DNA of 54,098 bases from Parcubacteria group bacterium GW2011_GWA2_43_13 (GTDB taxonomy: Bacteria > Patescibacteriota > Patescibacteriia > UBA9629 > GWA2-43-13), in the NCBI GenBank assembly GCA_000999025.1, contig LCFM01000007.1:1-54098 (forward strand). The letters are read 5' to 3'. The notes under the pieces were generated by a model, which saw only the letters and a list, made by a program, of their open reading frames with translations, was not told the origin of the DNA and made no database searches. The position numbers and the translations under genes are program-made. This document shows positions 1 through 54,098 of the stretch, in pieces; the first letter of the stretch is position 1, and every line of letters starts with the position of its first letter.

Positions 1-19
1 AACATTCTTTATAGCTCAG

Positions 20-53
20 ACCTCACCCTACCCTCTCCTATCTCAGGAGAGGG
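20..53 (-). repeat. REP-like palindrome, family A (CCCTCTCC-loop-GGAGAGGG-N2-GGGTGAGG), reverse orientation
   Basis: ACCTCACCCTA CCCTCTCCT atctc AGGAGAGGG; related copies at 9545, 9789, 20215, 28615, 47319. Confidence 0.75.
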
Positions 54-66
54 TTTACGATGCTGT

Positions 67-1869
67 ATGTTCAGAACTCATACGTGTGGAGAGCTTACAA
101 AAAGTGACCGAGGAAAATTAGTAACATTAGCCGGTTGGGTGCACGCGCGACGGGATCACGGTGGCGTGATTTTTGTTGATCTGCGCGATCGGTACGGATT
201 AACGCAAATCGTTGCGAATCCGGAAATGAATAAACAAGCGACGCAAGCATTAGATAAAGTACGGAGCGAGTTTGTTATCCAAATAAAAGGCGAGGTGATG
301 GCACGACCTGATGAAATGGTGAATAAAAAACTATCAACTGGTGAGGTTGAAGTGAAGGTGAATGAGGTGGTGATACTTTCAGAAGCCAAGACCCCGCCAT
401 TTGAAATTGATGAGCGGGAAAAAGAGAAAATAATCAATGAAGATACGCGGATAGAATACCGGTATCTTGATCTACGGCGAGATAAAAAAAGAGACACTAT
501 TATCATGCGCCACAAATTCGTCAAAGCGATACGGGATTTTTTGCATGAGCAAGATTTTATTGAGATTGAAACCCCGATTTTAACAAAAAGCACGCCAGAA
601 GGAGCAAGGGATTATATCGTGCCTTCCCGCCTGCATCCGGGAAAATTTTACGCGCTTCCGCAATCACCGCAACAGTATAAACAGTTATTGATGGTCGCGG
701 GCATGGACAAGTATTTCCAAATCGCGCGCTGTTTTCGGGATGAAGATCAGCGCGGAGACAGACAGCCTGAATTTACGCAATTGGATATGGAGATGTCGTT
801 TGTGGAAAGGGATGACGTGTTAGCATTGGCAGAAAACCTATTTACCACGGTGATTAAACAACTCTATCCTCATAAAAAGTTTTTACAAGAGCCATGGCCA
901 CGAATTCCGTATGAAGAAGTGATGCTTAAATATGGCATTGATAAACCGGATTTGCGGTTTCATGATATTATGGTGATTCAAGATATTTCTGATATGGTTG
1001 CGGATTGTGGGTTTGAAGTGTTTGCGAAAGCGGTGGCAAGTGGCGGGGTGATTCGCGCGATGGTTGCGCCATCAAAAAATAATAATCAATCACTTTCAAG
1101 AAGCCAGATTGATGAATTGACTGAAAAGGCAAAAAAAGAAGGCGCCAAGGGGCTTGCGTATATAGTGGTTGAGCAGGATGGCGTAAAATCTCCGATCACT
1201 AAATTTATCGGAGATGAGCTTGCGAAAAAAATTGTCAAAAAAATGTCAGCAGAAGCTGGTGATGTTATCTTTTTTGCGGCTGACACTAAATATATCGCGC
1301 AAAATGTGATGGGTGCTATTCGCAATGCATTGTTAAAGCAATTGGAGTTTGTTGAAAACGCGGATTCTGATTTGTTGGCGTTTGCGTTTGTGGTGGATTT
1401 TCCATTGTTTGAGGAAGTGAAAAACGATGCCGGTTTCTACGCGCCGTCCCATCATATGTTCACCAGTCCTCGGCCCGAAGATGAACATCTGCTTGCCAAG
1501 GATCCGTTCAAAGTAAAGTCATGGCAATACGATATGATTTGCAATGGGTATGAGGTCGGAGGCGGAAGCATCAGGATTCATGATCAGGAATTGCAAAAAA
1601 AGATTTTTGAATTGATAGGGTTTACGGAACAACAGGTCGCGTATTTTGCGCATATGCTGACTGCGTTTTCCTATGGCGTTCCGCCGCATGGTGGCATGGC
1701 GCCTGGAATTGATCGGTTGGTGATGTTGCTTCAAAACGAGCCGAATATCCGCGAAGTGATGGCATTCCCCAAAAACCAGCGCGCGGAAGATCCGATGATG
1801 CACGCGCCATCAGAAGTAGACGACAAACAACTCAAAGAAGCGCATATTGAAGTGGGGAGTAGAAAATAA
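67..1869 (+). CDS. aspS: Aspartate--tRNA ligase (probably non-discriminating Asp/Asn)
   Basis: RTHTCGEL, RRDHGG, YRYLDLRR, STPEGARD, LPQSPQ, CFRDED, GGSIRIH, PPHGG motifs; His in RDHGG is typical of the non-discriminating form. Confidence 0.97.
   Translation: MFRTHTCGELTKSDRGKLVTLAGWVHARRDHGGVIFVDLRDRYGLTQIVANPEMNKQATQALDKVRSEFVIQIKGEVMARPDEMVNKKLSTGEVEVKVNEVVILSEAKTPPFEIDEREKEKIINEDTRIEYRYLDLRRDKKRDTIIMRHKFVKAIRDFLHEQDFIEIETPILTKSTPEGARDYIVPSRLHPGKFYALPQSPQQYKQLLMVAGMDKYFQIARCFRDEDQRGDRQPEFTQLDMEMSFVERDDVLALAENLFTTVIKQLYPHKKFLQEPWPRIPYEEVMLKYGIDKPDLRFHDIMVIQDISDMVADCGFEVFAKAVASGGVIRAMVAPSKNNNQSLSRSQIDELTEKAKKEGAKGLAYIVVEQDGVKSPITKFIGDELAKKIVKKMSAEAGDVIFFAADTKYIAQNVMGAIRNALLKQLEFVENADSDLLAFAFVVDFPLFEEVKNDAGFYAPSHHMFTSPRPEDEHLLAKDPFKVKSWQYDMICNGYEVGGGSIRIHDQELQKKIFELIGFTEQQVAYFAHMLTAFSYGVPPHGGMAPGIDRLVMLLQNEPNIREVMAFPKNQRAEDPMMHAPSEVDDKQLKEAHIEVGSRK
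1820..1848 (+). repeat. 29-bp direct repeat, copy 1 (aspS 3' end); copy 2 at 3700..3728
   Basis: ACGACAAACAACTCAAAGAAGCGCATATT vs ACGACAAACAACTTAAAGAAGCGCATATT, one synonymous mismatch. Confidence 0.9.
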
Positions 1870-1882
1870 TAGCTCTAATGTT

Positions 1883-3694
1883 ATGGGACCAGAATTTAAG
1901 TCATCCGTTGGTTCTGAAAAACAGAATCAGGACTATAGAGAGTTTTGGGATACATTTGATCCGGCCTCCTTTGACATAAACACGATGTTAGATGTCCCGC
2001 CAGCATTACATAACGAGATTGCGATAAGGTTGATTGAGAGTGGGTGTGGTGAGGCAGTTGCTTATAATCTGGAAAAGTTTGAAGGATTGGATCATCCAGC
2101 TATCGCGAGGAGGTTGATTGAGAGTGGGGGTGGTGCTGCAGTTGCTTATAATCTGGGAAAGTTTGAAGGATTGGATCATCCAGCTATCGCGAGGAGGTTG
2201 ATTGAGAGTGGGCATGGTTATGCAGTTGCTGTTAATCTGGAAAAGTTTGAAGGATTAGATCATCCAGCTATCGCGATGAGGTTGATTGAGCGTGGGTATG
2301 GTGATGCAGTTGCTTATAATCTGGGAAAGTTTAAAGGATTGAATCATCCAGATATCGCGATGAAGTTGATTGAGGGTGGGCGTGGTGATGCAGTTGCTGA
2401 TAATCTGGAGAAGTTTGAAGGATTGGATCATCCAGATATCGCGATGAGGTTGATTGAGAGTGGGCATGGTGCTGCAGTTGCTTATAATCTGGGAAAGTTT
2501 GAAGGATTGAATCATCCAGATATCGCGATGAGGTTGATTGAGAGTGGGTGTGGTCGTGCAGTTGCTCATAATCTGGAAAAGTTTGAAGGATTGAATCAAG
2601 GTATCGCGATGAGGTTGATTGAGAGTGGGTATGGTCGTGCAGTTGCTGTTAATCTGTACAAGTTTTCCATTAAAGATGTGGATATTTTGAGAACCGGATT
2701 TGAGTTTTTAGCTAGAGATATTATACACAAGAGCTGGGCTGAATTATCCGTGGATAAGAAGAAATTAGTATTTGGAGTATGGGTACGATCACAATTCTCT
2801 GATCAATTTCATTTGGAGAATCATTCAACCGACGCGTGGCGTGATTTTCTAACACAAGAAGAGATTTTTGATGACACGACATGGGCGGCATTCCTTAAGA
2901 ACATTGGCGATATCCGCACAGAAATTCAATCTGTAGGCACGCAGACACCGCTGGATACTAATCAAGTTTCAGTAGGTATTGATTTTGAGCCAGCGATCAA
3001 TATCCTTCAAGAAGATGCATTTGAAAAACGATTTCAACCCATGACGGAGAGCAGTGAGATAGAACGTGTTATTCGATGCTGGGAAGGGGTAACCCATCTG
3101 TTGTGCAAGAAATACAGATTAATACCAAAGGGAATATACGATAGTGTGCATTTGCATTTTGGGTTAAGAAAATGGCAACAGCAAGAAGTAATAAGCCATG
3201 TAGCAGAAATTAAACGGTTGATGAGCTATATTGATGTAATCTATAACACCAAAGGCAGGATTCAGATGATGCAGAAAATTGAGGAAAGATTAGTGACCAT
3301 TGATACGGATGCTATGCAAGGTGGATATGATGCAAGACTCCAGCTTCGTCATATGAGTTTTATCGCTGGGACAGAGAGTAAATCATTTTTTATGAGTTTG
3401 ATAGAGTATATGAGAGCTGTGATTGCAAGCGACAACTATGGCGCGTTTAGAGAAGACGCGGATAGAATATATGGGTTGGTAGAAGAGATCATTCAAAATG
3501 AGATAGGGTATGGCGATGAAGACGCGAAACTTGACGGTGGCTGGGAGAAACGAGCGGTGAAGATGGGCAAAATTAAACCGAAGGAGGGGACATTGGCGTT
3601 TATCGTGTCTATAGAAGTGAGAGGTGTGGTATTGAATGAGATTCAAGAGGTACTCAATCGTCGTGTGCGCGTGTTGGCCAAAACACGGTCATAA
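1883..3694 (+). CDS. Hypothetical protein with ~8 tandem 28-aa helical repeats and an unassigned C-terminal domain
   Basis: Long ORF; first ATG at 1883 after the aspS stop; repeat consensus IAMRLIESGxGxAVAxNLxKFEGLxHPx. Confidence 0.85.
   Translation: MGPEFKSSVGSEKQNQDYREFWDTFDPASFDINTMLDVPPALHNEIAIRLIESGCGEAVAYNLEKFEGLDHPAIARRLIESGGGAAVAYNLGKFEGLDHPAIARRLIESGHGYAVAVNLEKFEGLDHPAIAMRLIERGYGDAVAYNLGKFKGLNHPDIAMKLIEGGRGDAVADNLEKFEGLDHPDIAMRLIESGHGAAVAYNLGKFEGLNHPDIAMRLIESGCGRAVAHNLEKFEGLNQGIAMRLIESGYGRAVAVNLYKFSIKDVDILRTGFEFLARDIIHKSWAELSVDKKKLVFGVWVRSQFSDQFHLENHSTDAWRDFLTQEEIFDDTTWAAFLKNIGDIRTEIQSVGTQTPLDTNQVSVGIDFEPAINILQEDAFEKRFQPMTESSEIERVIRCWEGVTHLLCKKYRLIPKGIYDSVHLHFGLRKWQQQEVISHVAEIKRLMSYIDVIYNTKGRIQMMQKIEERLVTIDTDAMQGGYDARLQLRHMSFIAGTESKSFFMSLIEYMRAVIASDNYGAFREDADRIYGLVEEIIQNEIGYGDEDAKLDGGWEKRAVKMGKIKPKEGTLAFIVSIEVRGVVLNEIQEVLNRRVRVLAKTRS
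2018..2665 (+). repeat. Intragenic 84-bp tandem repeat, 7 units plus a partial 8th
   Basis: Units start at 2018, 2102, 2186, 2270, 2354, 2438, 2522 and 2603; unit 7 is 81 bp. Confidence 0.95.
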
Positions 3695-3699
3695 GTTAA

Positions 3700-3728
3700 A
3701 CGACAAACAACTTAAAGAAGCGCATATT
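3700..3728 (+). repeat. 29-bp direct repeat, copy 2 (orphan aspS 3' end)
   Basis: In the aspS-equivalent frame it reads DKQLKEAHISTTVDN-stop. Confidence 0.9.
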
Positions 3729-3760
3729 AGTACGACAGTTGACAATTAACCATTAAACGA

Positions 3761-3789
3761 TTGACAGCTGGGAATTCGTAATGTATTAT
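3761..3789 (+). promoter_or_regulatory. Sigma70 promoter of the toxin-antitoxin operon
   Basis: TTGACA-17 nt-TATTAT. Confidence 0.7.
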
Positions 3790-3816
3790 ATTATAATATT
3801 AAATTATCATATTTTT

Positions 3817-4041
3817 ATGTCTACACTTTCTATCCCACTAACCCCCCAACTTGAGACGTTTATTGATGAGCAGGTGCGGCTCGGCAGGGCGGCAAATAAA
3901 GCAGATGTGGTACGCAAAGCGCTTCGGCTTTTTGCTGAAGAAGAAGCAGTGGCACAGGTTTTGAGAGCAGAGCAAGAAGTACGAGAAGGAAAATTATTGT
4001 CAGGCGATATTAAAGAGCTTGTAAAAAAGTTTTCTGATTAG
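3817..4041 (+). CDS. Ribbon-helix-helix antitoxin (ParD/CopG-like)
   Basis: MSTLSIPLTPQLETFIDEQV...ANKADVVRKALRL RHH pattern; directly upstream of a RelE-like gene. Confidence 0.8.
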   Translation: MSTLSIPLTPQLETFIDEQVRLGRAANKADVVRKALRLFAEEEAVAQVLRAEQEVREGKLLSGDIKELVKKFSD

Positions 4042-4051
4042 AATCCTTTGT

Positions 4052-4309
4052 ATGGATATTTTTTACACCCCGGCTTTTACACGGCAGTTTTCCTCGCTTG
4101 AGTATGTACTCCAAGAAGAAGCCACTTTGAAAATTGAGCAATTTAAAGATCTTAAGAACCATCAACAGTTGAGAGTTCATAAGCTCAAGGGGCATCTTTC
4201 CGGACGATATAGTTTTTATGTGAATTATCGGTATAGAATAGTTTTTGTGTATCAAGGAAACGATGTGGCTATTTTGCTTGCGATTGGAGATCATGAAGTA
4301 TATACATAA
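4052..4309 (+). CDS. RelE/YafQ-family type II toxin
   Basis: YTPAFTRQF, LRVHKLKGHLSGRYSF, YRIVF, IGDHEVY. Confidence 0.85.
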   Translation: MDIFYTPAFTRQFSSLEYVLQEEATLKIEQFKDLKNHQQLRVHKLKGHLSGRYSFYVNYRYRIVFVYQGNDVAILLAIGDHEVYT

Positions 4310-4495
4310 CATTGCGCTATGCGGTTATCGGTTCTTCAGCGATATATTCTCAAACAGTGCTTTATTATGGGAGGCAAGTATGGGAGGCGTACGCCTCAAA
4401 AATGGTTTATCGAAAGTGTGTCTCTTACTCCTGATGGGAAAAAAGCCGCATGGAAAGTAATAGAAGATCAGCAAATGAAGTTGTTAAAATAAAAG

Positions 4496-4972
4496 GCGAC
4501 ACGAAATGCGCGAATACAACACACGAATGACACAAAAATAAACATATGCCAAAGATTATTTTCCCTGAATTGTCGTATAGAATTACTGGTATTTGTTTTA
4601 AAGTGCACAAGGAATTAGGACGATTTTGTTCAGAAATGCAATATGCAGACAAACTCGAAAAAATATTGCTTCAAGAAAAGATGCTGTATGTTAGAGAATG
4701 TGATATGAGAAAAATAGAGATGACAGCCGCTCGTGGAAATAGGGTCGATTTTTTAATAGAGGATAGTATTCTTTTAGATGTTAAAGCAAAAAAGTTCATT
4801 ACGAAAGAAGATTATATTCAGATGTTACGGTATTTGAAATGGGGAAAGAAGAAGTTAGGAGTGATTGTGAATTTTCGTCATACATATCTTAAGCCCAAGC
4901 GGGTGATTAATAACGAATTTGAATAAAACTCGTTTCGCGTCATTCGTGTGATTTTCGAGTTTTTAGCGTCGC
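4496..4972. repeat. Imperfect inverted repeats (4496-4537 and 4933-4972) enclosing the GxxExxY gene
   Basis: CACACGAATGAC (4520-4531) is the reverse complement of GTCATTCGTGTG (4939-4950); outer GCGAC/GTCGC also pair. Confidence 0.7.
4546..4926 (+). CDS. GxxExxY protein (PD-(D/E)XK-like fold)
   Basis: ELSYRITG..FKVHKELGRFCSEMQY, RVDFLIED..LDVK, GVIVNF. Confidence 0.9.
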   Translation: MPKIIFPELSYRITGICFKVHKELGRFCSEMQYADKLEKILLQEKMLYVRECDMRKIEMTAARGNRVDFLIEDSILLDVKAKKFITKEDYIQMLRYLKWGKKKLGVIVNFRHTYLKPKRVINNEFE

Positions 4973-4976
4973 TTAT

Positions 4977-5675
4977 ATGCATTCAGTAACACTTGAGCAA
5001 TTTGAAGGGCCGATGGATTTGTTGTTAAACATGATTGAGGGCAAGAAATTGGATATCAGCGATATATCGCTTGCTGATGTGTGCGATCAGTATGTTCACT
5101 ACATTGAGGCCCATACTCATGAAATCAGTCCTGATGAGTTGGCTGATTTTTTAGTGATTGCCTCGCGGTTGCTGATGCTGAAAGTGCGTCTGTTGTTGCC
5201 GTATTTGGTTCCAGAAGAGGAAGAAGATGAGGCCTCGCTTGAACAACAGTTGAAAATGTATAAATTGTATTATGATGCGGCGCGCGAGTTGGGAAACAGG
5301 GATAATGGCATGCCGATTATGTTCTTACGTTGTGCGCCTCGTATGCCGATTCATAAAGAATTCAAGCCGGATGAACGTATTACGCTTGATTTTTTGGCAC
5401 TGACATGTGAACATCTTATTAACCATCTGCCGTTTATTCGTCTTCCTCAACAGATTTTGAAAAAAGGATTGAATATAAAACAGCGCATAGAGGATTTGCG
5501 CGCGTTACTTTCAACGATTAAAAAAGAGGTGTCATTCAGTCATATCACGAAACGAGCAGAGAATAAATTGGATATTATTATTTTTTTTATCGCGCTTCTT
5601 GAGTTAGTAAAACAGCAAGAAGTTCATTTGACGCAAGAAACGGTATTTGAGGAGATTACTATTATTCGGCGCTAA
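4977..5675 (+). CDS. scpA: Segregation and condensation protein A
   Basis: FEGPMDLLL, LADFLVIASRLLMLK, FIALLELVK. Confidence 0.93.
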   Translation: MHSVTLEQFEGPMDLLLNMIEGKKLDISDISLADVCDQYVHYIEAHTHEISPDELADFLVIASRLLMLKVRLLLPYLVPEEEEDEASLEQQLKMYKLYYDAARELGNRDNGMPIMFLRCAPRMPIHKEFKPDERITLDFLALTCEHLINHLPFIRLPQQILKKGLNIKQRIEDLRALLSTIKKEVSFSHITKRAENKLDIIIFFIALLELVKQQEVHLTQETVFEEITIIRR

Positions 5676-5694
5676 AAGATTGTTGTTATTTTCT

Positions 5695-6240
5695 ATGAAT
5701 GCAAAATTAGTCATTGAAGCGTTGTTGTTTGTGGCCGGAAAGCCATTGTCATATAAAAAGTGCGGATCGATCCTGTCTATCTCTGCGAATGATGTTAAAA
5801 AGATTATCAAAGAACTTCAAACGGAATATTACGATGCAAAACGGGGCATGGCGATTATTACCACAGAGATGGAATGCCAGATGACAACAGCACCAGACGT
5901 GGCTGATGTTGTGCAAGAATTTTTTTCTGCGGAACAAGAAACGAAATTGACACCACCATCACTTGAAGCATTAACAGTGATTGCGTATCGCGGACCAATG
6001 ACAAAGCAGGAGTTGGAATATATTCGAGGGGTCAACTGCTCGCTTATTCTTCGCAATCTTTTAATTCGCGGATTTATTGATGAGCGTGTTGATGAAAAAA
6101 TCGGACTATCAGTTTATTCTGTTACGCTTGATTTTTTAAGTTATATGGGAGTTGCGGACGTGTCGGCATTGCCACGGTATGAGGAACTTTCTCATCATCC
6201 TGATTTGGAAGACTTTTTAGCGCAACAGGGTGATATGTAA
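5695..6240 (+). CDS. scpB: Segregation and condensation protein B
   Basis: IEALLFVAGKP, LEALTVIAYRGP, IRGVN, FLSYMG; follows scpA. Confidence 0.93.
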   Translation: MNAKLVIEALLFVAGKPLSYKKCGSILSISANDVKKIIKELQTEYYDAKRGMAIITTEMECQMTTAPDVADVVQEFFSAEQETKLTPPSLEALTVIAYRGPMTKQELEYIRGVNCSLILRNLLIRGFIDERVDEKIGLSVYSVTLDFLSYMGVADVSALPRYEELSHHPDLEDFLAQQGDM

Positions 6241-6323
6241 ATACAATGACAAAGAATAAAAGAATTGTTCTATTATTGATAACAATACAACAATAAAGCA
6301 ATATAACAATTTCGTGTTTTTTT

Positions 6324-7232
6324 ATGTTATTATCTTTTTTAGCACTGCTATGGTCATGGTCGCTTGGGAGTAATCCAGGTATTCAATCTCAACCCGTGCT
6401 TTTGCAACCTATTGTCGAGCAGAGTAGTATCGGACCCCAACGGGTGAATCCTGAAAATCTTGGTATTGTTGTAACCGCTTTATCTGCGATTGCGGTAGAT
6501 GAAAAAACAGGCGCTGTGTTATTTGAAAAAAATGCTGATCAGGAGCGGCCGCTTGCGAGTTTAACAAAATTATGGACGGCAAAGGCCGTGAAGCAAGTAC
6601 TGAAGGACCCTCAATCCATTATTACCATGACGCAAGCGGATAATCGCAACGGCAGTGCGCGTAGAGTGTATGCAGGAGAGCGCGTTGCGTTGAATGACGC
6701 TATTGCGCTGATGATGATTGCGTCTGACAACTCCATGGCTGTGGCCTTAAGCAGGGTTGCTTCGCAACAAGAGAATATCGCTGTGTCGGAGTTGTTAAAC
6801 AATATTTCAACATCGCTTGAGATTATTCATACGGATATCCAAGAGCCGACCGGGCTTTCGGCGAATAATATTTCCACTGCGCGTGATGTCGCGCATATGG
6901 CTCAAACTATTTTTTCCGATAAGGAGCTGACAACTCTTTTGGGTATGCCGGAGTATCAGTTTCGCATACAAGGATCGAATCGGCTGGTGCGTTTTGACAA
7001 TACGAATAAATTACTTGCTCAAGATTGGCCGTATATCATTGCCGGTAAGACCGGTTTTACAGAAGAGGCAGGTGGAAATTTAGTTGTGCTTGCCCAAGAT
7101 GAAAGTGGCAATCGTATTATTATTGCCGTGATGGGGAGCGCTTCAAATGAGGATCGGTTTCAAGATGTTAAAAATATTATTCATTGGGTGTTTGGTAATT
7201 GGGAGTGGAAAAAGAGTGGAGAAGCGCAGTAG
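6324..7232 (+). CDS. D-alanyl-D-alanine carboxypeptidase (peptidase S11)
   Basis: Signal peptide; SxxK (ASLTK), SDN and KTG motifs. Confidence 0.88.
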   Translation: MLLSFLALLWSWSLGSNPGIQSQPVLLQPIVEQSSIGPQRVNPENLGIVVTALSAIAVDEKTGAVLFEKNADQERPLASLTKLWTAKAVKQVLKDPQSIITMTQADNRNGSARRVYAGERVALNDAIALMMIASDNSMAVALSRVASQQENIAVSELLNNISTSLEIIHTDIQEPTGLSANNISTARDVAHMAQTIFSDKELTTLLGMPEYQFRIQGSNRLVRFDNTNKLLAQDWPYIIAGKTGFTEEAGGNLVVLAQDESGNRIIIAVMGSASNEDRFQDVKNIIHWVFGNWEWKKSGEAQ

Positions 7233-7332
7233 TCATGGCAGGCGTTTTAAGATATACTATCTGTAATGACACAGTTCAAATGACACATTAGAAAAGGTTG
7301 TTTGATATTTGGGTTTTGTTATTATCTTTCGT

Positions 7333-8118
7333 ATGTTTAAAGCGCCGTTTTTAGTTGCGAATTGGAAAATGAATTATGGCATTAAGCAAGCTGTTCAAGT
7401 CACGGCTGATATTGTTGTTGGCCTTCGGGGTATGCGTCGAAAAGGTCAATTAGTGCTGTGCCCGTCTTATCCCGCGCTATTGAGTGTTAAACAGACCATT
7501 GGCGATGAGAGTATTTCATTAGGTGCGCAAGATCTATCAGGTCAAGATCGTGGCGCATTCACTGGCGAGGTTGCGCCGTGGATGATCAAAGAGGCCGGCG
7601 CGGAGTATGTGATTATTGGTCATTCTGAACGCAAAAAATATTTTAGCGAAACAAATGAGAGTATTAATAACAAAGTTAAAAATGCGTTGAAAGAAGGATT
7701 AACTCCGATTATTTGTGTGGGAGAAACATTTGAAGAGCGCCAAGAGAATCAAAAAGATCATGTTGTGTTGAGGCAGGTGCAGAATGCGCTTGACGGGGTA
7801 AAGGTGAGTCCTATCAACCCGATTATTATTGCGTATGAGCCGGTATGGGTGATTGGTACGGGCCAGGCGATTGAACCGAGCGATGCCGAATATATGCATA
7901 CACTGATTCGTCAAGTGTTGATTGATTTATATCCCTTGGTTGTAGTGGATCATCATACAGCCATTTTGTATGGCGGAAGCGTTGACGAAAATAATGTTGA
8001 TGAGTTTTGCGACAAAGAGCATATACAAGGGTTTTTAGTCGGATCGGCAAGTTTGCACAGTCAGCAGTTTTTAAAGATTATCGAAAAAGTTTGTAAAGAG
8101 AGTTCTGCACAGTCATAG
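7333..8118 (+). CDS. tpiA: Triosephosphate isomerase
   Basis: ANWKMN, IIGHSER, AYEPVWVIGTG, LYGGSV. Confidence 0.96.
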   Translation: MFKAPFLVANWKMNYGIKQAVQVTADIVVGLRGMRRKGQLVLCPSYPALLSVKQTIGDESISLGAQDLSGQDRGAFTGEVAPWMIKEAGAEYVIIGHSERKKYFSETNESINNKVKNALKEGLTPIICVGETFEERQENQKDHVVLRQVQNALDGVKVSPINPIIIAYEPVWVIGTGQAIEPSDAEYMHTLIRQVLIDLYPLVVVDHHTAILYGGSVDENNVDEFCDKEHIQGFLVGSASLHSQQFLKIIEKVCKESSAQS

Positions 8119-8142
8119 TCATACTCATACTTTACCGTCTCT

Positions 8143-8940
8143 ATGTTTATCACGTTTGTATTATTAATAGGAATTATCGCGTGCCTTGCTTTTGTTGTTG
8201 GCATTGTGTATCGAAAGCTTCCTCATGTTTCCAATGTTGATGTGAGTTCGTTAAAGCAAGAAAAGCAGAGGAATGTCAAAAGATCGCTGACAGAAGAACG
8301 GCTCAAGCGTAAAATAGTTGCTGTTACCGGCAAGGTGACATCTTTTTTTGCTCCGCATGTTATGCGGCATTCATCACGCGTGAAAGAAAAAGTGCAGGCA
8401 ATTCAAAAAAAACATACTGAAATGGTAAAAGAAAAACAGAAAAAAGATATTAAGGCCGCCGGAAAACACGCGACCGGGGAGCATATTCAAATACTGATTC
8501 AAACAGCGCGCGGGTTTATTGATCAAGAGGAATATGATTCTGCTGAAGAAAAACTTCTTGAAGCATTAGGATTTGATAAAAAAAGGGTTGATGTGTATCG
8601 TGTATTGGCAGAATTGTACGAGAGGGAAAAGGAATATCAGCAAGCATGGGAAACCATGACCTATGTATTAAAAATTGAAAACGGGAATATTGAGCCCGAG
8701 GATCTTGCGTTTGCCGGTGAGTGCGCGTCTGCGATGGAAGATTATCCTAAAGCGCGCGAGATGTTCGAGAAAGCGCTTGAAAAAGAGCCGGAAAATCCTA
8801 AATACCTTGACCGTCTTCTCCGGCACTGTATACTGCTTAAAGATAAAAATACTGCATGGGATGTGTATGGCCGGCTCAAAAAAGCAAATCCGGAGAACAA
8901 GAAATTGGATGAATATCTCATTGCAGTGAAAGAACTTTAG
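8143..8940 (+). CDS. Membrane-anchored tetratricopeptide repeat protein
   Basis: N-terminal transmembrane helix, basic coiled region, TPR-like helices (AREMFEKALEKEPEN). Confidence 0.75.
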   Translation: MFITFVLLIGIIACLAFVVGIVYRKLPHVSNVDVSSLKQEKQRNVKRSLTEERLKRKIVAVTGKVTSFFAPHVMRHSSRVKEKVQAIQKKHTEMVKEKQKKDIKAAGKHATGEHIQILIQTARGFIDQEEYDSAEEKLLEALGFDKKRVDVYRVLAELYEREKEYQQAWETMTYVLKIENGNIEPEDLAFAGECASAMEDYPKAREMFEKALEKEPENPKYLDRLLRHCILLKDKNTAWDVYGRLKKANPENKKLDEYLIAVKEL

Positions 8941-8954
8941 TTGTTGTTGGATAG

Positions 8955-8983
8955 TTGACATATGATCCTTGACAAGACATACT
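8955..8983 (+). promoter_or_regulatory. Sigma70 promoter of the tRNA cluster
   Basis: TTGACA-17 nt-CATACT. Confidence 0.55.
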
Positions 8984-9023
8984 GTGTGTTATCGTTTTTT
9001 GTTATTGGTTTATTGTGATACTT

Positions 9024-9099
<76 letters not shown>

Positions 9100-9139
9100 T
9101 AGTAAAAAATTCGAAATCAAAGTCAGGAAATAGTGGAGA

Positions 9140-9238
9140 CAAAACGAAATGTTTCATTTCGTTTTGAGAGGAGGAAGGTATGCAAGCTGAAGTTTTTGAG
9201 TGAACTCAAAAACGGAAGCTGGGATACACTTCCGACGA
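9140..9238 (+). repeat. Structured ~100-nt element, copy 1, directly 5' of tRNA-Tyr
   Basis: Near-identical to 9363..9463; hairpins CAAAACGAAATG/CATTTCGTTTTG and GTTTTTGAG/CTCAAAAAC. Confidence 0.85.
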
Positions 9239-9322
9239 GGGTGGGTACTCAAGCGGTCAACGAGGGCAGACTGTAAATCTGCTGGCCTCCGGCCTCCATA
9301 GGTTCGAATCCTATCCCACCCA
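9239..9322 (+). tRNA. trnY: tRNA-Tyr(GTA)
   Basis: GGGTGGG/CCCACCC acceptor stem; GCAGA-CTGTAAA-TCTGC anticodon arm; long variable arm; CCA not encoded. Confidence 0.95.
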
Positions 9323-9362
9323 GTACATTACATTCGACATTCGAAGCACGAAACAGTCAAAA

Positions 9363-9463
9363 CAAAATGAAATGCTTGCATTTCGTTTTGAGAGGAGGAA
9401 GGTATGCAAGCTGGAGTTTTTGAGTTCACTCAAAAACGGAAGCTGAAATACTCTTCTGACGAG
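9363..9463 (+). repeat. Structured ~100-nt element, copy 2, directly 5' of tRNA-Thr(TGT)
   Basis: Near-identical to 9140..9238. Confidence 0.85.
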
Positions 9464-9464
9464 A

Positions 9465-9537
9465 GCCACCTTAGCTCAGCTGGTAGAGCAACGGTTTTGT
9501 AAACCGTGGGTCCGCGGTTCGAGTCCGCGAGGTGGCT
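9465..9537 (+). tRNA. trnT: tRNA-Thr(TGT)
   Basis: GCCACCT/AGGTGGC acceptor stem; ACGGT-TTTGTAA-ACCGT anticodon arm; CCA not encoded. Confidence 0.95.
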
Positions 9538-9544
9538 TTGCGTT

Positions 9545-9579
9545 CCCGCTCCTTTCCAAGGAGAGGGGTAGGGTGAGGT
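9545..9579 (+). repeat. REP-like palindrome, family A
   Basis: CCCGCTCCTT tcc AAGGAGAGGG GTAGGGTGAGGT. Confidence 0.75.
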
Positions 9580-9613
9580 AATTTTTAATAATGATTTATT
9601 ACTATATAACTAT

Positions 9614-9769
9614 ATGTCCCAAGACAACATGATTAAGTTAGAGTGCACAAATTGCAAGCGGGTGAATTATCACAGTCACAAGAATAAGAAAACACTTAAA
9701 ACCCGGCTGGAAGTAAAAAAACACTGCAAGTATTGCAAAATGCACGTAATACACAAGGAAACAAAGTAA
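9614..9769 (+). CDS. rpmG: 50S ribosomal protein L33 (zinc-ribbon form); not in the ORF track because it is under 60 aa
   Basis: Translates to MSQDNMIKLECTNCKRVNYHSHKNKKTLKTRLEVKKHCKYCKMHVIHKETK; canonical position before tRNA-Trp. Confidence 0.95.
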   Translation: MSQDNMIKLECTNCKRVNYHSHKNKKTLKTRLEVKKHCKYCKMHVIHKETK

Positions 9770-9788
9770 TGTGCGACGCATCGTCGTT

Positions 9789-9823
9789 CCCTCTCCTTAA
9801 TAAGGAGAGGGTTAGGGTGAGGT
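9789..9823 (+). repeat. REP-like palindrome, family A
   Basis: CCCTCTCCTTA a TAAGGAGAGGG TTAGGGTGAGGT. Confidence 0.8.
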
Positions 9824-9867
9824 TTCCGTGCTTCGGGTTTTGAATTTTCCGCCCTTCGGGCGGGTGA

Positions 9868-9941
9868 GGGGGCGTAATTTAATGGTAGAATGCCGTTCTC
9901 CAAAAGCGGATGCGTAGGTTCGATTCCTACCGCCCCTGCCA
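9868..9941 (+). tRNA. trnW: tRNA-Trp(CCA)
   Basis: CCGTT-CTCCAAA-AGCGG anticodon arm; GGTTCGATTCC T-arm; encoded CCA. Confidence 0.93.
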
Positions 9942-9990
9942 AAAAAATAGAATCGCCGTTTTCGTCAAAATTTTGAGCTTTGAAATAATT

Positions 9991-11076
9991 ATGGCAAACA
10001 GTAATCTTACAAACGCAAAAAAAGTAAAGAATGACGAGTTCTATACCCAGTTCGGCGATATTCAGAAAGAGATTGAAGCGTATTTGGAATACAACCCCGA
10101 TGTATTCCGCGGCAAAGTAGTGTATTGCAACTGCGACGATCCGTTTGAGAGTAATTTTTTTCGCTATTTCGTGCTCAATTTCAATAAGCTTGGATTGAAA
10201 CAGCTTATCACTACCAGCTACAAACCCTCGCCCATAGCAAATACGCAAATAGGGTTGTTTGGTGATGATAAGACCCTCACAAAATCAAAAGGCCGTCCAA
10301 AGGTAAACGCCAACAAGTTTATTATCAACGAAGTTGGTGACATAGACGGCGACGGCGAGTTCAACTTGAAAGATGTTGCTAAGCAGCTAAAAGCAAACAA
10401 ACATAACGAATGGACGCCATTAGAAGGCGAAGGCGACTTCCGTAGCGATGAATGTATAAGTATACTTAAACAATCCGACATAGTGGTAACAAATCCGCCG
10501 TTTAGTTTGTTTCGCGAATATGTTAAACAACTTTTTGACTACAATAAAAAGTTTGTGATTATTGGAAACATGAATGCGATTACATATAAAGAAATTTTTC
10601 CATTAATCAAAAATAATAAGTTGTGGTTAGGAAATGGTTTCCGTGCTGGTAATGCTTACTTTTCTACCCCTTTTGCAAAAGAATATGGGGAAGGAATATA
10701 CAATCCCGAAACGGGCCTAGTGAAATTCCGCAATGTTTGTTGGTTTACAAATCTTGACCACGGGCGTCGTCATCAACCGTTGCCACTTATGACAATGGAA
10801 GATAATTTAAAATTCAGCAAACACAAAGAAATTAAAGGCAAAAAAGCGTATGATACATATGACAATTACGATGCCATAGAAGTGCCGTTTACCAATGCAA
10901 TCCCAAGCGATTATAGCGGCGTAATGGGTGTGCCGATCAGTTTTTTAGATAAATACAATCCTGACCAGTTTGAGATTATAAAATTTAGACACGGCGATGA
11001 CGGAAAAGATTTGCGATTAAAAAAAGACGGATCATGCCCCTATTTTAGAGTTTTAATGAGACATAAGAAAAAATAG
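9991..11076 (+). CDS. Adenine-specific DNA methyltransferase, EcoRI-like family
   Basis: KNDEFYT, VVYCNCDDP, GDFRS, catalytic VTNPPFS, GVMGVPISFLDKY. Confidence 0.9.
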   Translation: MANSNLTNAKKVKNDEFYTQFGDIQKEIEAYLEYNPDVFRGKVVYCNCDDPFESNFFRYFVLNFNKLGLKQLITTSYKPSPIANTQIGLFGDDKTLTKSKGRPKVNANKFIINEVGDIDGDGEFNLKDVAKQLKANKHNEWTPLEGEGDFRSDECISILKQSDIVVTNPPFSLFREYVKQLFDYNKKFVIIGNMNAITYKEIFPLIKNNKLWLGNGFRAGNAYFSTPFAKEYGEGIYNPETGLVKFRNVCWFTNLDHGRRHQPLPLMTMEDNLKFSKHKEIKGKKAYDTYDNYDAIEVPFTNAIPSDYSGVMGVPISFLDKYNPDQFEIIKFRHGDDGKDLRLKKDGSCPYFRVLMRHKKK

Positions 11077-11077
11077 T

Positions 11078-11923
11078 ATGAAAAATAATACTTCATTGGC
11101 TATTTTTGAAACTCATAAAATTCGCCGTTATTTTGATGAAAAAACGGAAATTTGGTATTTTTCAGTTATTGATATTGTGGCGGCTCTGACGGAACAATTA
11201 GATTTTCAATTGGCAAGAAATTATTGGAAAGTCCTGAAAATCCGCTTGGTAAAAGAAGGAAGTGAAGTGGTTACAAAATGTAACCGGTTGAAAATGATAG
11301 CTCAAGATGGCAAGATGCGAGAAACTGATGTCGCTGATGTGGAAACTATTTTGCGCCTGATTCAATCAGTTCCCAGTAAAAAAGCCGAACCGATAAAATT
11401 ATGGTTGGCAAAGGTTGGCTATGAACGGGTGCAGGAAATGAGTGATCCGGAAAAGGCGCTTAATCGCAGTCGCGAGTATTGGCAGAAAATGGGAAGAGAT
11501 CCAAAGTGGATTCAGCAAAGAATGATGGGGCAGGAAATCAGAAATAAATTAACGGATTATTGGAAAGACAATGAGGTGCGAGAAAAAGAAGAATACGCCA
11601 TTTTGACGAATATTATTCATCAGGAATGGAGCGATTTGACGGTGAAAGAACATAAGGGTTTAAAAAAATTGAAACGGGAAAATCTGCGCGACCATATGAC
11701 GGACGCGGAGTTGGTCTTTACGGCTTTGGCGGAACTTTCTACACGGCAGATCTCCGAGACGATGAATACAAAAGGATTGGAGGAAAATAAAATTCCGGCG
11801 AAAAAAGGCGGACAAGTGGCGAAAAACGCGCGCTTGGAATTGGAACAAAAAACCGACAAGAAAGTGGTGAGTGGCAGAAATTTTAAACAGCTGTCGGAAC
11901 AAAAAAAGTTAAAAGGTAAATAG
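11078..11923 (+). CDS. BRO-N domain DNA-binding protein
   Basis: WYFSVIDIV, RNYWKVLK, DGKMRETD, RLIQSVPSKKAEPIKLWLA, NLRDHM. Confidence 0.85.
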   Translation: MKNNTSLAIFETHKIRRYFDEKTEIWYFSVIDIVAALTEQLDFQLARNYWKVLKIRLVKEGSEVVTKCNRLKMIAQDGKMRETDVADVETILRLIQSVPSKKAEPIKLWLAKVGYERVQEMSDPEKALNRSREYWQKMGRDPKWIQQRMMGQEIRNKLTDYWKDNEVREKEEYAILTNIIHQEWSDLTVKEHKGLKKLKRENLRDHMTDAELVFTALAELSTRQISETMNTKGLEENKIPAKKGGQVAKNARLELEQKTDKKVVSGRNFKQLSEQKKLKGK

Positions 11924-11961
11924 TATTAGATGCTAAAATCTCCATTAAGCAATAAAATAAT

Positions 11962-13131
11962 ATGAAAACAACTTTAAAGACCAACATTACTGTTAAGGAT
12001 ATTTGCGAAGGGTTTGTCTACAACGAACTGGAGGGCAAGGGGTTATTTGGCTTTGGGGGCAAGCTCACTATTCAGCCGGAGTATCAGCGCAACTATATCT
12101 ATGCCGAAGGCGACGGTAAAAGAGAGATGGCTGTTATTGAATCAATACTTAAAGGTTATCCAATAGGTTTGATTTATTTTAATAAGGTTTCTGAAAATAA
12201 TTTAGAAGTTTTGGACGGGCAACAACGCATCACCAGTGTTGGGCGTTTTGTGACTGACAAATTTGCCATCCAAGATGAAAACGGTAACCCGCAAAACTTT
12301 TTCGGCATGGCACAAGACAAGAAAACCAAGATTTTGGGAACAAAACTGCTTATTTATGAATGCGAAGGGACAGAAAGCCAGATAAAAGAGTGGTTTAGGA
12401 CAATCAATATTGCCGGTGTTCCACTTAATCCCCAAGAGTTGCTTAATGCCGTGTATTCAGGACCATTTGTAACGCTCGGCAAAGAAGAGTTTAGTAATAG
12501 CCAAAACTCTAATATCCAAAAATGGAGCGCGTATGTATTGGGTAGCACTAATAGGCAAGATTTTTTGGAATGTGCTCTGGAATGGGTAAGTAAGAGCAAT
12601 ATCGGCGATTATATGAGCAGTCATAGATATGACGCAAATATTATTGAGCTGAAAAAGTATTTCAGCAGTGTGATTGACTGGGTATTTAGTGTGTTTATTG
12701 ATGTGGAAAGTGAGATGCGTGGACTGGAGTGGGGACGGTTGTATGAGCAATACCATAAAAAATCATATAATCCAAAAAAGGTTTGGGAAGAAGTGCAAAA
12801 ACTATATGGCGATCTGTATGTCAAAAATCGCAAAGGTATTTTTGAGTTTATCTTAGGTGGTTCTACTGATACGAAATTGCTTGAGGTTAGGGTCTTTGAT
12901 GACGCAACCAAAAAATCATCATACAAAGAACAAACAACTAAAGCAGATAAAAAAGGTGAATCAAACTGCTCACACTGTGCTATTGGACATGATGCCAATA
13001 AAGAAACAATTTGGAGTATAAATGACATGGATGCCGACCATGTAACGGCTTGGAGTAAGGGCGGCGCAACTTCGGCAAAAAATTGCCAGATGTTGTGTAA
13101 GACACACAACCGAGCAAAAGGAAATCGGTAA
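11962..13131 (+). CDS. DUF262 (ParB/Srx-like) plus HNH endonuclease, GmrSD-related
   Basis: [19 protein letters not shown]; C-terminal CSHC...DADHV..WSKGG...NCQMLC..HN. Confidence 0.88.
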
Positions 13132-13175
13132 TGCAAACAAGATAATTGAATAAAATCTGGAAAATAAAACCTTAT

Positions 13176-13336
13176 GGGACTGTCGCCGAATGCCATATTT
13201 GGCATAAAACCTTAAATTTCGGTAAATTTCTCCGAACAATTTTTCGCTAATGTATCCACATTACCTCAAAATTCTTCGTAAAAATTTCCTCGAAATTTAA
13301 GATTTTCTCCTCAAAAGAGCATTCGGCGACAGCCTC
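13176..13336. mobile_element. Putative MITE (161 bp)
   Basis: Terminal inverted repeats CTGTCGCCGAATGC/GCATTCGGCGACAG; internal long imperfect palindrome; CTTAT direct repeats at 13171-13175 and 13337-13341. Confidence 0.7.
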
Positions 13337-13422
13337 CTTATATAAAAATTGTGGCCGAAAGTATTAAATTTGTGCTAAAATGAGAAGATCTAAAACATTA
13401 ACTAACAACTAATTAAAAACAT

Positions 13423-13761
13423 ATGAAGAAATTTATTGTTTTGTATCATGCGCAAAAAGGTGCAATGGAAGAAATGGGCAAGATGAGTATTGAACAGCAA
13501 AAAGCCGGTATGGATATGTGGATGGAGTGGGGTAAAAAGTGTGGTAGCGGGTTAATTGACATGGGGACTCCACTTGGCAATGCTCATTCTATGAGCAAAG
13601 ACAACCATGGACCAAGTGGTAGTGATGTAGTGGGTTATTCTATGTTACAAGCAGAATCTATGGGAGAAGTAAGAAAAATGATAGAGGGACACCCACACCT
13701 TATGATGCCTGGGTCATGCTCAATTGAAGTACACGAATCTTTGCCAATTCCGGGAATGTAA
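13423..13761 (+). CDS. YCII-related small protein
   Basis: MKKFIVLYH, WMEW, DMGTPLG, GYSMLQAES, HPHL, IEVHE. Confidence 0.65.
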   Translation: MKKFIVLYHAQKGAMEEMGKMSIEQQKAGMDMWMEWGKKCGSGLIDMGTPLGNAHSMSKDNHGPSGSDVVGYSMLQAESMGEVRKMIEGHPHLMMPGSCSIEVHESLPIPGM

Positions 13762-13788
13762 ACAAATTAAATTTGATAGTATACAACT

Positions 13789-14103
13789 ATGAAAAATCTT
13801 TCTTTATTTTTAAGGGGGTTGATTCAGGCGATTATTGCTGTGGCGTATATTGTGCTTGTAGTGTCTATTATGTCGCAGAAGCAGAAATGGGTTGGCCCTA
13901 ACCCAGAAGTTATTACTGGCACTCTTATGTTATTGCTGTTTGTGGTATCTGCTACAGTGATGGCACTCGTCGTGTTCGGAACACCAGTGATATGGTATAT
14001 TGACGGCAAGAAAAAGGAAGCCATTCGTTTGGTGCTGTATACCATCGGATCATTGGCAGGTATTTTGATCATTGCCTTTATCTTTGCTGGGTTTCTTTTT
14101 TAG
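13789..14103 (+). CDS. Hypothetical membrane protein (3 TM)
   Basis: Three hydrophobic segments. Confidence 0.7.
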   Translation: MKNLSLFLRGLIQAIIAVAYIVLVVSIMSQKQKWVGPNPEVITGTLMLLLFVVSATVMALVVFGTPVIWYIDGKKKEAIRLVLYTIGSLAGILIIAFIFAGFLF

Positions 14104-14116
14104 CCCCCCTTAACCA

Positions 14117-14145
14117 TTGACTTTTCGTCAGCGAATAAGTAGAAT
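14117..14145 (+). promoter_or_regulatory. Sigma70 promoter of typA
   Basis: TTGACT-17 nt-TAGAAT. Confidence 0.65.
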
Positions 14146-14185
14146 AGGGTATCAGTTATCGCCACTGGTTTCCAGTGGTTTTTCT

Positions 14186-16000
14186 ATGCCATCAATTCGA
14201 AATATTGCCATTATCGCTCACGTTGACCACGGGAAAACAACCTTAGTTGACGCTCTTTTGCGTCAGGCGCATACAAAACTTTCCAAAGACGCGGCCGCGT
14301 CTGATTTAATCATGGATTCAAATGATATCGAGCGCGAGCGCGGCATTACCATCTTTTCCAAAAACGCGTCAGTGATGTGGCAGGATGTAAAAATCAATAT
14401 TATTGATACTCCGGGCCATGCCGATTTTGGCGGCGAGGTGGAGCGGGTGCTTTCTATGGCCGATGGTTGTTTGTTATTGGTTGATGCAAAAGAAGGTCCC
14501 ATGCCCCAAACACGGTTTGTGCTCAAAAAGGCGTTATCGTTAAAACATAAAATTATTGTGGTCATTAATAAAATAGATAAAAGCGATGCAAATCCTGATC
14601 ATGCTTTGGATAAAACATTTGATTTATTCGTTGAACTTGGGGCTGATGATCGCGCTCTTGATTTTCCCATTGTGTACGCATCGGCAAAACAAGGCAAGGC
14701 CGGGCTTGAAGCGGATATCACAACCATGAATGATATTACTCCGTTGTTCGATGTTATTTTAAAACATATTCCCGCTCCTACGGGCAATGCGCAAGAATCG
14801 CTTCAGATGCTTATCACCTCTCTTTCATCTGATGATTTTAAAGGGAAAATCGGTATTGGCAGGATTTATAACGGCACCATGCGCAAAGGACAGGAGATTG
14901 TTCATATCAATCGCGTAGGGGTCCATGCGGTAGCTCGCATTACATCGTTGATGACATTTATTGGATTAGAGCGTGTTGAAGTTGAGAGCGCAGAGGCAGG
15001 TGATATTGTAGCGCTCGCCGGAATTTCTGATATTACAATAGGTGAGACCATTGCGGATAAAGAGAATCCCAAAGCATTGCCCTTGCTTTCTGTTGATCAG
15101 CCGACAGTGAAAATGGTATTTACGGTTAATAATTCCCCGTTTGCCGGCACTGAAGGCACATACAGCACATCTCGCCAAGTTCGCGAACGGCTTGCTCAAG
15201 AACTGCAAACAGATGTTGCATTGCGTATTGAAGATAGCGATGACGGAGCATGGACTGTTTCAGGCCGAGGCGAGCTTCACTTGGCTATTTTTATTGAACG
15301 CCTGCGTCGCGAGGGGTACGAGTTTCAGGTTGGACGGCCACATGTTATTGCAAAAGAAGTTGACGGGAAAACAATGGTTCCGTATGAATGGCTGACAATT
15401 GAGGTTCCGGAAGAGTATTCAGGACTTGTGATTGAAAATATCGGCAAGCGGAATGGCGTTATGCAGGATATGAAAGTTGAAAATGGAGTTGCGTTTATGG
15501 AATTTTTAATTCCAACGCGCGGGTTATTTGGGTATCGTAATGAATTTTTAACAGAGACGCGCGGTTTGGGGATTATGCACAGTATTTTTTACCAGTATCA
15601 GCCAGATGTAGCGAATTGGCGTGAACGCGAGCAGGGCTCTCTTGTTGCCACAGAAGCAGGTGTTACAAATTTGTACGGCTTATTAAATATTCAAAATCGT
15701 GGTATATTGTTTTTAGGGTCTGCAGTAAAGATTTATAAAGGTCAAGTCGTGGGCCAGCACTCGCGGTCTGGGGATTTGCAAGTGAACGCATGCAAAGCAA
15801 AAGAACTTTCTAATATGCGTTCAAAGGGCGATGGGCCAACTGAACATTTTGATGTTCCACGCGTTATGTTATTGGAAAACGCATTGCAGTATATTGGTGA
15901 TGATGAAATGGTGGAAGTGACTCCTCTTAATGTTCGCATAAGAAAAATTGTTCTTGATAAAGATGACGAACGCCGCAGAGCGCGGGGGATGACAAAATAG
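14186..16000 (+). CDS. typA: Translational GTPase TypA/BipA
   Basis: RNIAIIAHVDHGKTT, ERGITI, DTPGHADFGGEVER, GRGELHL, EVTP..RIRK. Confidence 0.96.
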   Translation: MPSIRNIAIIAHVDHGKTTLVDALLRQAHTKLSKDAAASDLIMDSNDIERERGITIFSKNASVMWQDVKINIIDTPGHADFGGEVERVLSMADGCLLLVDAKEGPMPQTRFVLKKALSLKHKIIVVINKIDKSDANPDHALDKTFDLFVELGADDRALDFPIVYASAKQGKAGLEADITTMNDITPLFDVILKHIPAPTGNAQESLQMLITSLSSDDFKGKIGIGRIYNGTMRKGQEIVHINRVGVHAVARITSLMTFIGLERVEVESAEAGDIVALAGISDITIGETIADKENPKALPLLSVDQPTVKMVFTVNNSPFAGTEGTYSTSRQVRERLAQELQTDVALRIEDSDDGAWTVSGRGELHLAIFIERLRREGYEFQVGRPHVIAKEVDGKTMVPYEWLTIEVPEEYSGLVIENIGKRNGVMQDMKVENGVAFMEFLIPTRGLFGYRNEFLTETRGLGIMHSIFYQYQPDVANWREREQGSLVATEAGVTNLYGLLNIQNRGILFLGSAVKIYKGQVVGQHSRSGDLQVNACKAKELSNMRSKGDGPTEHFDVPRVMLLENALQYIGDDEMVEVTPLNVRIRKIVLDKDDERRRARGMTK

Positions 16001-16002
16001 AT

Positions 16003-16389
16003 ATGAATATATCACAACGCATGGCTTTATGTCTTATGCTTTTTCTACTGACAGCAGGGGTGTTTTGTTTATCCTCTGTGGCTTTGGCCACAAAAAATCC
16101 AAGGCCTGACGCCACTATCACCCATCACAGCGCTTCTTTTGTGTGTCCGATGCAAATGCCTACTCCGTTTGATTCTCATATGATACCATTTGCTGGTACT
16201 ATCATTCCTCAAGACGTTGTATCGTTTTTCCTCTTTTTTGCAGTGTTACTGGTTGTTGTTGTGAGCTTGAATGAACGCTATCGTTTTTATATCCAACAGT
16301 TATTATCATCATATGGGGGTCTTAAACAGTTTTCTTATTGGGCAGAACTTTTTGCCAAGGGGATATTGCATTCAAAAATTTTTGCATAA
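16003..16389 (+). CDS. Small membrane protein upstream of the copper genes
   Basis: Signal/TM segment, HH...CPMQM..H segment, second TM, C-terminal ELFAKGILHSKIFA. Confidence 0.6.
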   Translation: MNISQRMALCLMLFLLTAGVFCLSSVALATKNPRPDATITHHSASFVCPMQMPTPFDSHMIPFAGTIIPQDVVSFFLFFAVLLVVVVSLNERYRFYIQQLLSSYGGLKQFSYWAELFAKGILHSKIFA

Positions 16390-16398
16390 TACACACAG

Positions 16399-16452
16399 CG
16401 AGGAATACGCATATATGCAATGATACACATTGTCTGCCTTCCTCGTTTTTTT
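16399..16452 (+). terminator. Putative intrinsic terminator between the small ORF and the copper operon
   Basis: CGAGGAA...TTCCTCG followed by T7; the loop is large, so the call is weak. Confidence 0.45.
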
Positions 16453-16468
16453 AGTTCTATACAAGAGT

Positions 16469-16517
16469 CGTAGAGACGGGGTTCCCGCCAAAGGCGGGCA
16501 AGAACCCTATCTCTACG
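16469..16517. repeat. REP-like palindrome, family B (GTAGAGACG...CGTCTCTAC) with nested CCCGCC/GGCGGG
   Basis: CGTAGAGACGGGGTT cccgccaaaggcgggcaa GAACCCTATCTCTACG. Confidence 0.8.
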
Positions 16518-16566
16518 AGAAGGATATGTTAATAGTAACAGAAATTAATAGCGATAGCGTAGAACT

Positions 16567-17931
16567 ATGAAAGTATTCACTTTTAAAGTGCAGGGCATGA
16601 CATGCCAGAGTTGCGAGGTGCTGATAGAAGACATGGTAAAAGAATTGGACGGCGTGACAAAAGTTTCATTGAATTTCCGAACAGGACGGATGAAGGTTGT
16701 AACCGACGGCAGGGCAGTAACAGCAAAACAAATTCATCACATGGTTTCTGATCATGGATACCACGTTTACGATGAGCAAACGCAGGTAACTCCGGCCCAT
16801 TCTCAAGAACGTGAGCCAGTTGACATTGGCGAGTTGATTATCATTGCTCTTATTATCGGTATTGTGTTCATCTTTTTGCGCGGAGCCGGAATTATTAACC
16901 TCGGCCGTTTTAGTGTTGCAGAGGGGGCGAGCTATGGTGTGATTTTTCTTGTTGGTCTTCTTGCCGCAAGCTCGAGTTGTATTGCTGTTGCAGGCGGGTT
17001 GCTGTTAAGTTCTGCGGCTACCTATCACAGCAAGCATCCTAACGCGTCTCGCAAACAGCGATTTGTCCCGCATCTCTTGTTTAATATCGGAAGAATCGCG
17101 TCGTACACACTATTTGGCGGGTTGATCGGGTTAGTTGGGAAGGCGGTAACTATTCCTCCTCAAGTTATTGGATTATTGATGGTTCTTGCGAGTGCTGTGA
17201 TGGTTGCGATGGGATTGAAGGTTTTGAGGATTGTTGATATTACCCGATATATTCATATCCCTATCCCAAAAGTGTTCGCGCGCATGGCGCATAATAGGAA
17301 GGAATCATCTTCAGGCATTGCTCCGTTATTTCTTGGCGCAAGTACGTTTTTTCTGCCATGCGGGTTTACGCAAGCATTGCAAGTGTATGTATTGACTTTG
17401 GGCAGTTTTACGCAAGGAGCGCTGATCATGCTTGTGTTTGCTTTGGGAACTGCGCCTGCTCTGCTATCATTGGGTGCTCTTACCAGTGTTACACGCGGAG
17501 TAACTCAAAAGTATGTAATGAAGTTTGCAGGCGTGTTGGTAGTTCTCCTTGGCATCTTTACCATCCAGAATGGCATGGCACTGGCAGGGATTCGTATCTC
17601 ATTGCCTGAAAGCAGTTCTTCTCAAAATGGCGCGTCTGCTCAAGTAAAGATTGAAAACGGAGTTCAAATTGTAGAAATGGCAGTTACGCGCAGGGGATAC
17701 GAACCGAACAATTTTATTGTTCAGCGCGGGATGCCTGTGAAATGGAAGATTGACGGCCAGTTTGTGTACGGGTGCCAGGCGTTTGTTACTGTCCCCTCGA
17801 TTGGACTCTCTCGGCAGATTGATGAAGGCGCTAATGTGATAGAATTTACTCCTAAAAAAGCAGGGAAGATGGCGTTTATGTGTTCTATGGGTATGTATCG
17901 AGGCACGTTTAACGTTGTTGATGCTCTGTAG
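16567..17931 (+). CDS. HMA - DsbD_2/TauE-like membrane domain - cupredoxin fusion (heavy-metal handling)
   Basis: [34 protein letters not shown]-terminal FMCSMGMY. Confidence 0.85.
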
Positions 17932-17936
17932 CCAAT

Positions 17937-17970
17937 ATCCCCCTTCCCCTATGTATAGGGGAAGGGGGAT
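17937..17970. repeat. Perfect 16-bp hairpin related to family A
   Basis: ATCCCCCTTCCCCTAT gt ATAGGGGAAGGGGGAT. Confidence 0.7.
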
Positions 17971-17978
17971 TGTTATCT

Positions 17979-20207
17979 ATGAAAACCATAACATTCAAAA
18001 TTACAGGTATGCACTGCGCATCATGCGCGATAAAAAATGAAAAATCGCTTAAAAAGATTGAAGGCGTGATGTCCGCTGTTGTGAATTACGCACTGAATTC
18101 GGCAACTGTTGAATATGATGAGTTGCGCGTGCAAGAGATGCAGATTCACAAAGCTATTCAAAAAAACGGATATACAGTAGAAATGGATCATGCTGATCAT
18201 AATGAAACAACAGGCGGTCATCATCATCTGTCAGGGGCCGATGATGTGAAAAAAACAAAAATCAAAGCATTGATTGCAATAATGCTTGCGCTTCCAACAC
18301 TGATTATTGCAATGGGGAAATTGACTTTTGGCCCAGAGATATTAGGAGAGCCATTATCCATGTGGATTGAATCCTTGTTAGGTACGATAACTGTTATCGT
18401 TATTGGTTGGCAATTTCATCGCGGCATGGTGAAACAGGCGCTTCACGCGTCTGCAAATATGGATACGCTCATATCAGTAGGGACACTTTCTGCGGTTATT
18501 TTTAGCTGGTGGAATGTTGTGATTGGAGCAGAGACGCGGTATTTTGAAACAGGCGCGGTTATTGCGGCCTTGATTTTGTTGGGGAAATTTTTTGAAGCGC
18601 GATCTCGCGGGCAGGCGAGTGAAGCGATTGAAAAACTTCTTAAATTGGGAGCAAAAACCGCGCGTCGTATCATGAATGGAGTTGAGGAAGACATTCCTAT
18701 TGAAGAGGTAAAGATAGGAGATATTCTTTTAGTAAAACCGGGTGAAAAAATCCCGACTGACAGCGTTGTTGTATCTGGTGAATCTGCAATTGATGAATCC
18801 ATGCTCACCGGTGAAAGCGTTCCGGTTGATAAAAAAATAGATGACCAAGTATTTGGCGCGACAGTGAATACGAATGGCGCGTTGACAATAAAAGCTGTTA
18901 AAATTGGCAACGAAACCGTGCTGGCGCAGATTGTGAAAATGGTATCAGACGCGCAGACGCAAAAAGCTCCGATCCAAAAATTGGCAGATAGTATATCTGG
19001 AATTTTTGTGCCAGTTGTTATTGTACTTGCTATTATAACCGGCATTGTATGGTATGTGATTTCCGGCTCAATAGAGCCGGCGCTTGTGAACGCGGTTGCC
19101 GTATTGGTGATTGCGTGTCCATGCGCGTTAGGGCTTGCAACGCCGACAGCGATTATGGTTGGCACGGGCAGGGGAGCAGGTCTTGGTATCTTAATTAAAA
19201 ATGGGGAATCGCTTGAGCGGGCAAAACGGATTGATGCGGTTATGTTTGATAAAACAGGGACGCTGACAGTTGGTAAACCGGTTGTGACGGATATCATTTT
19301 TGTAGAGACGTCCCGTGGGGACGTCTCCGATGAGACGCGGCAACGCCACGTCTCTACAGAACGCGACCTTCTCCAAATCGCGGCAAGTGTTGAAGCGTTA
19401 TCAGAACATCCTCTTGCTCAAGCAGTTGTAAATAAAGCAAAAGAGATGAGTGCTGAGATTTTTTCAGCTCAAAATTTTCAAGCCATTTCAGGTAAAGGGG
19501 TACAGGCAGTAGTTGATGGGAAGATGGTACTCATTGGAACCATGACATTTATGACTGATAACAGCATTGACGCTACGAGCATTGAATCGCAAAAATCAGT
19601 ATTAGAATCGCAGGCAAAAACAGTGTTTATTGTTGCATTAGATAGTGTGGTTATTGGGTTGATTGCTGTTGCCGATACCATAAAAGAAGATGCAAAAGAA
19701 GCAGTTGAGATGTTGAAAAAAATGCACATTGATCCGGTGATGATTACAGGTGATAATCAAAAAACAGCACAAGCAATTGCGAATCAATTGGGCATTACCA
19801 ATGTTCGGGCAGAAGTTTTGCCGCAAGATAAAGCGCGCGAAGTAAAAGCATTACAAGAACAAGGTAAAAAAGTCGCGTTTGTGGGTGATGGGATCAATGA
19901 TGCTCCTGCGTTAGTGCAAGCAGATTTGGGCATTGCTATGGGAACAGGCACTGATATCGCGATTGAAGCAGGCAATATTGTGCTGGTAAAAGGCGATCCG
20001 CGCAAAGCAGTGGAGGCATTGCGTTTAGCGCACGCGACCTTTAGAGGCATTCAACAGAATTTATTTTGGGCGTTTGTGTATAACATCATCGGCATTCCGT
20101 TAGCGGCGTTGGGATTTTTAAACCCGATTATCGCAGGCGGAGCAATGGCGTTTAGTTCGGTAAGCGTGGTGCTTAATTCTTTGCGATTGAAGCGGGTGAA
20201 GTTGTAA
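17979..20207 (+). CDS. copA: Copper-translocating P1B-type ATPase
   Basis: [43 protein letters not shown]. Confidence 0.93.
19301..19358. repeat. Family B palindrome inserted in frame inside copA
   Basis: TGTAGAGACG...CGTCTCTACA encodes [19 protein letters not shown]. Confidence 0.9.
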
Positions 20208-20214
20208 TTTCATC

Positions 20215-20249
20215 TCCCCCTCATTGATAAGGAGGGGGGATGGGGAGGT
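20215..20249 (+). repeat. REP-like palindrome, family A
   Basis: TCCCCCTCATT gat AAGGAGGGGGGATGGGGAGGT after the copA stop. Confidence 0.65.
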
Positions 20250-20310
20250 AAAAAAATAGTCCTGCCGACTGGGTGATGTTGAGGTTCACCAAGTCGGCAG
20301 GACAGCCCTG

Positions 20311-20808
20311 TCAGGAAGAGTATGTCGCCACTCTTCCTGACTCGAACGTGCATTCGTCGAGAGCAGTCATCCCTGATGCTGTATGATGTTCTGCTCTGTC
20401 CAGATGGGCAGTTCCTATCAACACTACTCTGATGATCAACTCTTCTTCTTCTTTCTCAACCCTCCTTACCGCCACCTCGTCCCAAATGATGTGGAAGCGA
20501 GGATAAGGATTCGCATTGATTGGACGAACCCAGCCAGCCGGAATCGAGAATCGTCGTTTGAGTTTCGGAATCGAAAATTCGATTCGCGGAGGCAACTCAA
20601 ATCTCGATTTTGGCGCGGGCCTGTACTCGCAATCCTTCATCCAATCGGTGAGCGATGCATCGAAACACCCTTCCCCAAGAGGAAGAGGAACGCGTGCTCC
20701 TGCCTTTCGCTTGGCACGAATTTTTTTAGTAGGATGCCCATTTTTCCCTACGAGTTCGAGTTCAATAGAGACGAACGAATTCGTGGTTTCATGATAGTAC
20801 CGGTTCAT
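20311..20808 (-). CDS. Hypothetical protein
   Basis: ORF with AAGGAGAAGG upstream of the ATG at 20808; no recognised motif. Confidence 0.55.
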   Translation of the reverse strand: MNRYYHETTNSFVSIELELVGKNGHPTKKIRAKRKAGARVPLPLGEGCFDASLTDWMKDCEYRPAPKSRFELPPRIEFSIPKLKRRFSIPAGWVRPINANPYPRFHIIWDEVAVRRVEKEEEELIIRVVLIGTAHLDRAEHHTASGMTALDECTFESGRVATYSS

Positions 20809-20965
20809 GATACCTTCTCCTTTTGAGTTGACTCGCAAACGGAAGCGAGTATGGTATTAAAACAGATGAGTATTATTTGTCAAATTTGTTGATATTCATT
20901 GTATTTTAATGTTTTTAGATGTATGATATTAGGAATATCAGAGTAAATTAATCCACAATATTCCT

Positions 20966-21547
20966 ATGAAATTTGAACTTTCGCAACTTCCCTACGCGTA
21001 TAACGCGCTTGAGCCATATATTGATGCTCAAACCATGGAGATTCACCACGCAAAGCATCATCAGGCATATATTGATAAACTCAATACAGTAGTTGAAAAA
21101 TATTCCACGCTCGCTGATATGAGTGTTGAGGATTTGCTTAAAACTCTTAAAACGCTTGAAGTAGATGAAGTAGATAGAATTGCGATACAAAATCATGGTG
21201 GTGGCCATGCTAATCATGCGTTTTTTTGGGATAACATGGCGCCACAAAAACAGGGCGATGAAACACTGAAATCAGATATCGAATTAGCGTTTGGTTCGAC
21301 AGACGCGTTTAAGCAAGAGTTTGCAAAAGCCGCGGTCTCTCGATTCGGAAGTGGCTGGGCATGGCTTGTGCGTGATGAAGATAACGCGCTTAAAGTATAT
21401 TCAACCGCAAATCAGGATTCGCCATTATCGCAAGGCCATACGCCCATTATCGGCCTTGATGTGTGGGAACATGCGTATTATCTCAAATACCAAAACCGTA
21501 GACAAGAATATATTGATAATTGGTGGAGTGTGGTGAAGGTGTTATAG
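20966..21547 (+). CDS. sodA: Superoxide dismutase (Mn/Fe, Mn-like signature)
   Basis: [44 protein letters not shown]. Confidence 0.93.
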
Positions 21548-21553
21548 AAATTG

Positions 21554-21587
21554 TGTAGAGACGCCCCGCCAGCTGGCGGGGCGTCTT
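21554..21587. repeat. Family B palindrome, probably acting as a terminator between convergent genes
   Basis: AGACGCCCCGCCAG/CTGGCGGGGCGTCT followed by a T run. Confidence 0.7.
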
Positions 21588-21624
21588 TTAAATAAAAAAA
21601 CACACGGCAACCAGTAGACGTTGA

Positions 21625-23178
21625 TCACCGTGGTAAAGCAGGGATGACGCGACGCAGTGCGTCTGTCAAGTTCCGCGAAAATGCTGAATTCTCTACCCAG
21701 TACACGCGATAACGGTCGCGTGGGGTTGAGAGTTCCATGATTTTCGCGGCATGTTCTGGTTCAGCGTCCCCGAATGGTTGAATCCCCTTTTTCGATCGCA
21801 CAAGCCAATCGAGAGGGACTTTCAATTGCGCTGGAGCTTCTTCCAGAACAACACACTGACAGCCATTGCGTTTGAGTTCAACCTCAAAGTGGGTTGCTGC
21901 TTCTTTTGACTTGAAACCTCGAATATGGGTTTGATAACGGAAACAGAGCAATGTGTTTTCCGTATCCGTCACAGTGCCCAATGTTTTTTTCAAGAAGTAT
22001 GCAAGTTCGTCATCCCCCACTGCAAGGAGAAATTCTCGAGTAAGAATTCCCGCCCTATACAGTGGCTTAAGGATGATATTCGCTAACATTACTTCTTCGA
22101 TACGAGCACCTGGGTGCCAGTACAGGTGCGTTCCCAGGATAGCGCGGAGTTCCAAGAAGACGCCAAGCCGTTTCGCGTTCGTGAAATAAGGGTTTTCTCC
22201 CTGTACGCGAACGCTATCCCATATTCCGCAGACAAGCGGGTAGCGGGTAACGAGTTGGTTGATCATCTGCGTTCCCGCGAGGTCTGGCCATTCGCTTGGG
22301 AATAGTGATCGGAACCACTTGGTGTCGTTCGCGACATACGCGATTTTATCTGCGATGTCGAGAAGTTTACCAAGGAGTCCTTCATTGCGGATGATGGCCC
22401 ATATTTCCTTTTGAGTGAAGTTGAATCGACGGACGAATTCGCGCCATGCTTCACCGGTGAGGATTTCGGGATAGTTGCGATCTTCATCGAGCCCGAGTCG
22501 GTCGATGATTTTAGTGGTATCCCCACCGCCTGGAGTAAGAGCGTCATGGGTTGCGGTTGCAAACCCAAGTTTGACTTCATCGCGGTAGGATAGGTTTACT
22601 CCTTTTGCGATCAACATCCCGATAATAAACACATCAAACGTGTGCGCGAATCGGCCATGTCCGTATCTTTCTAAATAAAGATTTCGGAACGGCTGATACG
22701 TATCGTTGACCGCAGGAATATGGAGGAAGCTCAATTGTCGCGTTCTTCTTAACCTCCGCAAGTTGAAGCCATCAACCACCTGTTGCAGGAGTCCATCTTC
22801 CATGGTAGTACACTGTATCCCGGTAAACGGGATTTCATTGATGATCATGAAGACGGGATCCAGCGCCTCATGTGCTCGATTGGCATGGATGTGTCTTCTC
22901 ACTTGTATAGGTAATTGTGCTACCCATGCCGGTTGTTTGTCTTTTTCCACTCCTTCCATTTCATGTTGAGCGATGACTTGGAATGCACTCATGGCAGGAT
23001 CACCGAGTCGTATTTCCGCATCTGGAAAGAGTTGTTGAAGCAAACCAGAGCGGGCAATCCAATGATAAACTCGCCAGAGTCGCATCCAACTTTTCCAATG
23101 TGGCCGCAACACAATACTGTCTCCAATAGAGAGACAGCCCTCCATGCCCTGGAGGTATCGAGCTGTTACCTTTGGCAT
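21625..23178 (-). CDS. HD-domain phosphohydrolase (SAMHD1/dNTPase-like)
   Basis: LRRTRQLS, HGRFAH, THD, DIADKIAYV; AAGGAG ribosome-binding site. Confidence 0.75.
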   Translation of the reverse strand: MPKVTARYLQGMEGCLSIGDSIVLRPHWKSWMRLWRVYHWIARSGLLQQLFPDAEIRLGDPAMSAFQVIAQHEMEGVEKDKQPAWVAQLPIQVRRHIHANRAHEALDPVFMIINEIPFTGIQCTTMEDGLLQQVVDGFNLRRLRRTRQLSFLHIPAVNDTYQPFRNLYLERYGHGRFAHTFDVFIIGMLIAKGVNLSYRDEVKLGFATATHDALTPGGGDTTKIIDRLGLDEDRNYPEILTGEAWREFVRRFNFTQKEIWAIIRNEGLLGKLLDIADKIAYVANDTKWFRSLFPSEWPDLAGTQMINQLVTRYPLVCGIWDSVRVQGENPYFTNAKRLGVFLELRAILGTHLYWHPGARIEEVMLANIILKPLYRAGILTREFLLAVGDDELAYFLKKTLGTVTDTENTLLCFRYQTHIRGFKSKEAATHFEVELKRNGCQCVVLEEAPAQLKVPLDWLVRSKKGIQPFGDAEPEHAAKIMELSTPRDRYRVYWVENSAFSRNLTDALRRVIPALPR

Positions 23179-23275
23179 CAGAGTGGCTCCTTGGTGGTGT
23201 GTGCTGAATAGTTTTCAGCAGACCAGAATAACACGGAGTATTGTATACGTCAAAACAAAAAACCAACGAAAGAGG

Positions 23276-23986
23276 TTATTTCTTCCGTTGTGTTTGGTGA
23301 ATGAGTTGAACAGGGATCATTGTTACTGCCCGATTGTAGGGCATGGATTCTATGGTCGTCTTTTTTTGGAGCTGGATTGTACGGGTCATCGCTGTCCAGT
23401 GCTGGGTCCATGTGATCCCGTTCGGTCGCGGTTTTTCTATCCATGCGCCTGGACACATAGTCGGTCGCACTTCGCGGTGTCCCCGCACATAGATGATGGG
23501 GAATTTCCTTGCGTAGGCGCGTATCAGCATCTCGCACCGCCGTAACGCTATCGTACTTGGCTGGCTCTGGGAAAAGTCCCCATCAAAACAGATAGCCACA
23601 GAGCGGAGGTTGTTTTCTGCCTGTGGCGTACTCCACGCCACGTCAGTGTCTTCAAGTAGTTTTTCCGCAGATCCGTCGTTGTGGATAAGCCAGTGATATG
23701 CCACATAGGTCTGCTCAAGAACAATAACGCCATCCTCTCTTTGCGTTTTGCGAATGTGTCCGGGGAAGGGTTTATCATGATAGATGCGGAGTCGGTGCGA
23801 TAGCGACAGTCGCTTTGCATCCATAGGGACATCAATCCCTGTGTGGTGGATAAAGATCGTATCCGTTGGGATGCGGCGCTGTTGCTTTATTGTTTCCCAT
23901 CGGAAAATTGGTTGAGAGCTTGTCGGGCACGGCACGATCATCATCAGAGCCCATAGAAAGTAAACAAAAAAAGTGCGGTTCATCAT
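23276..23986 (-). CDS. N-acetylmuramoyl-L-alanine amidase (Amidase_2/PGRP-like), secreted
   Basis: Signal peptide; IFIHHT, AYHWLI, ICFDGDF, GHREV..TMCPG zinc ligands. Confidence 0.82.
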   Translation of the reverse strand: MMNRTFFVYFLWALMMIVPCPTSSQPIFRWETIKQQRRIPTDTIFIHHTGIDVPMDAKRLSLSHRLRIYHDKPFPGHIRKTQREDGVIVLEQTYVAYHWLIHNDGSAEKLLEDTDVAWSTPQAENNLRSVAICFDGDFSQSQPSTIALRRCEMLIRAYARKFPIIYVRGHREVRPTMCPGAWIEKPRPNGITWTQHWTAMTRTIQLQKKTTIESMPYNRAVTMIPVQLIHQTQRKK

Positions 23987-24078
23987 CGTCCCTCCTGATT
24001 TCAACCTTATCAGTCATCTTTTTTTGTGTCAAAATATTCAATTGTATTTTTAGCGGATGTATGAGATATTTTTAAAGT

Positions 24079-25320
24079 ATGAAACAATGGATTGCAGTAG
24101 TATTGATATCGGTTTTTGTGATTGCGGGCATGGGTGTGCCTGCGCGTGCCGCACGGCTTCCTGATCTTTTAGGGAAAATTGTTATTCAGACCGATGGATC
24201 AAAAGGGATGTGGTATATTTCACCCCGCGACAAGAGCCGCTATTATGCAAAAAACGAGGCAGAGCTTTTTGTTATTGCGTCGCAAAAAAGCATTGGCATC
24301 AGCAATAAGGATATTAAAAAAATTCCATTGTCAGCAAAGCAAAAAGCGGATAAAAAATTAGTACAGCGGCTGAAGGGATTGTTTGTTCTTCAAGTAGAAG
24401 ACAAAGGCAAGATGTGGTATATCAATCCGACAAATGGCATACGGTATTATGTGAAAGACGCGCAGGCATTACGCGATCTTATGTTAAAAATCGGCGTAAA
24501 GGAAAAAGGGGTAGTTATTGCTTCTTATGCCATGAATCGCGCACAGCATATACAAGACCCGATTTTTAATGATGTCGCGTATGTCGCATATTCAAATGAG
24601 ACATTCAGCAATGCAAAAAACGCAGATACGTTGCTTCCATTCGCATCTCTTGCAAAATTGATGACTGCGCTTGTTATATTGGAACATCCAATTGATTGGG
24701 ATAACAAAGTGGTGATTACTCAAGAGCAGATTGAGTATCCGTGGCAGTATGCTGATAAAGGCACAACGAGTGAAATTGACCTTAAAGCAGGAGATCGTGT
24801 TTCGTTGCGCGATTTGTGGAGCGCAATGCTCATTGCGTCTTCAAATCAGTCAGCTATTATTTTAACAGATGCAAGTGGCATGGATCGGGAAGCATGTATC
24901 AAACGCATGAATGAAAAAGGCAAAGAAATCGGTATGCTCGCTACGACATTTTTTGATCCTACCGGTCTTGATCCACGCACAATTGGCACGGCAAAGGATA
25001 TGGCGCGGCTTGCGGAAACTGCTTTTGATGATTTACAGATAGCGCACACCTCGGCAACAAAGGATACGATTATCATATCAGTGGCAAACGGCGAAACAGA
25101 GCGCAATGTATCAATAAAAAATCGCAATACCAGTTTATTGGCATTTGAGCCGTCTGCATCGAAAACCGGATTTTTAACAGAAGCCCAGCGCACGGTTGCG
25201 TTAAAGAAATATGGGGCAATTATTGTCGTGCTTCACGCGCGGAGTATGAATGAACGCAATACTGTCATTCAATCGTTGATTGATGGCATTTCACAATCAC
25301 AGTCCATTGCTGTGAATTAA
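24079..25320 (+). CDS. D-Ala-D-Ala carboxypeptidase (S11) with duplicated N-terminal surface domain
   Basis: ASLAK, SSN, KTG; two QxxxxGxMWYIxP repeats. Confidence 0.8.
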   Translation: MKQWIAVVLISVFVIAGMGVPARAARLPDLLGKIVIQTDGSKGMWYISPRDKSRYYAKNEAELFVIASQKSIGISNKDIKKIPLSAKQKADKKLVQRLKGLFVLQVEDKGKMWYINPTNGIRYYVKDAQALRDLMLKIGVKEKGVVIASYAMNRAQHIQDPIFNDVAYVAYSNETFSNAKNADTLLPFASLAKLMTALVILEHPIDWDNKVVITQEQIEYPWQYADKGTTSEIDLKAGDRVSLRDLWSAMLIASSNQSAIILTDASGMDREACIKRMNEKGKEIGMLATTFFDPTGLDPRTIGTAKDMARLAETAFDDLQIAHTSATKDTIIISVANGETERNVSIKNRNTSLLAFEPSASKTGFLTEAQRTVALKKYGAIIVVLHARSMNERNTVIQSLIDGISQSQSIAVN

Positions 25321-25330
25321 TCTCTATTCT

Positions 25331-26947
25331 ATGTGTATACGCATTTTCTTTGCATTGTTTCTCTTTATTCAGATTGCGACATTCCCGTTGATCGGACATG
25401 CATCGCAAGAGCAAGATCAAACACAATCATCTCAACAAGAAGGCGAGGTTCTTCCCTCAATGATCAGGGCTGTTGAAGCAAATGCCGGAGATGATCAAAG
25501 CGCGCTGGTTAATACCGAGTCGTTTTTCAGTGCTGAAAAATCAGTGATTTCCCAGGGCAGAGAAGAGGGCGTGTCATATGTGTGGAGTTTTGGCGATGGA
25601 GCGACTGGGATGGGCAGGGATGTTAGCCATGTGTATAAAGAGCCCGGGGAATATCGCGCAACGGTTATTATTGAGGATAGCGGAATCAATAGCAAAGACA
25701 GCGATGATATTATTGTGCGCGTGATGGAAGATGCTATTTTTTTAATGTATACCGAAGATGTGCCTCAAGAAAGTATTGCAGAAGCCGTTACTGCTGGCCA
25801 ACGAAATAATTTTCTCGTCCATCTTTTGGGAGTAAAAAAAGACGCGCAGGATTTTGTGCTTGAGAACAATCTTTCAAATGAATTATTGGAACGGACAGCG
25901 GAAATTCGCAAATCAAAATTGATTGTGTTGTGGACAGAAGGATCAATCGGCATCAACGCGCTTGCCCGATTCGGCCAGACAATTAAAAATCCTGGCGATT
26001 TTTCTAAAAAAGGCATTGTGGTTGTTGAGGAAAGTTCATCCAATATTTTAGCGCGTCTTGCTCAGCCGATTTTTGACATTTTTACGCCACAATATTTATT
26101 GATAGCATCTCCGCGTTTAGTGTCGCAGATTATTCAAGACACAACAACAGATACGGTTATTGCGAATGTTCAGCAAAGCGGTGAACAGTTTCGTATTTTG
26201 GGAATTCACTCGCGCCGCGATGTCAGCACGCTCACACCGTACAACTTTTTTTCCGTGTTTATTAACTGGCTGATTAACCGCGGTGTTTCGGTTAACACGG
26301 TATTTTTGATTCTGATGTTGCCGATTATTGCCACTATCGTTGCTTTTTCGCGTCAAATTATTGGCATTAAAACATTTGGTATTTATATTCCAACTATTCT
26401 TACCATTACGCTTGCAACAACCGGGTTGAAAGAGGGGTTGATTATTTTGGCAATGATTTTGTGCATTGGCACTATCGCACGCATGGTATTAAAAAAATTA
26501 CGTTTGCTGTATCTGCCTCGCGTTGCGTTGGTACTGACGTTAGTGAGCTTTGCGATGCTGGCCCTGCTTTCGGCAAGCACATATTACCGCACCCTTAACC
26601 TTATTGGTGTATCCATTTTCCCGATTCTGATTTTGATTGTATTGGTTGAAGAGTTTGTGAAAGTGCAGATGGAGGAAGGTACAAAAACCGCCACGTTTAT
26701 CACAACCGAAACGTTAGCCATTGCAATAGTGGGATATTATGTTGTGCAAACATCATTTGTAAGGAATTTTGTGTTAAGTTATCCTGAAATAGTTTTGATT
26801 ACTGTGTTGATTAATTATATTCTTGGCAGATGGCACGGCCTGCGGTTGCTTGAATATTATCGGTTTCGCAATGTGCTTGCCGTTATTTCAGAACAAAAAG
26901 AAAGTAAAAAGAAAGTTCCTCAAGATCATGAGAATGAGCAAGGATAA
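25331..26947 (+). CDS. PKD domain plus 7TM transglutaminase-associated membrane domain
   Basis: YVWSFGDG...HVYKEPGEY (PKD); LMLPIIAT..RQIIGIKTFGIYIP, FPILIL, GLRLLEYYRF. Confidence 0.8.
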   Translation: MCIRIFFALFLFIQIATFPLIGHASQEQDQTQSSQQEGEVLPSMIRAVEANAGDDQSALVNTESFFSAEKSVISQGREEGVSYVWSFGDGATGMGRDVSHVYKEPGEYRATVIIEDSGINSKDSDDIIVRVMEDAIFLMYTEDVPQESIAEAVTAGQRNNFLVHLLGVKKDAQDFVLENNLSNELLERTAEIRKSKLIVLWTEGSIGINALARFGQTIKNPGDFSKKGIVVVEESSSNILARLAQPIFDIFTPQYLLIASPRLVSQIIQDTTTDTVIANVQQSGEQFRILGIHSRRDVSTLTPYNFFSVFINWLINRGVSVNTVFLILMLPIIATIVAFSRQIIGIKTFGIYIPTILTITLATTGLKEGLIILAMILCIGTIARMVLKKLRLLYLPRVALVLTLVSFAMLALLSASTYYRTLNLIGVSIFPILILIVLVEEFVKVQMEEGTKTATFITTETLAIAIVGYYVVQTSFVRNFVLSYPEIVLITVLINYILGRWHGLRLLEYYRFRNVLAVISEQKESKKKVPQDHENEQG

Positions 26948-26961
26948 TATAGATTCCGTAT

Positions 26962-27052
26962 TGTAGAGACGTGCCGTTGGCACGTCTTGAATACATACTA
27001 CCGCTTTGAGACGCCATTCCTCCAGGCGGGTGGGTAGCGAGGCGTCTCTACA
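26962..27052. repeat. Family B composite palindrome
   Basis: TGTAGAGACGTGCC...GGCACGTCT ... GAGACGCC...GGCGTCTCTACA. Confidence 0.8.
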
Positions 27053-27064
27053 CAACGATATTTT

Positions 27065-28534
27065 ATGGATATCTTCAAAATGTTGAAATCAAGTAAATCG
27101 CTTCTCGGGATGAACTCCCGCAATCTTGAATTTGTTCATCCTTCTAATGCAAAACGGGCAGTGCAGATTGCAGATAATAAACTGCTGACAAAACAGGTAT
27201 TGCAGAAGCATGATATTCCAGTGCCAAAGGTGTACTCTGTGATAGGCACTAAAAAAGATATTAACGCTTTTTCTGCTGATTCATTGCCAGACAGTTTTGT
27301 GTTAAAACCCAATCGCGGGTTTGGCGGCGAAGGGATTCTGATTGTGTATGCGCGAAAAAAAAACGGCTATTGGATTGATTCTGATAAAAATGAAATTTCA
27401 AGCGATGATATTAAATCGCATTTGCAGGATATTTTAGATGGCAGATTTTCACTGTCTGATACGCCTGACATTGCTTTTTTTGAAGAGCGCCTTGTGAACG
27501 ATCCTCTGCTTAAATCCATTGCGTACAAAGGTGTGCCTGATATTCGAGTGATTGTGTATAATAAGGTTCCGATTATGGCAATGATGCGTTTGCCAACGCC
27601 GGAATCGCATGGCAAAGCAAACCTTCACATGGGTGGAATCGGTATCGGGATTGATATTGCAACCGGCAGAACAACGCGCGCGATTCAGTATGACGAATTG
27701 CTTGTGCTTCCTGGCGGAGTTACTCCGTTAGATGGGTTTAAAATTCCTATGTGGGAAGATATTTTGCAACTTGCAATTCGCGCTCAACAGGTGAGTGATT
27801 TGGGGTATTTGGGTATTGATATTGTGTTGGTAAAAGATAAAGGTCCGGTGGTGTTGGAGTTGAACGCTCATCCTGGGTTATCAATTCAAATTGCCAATAT
27901 GACCGGCTTAAAAGAACGGCTCTTGCGCGTGCGTGGTCTTGATGTTGATTCAATTGAAAAGGGGATTCGCGTGGCAAAAGAATTATTTTCTGATCATTCG
28001 CTGATTGATCGAGAAGGCACGGTGGTTGCGCCGGATGAACCGAAAATTATCCGTTCATCAGAGAGTGTGTATGTGTATCATAAAAACGGCGATGATCGGA
28101 TGAAAGTGAACGCGCGTATTGATTCCGGCGCAAAAACAACATCGCTTGATTTGGAACACGCGCGTTTGATTGGATTTGACGATGCAGTAGAATTTTTAAA
28201 AGAATATCCGGTCGGCAGTCCCATGACTGCGACAAAAGCTGAACGTGTGCGCACAAAAATTGCTAAACAAATAAAATCACATCCGGATATTGTTCGGGTG
28301 CGCGCGATTCATTCCGCATCCGGATCAACAGTTCGGGCGTATATTCCGCTGACTATTAAATTAAAAAATAAAAAAGTAAAAACCGTTGCCGCCTTGATTG
28401 ATAGAAGTCATTTAAAATTTCCTATGATTATCGGCAGAAAGGATTTAAAAGGATTTCTTGTTGATCCCGCGCTTGAGCACACAGTTCAAGATGTAACCCC
28501 ACCCTCTCCGCCAACTGGCGGGCCCTCATCGTAA
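27065..28534 (+). CDS. Alpha-L-glutamate ligase-like ATP-grasp enzyme fused to a retropepsin-like protease domain
   Basis: GMNSRN, DNKLLTK, VLKPNRGFGGEG, PDIRV, ANLHMGG, LELNAHPGL; C-terminal ARIDSGA, DRSHL.FPMIIGR. Confidence 0.85.
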   Translation: MDIFKMLKSSKSLLGMNSRNLEFVHPSNAKRAVQIADNKLLTKQVLQKHDIPVPKVYSVIGTKKDINAFSADSLPDSFVLKPNRGFGGEGILIVYARKKNGYWIDSDKNEISSDDIKSHLQDILDGRFSLSDTPDIAFFEERLVNDPLLKSIAYKGVPDIRVIVYNKVPIMAMMRLPTPESHGKANLHMGGIGIGIDIATGRTTRAIQYDELLVLPGGVTPLDGFKIPMWEDILQLAIRAQQVSDLGYLGIDIVLVKDKGPVVLELNAHPGLSIQIANMTGLKERLLRVRGLDVDSIEKGIRVAKELFSDHSLIDREGTVVAPDEPKIIRSSESVYVYHKNGDDRMKVNARIDSGAKTTSLDLEHARLIGFDDAVEFLKEYPVGSPMTATKAERVRTKIAKQIKSHPDIVRVRAIHSASGSTVRAYIPLTIKLKNKKVKTVAALIDRSHLKFPMIIGRKDLKGFLVDPALEHTVQDVTPPSPPTGGPSS

Positions 28535-28588
28535 GCGAGGGGCAATCCTTCCTCATAGAGGCATCACCCTGTCTGGCTCCGCCGTTCA

Positions 28589-28649
28589 CCCCTCCTCCGA
28601 GAGGAGGGGATACTCCCTCTCCTTGATAAGGAGAGGGTTGGGGTGAGGT
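28589..28649 (+). repeat. Cluster of family A palindromes
   Basis: CCCCTCCTC cga GAGGAGGGG and CCCTCTCCTT gat AAGGAGAGGG TTGGGGTGAGGT. Confidence 0.8.
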
Positions 28650-28694
28650 ATTTCATTTGTATACATATCTATAGCAATTTTCTAAAAAAATATT

Positions 28695-29240
28695 ATGGAT
28701 GATAAGATATTTGCCACACCAGATGGAGCATTTGCGCATATTCGAGAATGTGCTGATACAGATGAAGATACCCAAGCGGCGTTGGAATTTATAAATGCAA
28801 TCCGTGCGGAAGATGCCATGATTTCTAATTCTGGCCCTCCGTTGTTATTTGAGCAGGAACGGGTATGGATACAAGAAACAGTGCGTGAGTGCAGGAATAA
28901 AGAAAAAGTACTCCTTTCTGCTTGGGACAATGCAACACTGGTGGGGACAAGTGAAATAGTACGAAAAAAAGACAGGTCTACCCATGTCGGCGTGTTTGGC
29001 ATCACTCTCTCAAAATCATGGCGTGGAAAGGGGCTTGGTTCATATTTGATGAATGAGATTATGCAAAAAGCCCACACCGAACTTGGCATTACGCATGTAT
29101 TTTTAACGTGCTTTGCGGATAATGTGTCTGCGCAGGCACTGTACAAAAAGATGGGGTTTGTAGAAACAGGCAGAAATCCAGATATGATCCTGTATAAAGG
29201 TGTACTCATGGATGAAATTACCATGATGAAAAAAATGTAA
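28695..29240 (+). CDS. GNAT family N-acetyltransferase
   Basis: WRGKGLG, N..AQALYKKMGF. Confidence 0.88.
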   Translation: MDDKIFATPDGAFAHIRECADTDEDTQAALEFINAIRAEDAMISNSGPPLLFEQERVWIQETVRECRNKEKVLLSAWDNATLVGTSEIVRKKDRSTHVGVFGITLSKSWRGKGLGSYLMNEIMQKAHTELGITHVFLTCFADNVSAQALYKKMGFVETGRNPDMILYKGVLMDEITMMKKM

Positions 29241-29242
29241 CG

Positions 29243-29271
29243 TTGACTCTCTCTATGGGAAGCAGTATCAT
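29243..29271 (+). promoter_or_regulatory. Sigma70 promoter of hicBA (very short or absent leader)
   Basis: TTGACT-17 nt-TATCAT; ATG begins 8 nt after the -10 box. Confidence 0.65.
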
Positions 29272-29279
29272 GAAGATAT

Positions 29280-29525
29280 ATGAATCAAGGAATTACTGGG
29301 AGAATTTTAGAGTATGTAGCCGTTTTTGAGCAAGAACACGATGGCGGATTTTCTGTTGTTATTCCGGCTCTTCCAGGGTGTATATCCGAGGGAGATACTT
29401 TTGAGGAGGCTCAAGAAAATATCCAAGAAGCCGCTGAACTTTATCTATCTGTGATGAAAGAAAGAAGGAATCTTATACCGAAACAGTCACGATTTGTTGT
29501 TGCGGCAGTAGGCGTGAAGGTCTAA
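29280..29525 (+). CDS. hicB: HicB family antitoxin
   Basis: GGFSVVIPALPGCISEGDTFEEAQENIQEA. Confidence 0.9.
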   Translation: MNQGITGRILEYVAVFEQEHDGGFSVVIPALPGCISEGDTFEEAQENIQEAAELYLSVMKERRNLIPKQSRFVVAAVGVKV

Positions 29526-29532
29526 ATGCGCT

Positions 29533-29751
29533 ATGCCCAAAATTCCTACCCTTAAATCAAGAGAGGTGGAACATATTCTTGAACGGGCAGGGTTTGTGTT
29601 TATACGACAAAAAGGAAGCCATAGGATGTATATTCAGGGAATGCGGGCTGTTGTTCTGCCATGGCATACAAAAGATTTACGAAAAGGAACGCTTTCGAAT
29701 ATTATCGCACGATCAGGATTATCAGTGGAAGAGTTTCTTAACCTTCGTTGA
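29533..29751 (+). CDS. hicA: HicA family toxin
   Basis: LERAGF..RQKGSH, PWH.KDL.KGTL..I. Confidence 0.9.
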   Translation: MPKIPTLKSREVEHILERAGFVFIRQKGSHRMYIQGMRAVVLPWHTKDLRKGTLSNIIARSGLSVEEFLNLR

Positions 29752-29805
29752 GGAGGATACATTTACTGACGACGCAGTGAATAGAAGATATCGTATACAT
29801 TGCAT

Positions 29806-29865
29806 ATGATGAAACGACAATCAATCATGATGTCAATGACCATGATGCCAGCCCCCACGGGTTGA
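29806..29865 (+). CDS. Met-rich leader peptide MMKRQSIMMSMTMMPAPTG
   Basis: 19 codons, 7 of them ATG; its end overlaps the attenuator stems. Confidence 0.75.
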   Translation: MMKRQSIMMSMTMMPAPTG

Positions 29866-29934
29866 AGATTGTTGTTGTAAAGATATTTCTTATTCATAAC
29901 ATCATTCTTTAGCCCTCTATGCGGGCTCTTTTTT
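29849..29934 (+). promoter_or_regulatory. Transcription attenuator (antiterminator plus terminator)
   Basis: 1:2 CAGCCC/GGGTTG; 2:3 GGGTTGAAGA (29859-68)/TCTTTAGCCC (29906-15); 3:4 AGCCC/GGGCT followed by CTTTTTT. Confidence 0.72.
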
Positions 29935-29938
29935 ATCT

Positions 29939-30715
29939 ATGTTTTGTACCATTATTAACGATTGCAAAGATGCTAACGCCTTTGGCCGTCAAAGCACGCG
30001 TGTTGCCTCACTTTTATCGTGTCCAATTACTACGATTGGAGTTTCTTCTGATATAGAGGCGGCTGGTAATCTCATAGACGCACTCGACGCGTCCGAAGGT
30101 CGTGAAGGGTTTATTTTAGTAAATGTTGCTCCACGCGATGGCGCGTCAAAAAAATGGGGGAATGGGTCCCCTTTTGCTTTGTTTTCATATCACAAGACGC
30201 AGGTTATTTCTTCTGTGGAAGGATATACTCTTTCTTTGGTAAAAAAATTATTACCACAATCGCACTTGCAGATTATTTCTTTTGAAAAAATTGTTTCGCT
30301 GTTTTCTGATCTTGACGAAGCGGGTAAAATTCGCATAGCGACAACCCAGTTTAGAAGTTTTGAATTTTTACCGCGCATCGCATGTCTGCTTGCGCAATCA
30401 GTGGTTGACATTCCAACAACTCCGCTTGCATGGGATACTATCCAAGATATCTCACCAACAATCTGGTGGGTAGATAATTTTGGAAACTGCAAAACAACTT
30501 TAACCAATCAAGATATTGAAGTCGAAACAACAAAAATCATTTCATTCCCGTTTGGCGAACTGCCATTCTATCTGCGATTGAAAGATGTGCCAGACAACAT
30601 CACTGCCTGCGTCATCGGTAGCTCCGGTATCAATAATATTCGCTTGCTCGAAATCGTTGTTCAAGGCGGATCGGCCACGCAGACCTTGAACATCGGTATA
30701 AGAAATCGTCTCTAA
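29939..30715 (+). CDS. SAM hydroxide adenosyltransferase / SAM-dependent halogenase family (DUF62)
   Basis: ILVNVAPR, TQFRS, WVDNFGNCKT, GSSG...LEIVVQGGSA. Confidence 0.72.
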   Translation: MFCTIINDCKDANAFGRQSTRVASLLSCPITTIGVSSDIEAAGNLIDALDASEGREGFILVNVAPRDGASKKWGNGSPFALFSYHKTQVISSVEGYTLSLVKKLLPQSHLQIISFEKIVSLFSDLDEAGKIRIATTQFRSFEFLPRIACLLAQSVVDIPTTPLAWDTIQDISPTIWWVDNFGNCKTTLTNQDIEVETTKIISFPFGELPFYLRLKDVPDNITACVIGSSGINNIRLLEIVVQGGSATQTLNIGIRNRL

Positions 30716-30857
30716 TACAAAAAAAGAGCGGGGGAGTGTTTTATGAGGATTTAAAAAAGACAAATAAAAAATAGGCCACAGTTGAGAGTGGCCCTTGAAT
30801 CCTTGGTTGAACGAAGGATTCATCGTTTGACACATTCTCTAATGAAGGGAACATGTA

Positions 30858-31457
30858 TTATGCGGGAGTTGTTTTGCGGAGGGCAATAAAGCAAATCCCC
30901 CAATTGCAGATGAGTCCAAGGATGGGGTAGACACCGTCTTGGACATCACCTTTCCATCGGAGAACGACAACCATGGCTGTGAGAATGTACGATACTCCCC
31001 AAAGAAACCACGGCACCGGTTTTTCTTTTTGAGGATCTTTGAGTACTTCGGCGGCAGTAGGGATGTATCCCATTGCCAGCGCGAGTTGGAGAAACAGATT
31101 GGCAATAGTTGCACTCTTGGTTTTCCACCACATCAACATCGAGACACACGCAATCGTCAGGCATATATATTCAAGCAATGTGAGTTGCTTCATACTGGCC
31201 TGTTGATTCCGTTTTGCAAATGCCCACACAAACGTGAGTACATTGATGACGCTTGAGACAAGTGGGAGAACTGTCTTAACATCGTCCCCAGTCATAAGGC
31301 GGTAACTGAGGAGGTTAAGGATCTGAATCACAGCCCATAATCCCCATGACGAAAGATTGGGGGTGGCGCGACCTTTATGGATATGCAGAAAGTAGAATGC
31401 AAACCCACTGAGATTAACCATCCCAGATACCATGGCAATGGCGAGTGAAAAGTTCAT
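30858..31457 (-). CDS. Integral membrane protein (two PQ-loop-like halves)
   Basis: About 7 TM segments; GRATPNLSSW and IPT...PQKE..PW half-repeats. Confidence 0.65.
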   Translation of the reverse strand: MNFSLAIAMVSGMVNLSGFAFYFLHIHKGRATPNLSSWGLWAVIQILNLLSYRLMTGDDVKTVLPLVSSVINVLTFVWAFAKRNQQASMKQLTLLEYICLTIACVSMLMWWKTKSATIANLFLQLALAMGYIPTAAEVLKDPQKEKPVPWFLWGVSYILTAMVVVLRWKGDVQDGVYPILGLICNWGICFIALRKTTPA

Positions 31458-31498
31458 CTGTCATCCTTTCGAGGGGATAAGTTGCGCAATCGGGGGAT

Positions 31499-31570
31499 AT
31501 TATGATGGAAAGATTTCTTTTGTCAAGTTGATCATTGTTGACATAATTGTCATTTTTAGGTTATAACAAT
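31499..31570. promoter_or_regulatory. Back-to-back sigma70 promoters with a palindromic operator-like site
   Basis: Minus strand TTGACA (31526-21)...CATAAT; plus strand TTGACA (31538-43); palindrome TGACA-taat-TGTCA at 31539-31552. Confidence 0.5.
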
Positions 31571-31622
31571 GGCATGTTCTTTTGAGTTTTTGTGTAGGTG
31601 AGAATTTGAAGGGGGGCATACG

Positions 31623-33179
31623 ATGATCCGTGTTCTTGCAGTGTCCGCTCCAGAGTTACCGTCAGGAGGTATTGGGTTTGCTCTGACAAGTCGCGACCCT
31701 GTGAGCTTATATAACGCTTGTCGTTATGCGGCTTTTTTAGCGGAAAACAGGGTTGGTATGTGGAGTGAGTCTAATTGGGCAGTACCACGAATACAACGCA
31801 GGAGATCAGTCCTACTTATGCATTCCCTACAGGATGATCTTCCGCGTTTTGTGCAAGCCCTTGAAGAAGTGAGGCCGAATCTTTTATTGCTTGGGGCAAT
31901 GACGCCTTGTCTTCCCGGTGCTGTCGCGTGTGCTACGATTGCCAAAGAAATGTTTGGCGATGATGTGTGTGTTGTACTGGGAGGTCGTCATGCCACAGAA
32001 ACAATCTATCACAGTGCCGGCATCTGCGCTGGTCCGGTGGCACATCATCATGGCTCTCCGATTCGCCTGATGGCAGAGGGGCTCATTCCTCTATGTTTTG
32101 ATCTGGTAATCGCCGGTGAGGGCGAGCACCTTATTCCATGGTTAGGGGAAACCATCGGCCATCTTGAGCAACGCGGTATTCCTTGTGCGCGTGTACAATT
32201 TCACCTCGATGGTGTGTGTGATGTCCCTGGTAATTGGATCATGAGCTGGTGTGATAATGGGGATGGTTTTACTGTTGAAGGGAAAGGAATCCCTATTGAT
32301 CGCAATACTCTTCCTATACCATGCGACATGTTTGGGATTGGGACGGCCTTTGACGTGTTTGATGGCCGTTTAACGGCACACGCATTTAGTGATACCGGCC
32401 CTGGCTGTGCGTTTGACTGTAATTACTGCAGTGAGCGACGCAGTACCGCAGGATCACTGCTGCAACTCGAAACGAGCGCGACGCGTTTGTATCGGCAATT
32501 GCATGCGGCTGTTCGTGTTGTTGCTCATGATAGTCCTCAACAAAAAGCATCAGCGTTTGTTGAGGACTCCACGATATTGGCTGGATCTGTTTCTGCGTTG
32601 AAGCAATTTGTCCGCCAGTTGGAGCGATTTCCTTTGGATATTCGCTTTGGAGGGCAGTTGACTATTGACCAGATCACCAGCCGCAGAGAGATTCTCTCGA
32701 CATTGAAGAAGGTAGGGTTAGATTACCTCTTTATTGGCATCGAAACGCTCAACCCCAATGAAATTGGCGGAATGAGTAAAGACCTCAAGCAGGCGACTGC
32801 CAGTTGGAAGTCCCGTATTGACGAGGTACTCGATCTGCTTTCTTCTCTCGGTATTCAAGCCGGTTCTGCGCTACTGTTTGGTTTGGGAGAATCGGTGCAT
32901 TCCCGTGAACAGTTGTTTGAGTGTTTACAAGGGTGGCGTGCTCGGTATGGCATGCCTCATCCAGTAAGCATCAATTGGGCAGTACAGCATCCACTGAAAG
33001 GAGAAGATCACGGGATGCAGTATCGGTACCATGAATGGGGAATCCCTGATGGTCCATTCATCGAGGCCTTTCAGGGATATGGAGAAGCATCAATTCTGTA
33101 CCCCATTGCAGGGCAAGCTCGTCCGACCTTGGATGAAGTATTGCATGTGCGTGCAATGTACGAATCACTCATTTCATAA
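31623..33179 (+). CDS. B12-binding-domain radical SAM protein
   Basis: VVLGGRHAT, DLVIAGEGE (cobalamin-binding-like); CxxxCxxC = GCAFDCNYC; FIGIET. Confidence 0.82.
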   Translation: MIRVLAVSAPELPSGGIGFALTSRDPVSLYNACRYAAFLAENRVGMWSESNWAVPRIQRRRSVLLMHSLQDDLPRFVQALEEVRPNLLLLGAMTPCLPGAVACATIAKEMFGDDVCVVLGGRHATETIYHSAGICAGPVAHHHGSPIRLMAEGLIPLCFDLVIAGEGEHLIPWLGETIGHLEQRGIPCARVQFHLDGVCDVPGNWIMSWCDNGDGFTVEGKGIPIDRNTLPIPCDMFGIGTAFDVFDGRLTAHAFSDTGPGCAFDCNYCSERRSTAGSLLQLETSATRLYRQLHAAVRVVAHDSPQQKASAFVEDSTILAGSVSALKQFVRQLERFPLDIRFGGQLTIDQITSRREILSTLKKVGLDYLFIGIETLNPNEIGGMSKDLKQATASWKSRIDEVLDLLSSLGIQAGSALLFGLGESVHSREQLFECLQGWRARYGMPHPVSINWAVQHPLKGEDHGMQYRYHEWGIPDGPFIEAFQGYGEASILYPIAGQARPTLDEVLHVRAMYESLIS

Positions 33180-33189
33180 GGAGTTCGCT

Positions 33190-33873
33190 ATGATCTCAAT
33201 TGATCAGCAACTGAAAACAGTTGCACCAAAGTTGCGTCTTGGGATTGTGGTTGCCGATGGCATTGTCGTTCAAAAGAGGGACGACGTCCTCTGGAGCGAC
33301 CTCAAGCGACAAGGACGGACTTTGGCAAAACAGTATCCGACGCGAGAAGCCCTGCGACAGGCGCCAGAGATTTCTGCGTTGGATCGGGCGTATCGTTCGT
33401 TGGGGGTTGACCCTCGCCGATATCCTGGATCTGCCGAAGCACTTGGTTTGCGGATGTTGTCCGATGATCAGGGTAAGGTAAAGGGATTGTATCAAATCAA
33501 CACGGCAGTTGATGCGAACAATCTCGTATCTTTGCAAACCCTGTGTTCAGTGGGCGTGTACGACTTGAAAAACCTTCACGAACCGCTCGTGTTTCGCGTA
33601 GGGCAAGTCGGAGAAGGATACACGGGAATTGGCAAGGAAAAGGTGAGTATCGCCAACCTTCCGGTATTTGCCGACGCGAATGGCCCTTACGGTAGTCCGA
33701 CTGCCGATTCCAACAGGGCGATGATCACGCTCGAAACAAAACGGATGATGCTGGTCATCATCAGTTTTGCTGGTGACGCTCTGCTGGATCTCAAGGTTTC
33801 TGACACCTCGGATATGCTTCAGGAGTATCTGAACGTCTCGCACAATCACGTGAGCACACAGATCGTGGAGTAG
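33190..33873 (+). CDS. Free-standing B3/4 (PheRS beta editing-like) domain protein
   Basis: AYRSLGVDPRRYPGSAEAL, INTAVDANNLVSL, VGVYD, DANGPYGSPTADS; AAGGAG RBS, ATG at 33190. Confidence 0.85.
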   Translation: MISIDQQLKTVAPKLRLGIVVADGIVVQKRDDVLWSDLKRQGRTLAKQYPTREALRQAPEISALDRAYRSLGVDPRRYPGSAEALGLRMLSDDQGKVKGLYQINTAVDANNLVSLQTLCSVGVYDLKNLHEPLVFRVGQVGEGYTGIGKEKVSIANLPVFADANGPYGSPTADSNRAMITLETKRMMLVIISFAGDALLDLKVSDTSDMLQEYLNVSHNHVSTQIVE

Positions 33874-33876
33874 GCG

Positions 33877-34587
33877 ATGAGTCACTCGGATCCTCAAACA
33901 TTCTATGGTAGCGGGGCAGGAGACGCACTTGTAAATCCTGCCCACTACCCTGAAGAGATTGTCTGTTTTCTTTCTGCGGAGTCGGAGATATTGGAGCTCT
34001 GCGCTTCATCTTTCTCCACGCTGATAGAATGCGGATGCATGGATGGCCGGTTCCTTCCATGGGCCCATGATCACGGTAAAGCATATATCGGCATCGAGCC
34101 GGTGGAGCGGTATGTTACGCAAGCGCGCCATACCGTAGAGGCATTGCAGGCGAACGCAGTCATGTGCTGTGACGGTGCTGAAAACATATGCGCTATCCTT
34201 ACTGATCATGGAATTGATCCGAGGGTCGCAATGGCGTTTTTCCCGTTTAACAGCATCGGCAATGTGTCAGCAATCATGCCTGTGGTCAATGCCCTTGCTC
34301 AAAGCGATGTTGGGGTATGTATAAGTACATACCAAACAACTGATTTGGCAACAGATGCCCGCCGAAGGTATTACGAACGTTGTGGGTACGAGCAACTTCG
34401 GTGCCGTACAACGCAGGAGGGAGTTTGTTTTGAGGCAATAGGAGGGTTATGCACATGGGCATACCATGTGCCTTATTTCATCTCCCTTGCTCATGACCAT
34501 GGGATTGTTTTTACTGCTATTCCTTTTGCGGGTATAGGAGTAGTATATTTCTCAAAAAACCTTTACCCGTACGAATGGCGTCAGTAA
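33877..34587 (+). CDS. Class I SAM-dependent methyltransferase
   Basis: LIECGCMDGR (motif I), YIGIEP, FPFNSIGN. Confidence 0.7.
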   Translation: MSHSDPQTFYGSGAGDALVNPAHYPEEIVCFLSAESEILELCASSFSTLIECGCMDGRFLPWAHDHGKAYIGIEPVERYVTQARHTVEALQANAVMCCDGAENICAILTDHGIDPRVAMAFFPFNSIGNVSAIMPVVNALAQSDVGVCISTYQTTDLATDARRRYYERCGYEQLRCRTTQEGVCFEAIGGLCTWAYHVPYFISLAHDHGIVFTAIPFAGIGVVYFSKNLYPYEWRQ

Positions 34588-34633
34588 CGAGACGCCTTTT
34601 TTCTTTGACAAAAAGGGTTATTTTATGTAAGTT
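34577..34633 (+). promoter_or_regulatory. Terminator directly followed by the sigma70 promoter of the bacterial-type proS
   Basis: GGCGTC/GACGCC plus T6, then TTGACA (34605)-17 nt-TAAGTT. Confidence 0.6.
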
Positions 34634-34687
34634 CTTTTTATCTGCGACGACTGTACCTACCACTCGTTATACTTCAAGGAGAAGATC

Positions 34688-36427
34688 ATGAGAGCGTCCA
34701 TGATGGATCTTGTTACGATGCGCGAGACTCCGACCAACGCTGTGGCTAAAAGTCACGCGTTCATGCTACGCACTGGTCTGATCGAACCAGAGTCAGCGGG
34801 CGTGTTTTCATACACAGCGCTGGCGGTGCGAAGCATGCTCAAGATCGAACAGATCGTCCGCGAAGAAATGAATCACGCGGGCGGGCAAGAGATTCGTCTC
34901 CCGGTTCTGTTGTCTGCTGATCCATGGAAGCAGACAGGTCGTTGGGACAGCATGGATGTCCTGTTCAAACTCGAAGCCGATGGGACGCAGTTCTTGTTGG
35001 GGCCGACTCATGAGGAGCCGATTACGTTGTTGGCTAAGAAGCGGATTCGTTCCCGAAGCCAACTCCCCCAACGCTGGTACCAGATCACCCCGAAATTCCG
35101 GAAGGAAAAGCGTCCGCGTGCCGGCGTACTGCGCGTTCGTGAGTTCATAATGAAGGATCTGTACTCTTTTGACGCAGACGCCAAAGGGATGGACCGAAGC
35201 TACGATGCTATGGTTCGCGCGTACTGGGCCATCTTCACGCGATGCGGTCTGACAACCCTGTTCCAGACACAGGCGGACTCAGGCGCAATCGGCGGTGATG
35301 CGTCTGAAGAGTTCATCGTTCCGGCATCATCCTCTGCTGGAGAGTGCGAAATTGTACACTGCACTGAGTGCGGGTACACCGCAAACATCGAAAAGGCGTC
35401 ATGCACTATTCCTCCATGGAAGGAGGAAGCTCTCAACCCGATGGAGAAGCTGCATACTCCGAACGCCGGAACCATTGCAGAGGTCAGTGCGTTTCTTGGC
35501 GTTACACCAGAACGGTTGGTTAAGACCCTCATCTACGAGGCAAAGTACAAAGGAGCCCAAACTGAGGTTTTCGCGATTCTGATCCGCGGAAATCTCGATG
35601 TGAATGAGGTCAAACTCAAAAACGCACTCGGATCAGAGTGCATTTCAGTCAAGCCGGCTATGATTCCGGATATCGAAGAGGTAACCGGTGCGGCTGTCGG
35701 TTTTGCTGGTCCGCTGGGCATTCAATGCCCGATTCTCGCAGACGGATCTGTCGTTGGGATCCAGAACTTCGTGAGTGGAGCAAACGACACGGACTATCAT
35801 TTCGTCAACATGAACTGGGGGCGGGACGTCAAATCACCGGATAAGGTGGTGGATGTTCGCAGTGTCAGGGCCGGCGACTGTTGCCCAAGGTGCACTAATG
35901 CACTTGAAGCATACACCGGAATTGAGGTTGGACATGTGTTCAAGCTCGGGACCGTCTACGCCGAGAAGCTCAAAGCCACCTTTCAGTTGGCAGATGGTTC
36001 TCATCAGCCGTTCTGGATGGGGTGCTATGGCATCGGCATCGGACGGATCATGGCGGCCAGCATCGAGTTACATGCTGACGAGCGGGGGGTTGTATGGCCT
36101 GTTGCAATCGCGCCGTATCACTGTGTGGTGATTCCGGCGAACCTCGCTAAGCACGGCGACGAGGCCGGGAACATCTACCGCGATCTGTGCGATACCACCG
36201 ATGTTGAGGTGGTGTACGATGACCGCGATTTCAGTTTCGGTGTGAAAATTGCGGATGCCGAGCTGATCGGTTATCCGTTTATCATCGTCGTCGGCAACAA
36301 AGGCATCGAAGTACGAACCCGCATGACCGGAGAGGTAACCTCATTGCTTTCTCTATATGAGGCGGTCGGCATGGTGTCTCAAGGAGTGGAAACCGCTCTG
36401 TATTTCGCAAATTCGAACGCACATTAG
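34688..36427 (+). CDS. proS: Proline--tRNA ligase, bacterial type with INS editing domain
   Basis: LGPTHEE, KFR.E.RPR.G..R.REF.MKD.YSF, INS domain (TP..GTI, VKTL, GFAGP, GAN..DYH), GIEVGHVFKLG, MGCYGIG. Confidence 0.93.
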   Translation: MRASMMDLVTMRETPTNAVAKSHAFMLRTGLIEPESAGVFSYTALAVRSMLKIEQIVREEMNHAGGQEIRLPVLLSADPWKQTGRWDSMDVLFKLEADGTQFLLGPTHEEPITLLAKKRIRSRSQLPQRWYQITPKFRKEKRPRAGVLRVREFIMKDLYSFDADAKGMDRSYDAMVRAYWAIFTRCGLTTLFQTQADSGAIGGDASEEFIVPASSSAGECEIVHCTECGYTANIEKASCTIPPWKEEALNPMEKLHTPNAGTIAEVSAFLGVTPERLVKTLIYEAKYKGAQTEVFAILIRGNLDVNEVKLKNALGSECISVKPAMIPDIEEVTGAAVGFAGPLGIQCPILADGSVVGIQNFVSGANDTDYHFVNMNWGRDVKSPDKVVDVRSVRAGDCCPRCTNALEAYTGIEVGHVFKLGTVYAEKLKATFQLADGSHQPFWMGCYGIGIGRIMAASIELHADERGVVWPVAIAPYHCVVIPANLAKHGDEAGNIYRDLCDTTDVEVVYDDRDFSFGVKIADAELIGYPFIIVVGNKGIEVRTRMTGEVTSLLSLYEAVGMVSQGVETALYFANSNAH

Positions 36428-36452
36428 GAGGATGGCCTATGGTCGTCTCAAA

Positions 36453-36532
36453 GAGGTATACCCAAGAAGCACATACATTGCTAACAGGTATACCTCATTT
36501 TTTTTGACAAAAAATTAGCGGCGTAATATATT
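36453..36532 (+). promoter_or_regulatory. Terminator directly followed by a sigma70 promoter
   Basis: GAGGTATACC...GGTATACCTC plus T run, then TTGACA (36504)-17 nt-TATATT. Confidence 0.55.
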
Positions 36533-36584
36533 TGTTATCAATCGAAACGGGTGTGTCCGCAACTTGAGGTGAAGGGATTTGACA

Positions 36585-37337
36585 ATGCGACTCTGTCGCC
36601 CAGTCATCTACTTCGTATCGTGTCGCACAAAGGGGGTGCAGGGCAGGGAAGTTGGATTATTCAGATCCATTTTCCAGCCACTTGACCCTAATATCGAGGT
36701 GCACGTTAAGAGTGCGCCTCACAACTTTTCGGTTGATGAGTTCATTCAAACCCGAAATAGTGGAGTCATCATCGGAGGTTCGGATGCGTCAGTGTATGAT
36801 TCTCTGCCTTGGCTTCCCAAGTTACAGAGCTTCATCAAGTACTGCCACGAGTCACACATCCCGCTGTTAGGGATTTGCTTTGGGCATCAGCTCATTGCAA
36901 CAACCTTAGCAAACGCCATCGTTGACAAAGATCCCAGAGGACGTGAATTCGGACGCGTTGCGGTGGATCTTACTGTCGCTGGCATGTTCGATGAGTTATT
37001 CCTGGACATACCTGAACGCTTCTGGGGATTGGCAACTCACCGCGATTCAGTGGTGCGTTTGCCTCAAAATCCAGATGTGAAGGTTCTCGCAGAGACTCAC
37101 CACAATGGAGTTCAGTCGTTAGCGATCGGCGGCAAAACGCGGACGGTCCAATTCCATCCCGAGTGCCTTGCTGAAGACATTGCCTCACGCGCTCGTGCGC
37201 GTCAAGCGGCACTCATGGCAGAAGGGTTTTTCAAGAATGAGGCAGAGTACGCTGACTTTCTGGCGCACTTGGCGGAAACGCCTGACGCCCGGAAAGTTCT
37301 GGGAAACTGGTACAGCAAACTCGTGTTGTGGCGGTGA
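36585..37337 (+). CDS. Class I glutamine amidotransferase-like protein
   Basis: IIGGS.ASVYD, LGICFGHQ, HRDSV, VQFHPE (Cys-His-Glu triad). Confidence 0.85.
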   Translation: MRLCRPVIYFVSCRTKGVQGREVGLFRSIFQPLDPNIEVHVKSAPHNFSVDEFIQTRNSGVIIGGSDASVYDSLPWLPKLQSFIKYCHESHIPLLGICFGHQLIATTLANAIVDKDPRGREFGRVAVDLTVAGMFDELFLDIPERFWGLATHRDSVVRLPQNPDVKVLAETHHNGVQSLAIGGKTRTVQFHPECLAEDIASRARARQAALMAEGFFKNEAEYADFLAHLAETPDARKVLGNWYSKLVLWR

Positions 37338-37454
37338 AACCATGATCGAGGGTAACCCTCGAGGGAATGCCTTTACACCCAAGGTGTTCCCGTTTTTTTG
37401 CCTTTTTTATTTTTTTCTTGACATTTTTTTTCACACAGTGCCTAATAGTATTAA

Positions 37455-37733
37455 TGATGCAAACAGGAAAGAATAGTAATGAGTATCCACTTACCAGAGA
37501 GCTCGTGGCTGGTGAAAACGAGTTAAGTGATATTTGTGAACCCGCTTTCTTTTGGGGCCTTGGAAAAATCCGTGCGCAGAGCGCGGAACAACAAGGCGAG
37601 TGTCCTCGCTCTACAAAGAGGCAATAAGCACAAAGATAGGTGGTACCACGATAAGCATAGAGACATCACACTCTAAAACGCTTTCGTCCTATCAATCATT
37701 TTTTGAATGGTTGAAAGACGAAAGTGTTTTTTT
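37455..37733 (+). promoter_or_regulatory. T-box riboswitch, proline specifier (CCC)
   Basis: AGTA, AGAGA and GGTGAA stem I motifs; GAA-CCC specifier at 37541-43; T-box AGGTGGTACCACG at 37638-50; terminator AAAACGCTTTCGTC...GACGAAAGTGTTTTTTT. Confidence 0.9.
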
Positions 37734-37746
37734 ATACACACAAAAT

Positions 37747-38838
37747 ATGAATAAAGAAGTTATCACAATAAAAATTGGGTCAAATGCGTTATTGGGGGAA
37801 AGTGGGAAAAATTTTGACACAGATATTATTACACATTTACTTGATGATATTTATAAGTGGCGAAAACAATACCACATTGTTTTGGTTTCTTCAGGCGCGG
37901 TTGCCGCAGGCAGGATTGTATTGCAAAAAACGGCTGATACCCTGGATCGTTCAACCCTTGCCGCAGTTGGCCAAATGCATTTGATTGATATGTACTATCG
38001 TCTTTGCGTAGAGCGAGATATTGTACCATCTCAAATTCTTATTTCCCGCGAACATCTCACGGTACGAGAAAATTATGCGCACATAAGGCATACGTTTCAG
38101 GAGTTATTGCATCATGATATTTTCCCAATAGTAAATGAAAATGACGCTGTCGCGCTTCAAGGTGGCGGGTTTGGCGATAACGACGCGTTAGCTGTGTACG
38201 CCGCGATTCTCTCGCGATCAGATCGTTTGATTTTTTTGACAAACTTGGATGGGCTATACACCGCTGACCCGCGCGTTGATGCCAATGCAGAATTTTTAGA
38301 GCGTGTTGATAATATTGATCAAGAAATTACCGCAATGTGTTCGGCATCTCGGTCATCGTTTGGCACCGGCGGTATGCTTTCAAAATTACGATCTGCAAAA
38401 ATGGCAACAACCGCAGGTATTGATGTTCATATTATCAATGGCCTTAAAACAGAGAATCTTTCTCAATTGCTTTCAGGAGAGAAAGTCGGTACATGGTTCC
38501 CTCGTATTGGAGAGGATTCATTATCTGATAAAAAATTATGGCTTCTTCTTGGTTCAACTTCAAATGGGCAGATTATTGTTGATGATGGCGCAAAAGAAGC
38601 GCTTAAACAGAGGAAAAGTTTACTTGCCGTTGGGATTAAAAAAGTTCGTGGTAAATTTGTACAAAAGGACTTTGTGAATATTCTTGATATGCAAGGCGAT
38701 ACCATTGCGTTGGGTATTGTTGATTATGATTCAGAAATCCTATCAGAAGCGCTGAAACAAAAAAAAGATAAAGAAAGTATAAGACGGCGTTTGCCTCGCG
38801 AAGTCGTACATTCTGATAATATTACGTTATTAAAGTAA
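37747..38838 (+). CDS. proB: Glutamate 5-kinase
   Basis: IKIGSN, VSSGAVAAG, AAVGQ, NEND, GDND, GTGGM.SK, PUA domain; true start at ATG 37747. Confidence 0.95.
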   Translation: MNKEVITIKIGSNALLGESGKNFDTDIITHLLDDIYKWRKQYHIVLVSSGAVAAGRIVLQKTADTLDRSTLAAVGQMHLIDMYYRLCVERDIVPSQILISREHLTVRENYAHIRHTFQELLHHDIFPIVNENDAVALQGGGFGDNDALAVYAAILSRSDRLIFLTNLDGLYTADPRVDANAEFLERVDNIDQEITAMCSASRSSFGTGGMLSKLRSAKMATTAGIDVHIINGLKTENLSQLLSGEKVGTWFPRIGEDSLSDKKLWLLLGSTSNGQIIVDDGAKEALKQRKSLLAVGIKKVRGKFVQKDFVNILDMQGDTIALGIVDYDSEILSEALKQKKDKESIRRRLPREVVHSDNITLLK

Positions 38839-38847
38839 AAAATTTTT

Positions 38848-39630
38848 ATGAATATAGGAATCATTGGGATCGGGAACATGGGATCAATTATTGTAAACCG
38901 TCTTTTAGAAACAGGATTCCCTCAAAAGAATCTTTTTATCACAGATACCCATGCAGAAAATCTTAGTATTTTGCCGAGTTCGCAACACGCATTATTGAAT
39001 GAAATCGCGCAGAAATGTGGTATTGTTATACTTGCGGTAAAGCCACAGGATTTTCAAGCCGTTGCGTCTGAAATACATCCGACTCTTTCAGATGAGACAT
39101 GGATTGTATCTATTATGGCCGGGATTGAGAGTGATATTATTGCTACGGCTTTCGATGTTACGCATGTAGTTCGGTGTATGCCCAATTTGCCTTCCCGTAT
39201 CGGTAAGGGCATCACTGTTTGGACATCACAACAATCATCCATTCCTGATGAAATAACATTATTTTTTTCATCTTTAGGTGATGATATGCGAGTTGAGACA
39301 GATGATTTGGTTGATCGCGCAACTGCATTAAGCGGGTCAGGGCCTGGGTATGTGTATTATTTAGAAGAGCAATTTATTATTGCTGGAGAGCATTTGGGCT
39401 TTACTAAAGATCAAGCACAGCGTCTTGTGCAGGCAACGTTTTGTGGCGCGCTTTCTCTTCAGGAAGGAGAACGAGTTGTGCCTCAAGAGCTCCTCGTGAG
39501 AGTAACATCAAAAGGTGGTACAACTGCCGCGGCGATAGAAATACTTAAAAACCGCGATGTCGCATCCATTTTTTATCAAGCAGTTCAGCGCGCGTATGAA
39601 CGCGCTCAAGAAATGAAACAATCACTGTAA
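38848..39630 (+). CDS. proC: Pyrroline-5-carboxylate reductase
   Basis: GIGNMG, LAVKPQ, RCMPN, SGSGP, VTSKGGTT. Confidence 0.95.
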   Translation: MNIGIIGIGNMGSIIVNRLLETGFPQKNLFITDTHAENLSILPSSQHALLNEIAQKCGIVILAVKPQDFQAVASEIHPTLSDETWIVSIMAGIESDIIATAFDVTHVVRCMPNLPSRIGKGITVWTSQQSSIPDEITLFFSSLGDDMRVETDDLVDRATALSGSGPGYVYYLEEQFIIAGEHLGFTKDQAQRLVQATFCGALSLQEGERVVPQELLVRVTSKGGTTAAAIEILKNRDVASIFYQAVQRAYERAQEMKQSL

Positions 39631-39631
39631 T

Positions 39632-40897
39632 ATGCCATATACAAAAAAAGATATTTTTCAGCAATTAGCGCAAGCGCGGCGAGCTCATTATGATATTGCT
39701 CGTCTTTCTTGTGTTGAGCGTAACGCTGTGCTGAATGCGATTCAACAAGAAATACGCGTGCATCAAGAGAGTATTCTCAAAGCAAATCGTCGTGATGTAA
39801 AAGGAATGGACGCAGGAAATCCTAAAGTTGATCGGCTTATTCTTGATGAAAAAAGGATACACGCAATGCTCGCCGATATGCGCGAGATTGTAAAACAACC
39901 AGATCCGCTTGGCAGTATACTTTTCGAAAAAACATTACACAATGGGTTGGAATTGAAAAAAGTATCAGTGCCGTTGGGAGTGATCGGGGTGATATATGAA
40001 TCGCGGCCTAATGTGACGCTGGATGTGGTTGCGCTGGCAATCAAATCCGGGAATGTGGCTGTTTTGAAGGGCGGAGAAGAGGCAGGGGAAACAAACCGCG
40101 CGATTGTTGCATGTATCCATACAGCACTGCGGCTGAAAGGGAGTTCCTCGGATGCGGTCATAAACTTTGGTTCTGCTCCGCGATCTTGCGTTTCCCATCT
40201 TTTGAAAGCAGAGGGGTTCATTGATGTTATTATTCCGCGCGGTGGAAGAGGGCTTATTGATTTTGTTCGGAAAGAAGCAGTAGTGCCGATTATAGAGACC
40301 GGCGCAGGCGTATGCCATATTTATATTGATGAGGTCGCGGATATTTCAAAGGCAGTAAAGATTGTCGCAAATGCAAAACTCACGCGACCATCGGTGTGCA
40401 ATTCTCTTGACACAATAGTGATGCACAAAAAAGTTGCGCAAAAAATAATTCCATTGATTGCGCAAGAATTTAAGAAAAAACACGTTATGATTCATGCAGA
40501 TACAGCAGGATATGCGATTTTGAAAAACAATGAATATCCTTTTGTACGCAAGGCGAATAAAGATACATGGTCAACTGAATGGTTATCCTTTCAATGTGGG
40601 TTAAAAATAGTGAATACAGTAGATGATGCGCTCAATCATATTGCTGATTACAGCACCCGTCATTCCGAAGCGATTGTTACAGAGAATAAAAAAATTGCTT
40701 ACCGGTTTTTACAAGAAGTGGATGCCGCGGTTGTGTATCATAATGCATCTACTCGGTTTACTGATGGCTCATGTTTTGAAATGGGCGGAGAAATCGGTAT
40801 CAGCACGCAAAAACTGCATGCGCGTGGGCCCATGGGATTGAAAGAGTTGACTACCTATAAGTGGATTGTTTCAGGAAATGGCCAGATTCGAGAGTAA
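39632..40897 (+). CDS. proA: Glutamate-5-semialdehyde dehydrogenase
   Basis: PLGVIGVIYESRPNV, IPRGG, SVCN, NASTRFTDG, ISTQKLHARGPMGL. Confidence 0.96.
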   Translation: MPYTKKDIFQQLAQARRAHYDIARLSCVERNAVLNAIQQEIRVHQESILKANRRDVKGMDAGNPKVDRLILDEKRIHAMLADMREIVKQPDPLGSILFEKTLHNGLELKKVSVPLGVIGVIYESRPNVTLDVVALAIKSGNVAVLKGGEEAGETNRAIVACIHTALRLKGSSSDAVINFGSAPRSCVSHLLKAEGFIDVIIPRGGRGLIDFVRKEAVVPIIETGAGVCHIYIDEVADISKAVKIVANAKLTRPSVCNSLDTIVMHKKVAQKIIPLIAQEFKKKHVMIHADTAGYAILKNNEYPFVRKANKDTWSTEWLSFQCGLKIVNTVDDALNHIADYSTRHSEAIVTENKKIAYRFLQEVDAAVVYHNASTRFTDGSCFEMGGEIGISTQKLHARGPMGLKELTTYKWIVSGNGQIRE

Positions 40898-40996
40898 GGA
40901 TAATATTGTAATTTTTCATGACTCTGTTAATGTTATAGCATAATTTTATGAGATTGCCATGGAAAGGGGAATGCCATGGTTTTCTCTCTTTGATAT

Positions 40997-42493
40997 ATGA
41001 CTCAAGATCCACTGCCAGTAGATGGCGCTTCGCTCCAAGAAGTAAGTAATAAGCCGTCTTCAGAAAAACACACAATTGCTACTCGCGCAGAGGATTATTC
41101 CCAGTGGTATCTTGATATTATTGATGTTGCCGAGCTTGCGGAAAACGCGCCAGTGCGAGGATGCATGATTATCAAACCCTACGGCTATGCGATTTGGGAA
41201 AATATCCAGCGGATTTTAGATGCTCGGTTTAAAGAGACCGGTGTAAAAAATGCGTATTTCCCGTTATTTATTCCACAAAGTTTTTTTGCGCGAGAGGCAG
41301 AACATGTTGAAGGTTTTTCTCCTGAATTAGCAATCGTTACCCATGCAGGCGGTAAAAAGTTGGAAGAACCGCTTGCGATTCGGCCGACATCAGAAACCAT
41401 TATTTATGATGCCTACTCGCGCTGGGTGCACTCGTACCGCGATTTGCCATTGGTGCTGAATCAGTGGGTTAATGTGGTGCGCTGGGAACTGCGCACTCGG
41501 CCGTTTTTGCGTACAACCGAGTTTTTATGGCAAGAAGGGCATACTGCGCATGCAGACGAACAAGACGCTCAAAAGCGTACCATTCAAATGCTTGAGGTGT
41601 ATAAAAAATTTGTTCAGGAGATTTTAGCTATTCCTGTGATTGATGGCCAAAAATCCGACTCTGAACGGTTTGCAGGCGCAGAACGAACCTATACTATAGA
41701 AGCATTGATGCAAGATGGTAAGGCATTGCAATCAGGCACATCGCACATGTTAGGCACAAGTTTTGCAAAAGCGTTTAATGTTTCATATTTAGATAAAGAA
41801 GGTGGCAGGCAATTTGTGTGGTTGACCAGTTGGGGCGTAAGCACCCGATTGATCGGCGGGTTGATTATGACACACAGCGATGATAAGGGGTTGGTACTTC
41901 CGCCCAATATCGCGCCAATTCAGGTTGTCATTATCCCGATTTGGAGTACAGACGCGGAGCGGGATATGGTTTTTGCTAAAGCGCAAGAATATGCAGTGAT
42001 ATTGAAAAGCGCGAATGTGCGCGTTGAAATTGATATGAGCGATGAGGGCAGACCAGGGCCAAAGTTTTTTGCATGGGAGAAAAAGGGAGTGCCGTTGCGT
42101 ATTGAACTTGGGCCAAAAGATATTGAGGCACACTCTGTTATCGCGGTCAGGCGCGATAATAGTGAAAAGCAAACAGTTTCAGAAGAGGGGTTGGTATCTT
42201 TTGTTTCTGAAATACTTCCACGCATTCAACAGGATTTATTTGATAAAGCGCTTACGTATCAAAAAGAGCGGACATATACGGTGAATTCGTGGGATGAGTT
42301 TAAAGAAAAAATAGAGCTTGGTGGTTTTTTAATGGCGCACTGGGATGGCACTGCCGAGACCGAGGCAAAGATTAAAGAAGAAACAAAAGCCACAATTCGG
42401 TGTGTGCCATTTGATTCAAAAGATGAAGATGGCTTGTGTGTGTATTCAGGCAAGCCATCAAAAAAGCGGGTACTGTTTGCTCGCTCATATTGA
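40997..42493 (+). CDS. proS: Proline--tRNA ligase, archaeal/eukaryotic type (no INS domain)
   Basis: DYSQWY, RPTSET, QWVNVVRWE, RTTEFLWQEGH, QSGTSH, SWGVSTR, C-terminal FARSY. Confidence 0.95.
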   Translation: MTQDPLPVDGASLQEVSNKPSSEKHTIATRAEDYSQWYLDIIDVAELAENAPVRGCMIIKPYGYAIWENIQRILDARFKETGVKNAYFPLFIPQSFFAREAEHVEGFSPELAIVTHAGGKKLEEPLAIRPTSETIIYDAYSRWVHSYRDLPLVLNQWVNVVRWELRTRPFLRTTEFLWQEGHTAHADEQDAQKRTIQMLEVYKKFVQEILAIPVIDGQKSDSERFAGAERTYTIEALMQDGKALQSGTSHMLGTSFAKAFNVSYLDKEGGRQFVWLTSWGVSTRLIGGLIMTHSDDKGLVLPPNIAPIQVVIIPIWSTDAERDMVFAKAQEYAVILKSANVRVEIDMSDEGRPGPKFFAWEKKGVPLRIELGPKDIEAHSVIAVRRDNSEKQTVSEEGLVSFVSEILPRIQQDLFDKALTYQKERTYTVNSWDEFKEKIELGGFLMAHWDGTAETEAKIKEETKATIRCVPFDSKDEDGLCVYSGKPSKKRVLFARSY

Positions 42494-42502
42494 TAAAAAT
42501 AC

Positions 42503-42582
42503 TGTAGAGACGCACCGATGGTGCGTCTTTGTGATGGAGGTATTATGAAACGCAAAAGACGTAGCACCGCTACGTCTCTACA
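42503..42582. repeat. Family B composite palindrome
   Basis: TGTAGAGACGCACC/GGTGCGTCT ... AGACGTAGC/GCTACGTCTCTACA. Confidence 0.8.
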
Positions 42583-42688
42583 CAGTCCCTTTAGAGAGGT
42601 ATCAAATAATTTTGCTAAAATTAGGTATTTCTTGTATGGTACTATCCTGTTCTTTCAGTATCATTCAATCTTAACCAAGGAGAACGCC

Positions 42689-43510
42689 ATGGAGAGGCGA
42701 CGGCTGATGCTCGTCACTGGCGTTCGTGTGCCAGATGACACAAAGCCGAAAGGTAGTGTCGGATTTCATGTTCTGCGCAAGTTGTTGGAACTTGGGTGGG
42801 ATGTAATCGTTCATGCGCGAAAAGTAGAATACGCGTATAATCTTGAGCAACATCTTCCGCATAGCACGCTTGGCTCTATAGTTGCTATGGGCTATGGGGA
42901 TTTGCCCGAGGCGATTACCAATACAGAGATGCGCTCTGCGTTGGGTCATGCTGTGCGTGTCTCGGCAATTCGACGAGGGTGCCAATCTGGGGTTGGACAA
43001 CTCTTGGATGCTGTTGTCTTGACTCCGGGCCCGTTTCCTGCACATCCGCTCGATGTGCTTGGGTATCAAGAAGTCGCTACGCTTTGGGAATCGAATTTCG
43101 GCTATATCCACAAAGTCATGGACAGTATTAATCCTCTTCTGTCAGGTGATGCCCGAATCATCACCTTTTCAATCTCAACAGCCCACATAATACTTGAGGG
43201 CAGAGAAGATGTTGATGTCGGTGCGCCGGCTCGGGTGTGCTATGCCCGTGCCAAGCGGGATGTGGAGGCGTGGACCGAGGAGTGGAATCAACTCCACGCA
43301 CATGACAGATCGCGCGCTTATTGCATGGCGTATGGGGTGTTAGAAAACTCTGTGGTATGGCCTATAGAGTTTGACCCACGATATCTCGTTACCATGCAAG
43401 AGGCGATTGAGCCGATCGTATCGCTTGTCCACTTCGGCATATCATGCGATCAATCAGTGATACCGATTGATAAGGGCTTGGCACGGCACATGAACAAAAG
43501 CGGAAAGTAG
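42689..43510 (+). CDS. Divergent SDR-family NAD(P)-binding oxidoreductase
   Basis: LVTG...GSVG Rossmann start, LDAVV, YxxxK (YARAK); AAGGAG RBS. Confidence 0.55.
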   Translation: MERRRLMLVTGVRVPDDTKPKGSVGFHVLRKLLELGWDVIVHARKVEYAYNLEQHLPHSTLGSIVAMGYGDLPEAITNTEMRSALGHAVRVSAIRRGCQSGVGQLLDAVVLTPGPFPAHPLDVLGYQEVATLWESNFGYIHKVMDSINPLLSGDARIITFSISTAHIILEGREDVDVGAPARVCYARAKRDVEAWTEEWNQLHAHDRSRAYCMAYGVLENSVVWPIEFDPRYLVTMQEAIEPIVSLVHFGISCDQSVIPIDKGLARHMNKSGK

Positions 43511-43704
43511 GAACAGGAGTGTTCGACAAGCTCCTGTTTTTTTTATTTTCTACAGACCTTTAATTTACTACACTAACAATACATTTCGTCATTCAGACAT
43601 TGATTGACGTTTGAGCGGGAATTGAGTAGTGTAGTGAGATTGTTCTTTTGATGTCTTTGTTTCGTGTTCTCTCATCTGCTGGTCATCTCTTAAGGAGAAA
43701 AGCC

Positions 43705-45465
43705 ATGACAGCTACTGACATGGATGCCATGTCGTTGCCGTTTCATGATCTTTCGCCTTTGGAGAGTTTTCCAGGGGTGAAGCGAATGACAGAAAACAGG
43801 AGGGGGGAAAATCGGCTTTGTCATAGAAAGCGCATCGTATTCCAGCGTAAACAGAGTCCTCTGATCCGCTTTGACTTTGATATTACGGTTAAAGAAGGCG
43901 ATCAAGAGGGCGCGTTGATCCTGATTGTTCGCATGGAGAGGGAAGAGATTCACTCTGTGGTCTATCTTCCCGGCTCACTGAATGTGAGCTTTATCGCCCA
44001 TGCGATATGGGATTATCGTAAGGCAGGAGTAGAAGTTCAACTCCCGTCAGGGGATATTGAAGTGCTGTTTCCTCTACGCATGATTGAGTTTTTGCTTGAG
44101 AGGATCTCATTAGAAGAGGGAGGGATTGCCATGGCGGTGCCTATTGATGTCGCTGAAGGTGTTTCTCTTCCCATTGAACCGTTGGAACCTCAACCTTCTC
44201 CTGCCAATTCTCCAATCGCTTTTGACGCTGTTGCCGATAAACATAAGGAGCCGGCTATGCATGGTACGAGCGATGTTCCGCAGAAGAAGGCAGATGCCAC
44301 TGTTGACTATCCCACTACCGCATATGATCGGGTTGTGCAGATTATTCAACGACTGCAAGGCCCTGAGGTTCGGCACATCAGCGAGGTTATTCAGCAGATT
44401 ATCTCTCTATCCAGAGAGGACGGCGGTTGGGATTTAACGCCCGCTTGTTGGCAAAGTGCGCGGAATGATCTCATCACGAACGGTCATATCCGCGTGGTTA
44501 GAACCGAGCGACGTTCATTGGAGGTGGAAATACCTCCACAAGGAGAGCGGTTCGACTTTGCCAGAGAGTGTCGGCTTGAGGACTTTCCTAACGTTCAGGA
44601 TCTCTTGCTCTGCTTTGGCAAGGAGAGGAATGACAGTGGATTGGTGCGAGATGCGTATGCTGTAGCATCTCGCGCTGTTGGCGTCAGGAGACTGCGGGCA
44701 ACGCAATTGTGTAAGATATTGGAGAGAGGAAGATTTATTGATCGGGATCCTCGTGAGATGCGACCCATCGGATTTCGGCTGACACCAAAAGGCGAGGAGT
44801 GGGTAAAAGCGCAATCTCCTGACTCCTCCTCCTCGCCGGGATCGCAAGGCGATCAAGAGGGCGGCGCAGGAAACGATCCTCCGACTCCTCGTACCGACTC
44901 GGGTCAGGATACAAGTCCTGACGGCGACGACACAGAATTGGTTGTTCCCCCCAGCACCTCTACGGAACCACAAGCAGAGGGTGAGTCGCCTACGACTCCT
45001 GAAAGCGATGGCTTATTCAAGGCAGAGTCCACTGCTGTTTCTGCCTCGATCAGTGTGTTTGTGGGTAAGATGATAGAGCTTATCCGCGGCGCGCGAATCG
45101 GGCGGGAGCATTTTCGCAACGCGATGGAATCGCTGTTGGTAAGTGGGAGCAACGGGCCGATTTCAGATCAAGAGGCAGGAGCGGTTCTTGATCTGATCGC
45201 AGAGGCGATGGTGGAGACGGAGTCCGTGATTGAGATGCTGACGGCATCTCTCAACGCAATTGGCGACTCGTTCAAGGATACGGTTCGTCAAGTTCTCTTG
45301 TCTGATAAAGGTCAGCCACTTTCCCGTTATAGCTTAAACGCTGGTCTACGCGACAACAAACAAATACTCCGCTTTCTTCAAGAAGCTGAATCAGCGGTTT
45401 TGTTGGCGGAGAGCGGGGACTGGCGAGAACTGTTCGCGTGGTATCGAGCTGACAAAGAGGGCTAA
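43705..45465 (+). CDS. Hypothetical multidomain protein, possibly with winged-helix domains
   Basis: Long ORF with AAGGAG RBS; ILERGRFI...FRLTPKGEEW resembles a wHTH wing; S/P/D-rich linker. Confidence 0.65.
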   Translation: MTATDMDAMSLPFHDLSPLESFPGVKRMTENRRGENRLCHRKRIVFQRKQSPLIRFDFDITVKEGDQEGALILIVRMEREEIHSVVYLPGSLNVSFIAHAIWDYRKAGVEVQLPSGDIEVLFPLRMIEFLLERISLEEGGIAMAVPIDVAEGVSLPIEPLEPQPSPANSPIAFDAVADKHKEPAMHGTSDVPQKKADATVDYPTTAYDRVVQIIQRLQGPEVRHISEVIQQIISLSREDGGWDLTPACWQSARNDLITNGHIRVVRTERRSLEVEIPPQGERFDFARECRLEDFPNVQDLLLCFGKERNDSGLVRDAYAVASRAVGVRRLRATQLCKILERGRFIDRDPREMRPIGFRLTPKGEEWVKAQSPDSSSSPGSQGDQEGGAGNDPPTPRTDSGQDTSPDGDDTELVVPPSTSTEPQAEGESPTTPESDGLFKAESTAVSASISVFVGKMIELIRGARIGREHFRNAMESLLVSGSNGPISDQEAGAVLDLIAEAMVETESVIEMLTASLNAIGDSFKDTVRQVLLSDKGQPLSRYSLNAGLRDNKQILRFLQEAESAVLLAESGDWRELFAWYRADKEG

Positions 45466-45551
45466 TGGATCTTGCGGGCGTAAGGGATGAGAATGTCATC
45501 ATCCCTGCGCCCTTGCTTTTTTTTATACGAATCAGTTAATCTTGATTTTAT

Positions 45552-46901
45552 ATGAATACGTTTGAACGCTACTATCAAGCGGTTCGGTTTTTAGAGGGAT
45601 TATCCAATATCGCTCCGCAAAAAAATTACATGACAAGCCATACGCATCCGGGGATGTATCTTAAACGGATGCAATATCTTTTGAAATTACTTGGGAATCC
45701 GCACATCGGACCGAAGTATATTCATGTTACTGGAACAGCTGGGAAGGGGACTGTGGCGAATATGGTGTATCAGGTGTTGTTGGAGTACTGTAGAGACGGG
45801 CTTAACCCCGTCTCTACAGTGCACGATATATCGAATGTCGGGTTGTTCACCTCGCCGTTCCCCACCACAACCATTGAAAAATTTTCAGTCAATGGAAGAT
45901 ATATTTCACCTGATGAATTTGCGGATTTGGTTGATAGTATCAAACCGGTATTAGATGTCATGGCGAAAAAATGTCCGCATGGGATTGCGTCGTATTTTGA
46001 AATTTGCACTGCGTTGGCATTGTTGTATTTTAAAGCAATGAACTGCACATGGGTGGTGTTAGAGGTGGGGTGTGGGGGGAGGTACGACAGTACGAACGTG
46101 ATACCCGCGCCTGTTGCCGCGGTGATTACCAATATCGGATTAGATCATACAAAAATTTTAGGAAATACAGTATCAAAAATCGCATATGAAAAAGCAGGAA
46201 TTATAAAAAAGGGATGTCGCGTATACACTGCGGAACAGCGACCGCGATTGCGAAAGATTTTTCAATATGAGTGCGATAAGGTTGGCGCGAAATTATTTTG
46301 CGTAGAGACGCCCCGTTGGGGCGTCTCCCGAAAGACGGGGCACCGCCCCGTCTCTACAAACAAAGCGTTGGTTCAAGCCGTCCTTACTGATGTAGGTATT
46401 TCTCAAAAAATTATTAACACCGGCATTGCGAAAGCAAAACTTCCATGCAGATTTGAAATCATTCAAAAAAATCCAATAGTTATTTTAGACGGCGCGCATA
46501 ATGATTTAAAACTTTTTTCAACCATTGAAAACCTTGCTTTACTCTCGTATAAAAAATTATATTTAATTATTGCTTTAAGTGAGGCAAAGCGCGTGGATCA
46601 ATCACTTGCTTTGTTATGTAAAAAAGCAGAACAAGTTATCTGTACACGATTTCAGAACGGCGGTCATAACCGGGCAGTAGCTCCACAAAAATTGGCGCAA
46701 AAGGCGAGGCATTGGAATAAACGCGTCTATTCGTTTCTTGACCCAATACGCGCTTTGGAGTATGTTTTTTCGATTGCCACGCAAGATGACGCAGTGCTTG
46801 TTACTGGGTCATTTTACCTGGCAGGCGATTTTCGCAAGCAATGGATCAGTGAAATGGCCATACTTGCCCATCGAACCAGCTTTCCGTTTAAGAAGCAGTA
46901 A
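45552..46901 (+). CDS. folC: Folylpolyglutamate synthase / dihydrofolate synthase
   Basis: IHVTGTAGKGT, GLFTSP, LEVGCGGRYDSTN, IGLDH, EKAGI, LDGAHN, TGSFYL. Confidence 0.92.
   Translation: MNTFERYYQAVRFLEGLSNIAPQKNYMTSHTHPGMYLKRMQYLLKLLGNPHIGPKYIHVTGTAGKGTVANMVYQVLLEYCRDGLNPVSTVHDISNVGLFTSPFPTTTIEKFSVNGRYISPDEFADLVDSIKPVLDVMAKKCPHGIASYFEICTALALLYFKAMNCTWVVLEVGCGGRYDSTNVIPAPVAAVITNIGLDHTKILGNTVSKIAYEKAGIIKKGCRVYTAEQRPRLRKIFQYECDKVGAKLFCVETPRWGVSRKTGHRPVSTNKALVQAVLTDVGISQKIINTGIAKAKLPCRFEIIQKNPIVILDGAHNDLKLFSTIENLALLSYKKLYLIIALSEAKRVDQSLALLCKKAEQVICTRFQNGGHNRAVAPQKLAQKARHWNKRVYSFLDPIRALEYVFSIATQDDAVLVTGSFYLAGDFRKQWISEMAILAHRTSFPFKKQ
45789..45818. repeat. Family B palindrome in frame inside folC (copy 1)
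   Basis: TGTAGAGACGGGCTTAACCCCGTCTCTACA encodes CRDGLNPVST. Confidence 0.9.
46302..46358. repeat. Family B palindrome in frame inside folC (copy 2)
   Basis: 57 bp encoding VETPRWGVSRKTGHRPVST. Confidence 0.9.
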
Positions 46902-46912
46902 AGGAGAGCGAC

Positions 46913-47314
46913 ATGTTGTTCCTTTCTTTTTTTGAGATACCCAGGACCGGTGTTGGGGTGTACCTGTGCGATGGTGAGAGGGAGTCATGGGTTCCTCTTG
47001 ATGCCTTCTGTGATTGTTGTGGTCTTGATACTCAAGAAGCCAAGATAGTACGTGCTACCGTTGAATCTGTATGTAAGAAGGAGGAGTTGAATATCCTTTT
47101 TAAGCATTCGATCATGGCAAGTATATCAGTGGATCAAAAGCAGACGACCCCGGACTTCTTTTCCATATTGTGGCGATTAGAGTCCGTTGGGTTATGGCTT
47201 CTTGATAATAAAGGGCAGTCCCGTCTGTCTTCTGCCCCAGAGCTAATATCGTTCGAGGGCTTTGATATAAGGGACATCGCGAATACGTTGTTTGGTTCTG
47301 AAGAAGAGGAATAA
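46913..47314 (+). CDS. Hypothetical protein
   Basis: ORF with AAGGAG RBS; no recognised motif. Confidence 0.55.
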   Translation: MLFLSFFEIPRTGVGVYLCDGERESWVPLDAFCDCCGLDTQEAKIVRATVESVCKKEELNILFKHSIMASISVDQKQTTPDFFSILWRLESVGLWLLDNKGQSRLSSAPELISFEGFDIRDIANTLFGSEEEE

Positions 47315-47318
47315 GATG

Positions 47319-47350
47319 CTTCCTCTCTTATTGAGAGAGGAAGTAGGGGG
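47319..47350 (+). repeat. Family A-related palindrome
   Basis: CTTCCTCTC ttatt GAGAGAGGAAG TAGGGGG. Confidence 0.55.
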
Positions 47351-47417
47351 TAGTGCGATTAACGCAACGCCCTCTTTTTTTTGCAAAAGAGCGCAAAGAT
47401 GTGTATGGTATGAATAT

Positions 47418-49220
47418 ATGATGCAGATGATTTCAAAAAGTTTTATAGCCATTGCTATTGGGCTTTGCATTGTAGTTGTGATTGGTATTTTTGTATTATC
47501 TCAAACGAGTTCAAGTAGTGTGTTAAGGCAAAGTGGTAGTTCGCACAAGGAACAAACAATCGTTCTTACTGACGATATATGGACAGAGAAAATGCCAACC
47601 AAGTCGCCTGCTCCTGCGGCTGGAAAAGTACGCGCGTTGTTTCTTCCGTATGATAATTCTGCTCTTTCTCACAATGCCACAGTGTTTGCTTCTATAAGCC
47701 ATCAGCCGATTAAACGGGTTATCATTATCGGTAGAGACGTGCCTCTGGCGCGTCTCCCCGTTGATGGAGACGCCCCAGGGGGGCGTCTCTACAACACAAC
47801 AGTCGCTTCGTGGGATACGCCGTTGGGTATTGTCCATGGAGATGCCAACGTTGTGGCGCAACTGGGCGGTTCGGGTGATGACGCGATATTTGAAAAAGAA
47901 CCAAGTATCACGGCTCATATTCCCTTGATTGCCAACTATTTTCCCAAAGCGAAAGTTATTCCTTTGATAGTAGGGAGTGATGTTACCATAGAAGACGCGC
48001 GAGAAAAAATCGCATCAATGTTGAATGACTCAACACTGCTTATCGCAAGCACACATCTCTCTTCTGATGCGCTTCAGCTGTTTCACGACGCGCATGCGCT
48101 ATCAGTGATCCGCTCTCTTGATGAGCAAAGCACTGTATCTCTTGACGTGGAATCGCCAAAAGCGCTTTCTCTTTTTATTTCTTTATTGAAATCAATGAAC
48201 ATTGGATCATCTGATGTTGTATCAGCGCAATCATTTGTATCTTTAGATAACAAACACACGGGAACAGCGGTGATTCGTTTTTATGAAAACGGCACAATAG
48301 CGTCTCGGCCGGTATCGCTGTTGTTTTTTGGGGATATGATGCTCGGTAGAACTGTTGAGCAAAAGGTAACGCATAACAATCTTGATGTGCTGTTTGAAAA
48401 CATGGTTCCTGCAGGCGCGAAAGAATTTTTTGGACAAGACGCGCTCATTTCAAATTTGGAAGGGCCGGTGGTGCAAACGCGTACGCCGAAATTTAAAGAG
48501 ATTCAGTTTGGGTTTGATCCGGTGGTTGTGCCGCAACTCAAGTCATGGGGTTTTGACGCGTTTTCTTTGGCAAATAATCATGCATTAGATCAGCATTACG
48601 CAGGGCTTGAAGAAACAAAAAAACATATAGAAGGTAATGGGCTTGTGTGGTTTGGCGATCAGGTGAAGGAGTCAAATGAGAATGTAAAATTTATTGAGCA
48701 GGCCGGAAAAAAGATCGCCTTTATTGGGTTTAACACCACTGACAATCCGTTTTCCATAGAAGAAATGAAAAGTGTGGTAGAAAAAGCAAAAGAACAATCC
48801 CAGATTGTCATTGTGATGATGCATTGGGGGAATGAATATCAGTATCTTGGATTTTCTCCGCAACAGCAAGAGATAGCGCACGCGCTTGCAGATAGCGGCG
48901 CAGATGCGGTGATCGGCGGTCATCCGCATGTTGTTCAGCCCATGGAAGTGTATCATGGTGTCCCGATTTTTTATTCATTAGGTAATTTTATTTTTGATCA
49001 GTATTTTTCACAACCCACGCAAGAAGGGGTGGCTCTTGGGTTGGTCGTGGATCAGTCAACAATTCAAGCGTATGTGTTTCCATTTTTTTCACGCGGATCA
49101 ATTCCGTCTTGGATGCCTCGGGATCAATCTGAATTGTGGCTGAACGCGTTTTATGAAAAATCGCTTATGGCCGAGGCATCAAATGTGCAAGGCAGTGCGG
49201 TAACCATAGATCGGAAATAA
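47418..49220 (+). CDS. Membrane-anchored MEMO1/AmmeMemoRadiSam-B-like domain fused to a CapA (PGA_cap) metallophosphoesterase
   Basis: WDTPLG, EPSI, IASTHLS (degenerate MEMO); FGDMMLGR, NLEG, LANNH.LD, HWG.EY, GGHPHV, YSLGNF. Confidence 0.82.
   Translation: MMQMISKSFIAIAIGLCIVVVIGIFVLSQTSSSSVLRQSGSSHKEQTIVLTDDIWTEKMPTKSPAPAAGKVRALFLPYDNSALSHNATVFASISHQPIKRVIIIGRDVPLARLPVDGDAPGGRLYNTTVASWDTPLGIVHGDANVVAQLGGSGDDAIFEKEPSITAHIPLIANYFPKAKVIPLIVGSDVTIEDAREKIASMLNDSTLLIASTHLSSDALQLFHDAHALSVIRSLDEQSTVSLDVESPKALSLFISLLKSMNIGSSDVVSAQSFVSLDNKHTGTAVIRFYENGTIASRPVSLLFFGDMMLGRTVEQKVTHNNLDVLFENMVPAGAKEFFGQDALISNLEGPVVQTRTPKFKEIQFGFDPVVVPQLKSWGFDAFSLANNHALDQHYAGLEETKKHIEGNGLVWFGDQVKESNENVKFIEQAGKKIAFIGFNTTDNPFSIEEMKSVVEKAKEQSQIVIVMMHWGNEYQYLGFSPQQQEIAHALADSGADAVIGGHPHVVQPMEVYHGVPIFYSLGNFIFDQYFSQPTQEGVALGLVVDQSTIQAYVFPFFSRGSIPSWMPRDQSELWLNAFYEKSLMAEASNVQGSAVTIDRK
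47731..47793. repeat. Family B palindrome in frame inside the MEMO-CapA gene
   Basis: 63 bp encoding (G)RDVPLARLPVDGDAPGGRLY. Confidence 0.88.
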
Positions 49221-49226
49221 ACAGTT

Positions 49227-49310
49227 TGTAGAGACGTCCCCTTGGGGCGTCTCATTGTTTTCTGCTATACTGTAAAGAATAGTAGAGACGGGGTTAACCC
49301 CGTCTCTACA
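49227..49310. repeat. Two family B palindromes
   Basis: TGTAGAGACGTCCC...GGGGCGTCTC and GTAGAGACGGGGTTAACCCCGTCTCTACA. Confidence 0.85.
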
Positions 49311-49317
49311 AAAAAGT

Positions 49318-50667
49318 ATGGCATCACACAACAACAAACATCAAAATCACACAGCGCATATTGTTGCCGTTGATATGGGATATGGTCATGAGCGGCCGGC
49401 GTATTCGTTAAAACACCTTGCGCGCGACGGCGAAGGAGTGATTGTGGCGAACAATTATCGTGGTATCCCGTGGAAAGACCGTTTTTTGTGGGAGAGTTCG
49501 CGCACGCTGTATGAAACATTGTCCCGCGCAAAGGCGGTGCCGTTTGTTGGAAAATATATTTTTGGTATTTTAGACCAAATGCAAGAGATTCAGCCATTTT
49601 ACCCTGCGCGCGATCTTTCGCACCCAAGCGCGCAAACGCGCCAAATTTACGCGGCTTTCAAATTAGGGTTGGGCAGGGATTTAATAGATCGTCTTCGGGA
49701 TAATCCTATCCCGTATATCACGACATTTTTTATCACCGCGTTCATGGCAGAGGAATTTGACTATCCGGGTGATATTTTTTGTATTACCACAGATACTGAT
49801 ATTTCTCGCGCATGGGCGCCTTTGGACCCGCGTAAAAGCAGAATCCAGTATTTTGCCGCCACAGGCAGATGCGTGGAGCGATTAAAACTCTATGGCGTGC
49901 GGGAAGAAAATATCCATTTGACAGGATTTCCATTGCCGCCTGATTTAATTGGCGGCGCTGATGCGGATATCGCGGTAAAAGCGCTTCGACGGCGATTGCA
50001 TGTGCTTGATCCGCGTGGCGTGTTTCAATGTAAATATGGGAAAGTGGTATCACGCACATTAGGTGAAACAAGCCCGCCTCGTTCTGCTCCGCCACCAACA
50101 GTGCTGTTTGCTATTGGAGGAGCAGGGGCTCAAAAACAGCTGGCTCTTACGATTATGCATAGTTTGCGTCATGTGATCGCGCGTGGCGAGATTCGGTTGA
50201 TATTATGTCCGGGTACGCGGTTGGGCGTAGCTCAATGGCTTGAACGGTATGCGCGGTATTGGAACTTAGGGAGTGCGTTAGGAAAAAATCTTATCATTTT
50301 CGCGGCAAAAAAACGGAAAATTTATTTTGAAGAATTTACCCGCTTGCTTGCTGAAGCAGATATTTTATGGACCAAACCCTCGGAATTGAGTTTTTATACC
50401 GGATTGGGTTTGCCGATTATAGCTTCGTATCCGATCGGGTCGCAAGAAGAGTATAACCTTCACTGGTTACATCAAGTAGGCGGTGGCGTATCTCAACCGG
50501 ATCCGCGGTATGCTGGCGAATGGTTGATTGATTGGATTGAATCAGGCGCATTGGCGCGCATGGCATGGCATGGGTTTGTCGAGGCGCCGACTCATGGCGC
50601 GTATCGTATAGAGAATGTGGTGTTTGGCAAAAAAATGCCGATAGAGGAACTGCCGTTGATTGTTTAA
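49318..50667 (+). CDS. GT-B glycosyltransferase-like protein (MGDG synthase-like)
   Basis: DMGYGHER, TDTDISRAW, TGFP, GGAG, ADILWTKPSE, PIGSQE..N. Confidence 0.65.
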   Translation: MASHNNKHQNHTAHIVAVDMGYGHERPAYSLKHLARDGEGVIVANNYRGIPWKDRFLWESSRTLYETLSRAKAVPFVGKYIFGILDQMQEIQPFYPARDLSHPSAQTRQIYAAFKLGLGRDLIDRLRDNPIPYITTFFITAFMAEEFDYPGDIFCITTDTDISRAWAPLDPRKSRIQYFAATGRCVERLKLYGVREENIHLTGFPLPPDLIGGADADIAVKALRRRLHVLDPRGVFQCKYGKVVSRTLGETSPPRSAPPPTVLFAIGGAGAQKQLALTIMHSLRHVIARGEIRLILCPGTRLGVAQWLERYARYWNLGSALGKNLIIFAAKKRKIYFEEFTRLLAEADILWTKPSELSFYTGLGLPIIASYPIGSQEEYNLHWLHQVGGGVSQPDPRYAGEWLIDWIESGALARMAWHGFVEAPTHGAYRIENVVFGKKMPIEELPLIV

Positions 50668-50668
50668 T

Positions 50669-51952
50669 ATGAGGATTTCTCGCTCGCATGAAGATAATCG
50701 AACATATCGCAACTCGCACCATCGGGATAATCTTTTGGCATTTCCGAAAAATTTTGAATGGGGCGCGGCAACAGCGCCGCATCAGGTAGAAGGCAATAAT
50801 ATTCACAGTGATTGGTGGCAATGGGAGCCGGGTCATGTCGCGCACAATCAAACATCAGGCGAGGCGTGCGATCATTATCGCATGTTTCAATCTGATTTTG
50901 ATACCATACAACAGCTCAATCATACCGCGCATCGGCTTGGCATTGAATGGGCGCGGCTTGAGCCGAAACAGGGCGAGTGGGATCAGGATGCGATTGAGCA
51001 TTATCATGATGTGTTCCGCGCGTTAAAAAAACGCAACATAAAAATAATGCTGACACTGCATCATTTTACAAACCCGCTATGGTTTAGCGAGCAAGGGGGA
51101 TGGGAGAAAAAAAAGAATATCAAAGCGTTTTTGCGGTTTGTTGAGTTTGTTGCTCAAGAGTATCATGAATATATTGATTGGTGGATTACAATCAATGAGC
51201 CAATGGTGTATCTTACTGAAGCGTATATTTTTGGACACCGGCCACCGCAAAAGATATCGCTGTGGATAGCGTATCGAGTGTATCGCACAATGGCGTGCGC
51301 GCATCGGCTGGCGTATAAAAAAATTCACGAGATTGATCCTCATGCCCGTGTCGGGCTGGCGCACAATGTTTCATCTTATCACGCCTATCGCAAACATGCG
51401 TTTTTGGATCAATTGTTTGAAATGATACTTGATCGTGTTACCAATCATGCGTTTTTAAAAAAATCAGGATTCCCTCAATGCCATGATTTTTTAGGACTGA
51501 ATTATTATTTTCATATCCGCATCAAACATGTGCGCCTGATGAGTATACTGAAAAATTTTGATATTTTTGAACCAGTGATGACAGAACGGCGCGATACGTC
51601 TGATATCGGCTGGGAATTGTATCCGCATGGGTTATTTAATGCGCTGATGGATTTTGCCGATTCAGGCAAGCCGATATATATCACGGAAAATGGCATTGCG
51701 ACAGATGATGATAAAAAACGGCAAAAATTTATTCATGAATATATTACTGAAATCTGGCATGCCATCAACGGCGGCGCGGATGTGCGCGGGTATTTTTACT
51801 GGTCGTTACTTGATAATTTTGAATGGGAAGCTGGGTTTGGTCCGCGATTCGGGCTTGTGCATATTGATTATCAAACTCAAAAGCGCACGCTCAAACAAAG
51901 CGCGCATCTGTACGCGGAAATTTGCAAGAAAAATGGGATAGAAGCATCGTAG
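50669..51952 (+). CDS. Glycoside hydrolase family 1 (beta-glucosidase)
   Basis: FPKNFEWGAAT..HQVEG, TLHHF, TINEP, ITENG, WSLLDNFEW. Confidence 0.92.
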   Translation: MRISRSHEDNRTYRNSHHRDNLLAFPKNFEWGAATAPHQVEGNNIHSDWWQWEPGHVAHNQTSGEACDHYRMFQSDFDTIQQLNHTAHRLGIEWARLEPKQGEWDQDAIEHYHDVFRALKKRNIKIMLTLHHFTNPLWFSEQGGWEKKKNIKAFLRFVEFVAQEYHEYIDWWITINEPMVYLTEAYIFGHRPPQKISLWIAYRVYRTMACAHRLAYKKIHEIDPHARVGLAHNVSSYHAYRKHAFLDQLFEMILDRVTNHAFLKKSGFPQCHDFLGLNYYFHIRIKHVRLMSILKNFDIFEPVMTERRDTSDIGWELYPHGLFNALMDFADSGKPIYITENGIATDDDKKRQKFIHEYITEIWHAINGGADVRGYFYWSLLDNFEWEAGFGPRFGLVHIDYQTQKRTLKQSAHLYAEICKKNGIEAS

Positions 51953-51998
51953 TATACCTGTTATTTGTTTCTTGTTTTTTGTCGTTAGGTATCTTTCT

Positions 51999-52895
51999 AT
52001 GTGGTTATGGATTGTATTGATTGCTCATTTATTGAACGCGTTGTCTTTTGTTGTGAGTAAATTCATTCTGGGCCATATACAGGTAAAGCCGGCAGGGTAC
52101 GCCGGCATTATCGGAATCGCCAGTATTGTTGTGACTGCTCTCGTTCCATGGGGGTTTAGCCCATTGTCATTCGGCAGTGCGCTGATTGCTCTTGCAACAG
52201 GTGCGGTGTTTATTTGGGCGGTTTATTTCTTTTTTGTCGCTTTGGATTCAGATGAGGTTTCAACTGTCGTGCCTGTTATCGGCGCCACGATTCCAGTGAT
52301 TACTCTTATTTTTGCCGCAATTTTTTTAAGAGAGCGTCTTTCATTTTCTCTCTATGTGGCAGTTGGCGTGCTTATCATTGGCACTATATGTATGCTATGG
52401 AAAGGGGGGATGAAGCTTCGCGGGGCGCGTCGTCAATCGTTGCGCGTGGCTGTTATAGCGGCTGTGCTGTTTGCGTTATCATCAATCGGGATGAAATATA
52501 TTTTTAATCACACTGATGTTATCAATGGATTTATTTGGACTCGATGGGGATCGGTGGCGGGTGTTGGTGTTTTTTTGCTATCGCCTGTACAAAAAAAATA
52601 TGTGAAAGATGCGTTTCGTGTATTGTTTTCAAAATCAGGGTTGGTATTCGGGTTGGGAGAATCATTCGGTGGGGCTGGGTTTATTGTATTGACATACGCG
52701 CTGTCTCTTGCGAGCCCGACAGTGATTAATGCTTTGCAAGGGGTTCAGTACGCGCTCTTGCTTGCGATTGCGATTTTGGGTTGGATATTCAAACCGGATC
52801 TGTTAAAAGAATCATTCACCAGGCGCGAGATTATTTTTAAAACAATCGGAATCGTATGTATTGGCATAGGCGTATGGGTTATTGCTGGTTTGTAG
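51999..52895 (+). CDS. EamA/DMT family transporter
   Basis: About 10 TM segments, FLRERL; its stop codon TAG lies inside a family B repeat. Confidence 0.8.
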   Translation: MWLWIVLIAHLLNALSFVVSKFILGHIQVKPAGYAGIIGIASIVVTALVPWGFSPLSFGSALIALATGAVFIWAVYFFFVALDSDEVSTVVPVIGATIPVITLIFAAIFLRERLSFSLYVAVGVLIIGTICMLWKGGMKLRGARRQSLRVAVIAAVLFALSSIGMKYIFNHTDVINGFIWTRWGSVAGVGVFLLSPVQKKYVKDAFRVLFSKSGLVFGLGESFGGAGFIVLTYALSLASPTVINALQGVQYALLLAIAILGWIFKPDLLKESFTRREIIFKTIGIVCIGIGVWVIAGL

Positions 52896-52979
52896 AGACG
52901 CCACCCTGTGGCGTCTCTGGAGATGCAAAGACAGAGACACCCCCTGCCAAAGGTGGGCAGGCAAGGGGTCGTCTCTACA
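52891..52979. repeat. Family B composite palindrome with nested CCTGCC/GGCAGG
   Basis: TGTAGAGACGCCAC/GTGGCGTCTCT ... AGAGACACCCC...GGGGTCGTCTCTACA. Confidence 0.8.
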
Positions 52980-52989
52980 GATGACGTAT

Positions 52990-53793
52990 ATGAAAAAAAA
53001 ATCAATCATAAAAACAATTGAGCGCTTTGTCTTGGAGTTATTTTTAATCACAAGCGCGATTGCGATTTTTCTTTTGATTGCAACGGTTACATGGAATTCA
53101 TACAGTCCGCGTCATAATCAAGCATGGGGAGCAACATTTAGTATCCCGTATGCCCATTATTTAGGATTGGATTGGAAAAATGTTTTTACAAACAGCATGG
53201 ACGATCTTGGTATTCGTTTGTTTCGCATTCCTGTGTATTGGAACACAGTGGAGCGGCAACAAGGCACGTATGATTGGACAGCGTATGATTGGATTGTGGA
53301 TGAGGCGGAAAAACGAAACGCGTCATTGGTGTTTGTTATAGGCAACCGCGTTCCGCGCTGGCCTGAATGTCATCCTCCTGAATGGGTGGCTCGGCTTTCG
53401 GATACAAAGCGGAACAAGGCGATTGAATCGCTGTTACGGGAAACGGTTCTTCATTTTAAAGAGAAACAAACGATCATACGGTGGCAAGTTGAAAATGAGC
53501 CGTTTTTAAAATTTTTTGGAGAATGTCCGCCATTGGATGAAGCGTTCTTTAAGCAAGAAATAGCATTGGTCCGATCCCTTGATCCAGTACGGAAAATTCA
53601 AGTTACGGAAAGCGGAGAGCTGTCATCTTGGTTGCGCGGCGCGCAAATCGGCGATGTGCTGGGTATCAGCGTATATCGGACAGTGTATAATTCTTTGGTG
53701 GGATTTGGAGAATATCCGTTTGGTGAAACATTTTATCAAATCCACTGCCAATGCTTTCTGAAAATTTCACAAAACGAAATATTTTTGCTATAA
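52990..53793 (+). CDS. Clan GH-A glycoside hydrolase (GH5/GH42-like), apparently C-terminally truncated
   Basis: TM anchor; RIPVYWN.VE, PRWPECH.P.W, WQVENEPF; the last ~19 aa are antisense to another gene. Confidence 0.65.
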   Translation: MKKKSIIKTIERFVLELFLITSAIAIFLLIATVTWNSYSPRHNQAWGATFSIPYAHYLGLDWKNVFTNSMDDLGIRLFRIPVYWNTVERQQGTYDWTAYDWIVDEAEKRNASLVFVIGNRVPRWPECHPPEWVARLSDTKRNKAIESLLRETVLHFKEKQTIIRWQVENEPFLKFFGECPPLDEAFFKQEIALVRSLDPVRKIQVTESGELSSWLRGAQIGDVLGISVYRTVYNSLVGFGEYPFGETFYQIHCQCFLKISQNEIFLL

Positions 53794-54097
53794 TCGGATT
53801 TCTTGGTTGCGAAAAATCTTCTTTTAGTATCAATTCTATCTTTTTAGGAAGTGCGCCTGGGTTAAAAAATTCAAATCTATCGCTAAATACCCTGATTCTG
53901 GCATTTCCACTACTAAAATAATCTGTATGAATCAATAAATTAACCAGCGCCTCCCTAATTGCTTGTAAATGTGGGGGGTCATCATCCCGTATCCCCTGCT
54001 TAACAGAAAAAGGGACTTCTACCCTTTTACTTAAACGCTCATAGATATCAAAAAATGCATCGAATAAATTCTTCTCAGAAGAGATCCGAAAAGAATA
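53666..54097 (-). pseudogene. Partial ATP-binding/HATPase_c_4 (Schlafen/AlbA-associated) protein; runs off the window end and appears truncated near 53725
   Basis: Reads ...AIREALVNLLIHTDY...FEFFNPGAL...SQPRNPIIAKIF...ESIGSGFDKM. Confidence 0.7.
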
Positions 54098-54098
54098 G

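Follow-up and report, generated by a model that had tools for sequence, protein, structure and literature searches.

A tandem array of 28-residue helical repeats in a Parcubacteria genome with amino acid variability concentrated at three positions per unit

INTRODUCTION

HEAT-like and armadillo alpha-solenoids, such as the PP2A A subunit, importin beta, Escherichia coli YibA, alphaRep, and the designed armadillo proteins, consist of helix-turn-helix units that stack into an elongated solenoid. In the natural HEAT-like families behind the alphaRep libraries, variability is concentrated in a small number of second-helix positions. A comparable focus is found in TAL effectors, whose repeat units are nearly identical in DNA apart from a small, fixed set of specificity positions, and TALE arrays show a pattern of concerted evolution.

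Focused variation can also be produced by diversity-generating retroelements (DGRs). DGR reverse transcriptases (RTs) are described as misincorporating opposite each adenine of the template, in roughly equal proportions, and the target variable regions as "systematically" C-type lectin folds, and DGRs have been reported from CPR bacteria (PMC8144416).

Here we describe a repeat array in the genome of Parcubacteria group bacterium GW2011_GWA2_43_13, found in a window that spans 54,098 nucleotides of contig LCFM01000007.1. An earlier note on this DNA had tentatively attributed the differences between its repeat units either to DGR-like diversification from a remote template or to a TALE/PPR-like recognition code. 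We consider it probable that the array instead encodes a HEAT/ARM-like binding scaffold that is under concerted evolution and diversifying selection, with no retroelement involved.

RESULTS

Anatomy of the array and its genomic setting

Tandem Repeats Finder reported a single array at positions 2021 to 2665 (period 84, 7.7 copies, 89% matches, no indels, score 968), which lies in frame within the open reading frame (ORF) at 1883 to 3694 on the plus strand (Table 1). Each of units 1 to 6 encodes the consensus IAxRLIESGxGxAVAxNLxKFEGL(D/N)HPx, and the residues at positions 10, 12, and 16 of these units are CEY, GAY, HYV, YDY, RDD, and HAY, respectively. The earlier note had counted eight 84-bp units; eight tandem units are indeed present, but the seventh is shorter (Table 1) and the eighth is unit-like only to approximately codon 21.

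Table 1 Features of the repeat locus (positions within the window)
Feature	Coordinates	Strand	Description
aspS	67..1869	+	Directly upstream of the repeat ORF; taken from its sequence to be aspartyl-tRNA synthetase
Repeat ORF	1883..3694	+	603 aa plus stop; residues 1-45, N-terminal cap; 46-268, repeat domain of eight units; 269-603, C-terminal part
Units 1-6	2018..2521	+	84 bp each; starts at 2018, 2102, 2186, 2270, 2354, and 2438
Unit 7	2522..2602	+	81 bp, one codon shorter, NQG at end; residues 10/12/16, CRH
Unit 8	2603..2665	+	Last, degenerate; unit model matched over positions 1-21; residues 10/12/16, YRV
C-terminal 335 residues	2687..3691	+	Mostly helical in a low-confidence model; relatives confined to own 90% cluster

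In the gap of 13 bases between the aspS stop and the start of the repeat ORF, no promoter-like or terminator-like site was detected. This gene order recurs in one genome of the same family, where an aspS homologue (L010) precedes a 610-aa repeat protein, and the two aspS products are 66% identical over 349 residues. Rfam models matched four tRNAs in the window and nothing else.

No relatives of the C-terminal part of the protein were detected beyond its own cluster. A word-based search with residues 262 to 603 recovered the cluster alone; the Atlas gave no feature match for this part, and its structural similarity to transglycosylase clusters (TM ≤ 0.26) fell under the tool's bar. The best phmmer hit against 45 family proteins had an E value of 0.025, BLASTP against the syntenic protein in G001 gave an E value of 2.8, and PADLOC and PHROGs returned 0 families.

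Amino acid changes are concentrated at three codons

With the register set at position 2018, the alleles that the earlier note had listed for codons 10, 12, and 16 were exact for all three. We counted three synonymous differences (ATT/ATC at codon 1, GAA/GAG at codon 19, and TTG/TTA at codon 24). Among the 75 columns compared (codons 1 to 25 of units 1 to 7 and codons 1 to 18 of unit 8), 17 were variable, and these require at least 22 changes by minimal count. The 9 columns of codons 10, 12, and 16 took 11 of the 22 changes, and the remaining 66 columns took the other 11 (P = 1.5e-5, binomial test). By the Nei-Gojobori method applied to units 1 to 7, pN was 0.49 and pS was 0.045 at the three codons (pN/pS, 10.8), versus 0.058 and 0.060 at the other 22 codons (pN/pS, 0.96), although pN/pS between repeat units is a nonstandard test in which inter-unit recombination distorts both terms.

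One could suppose that codons 10, 12, and 16 are merely unconstrained and drift without any selection for diversity, given that they are the least conserved positions family-wide, as exposed residues would be. However, pN at these codons is approximately 10-fold higher than pS at either set of codons, and neutral sites cannot outrun synonymous ones. The three codons also lie within 21 bases and have identical flanks, and homogenizing recombination would be expected to erase neutral differences in such a setting. Drift at tolerant positions is therefore a quite improbable account of the array.

The T at codon position 3 on which the earlier note had remarked is kept in 23 of the 24 variable codons. 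Of all single steps from the observed codons that change the amino acid without creating a stop, 16 of 159 fall at position 3, so that 1.1 of the 11 changes are predicted there, and 1 was observed. With only 10% of such steps at the third position, a conserved T is expected, and point substitutions that change the amino acid predict an NNT pattern of this kind. The further statement that an A allele takes part in most of the minor differences is correct but carries little weight: among the 17 variable columns, A is present in some unit at 11 and absent from every unit at 6.

The same positions vary across an uncharacterized repeat family

The repeat defines a family of 776 representative proteins (E values up to 0.001) among the 1.84 billion searched, for which there is no Pfam model. 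Literature searches, whose reach ended short of supplements, found no description of this 28-residue repeat. All of the source names seen for the family belong to candidate-phyla lineages, and at least four unrelated non-repeat parts are found joined to the repeat module in other proteins. No consistent partner domain was detected across the 73 family members scanned (10+10+6+47), in which weak matches were scattered (GIPC1_GH2 in 5 of 47 and GNAT in P0045 only).

Within-protein entropy was calculated for 29 other proteins, which contributed 135 ungapped units, with units that scored below 15 bits or were gapped or partial being excluded, and was averaged over the 12 proteins with five or more units. 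The most variable positions were 10 (1.95), 16 (1.81), and 12 (1.80), followed by 13 (1.58) and 8 (1.48). An independent young array (L008) exhibited the same excess of amino acid change, with a pN of 0.55 and a pS of 0.03 at codons 10, 12, and 16, relative to 0.09 and 0.10 elsewhere; its genome is 99% complete in 5 contigs and contains no RT match.

The repeat domain is predicted to form a generic alpha-solenoid

AlphaFold2, run on the single sequence of residues 1 to 268, returned a model with a mean pLDDT of 86.4 and a pTM of 0.75 in which each unit forms two helices and a short turn; a further AlphaFold2 model showed the same pattern, with a pLDDT below 50 for residues 259 to 603. The best Z scores in the structural search were 9.9 to 10.3, below the value of ~13 that is common among helical repeats according to the tool. 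The nearest solved chains were 7xvk_A (Z 9.9, rmsd 7.9, 256 residues aligned) and 3c5w_A (Z 8.8, rmsd 3.8, 163 residues aligned), followed by YibA (1oyz_A, Z 8.3) and alphaRep (6fsq_A, Z 7.8). The best Foldseek E value was 1.7e-2, with no match reaching 0.001, and the likeness is that of a generic solenoid.

The predicted stacking of units resembles that of the HEAT-like and armadillo proteins, but the array differs from these in several respects. Its unit has 28 residues rather than 31 to 47, its Z values stay within what the tool regards as common among helical repeats, and typical HEAT/ARM proteins show much less DNA similarity between their units. The HEAT, HEAT_2, HEAT_PBS, and Arm Pfam models gave no match at E values up to 1, and sequence searches of solved structures found nothing below an E value of 0.23.

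The sole Pfam/NCBIfam match was to the acetyl-CoA carboxylase carboxyltransferase alpha subunit, which we rejected because the repeat unit resembles one short profile segment only. The PF03255 (AccA) match reached 32 bits against a cutoff of 23 bits over two stretches of ~40 residues (profile positions 166 to 206 of 310), and the NCBIfam AccA equivalogs scored 30 to 33 bits against cutoffs of 319 to 406.

A putative variable surface without a restricted vocabulary

In its general form, the earlier proposal of a helical-repeat recognition surface agrees with our results, since positions 10, 12, and 16 are the most variable in the family and lie on a loop and the second helix of the model. Whether they form a single face was a check that the note had suggested; a helical model was obtained, and the secondary-structure string and helix periodicity suggest that the three positions would line one face.

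The narrower proposal is that residues 10, 12, and 16 of each unit read one monomer of a linear ligand, whether a nucleotide or a peptide residue, in the manner of TALE, PUF, or PPR proteins. Tandem helical units that vary chiefly at a few fixed positions are consistent with such a code, as are the Foldseek lists, which are headed by designed armadillo repeat proteins (E values of 1e-3 or weaker), modular binders of extended peptides; a designer PPR chain was also matched at Z 6.5. However, the vocabulary is not small. The 152 distinct units contain 134 distinct triplets, the commonest of which occurs three times, and 84 distinct 12/16 pairs, and covariation among the three positions is weak (z 1.2 to 2.4, with relatedness not corrected for). 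With a pI of 5.72 and 31 D+E versus 24 K+R, the repeat domain is acidic, which hints indirectly that nucleic acid is not the ligand. No match to TAL, PPR, or PUF families was found at E values up to 1, nor in the 10+10+6+47 family members. The unit also differs from those of TAL, PUF, and PPR proteins in its length (28 versus 33 to 36 residues), in having three separated positions where those repeats have two adjacent ones, and in the taxa that carry it. A one-unit, one-monomer code is thus unlikely.

A published screen for TALE-like architectures took in repeats of 30 to 43 residues only and was therefore unable to detect a 28-residue family (PMC5472282).

The variable sites are stable across assemblies

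The units are ~90% alike in DNA, yet the nearest other protein is 61% identical at the protein level. Near-identity of tandem units in DNA, with differences mostly confined to certain set positions, matches the concerted evolution of TALE arrays. Neighboring units have marker residues in common, with Y16 and G19 occurring together in units 2, 4, and 6. Whole units are missing from the cluster members with lengths of 575, 547, and 491 aa, two of which (P0001 and P0003) have hybrid junction units, although these shorter forms could be assembly collapses rather than recombinants, and no deletion joints were reported in the contigs of four sequencing runs.

Since 84-bp repeats are poorly handled by short-read metagenome assemblies, the eight units might be strain variants of a shorter array that the assembler strung together. 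Unit number ranges from 4 to 8 among cluster members, and the run contigs end at unit borders, with none crossing the whole array, as this explanation would have it. Nevertheless, a 274-base contig (2183-2456) across units 3 to 5 was identical in all four runs, other pieces in runs X1 to X3 cover every unit and junction in the order of the window, and the 603-aa form has been recorded from several sources and 3 contigs. Given these observations, an assembly artifact is very improbable.

Targeted mutagenesis of the three codons

A remote-template DGR, or another site-directed mutator, would rewrite codons 10, 12, and 16 unit by unit, and the array has features that would be expected of such a system. 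Like that of DGR variable regions, its variation is extremely focused on codon positions 1 and 2 between conserved flanks, and the third base is conserved; it also belongs to a lineage in which DGRs occur (PMC8144416). The genome assembly is also incomplete (971,252 bases in 27 contigs, 93.48% complete), such that a contig with the RT or template could be missing.

The components of a DGR were nonetheless absent from this assembly. A search with PF00078 gave 0 RT candidates at E values up to 1, and the same search was positive in 4 of 14 known genomes used as a control. The remote template that the note had postulated was likewise not recovered: positions 2018 to 2665 fully match only themselves, other matches are 14 to 17 bases long, and the best blastn match (word size 7) outside the array scored 30 bits (E value, 0.56). 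Among four repeat-carrying relatives, an RT was detected in one alone (G008, E value of 2.4e-9); this 427-aa protein, truncated at a contig end and beside a probable DNA methyltransferase, did not appear to be a DGR RT.

The pattern of variation also fails to follow adenine. Fourteen adenine columns are invariant across all units, including an AAT codon beside codon 16, and A occupies the first position in none of the 24 variable codons (P = 0.001 at 25% expected); although this comparison is a proxy, as no template exists, it runs against the rule that all template adenines are at risk (PMC8144416). The corresponding codons of relatives also vary, there with any base at the third position. 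The array is all-helical and occupies residues 46 to 268 of 603, so it is neither C-terminal nor a C-type lectin fold, the fold described for DGR targets (PMC8144416).

Population variation of the kind expected from an active mutator was not seen either. Nine near-identical cluster proteins carry unchanged 10/12/16 triplets over 54 unit instances. The earlier note had suggested checking for within-population variation restricted to the three codons; contigs from four runs of four studies showed no other letter across the array, in a comparison from which rare variants drop out. Taken together, these results make it extremely improbable that a targeted mutator shapes the array.

DISCUSSION

We favor a model in which the array is the putative binding domain of a cytoplasmic or nonclassically exported alpha-solenoid protein. 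In each unit, a long helix would lead through a G-x-G loop into a short helix B and then a turn, and the eight units would stack like HEAT/ARM repeats. Their near-identity in DNA may result from recent duplication, partly in two-unit blocks, and from unequal recombination between units, while selection would maintain residue differences at three exposed positions, of which position 10 lies in the loop and positions 12 and 16 are separated by one turn of helix B. Weaker selection for diversity may act at positions 8, 13, and 19. The differences themselves would have arisen by ordinary single-base substitutions from NNT ancestors. If selection acts on these exposed positions in this manner, each unit would therefore contribute its own distinct patch to a single continuous stripe that binds the ligand. 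Residues 10, 12, and 16 probably make contact with this ligand, for which a protein or some other non-nucleic-acid partner is more likely than a nucleic acid.

With little confidence, we also consider a more ambitious version, in which the unit would be a modular CPR scaffold whose residues 10, 12, and 16 in successive units would each recognize a single element of an extended ligand, for instance a surface peptide or polymer of a host or partner, and which would be retargeted by unit shuffling and point changes. If true, this would constitute a family of programmable binders that was overlooked because it occurs almost wholly in uncultured lineages.

Our analyses remove a false DGR lead and show that no mutator is required for an NNT pattern to appear in a young repeat array. 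What stands is an undescribed helical-repeat family with a well-marked variable surface of three residues per unit. Since the compact 28-residue unit is confidently folded from a single sequence, it may be of interest for protein engineering. CPR bacteria are generally regarded as living attached to other cells, and fast-evolving binding scaffolds are therefore candidates for partner recognition.

Change within the repeat array is focused on three codons

In the first 6 kb of the window, Tandem Repeats Finder detected a single array (period 84, 7.7 copies, 89% matches, no indels, score 968), and it lies in frame within the open reading frame of a 603-aa repeat protein (see the table). In the register that starts at position 2018, the unit consensus is IAxRLIESGxGxAVAxNLxKFEGL(D/N)HPx. 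The earlier note had described eight 84-bp units; the array is as it stated, but unit 7 is 81 bp, short by one codon, and unit 8 keeps the repeat pattern only to about codon 21.

When the units were compared over 75 columns (codons 1 to 25 of units 1 to 7 and codons 1 to 18 of unit 8), 17 columns were variable and the changes numbered at least 22; codons 10, 12, and 16, with nine columns, accounted for 11 of these (binomial P = 1.5e-5). The alleles that the earlier note listed for these codons are exact in every case, and its impression of almost no synonymous change agrees with the three synonymous differences counted among all units. For units 1 to 7, the Nei-Gojobori pN was 0.49 at the three codons and 0.058 at the other 22, and pS was 0.045 and 0.060, respectively. 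The focusing of change on codons 10, 12, and 16 is therefore real and far from chance. Neutral tolerance alone at these codons cannot explain it, given that pN is ten times pS there and that the differences survive within 21 bases of homogenized flanks.

Units 2, 4, and 6 carry G19 together with Y16, units 1, 3, 5, and 7 carry E19 with a variable residue 16, A28 is common to units 1 to 3, and D28 and M3 are common to units 4 to 6. The period-two residues in units 1 to 7 suggest that the array grew by two-unit blocks.

The array does not behave like the target of a diversity-generating retroelement

The earlier note proposed diversification by a diversity-generating retroelement (DGR). Neither of the components that this requires was found in the genome assembly (27 contigs, 971,252 bases, 93.48% complete): the Pfam reverse transcriptase model RVT_1 (PF00078) gave no candidate at E values up to 1, the same search having returned matches in 4 of 14 control genomes, and a whole-array DNA search for a template copy returned only the array itself and chance matches of 14 to 17 bases. 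With blastn at word size 7, the best match outside the array reached 30 bits (E = 0.56).

The units also contradict the adenine logic on which the proposal rested. PMC8144416 describes DGR reverse transcriptases as misincorporating at adenines of the template, in about equal proportions; it adds that at least 75% of the template/variable mismatches are opposite adenines and that the variable regions lie systematically in C-type lectin folds. Here, 14 adenine columns are invariant across all units, including the AAT codon beside codon 16, 6 of the 17 variable columns never show A, and A is absent from the first position of all 24 variable codons (P = 0.001 if a quarter is expected). In contrast to the C-type lectin targets, the array is all-helical and occupies the N-terminal half of its protein. 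Since reverse transcriptase, template, adenine chemistry, and fold all fail to fit, we rejected the DGR reading.

The near-constant T at the third position, which the earlier note took as a sign of a DGR, holds with one exception (GAG) but does not carry that meaning. The 24 observed codons allow 159 amino-acid-changing, non-stop single-base steps, and only 16 of these are at position 3, where steps from TAT and TGT reach stops and where four of the variable codons are fourfold degenerate. As a result, 1.1 of 11 changes would be expected there, and 1 of 11 (GAG) was observed; even under equal thirds, the deficit is weak (P = 0.075). Given further that the alleles within each variable site are connected by single steps, except CGT at codon 12, and that relatives whose arrays are older have any base at the third position of these codons, the NNT pattern marks ordinary point substitutions, retained only when residue-changing, in a young array.

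Nor did we detect the population variation at these codons that diversification in progress would predict. The nine members of the 90% cluster (603, 575 [four members], 547, 498, 491, and 416 aa) differ by loss of whole units, whether as true recombinants or assembly collapses, and two are cut N-terminally; two members (P0001 and P0003) contain hybrid junction units, and one has a two-residue change near its C terminus. The 10/12/16 triplet was identical to that of some window unit in 54 of 54 unit instances found in the cluster. Words of positions 1700 to 3000 occurred in 15 runs from nine studies (groundwater and soil metagenomes), and 12 of the runs contain at least half of the sampled words. 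In four runs, each from a different study, contigs covered the array in pieces with no differing letter, a 274-base piece over units 3 to 5 recurring in all four, and no joint of a shorter array form was reported. Because contigs drop rare variants, this result describes the fixed majority sequence rather than an absence of minor alleles.

The same positions vary across a widespread family

The sole Pfam match of the repeat protein was to a short segment of AccA (32 bits, profile positions 166 to 206 of 310), and the NCBIfam AccA models scored 30 to 33 bits against cut-offs of 319 to 406; we therefore rejected an AccA identity and attribute the match to chance resemblance between the unit and this segment. 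Searches of PADLOC, PHROGs, and PDB sequences yielded nothing useful, and no published description of the repeat was found in the literature searched, supplements aside. Of 60 related genomes in the same class, 4 encode proteins with the unit, and a word-based search added 39 clusters, the named ones being hypothetical proteins of Parcubacteria, Gracilibacteria, Adlerbacteria, and Magasanikbacteria. An exhaustive phmmer search of 1.84 billion representatives returned 776 proteins with E values up to 0.001, of which 461 reached 1e-10 and 177 reached 1e-30; the 150 matches listed were 230 to 5,715 aa long.

Some family loci are open only under translation table 25. For several genomes (L025 to L031), table 11 does not yield an intact repeat gene, and positions 2192 to 3274 of one such locus, L026, give an open 360-aa frame under table 25 with six TGA codons read through as Gly, so the family is also present in lineages with the Gracilibacteria/SR1 code. 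One member (L024) lies on a 132,624-base contig recorded as uncultured Gammaproteobacteria; this contig may be mislabeled, or the family may truly extend beyond the CPR. The other source names seen were all candidate-phyla lineages or "uncultured bacterium." Weak summed matches to helix-turn-helix Pfam models (e.g., Sigma70_r4_2 positions 17 to 36 and RecX_HTH1) recur in P0011, P0024, P0028, P0037, P0057, and P0010, and probably reflect the E-I-A-x-K-L helix start rather than DNA binding.

In 135 ungapped units drawn from 29 proteins (the window's own cluster, units below 15 bits, and gapped or partial units left out), the conserved scaffold comprises A2, L5, I6, G9, V14, N17, L18, K20, F21, G23, and L24, and within-protein entropy is highest at positions 10, 16, and 12, followed by 13 and 8. 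The three variable codons thus correspond to the family's variable surface and are not a peculiarity of this locus. An independent young array in a relative (L008) repeats the signature, with pN 0.55 and pS 0.03 at the three codons and pN 0.09 and pS 0.10 elsewhere; its genome (99% complete, five contigs) gave no reverse transcriptase match. Another relative carries a reverse transcriptase-like frame cut by a contig end (L023, G008:C20:19078-20966; 427 aa open, RVT_1 E = 2.4e-9), which has a long helical C-terminal part, adjoins a probable DNA methyltransferase, and looks like a defense-type rather than a DGR enzyme.

A repeat gene follows aspS in two genomes, with unlike C-terminal parts

The repeat gene starts 13 bases past the stop of an aspS-like gene, with no promoter-like or terminator-like site found between them, and nothing in its neighborhood points to a mobile element. 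To judge from their domain matches, the two genes just downstream look like a type II toxin-antitoxin pair.

Features of the repeat gene and its downstream neighborhood
Feature	Position	Strand	Evidence or remark
Repeat protein gene	1883-3694	+	603 aa; ATG at 1883, stop at 3692-3694
28-residue repeat array	2021-2665	+	Tandem Repeats Finder
ParD-type antitoxin	3817-4038	+	PF03693, E 1.4e-7
RelE/ParE-like toxin	4052-4306	+	PF05015, E 5.6e-6; PF24732, E 2e-5
PD-(D/E)XK_3 nuclease-superfamily protein	4546-4923	+	E 3.8e-19
scpA	4977-5672	+	After the PD-(D/E)XK_3 gene; overlaps scpB
scpB	5647-6237	+	Overlaps scpA
Cluster of four tRNA genes	9024-9938	+	Within ~900 bases

A second genome from the same family likewise has the gene for a repeat protein, of 610 aa, after aspS (L010, G001:C44:1-3004; the aspS products share 66% identity over 349 residues), and the 350 C-terminal residues of that protein do not resemble those of the window protein (BLASTP E = 2.8). 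The placement is conserved, but the effector part has been replaced or has diverged past recognition. The C-terminal 335 to 342 residues of the window protein, which fold poorly in the model, lack relatives beyond the protein's own 90% cluster. Family-wide, domains of at least four unrelated, uncharacterized groups adjoin the repeat module on one side or the other, and the 73 members scanned showed no consistent Pfam partner.

The variable positions are predicted to form one surface of an alpha-solenoid

AlphaFold2 without an alignment modeled residues 1 to 268 with a mean pLDDT of 86.4 and a pTM of 0.75. Each modeled unit consists of a first helix of about 10 residues (position 26 to about position 7 of the next unit), a G-x-G loop (positions 8 to 10), a six-residue second helix (positions 11 to 16), and a short turn (positions 18 to 20). 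On the second helix, one turn separates positions 12 and 16, which are flanked by 13 and 19, and position 10 is in the preceding loop; judged from the secondary-structure string, positions 10, 12, 13, 16, and 19 would form one stripe. Foldseek gave no match at E = 0.001, designed armadillo proteins heading its list, and VIA-align returned 7xvk_A (Z 9.9), the PP2A scaffold 3c5w_A (Z 8.8, rmsd 3.8 over 163), YibA (Z 8.3), and an alphaRep (Z 7.8), all under the level that the tool calls meaningful for helical repeats, so that the likeness to alpha-solenoids is generic only.

A second proposal in the earlier note, a helical-repeat recognition surface, is supported in its general form, with no evidence for a discrete TALE- or PPR-like code. 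TALE, PUF, and PPR proteins use small residue alphabets, in contrast to the 134 distinct triplets (and 84 distinct 12/16 pairs) in 152 distinct units here. Mutual information between positions does exceed shuffles, but only by 1.2 to 2.4 sd with relatedness uncorrected, and the repeat domain is acidic (pI 5.72, 31 D+E versus 24 K+R); we therefore consider it quite unlikely that the units read a linear ligand modularly. A published TALE-like screen covered 30- to 43-residue repeats only (PMC5472282). The variable residues instead resemble the surfaces of protein-binding scaffolds, on which variation is open-ended, and a protein or other non-nucleic-acid partner is the favored ligand.

Taken together, the results describe a probable alpha-solenoid repeat family whose units evolve in concert while certain positions diversify. 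The array would have been produced by recent duplication, perhaps as two-unit blocks, and unequal recombination would keep the units alike while selection would preserve and promote amino acid differences at the 10/12/16 triplet, which is predicted to be exposed. Each unit may thereby add a distinct patch to one putative binding stripe.

Follow-up and report, generated by a model that had tools for sequence, protein, structure and literature searches.

Unusually heavy intragenic colonisation of a Patescibacteria genome by GTAG-headed palindromic repeats associated with a RAYT-type transposase

GTAG REPs and REPtrons with intragenic copies have already been published (Di Nocera et al., 2013; PMC3733652). 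According to the accessible text of that paper, these elements have a GTAG foot and a hairpin, occur as singles, dimers and clusters, fall into subfamilies with alternative complementary stem bases, supply stop codons through the TAG of their head, are found in DNA-repair, replication and tRNA-synthetase genes, where they encode approximately 10–30 amino acids, and come with a tyrosine transposase flanked by repeats. The repeat family described here shares each of these features. It differs, as far as that text permits the comparison, in its host, a Patescibacteria genome of about 1 Mb rather than that of a Proteobacterium or of Opitutus, in that 46 of its 110 loci are fully intergenic, and in that the transposase gene itself carries an in-frame repeat, which was not found in the accessible text of PMC3733652. 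With the palindromic elements of Rickettsia (RPEs) the family has in common that a small genome carries in-frame palindromes in its essential genes and tolerates them as extra protein segments. However, the short intragenic repeats of R. conorii are of the CGTC type (RPE-4, RPE-6) and RPE-1 is longer (PMC3733652, accessible text), whereas the elements here are GTAG-headed, 26–98 nt long and RAYT-linked. A preliminary description of this DNA had likened the repeats both to RPEs and to GTAG REPs, which agrees with what can be gathered from the accessible text of the same paper.

The REPIN-RAYT systems of Pseudomonas and enterobacteria (Bertels and Rainey, 2011; Bertels, 2017, PMC5581495) also show inverted REP doublets and a single RAYT copy, and there too no short word is commoner in the genome than the repeats that flank the RAYT; in the accessible text of PMC5581495, however, REPINs are extragenic and flank the RAYT, whereas many copies here are coding. 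The only solved structure related by sequence is that of E. coli TnpA-REP (4ER8), with which the RAYT found here aligns in the HUH motif and in the WQxRF(Y/W)(D/E)HxIRN...YIxxNP region at approximately 22% identity, whereas the loop that joins the HUH strand to the following helix is repeat-encoded here and for this reason longer. Measured against these systems, the present case is one of unusually heavy intragenic REP colonisation in a Patescibacteria genome, an extreme new case of a kind already described. No paper on REPs in the candidate phyla radiation (CPR) was found in the freely accessible literature that was searched. That a streamlined genome of about 1 Mb tolerates dozens of insertions of 10–33 residues in core enzymes has a bearing on the annotation and alignment of CPR proteins and on the origin of new loops.

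The DNA analysed, referred to as the window, is a stretch of 54,098 nt from Parcubacteria group bacterium GW2011_GWA2_43_13. The organism is a tiny groundwater bacterium, and a short hairpin-forming repeat is scattered through its genome. Where at least ten sites had been reported for the repeat, 11 loci were read in the window, and the four copies said to lie within open reading frames without breaking them do so in copA, folC (two copies) and the Memo-PGA_cap gene, all three confirmed by Pfam. The peptides quoted for copA and folC were likewise correct; the sites were right, although their coordinates had included one flanking base, and the CopA insert follows DKTGT in the order given but at a distance of 18 residues rather than directly. 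The features are as follows.

16470..16516, long-form repeat GTAGAGACG...CCGCCAAAGGCGG...ATCTCTAC, intergenic
17970..20207, + strand, host gene copA, CopA-type P1B ATPase (Pfam HMA, E1-E2_ATPase, Hydrolase)
19302..19357, in-frame repeat doublet within copA (two hairpins), encoding a 19-residue peptide
21555..21580, single hairpin followed by a T-run, terminator-like, 8 nt past the Fe/Mn superoxide dismutase ORF
26963..27051, intergenic doublet flanked by ORFs 25331-26947 and 27065-28534
42504..42581, repeat doublet between proS (end 42493) and ORF 42518-43510
45552..46901, + strand, host gene folC, FolC/Mur-ligase family (Pfam)
45790..45817, near-perfect 28-nt palindrome in frame in folC, encoding CRDGLNPVST
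46302..46357, in-frame repeat doublet within folC, separating the M domain of the Mur_ligase from its C domain, encoding VETPRWGVSRKTGHRPVST
47292..49220, + strand, host gene capA, Memo-like/PGA_cap (CapA) fusion (Pfam)
47731..47792, in-frame repeat doublet within the Memo-like domain of capA, encoding GRDVPLARLPVDGDAPGGRLYN
49228..49253, single hairpin, intergenic, past capA
49282..49309, perfect 28-nt palindrome GTAGAGACGGGGTTAACCCCGTCTCTAC, intergenic, just ahead of ORF 49318-50667
51972..52895, + strand, EamA-family transporter gene, its TAG stop (52893-52895) being the TAG of a repeat head
52892..52978, composite repeat (short plus long-form hairpin), overlapping both the stop codon of the EamA gene and ORF 52882-53793 at its 5' end

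The spacer of the doublet at 42504..42581 contains GGAGG and an ATG at 42545, for which reason the N-terminus of ORF 42518-43510 may be encoded by the repeat.

In the whole genome (0.97 Mb; 971 kb) GTAGAGACG/CGTCTCTAC is the commonest 9-mer, with 203 copies. The window alone holds 25 matches to GTAGAGACG at no more than one mismatch, 19 of them exact, as compared with 4.55 ± 2.45 in shuffles of the window, none of 100 of which attained 25. A hairpin is present at 181 of 219 repeat heads, which yields 110 hairpin-validated loci genome-wide. Both the strong genomic over-representation and the conserved GTAG at the hairpin foot that characterise REPs were found. The short unit has the architecture GTAGAGACG + N4 + loop + N4' + CGTCTC, and the inner stems of 157 such units contain 587 Watson-Crick pairs (93.5%), 23 G-T pairs and 18 mismatched pairs; the 5' arms come in 32 distinct versions and the stems covary. 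The elements occur as single hairpins, as perfect 28-nt palindromes and as REPIN-like inverted doublets, those in capA and within the RAYT gene being able to fold as one long hairpin. DNA folds of the repeats gave z-scores of −4.5 to −7.5, with hairpins of −12 to −29 kcal/mol, and an Rfam scan returned four tRNAs and nothing else. The base at −1, before the head, is T in 161 of the 203 copies, −2 is depleted in A and −3 to −8 resemble the background; a target-site duplication was sought around the repeats and none was found beyond the single T/A flank. The most abundant variant, the GGGGTTAACCCC 28-mer, is absent in and beside the only RAYT known from this genome, a result to be read against an assembly that is 93% complete.

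Besides the 46 intergenic loci there are 40 that lie wholly within ORFs and 24 that overlap gene ends or N-termini (16 at the 3' end, 6 at the 5' end, 2 near the N-terminus); this count of coding against non-coding copies does not show the mainly extragenic location typical of REPs. The gene models behind these numbers are based on ORFs rather than on a gene caller and give a coding fraction of 0.895; for 12 of the 40 internal loci the copy sits in an N- or C-terminal tail or the ORF has no domain, and some of these may really be extragenic. Genome-wide, spanning ORFs read the repeat heads in frames 0 (VET) and 1 (xRD) only and never in the TAG frame, in line with the earlier observation that only the two open frames are used internally. 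In the third frame the TAG of the head is the stop codon of 15 genes (15 of the 16 3'-end loci), among them the EamA gene, for which this had already been described and whose ORF indeed ends in the GTAG head starting at 52892. The stems are paired to a similar degree inside and outside genes (92.9% versus 95.4% Watson-Crick, difference not significant).

The preliminary description had proposed clean insertions relative to orthologs, and this holds for CopA and for both FolC sites. At the CopA site all 11 orthologs aligned are 13–20 residues shorter, at a variable spot. Alignment of FolC with 18 homologs revealed lineage-specific insertions at variable loops for both sites; at 45790, 16 of the 18 have nothing and 2 carry an insert of their own at the identical site. 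For CapA, however, the claim failed: the insert is in frame, but about 12 residues are lost to it, a conserved (N/D)(H/Y)F motif among them, and the net gain is 9 amino acids, so that not every insert is neutral. Orthologs having the same peptide without the palindrome had been named as evidence against insertion; the orthologs lack the peptides. Ortholog alignments disclosed further lineage-specific inserts in UGDH (4 sites) and LeuRS (2 sites), and the in-frame insertion into coding genes, missing from orthologs, by which RPEs are defined is thus seen here as well. Pfam-matched sequence flanks 28 of the 40 internal loci on both sides, in 19 genes, and the hosts include AddA/UvrD, LigA, TopA, LeuRS, ValRS, class II RNR, UGDH and LepA as well as MnmA, QueA, QueG, MiaA and YchF. 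In a predicted FolC structure with a mean pLDDT of 86.8, only the two repeat-encoded peptides (residues 84-91 and 255-264) fall below 50, which places them in low-confidence loops, a result in favour of the preliminary description. Independent metagenome contigs run gaplessly across inserts. As to the current activity of the repeats that the preliminary description had inferred, contigs of four other metagenome runs gave no sign of it: they carry the same inserts, and an insert-free allele was sought in them and none was found, although many repeat-to-repeat joints were; the inserts of the window look fixed more than recently mobile, but this is weak evidence because contigs drop rare variants.

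A RAYT-type Y1 transposase gene flanked by the same repeats, the existence of which had been anticipated, lies on another contig (G000:C12:29271-29840) and is the single RAYT copy in the genome. It was found by tblastn with ORFs of relatives as queries (E 5e-34). A search of the genome with PF01797 had indicated that there was no transposase; this was a false negative, since the repeat splits the domain. The protein reaches 23.5 bits against PF01797 (Y1_Tnp; cut-off 23) and 59.6 bits against NCBIfam REP_Tyr_transpos (E 3e-16), which is under the equivalog cut-off of 80, while IS200 matches with E 0.064. TnpA-REP (4ER8) is its only PDB sequence match, in an alignment that takes in the HUH motif and the Tyr region, and 4er8_A is also its best fold match; in the E. 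coli protein the catalytic residue is Tyr115. Repeats flank the gene on both sides (29159-29244 and 29837-29892), its stop codon is a repeat TAG, and a repeat doublet lies in frame within its ORF. The contig carries 19 repeat loci where 4.8 are expected. Among 401 genomes of the class, 56 have motif and RAYT, 22 the motif only, 49 the RAYT only and 274 neither (odds ratio 14), and 4 of the 27 genomes with at least 10 motif matches are without a RAYT resembling that of this genome. A query with the RAYT against 5.8 billion proteins, in which 50 candidates were scored, says little on its spread.

These data are probably best explained by a GTAG-REP/RAYT system that has heavily colonised genes, the survivors being stop-free, in-frame copies in tolerant loops. 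By analogy with E. coli TnpA-REP, the RAYT most likely acts on single-stranded DNA, where it would recognise hairpins with a GTAG foot and copy them elsewhere; many of the new sites would fall in genes because approximately 90% of the genome is coding. Copies would survive where their length is a multiple of three bases, where one of the two stop-free frames out of three is read and where a loop or linker is tolerant; T + 28-mer + A adds up to 30 nt, and such a unit therefore keeps the frame by construction. Such survivors would persist as loops of 10–33 residues, probably disordered, in housekeeping proteins, and copies read in the third frame would end a gene via the TAG of the GTAG head.

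An explanation in which the palindromes are kept for a function in the host rather than as selfish elements, for example as hairpins for mRNA stability or termination or as protein-binding DNA sites, appears unlikely. It would account for the 15 genes that end in a repeat TAG, for the T-runs behind several single units (e.g., at 21555) and for covarying stems that are paired equally well inside and outside genes. Yet the sites vary among orthologs and lineages, the host genes are functionally unrelated, the repeats occur patchily in the class and in association with the RAYT, and their loci are concentrated near its gene; if some copies did serve the host, this would fit colonisation by a GTAG-REP/RAYT system rather than replace it. 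Spread by another enzyme, e.g., as a TIR-type MITE of a DDE transposase, is very improbable. The inverted-repeat ends with their T...A flank, the lack of a RAYT matching the commonest 28-mer variant in the assembly and the 22 motif-positive genomes without a RAYT match would be in accord with it, but a TIR-type MITE calls for a target-site duplication, and there is none past the single T/A; moreover, a GTAG foot plus hairpin is the recognition architecture of RAYTs, the RAYT gene is both flanked by repeats and contains them, and motif and RAYT co-occur.

It is also quite improbable that the intragenic copies never reach the protein, be it that they are cut from the RNA, bypassed in translation or carried by decaying pseudogenes. 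If they were removed, preservation of frame and length would be unnecessary. Where an ORF spans a copy, the frame is never that of the TAG; the hosts are full-length, single-copy and essential (aminoacyl-tRNA synthetases, LigA, TopA, RNR) with domains intact on both sides, and Rickettsia proteins with RPEs are expressed according to the accessible text of PMC3733652. These points stand against the loss of a conserved motif from the Memo-like domain of CapA and against the strength of the DNA hairpins, which could be processing signals. Hardly credible, finally, is an origin of the copies as artefacts of a metagenome assembly: contigs of other runs often break or jump at repeats, but contigs from independent runs pass through the inserts of folC and capA without a gap and with 0–4 differences, and the protein sequence flanking the inserts is colinear with that of orthologs.

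Within the GTAG-REP/RAYT explanation, the RAYT genes of relatives deserve attention. Of 30 such genes, from different genera, 27 share a GTAG...CTAC palindrome in a single conserved loop that directly follows the HUH strand, and the other 3 contain degenerate remnants of it. It is read in frame 0 in 15 and in frame 1 in 12, which points to a constraint on the nucleic acid and not on the peptide. Among 17 RAYT-internal 28-mers (12 distinct), 99.3% of positions are paired, with compensatory double changes in 7 of 12 pairs. It is possible, if doubtful, that in this RAYT clade the enzyme's own recognition hairpin is an obligatory part of the ORF, embedded as a palindrome in frame, and that the embedded copy is the heritable seed of the dispersed REPs. 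Embedding would then make transposase and substrate inseparable on transfer, and the 30-nt design with two open frames would be an adaptation of the REP to life within coding sequence. A seed copy would answer how RAYT and REP stay matched over long times and also where REP families originate, and the idea is concrete and testable. A comparison in one relative (G014) of the RAYT-internal palindrome with the dispersed variants of the same genome gave no simple one-to-one match. A REP inside a RAYT ORF is not mentioned in the freely accessible literature that was searched, including the accessible texts of PMC3733652, PMC6006769 and PMC5581495. The relatives have up to 9 RAYT matches per genome, their RAYT genes mostly have no flanking repeat within 300 nt yet have an internal one, and in two genomes (G019 and G044) the motif is confined to the inside of the RAYT gene.

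The motif GTAGAGACG, which forms the head (the 5' GTAG-bearing end) of the repeat unit, has 25 matches with at most one mismatch in the window, 19 of them exact, as against 4.55 ± 2.45 in the shuffled window (0 of 100 shuffles attain 25). Direct reading of these matches yielded 11 loci, in line with the at least 10 sites reported in the preliminary description. It is also the top 9-mer (203 copies) of the whole genome (971,252 bp, 27 contigs, 93% complete), in which the window makes up contig C7. The GC content is 43%, and the closest FolC homologs bear Patescibacteria/CPR names. The unit has the basic layout (T)GTAGAGACG-N4-loop-N4'-CGTCTC and measures 25–26 nt in 154 of 181 validated cases. 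Its forms are single hairpins, perfect palindromes of 28 nt bounded by GTAG...CTAC (commonest variant GTAGAGACGGGGTTAACCCCGTCTCTAC) and inverted doublets of 44–113 nt with variable spacers; longer forms carry a CCGCC...GGCGG core. The four inner-stem pairs of 157 short units comprise 587 Watson-Crick, 23 G-T and 18 mismatched pairs, with 32 different 5' arms, and the difference in Watson-Crick pairing within genes (92.9%) versus between genes (95.4%) is not significant. T precedes the head in 161 of the 203 copies, and no target duplication longer than this single base was found flanking them. As single-stranded DNA the window copies fold with −12 to −26 kcal/mol (z-scores −4.5 to −7.5). Some doublets form two hairpins (copA, folC), others one long REPIN-like hairpin (capA and the doublet inside the RAYT transposase gene). 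A BIME-like array of five units lies at G000:C12:25437-25660 (L038:1438-1661); three of its units are set apart by an identical spacer ...GTGAAAGAAAGTTT, letters that recur in repeat-to-repeat joints on contigs of other metagenome runs.

A hairpin is present for 181 of the 219 heads in the genome, giving 110 loci. By a greedy longest-ORF model, used in place of a true gene caller and comprising 806 ORFs of 90 aa or more (coding fraction 0.895), 46 of these loci are intergenic and 40 fall wholly within ORFs, 28 in number; a 3' end is overlapped by 16, a 5' end by six, and two lie at most 15 codons from a start. Of the 16 loci at 3' ends, 15 provide the stop codon through the TAG in their GTAG head, among them those at the EamA gene of the window, as had been claimed, and at the RAYT gene. 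In ORFs spanning a repeat the head is read solely as GTA-GAG-ACG or xGT-AGA-GAC and in none in the TAG frame, so that internal use of just two open frames, noticed before in the window, holds for all of them. Pfam domains were found in 20 of 23 host ORFs outside the window and in all three window hosts, and from the Pfam tables and repeat positions 28 of the 40 internal loci, in 19 genes, are flanked to either side by domain-matched sequence.

Hosts with domain-matched sequence on both sides of the repeat
AddA/UvrD-like (three loci), LigA, LepA, MnmA, class II RNR
UDP-glucose dehydrogenase (UGDH, four loci), TopA, LeuRS (two loci), GT1 glycosyltransferase, ValRS
QueA, YchF, methyltransferase (two loci), MiaA, QueG
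CopA, FolC (two loci), Memo-CapA, RAYT (two loci, one doublet)

The remaining 12 internal loci belong to N- or C-terminal tails or to domain-less ORFs, and part of them may be extragenic because repeats that are open in two frames can lengthen ORFs spuriously. Some further observations concern the window. Within 21555-21600, a lone hairpin 8 nt past the superoxide dismutase ORF is followed at once by TTTTAAATAAAAAAA and looks like an intrinsic terminator; elsewhere in the genome several solitary units likewise end in CGTCTTTT. The spacer of the doublet at 42504-42581 contains GGAGG and then an ATG at 42545, and the ORF ending at 43510 (no Pfam match) may start inside this doublet with a repeat-encoded N-terminus, MKRKRRSTATSLH.... 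The GC skew is positive across 1-54098, almost all long ORFs are on the + strand, and four tRNA genes are clustered at 9024-9938.

The four copies described as frame-keeping, in copA, folC (two sites) and capA, are indeed in frame, and comparison with orthologs bears out clean, lineage-specific insertion for CopA and FolC but not for CapA. All 11 CopA orthologs (44–58% identity) are 13–20 residues shorter at the repeat spot, which is variable; it is downstream of DKTGT, as stated, at a distance of 18 residues rather than just after it. At FolC site 1 nothing is present in 16 of 18 homologs, and at site 2 there is at most a two-residue linker in 12 of 18 and merely a few extra residues in P0004, P0007 and P0009. 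Some homologs carry other inserts: a relative 76% identical (P0003) has different, longer ones at sites 1 and 2, P0011 bears one of its own at site 1, and P0005, P0006 and P0008 have low-complexity inserts of 60–100 residues from METTP at site 2 (inter-domain; alignment A1, columns 320-400). On this comparison both FolC sites are permissive or hot sites, and they seem to have been struck repeatedly in separate lineages. The CapA copy takes the place of some 12 residues, a conserved motif among them, for a net gain of 9 aa; the copies in UGDH (four sites) and LeuRS (two sites) occupy variable loops and alter the length by a net −5 to +32 aa, approximately. The FolC model, built on 19 aligned sequences (mean pLDDT 86.8), falls below 50 only at residues 84-91 and 255-264; these are the peptides encoded by the two repeats, and well-predicted elements enclose each of them, as expected of the loops proposed in the preliminary description. 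The intragenic copies are no artefact: those in folC and capA are spanned with 0 gaps and 0–4 differences by contigs of four other groundwater/soil metagenome runs from four studies. No insert-free form was found among the contigs of these runs, which often break or jump at repeats.

A six-frame scan of the genome with PF01797 gave no match. In relatives the matches are weak, split and adjoin palindromes, which the ORFs there include, and tblastn with these palindrome-bearing ORFs led to G000:C12:29268-29825 (E 5e-34). The scan had missed this RAYT-type gene because an in-frame repeat splits its Y1_Tnp domain. The product, P0001 (189 aa), scores 23.5 bits against a Y1_Tnp cut-off of 23, i.e., 0.5 bit above, and surveys of CPR RAYTs relying on this HMM alone will undercount. 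P0001 matches NCBIfam REP_Tyr_transpos with E 3e-16 (59.6 bits, under the 80-bit equivalog cut-off) and IS200 merely with E 0.064. In the PDB its sequence matches E. coli TnpA-REP (4ER8) alone, in an alignment that takes in the HUH motif and the WQxRFYDHIIRN...YIGIN region, and the best match of its model (30-sequence alignment, mean pLDDT 85.0) is 4er8_A, with IS200/IS605 transposases behind. A repeat-flanked RAYT-type gene, for which a search had been suggested, is thus present: this intact gene has repeats on both flanks (C12:29159-29244 and 29837-29892), the downstream one supplying its TAG stop, and contains a 98-nt repeat doublet in frame, which covers the model's only segment with pLDDT below 50 (residues 98-116). 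Its contig C12 carries 19 repeat loci versus 4.8 expected (Poisson P ~8e-7). The most abundant variant of the genome, the GGGGTTAACCCC 28-mer (identical core in 31 units), is distinct from those within and next to this sole RAYT found; a second RAYT may be absent from the assembly, or lost.

RAYT and repeat co-occur across the class. In a sample of 401 genomes the pattern GTAGAGACG-N8-14-CGTCT is present in 78, our genome leading with 164 matches before a runner-up with 89, and a P0001-like RAYT is present in 105. The pattern in reverse, as a control, has no more than two matches on either strand of any genome. Both occur in 56 genomes, the pattern only in 22, the RAYT only in 49 and neither in 274, an odds ratio of 14 that is descriptive only, kin genomes not being independent. 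Among genomes with at least 10 pattern matches 23 of 27 have the RAYT; at E ≤ 1e-5 it was not found in G148, G156, G189 and G211 (14–42 matches, completeness 77–98%). The RAYT would copy the hairpins via single-stranded DNA, as proposed for TnpA-REP, and selection would then retain just the frame-preserving, stop-free copies in tolerant loops.

The available text of Di Nocera et al. (2013; PMC3733652) already describes REP super-families of the GTAG and CGTC types, subfamilies whose stems carry alternative complementary bases, TAG stops provided by REP heads, REP-flanked transposase genes (REPtrons), and intragenic singles and dimers encoding 20–30 aa. The intragenic copies are most numerous in Opitutus terrae and Rickettsia conorii (RPE-4, RPE-6), and repair and tRNA-synthetase genes hold many of them. 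The finding in the window is therefore a heavy new case of already described intragenic REPs, in a new lineage. No literature joining REPs with CPR was found among open-access texts, and a REP inside a RAYT ORF is not mentioned in the available texts of Di Nocera et al. (2013), Quentin (2018), Bertels (2017) or the other open-access literature searched.

Such an embedded repeat is common: of the 30 best RAYT loci, one per genome and together spanning many families, 25 have inside the ORF a GTAG...CTAC palindrome whose ends are perfectly paired over 8 bases or more (nearly all 14 bp), and under a looser rule that includes doublets 27 have one, all at one common alignment position right after the HUH strand; the other three have degenerate remnants (VETRRGAS, CRDALKCVS, GKGVLQYAL). 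A second such palindrome lies at most 300 nt from the gene at merely 7 of 30 loci, and in G019 and G044 the motif is confined to the RAYT gene. Fifteen genes read the palindrome in frame 0 and 12 in frame 1, and the resulting peptides are unrelated. In 17 internal 28-mers (12 distinct) 99.3% of cells are paired (slid controls 26–56%), with two-sided changes at 7 of 12 pairs and 28 doubly changed cells versus 7.1 ± 2.0 in shuffles (0 of 500 attain 28). The constraint therefore acts at the level of DNA or RNA. The embedded repeat is a trait of the P0001-like RAYT clade; repeated insertion at a hot spot is a possible alternative. Template switching inside quasi-palindromes could keep stems perfect, or else selection for recognition by the RAYT. 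In P0129, a RAYT homolog (from an Acidobacteria MAG according to its source), the corresponding loop holds several peptides resembling the repeat (ETPSRGVST, VETPWRGVST), and a C-terminal extension holds three more.
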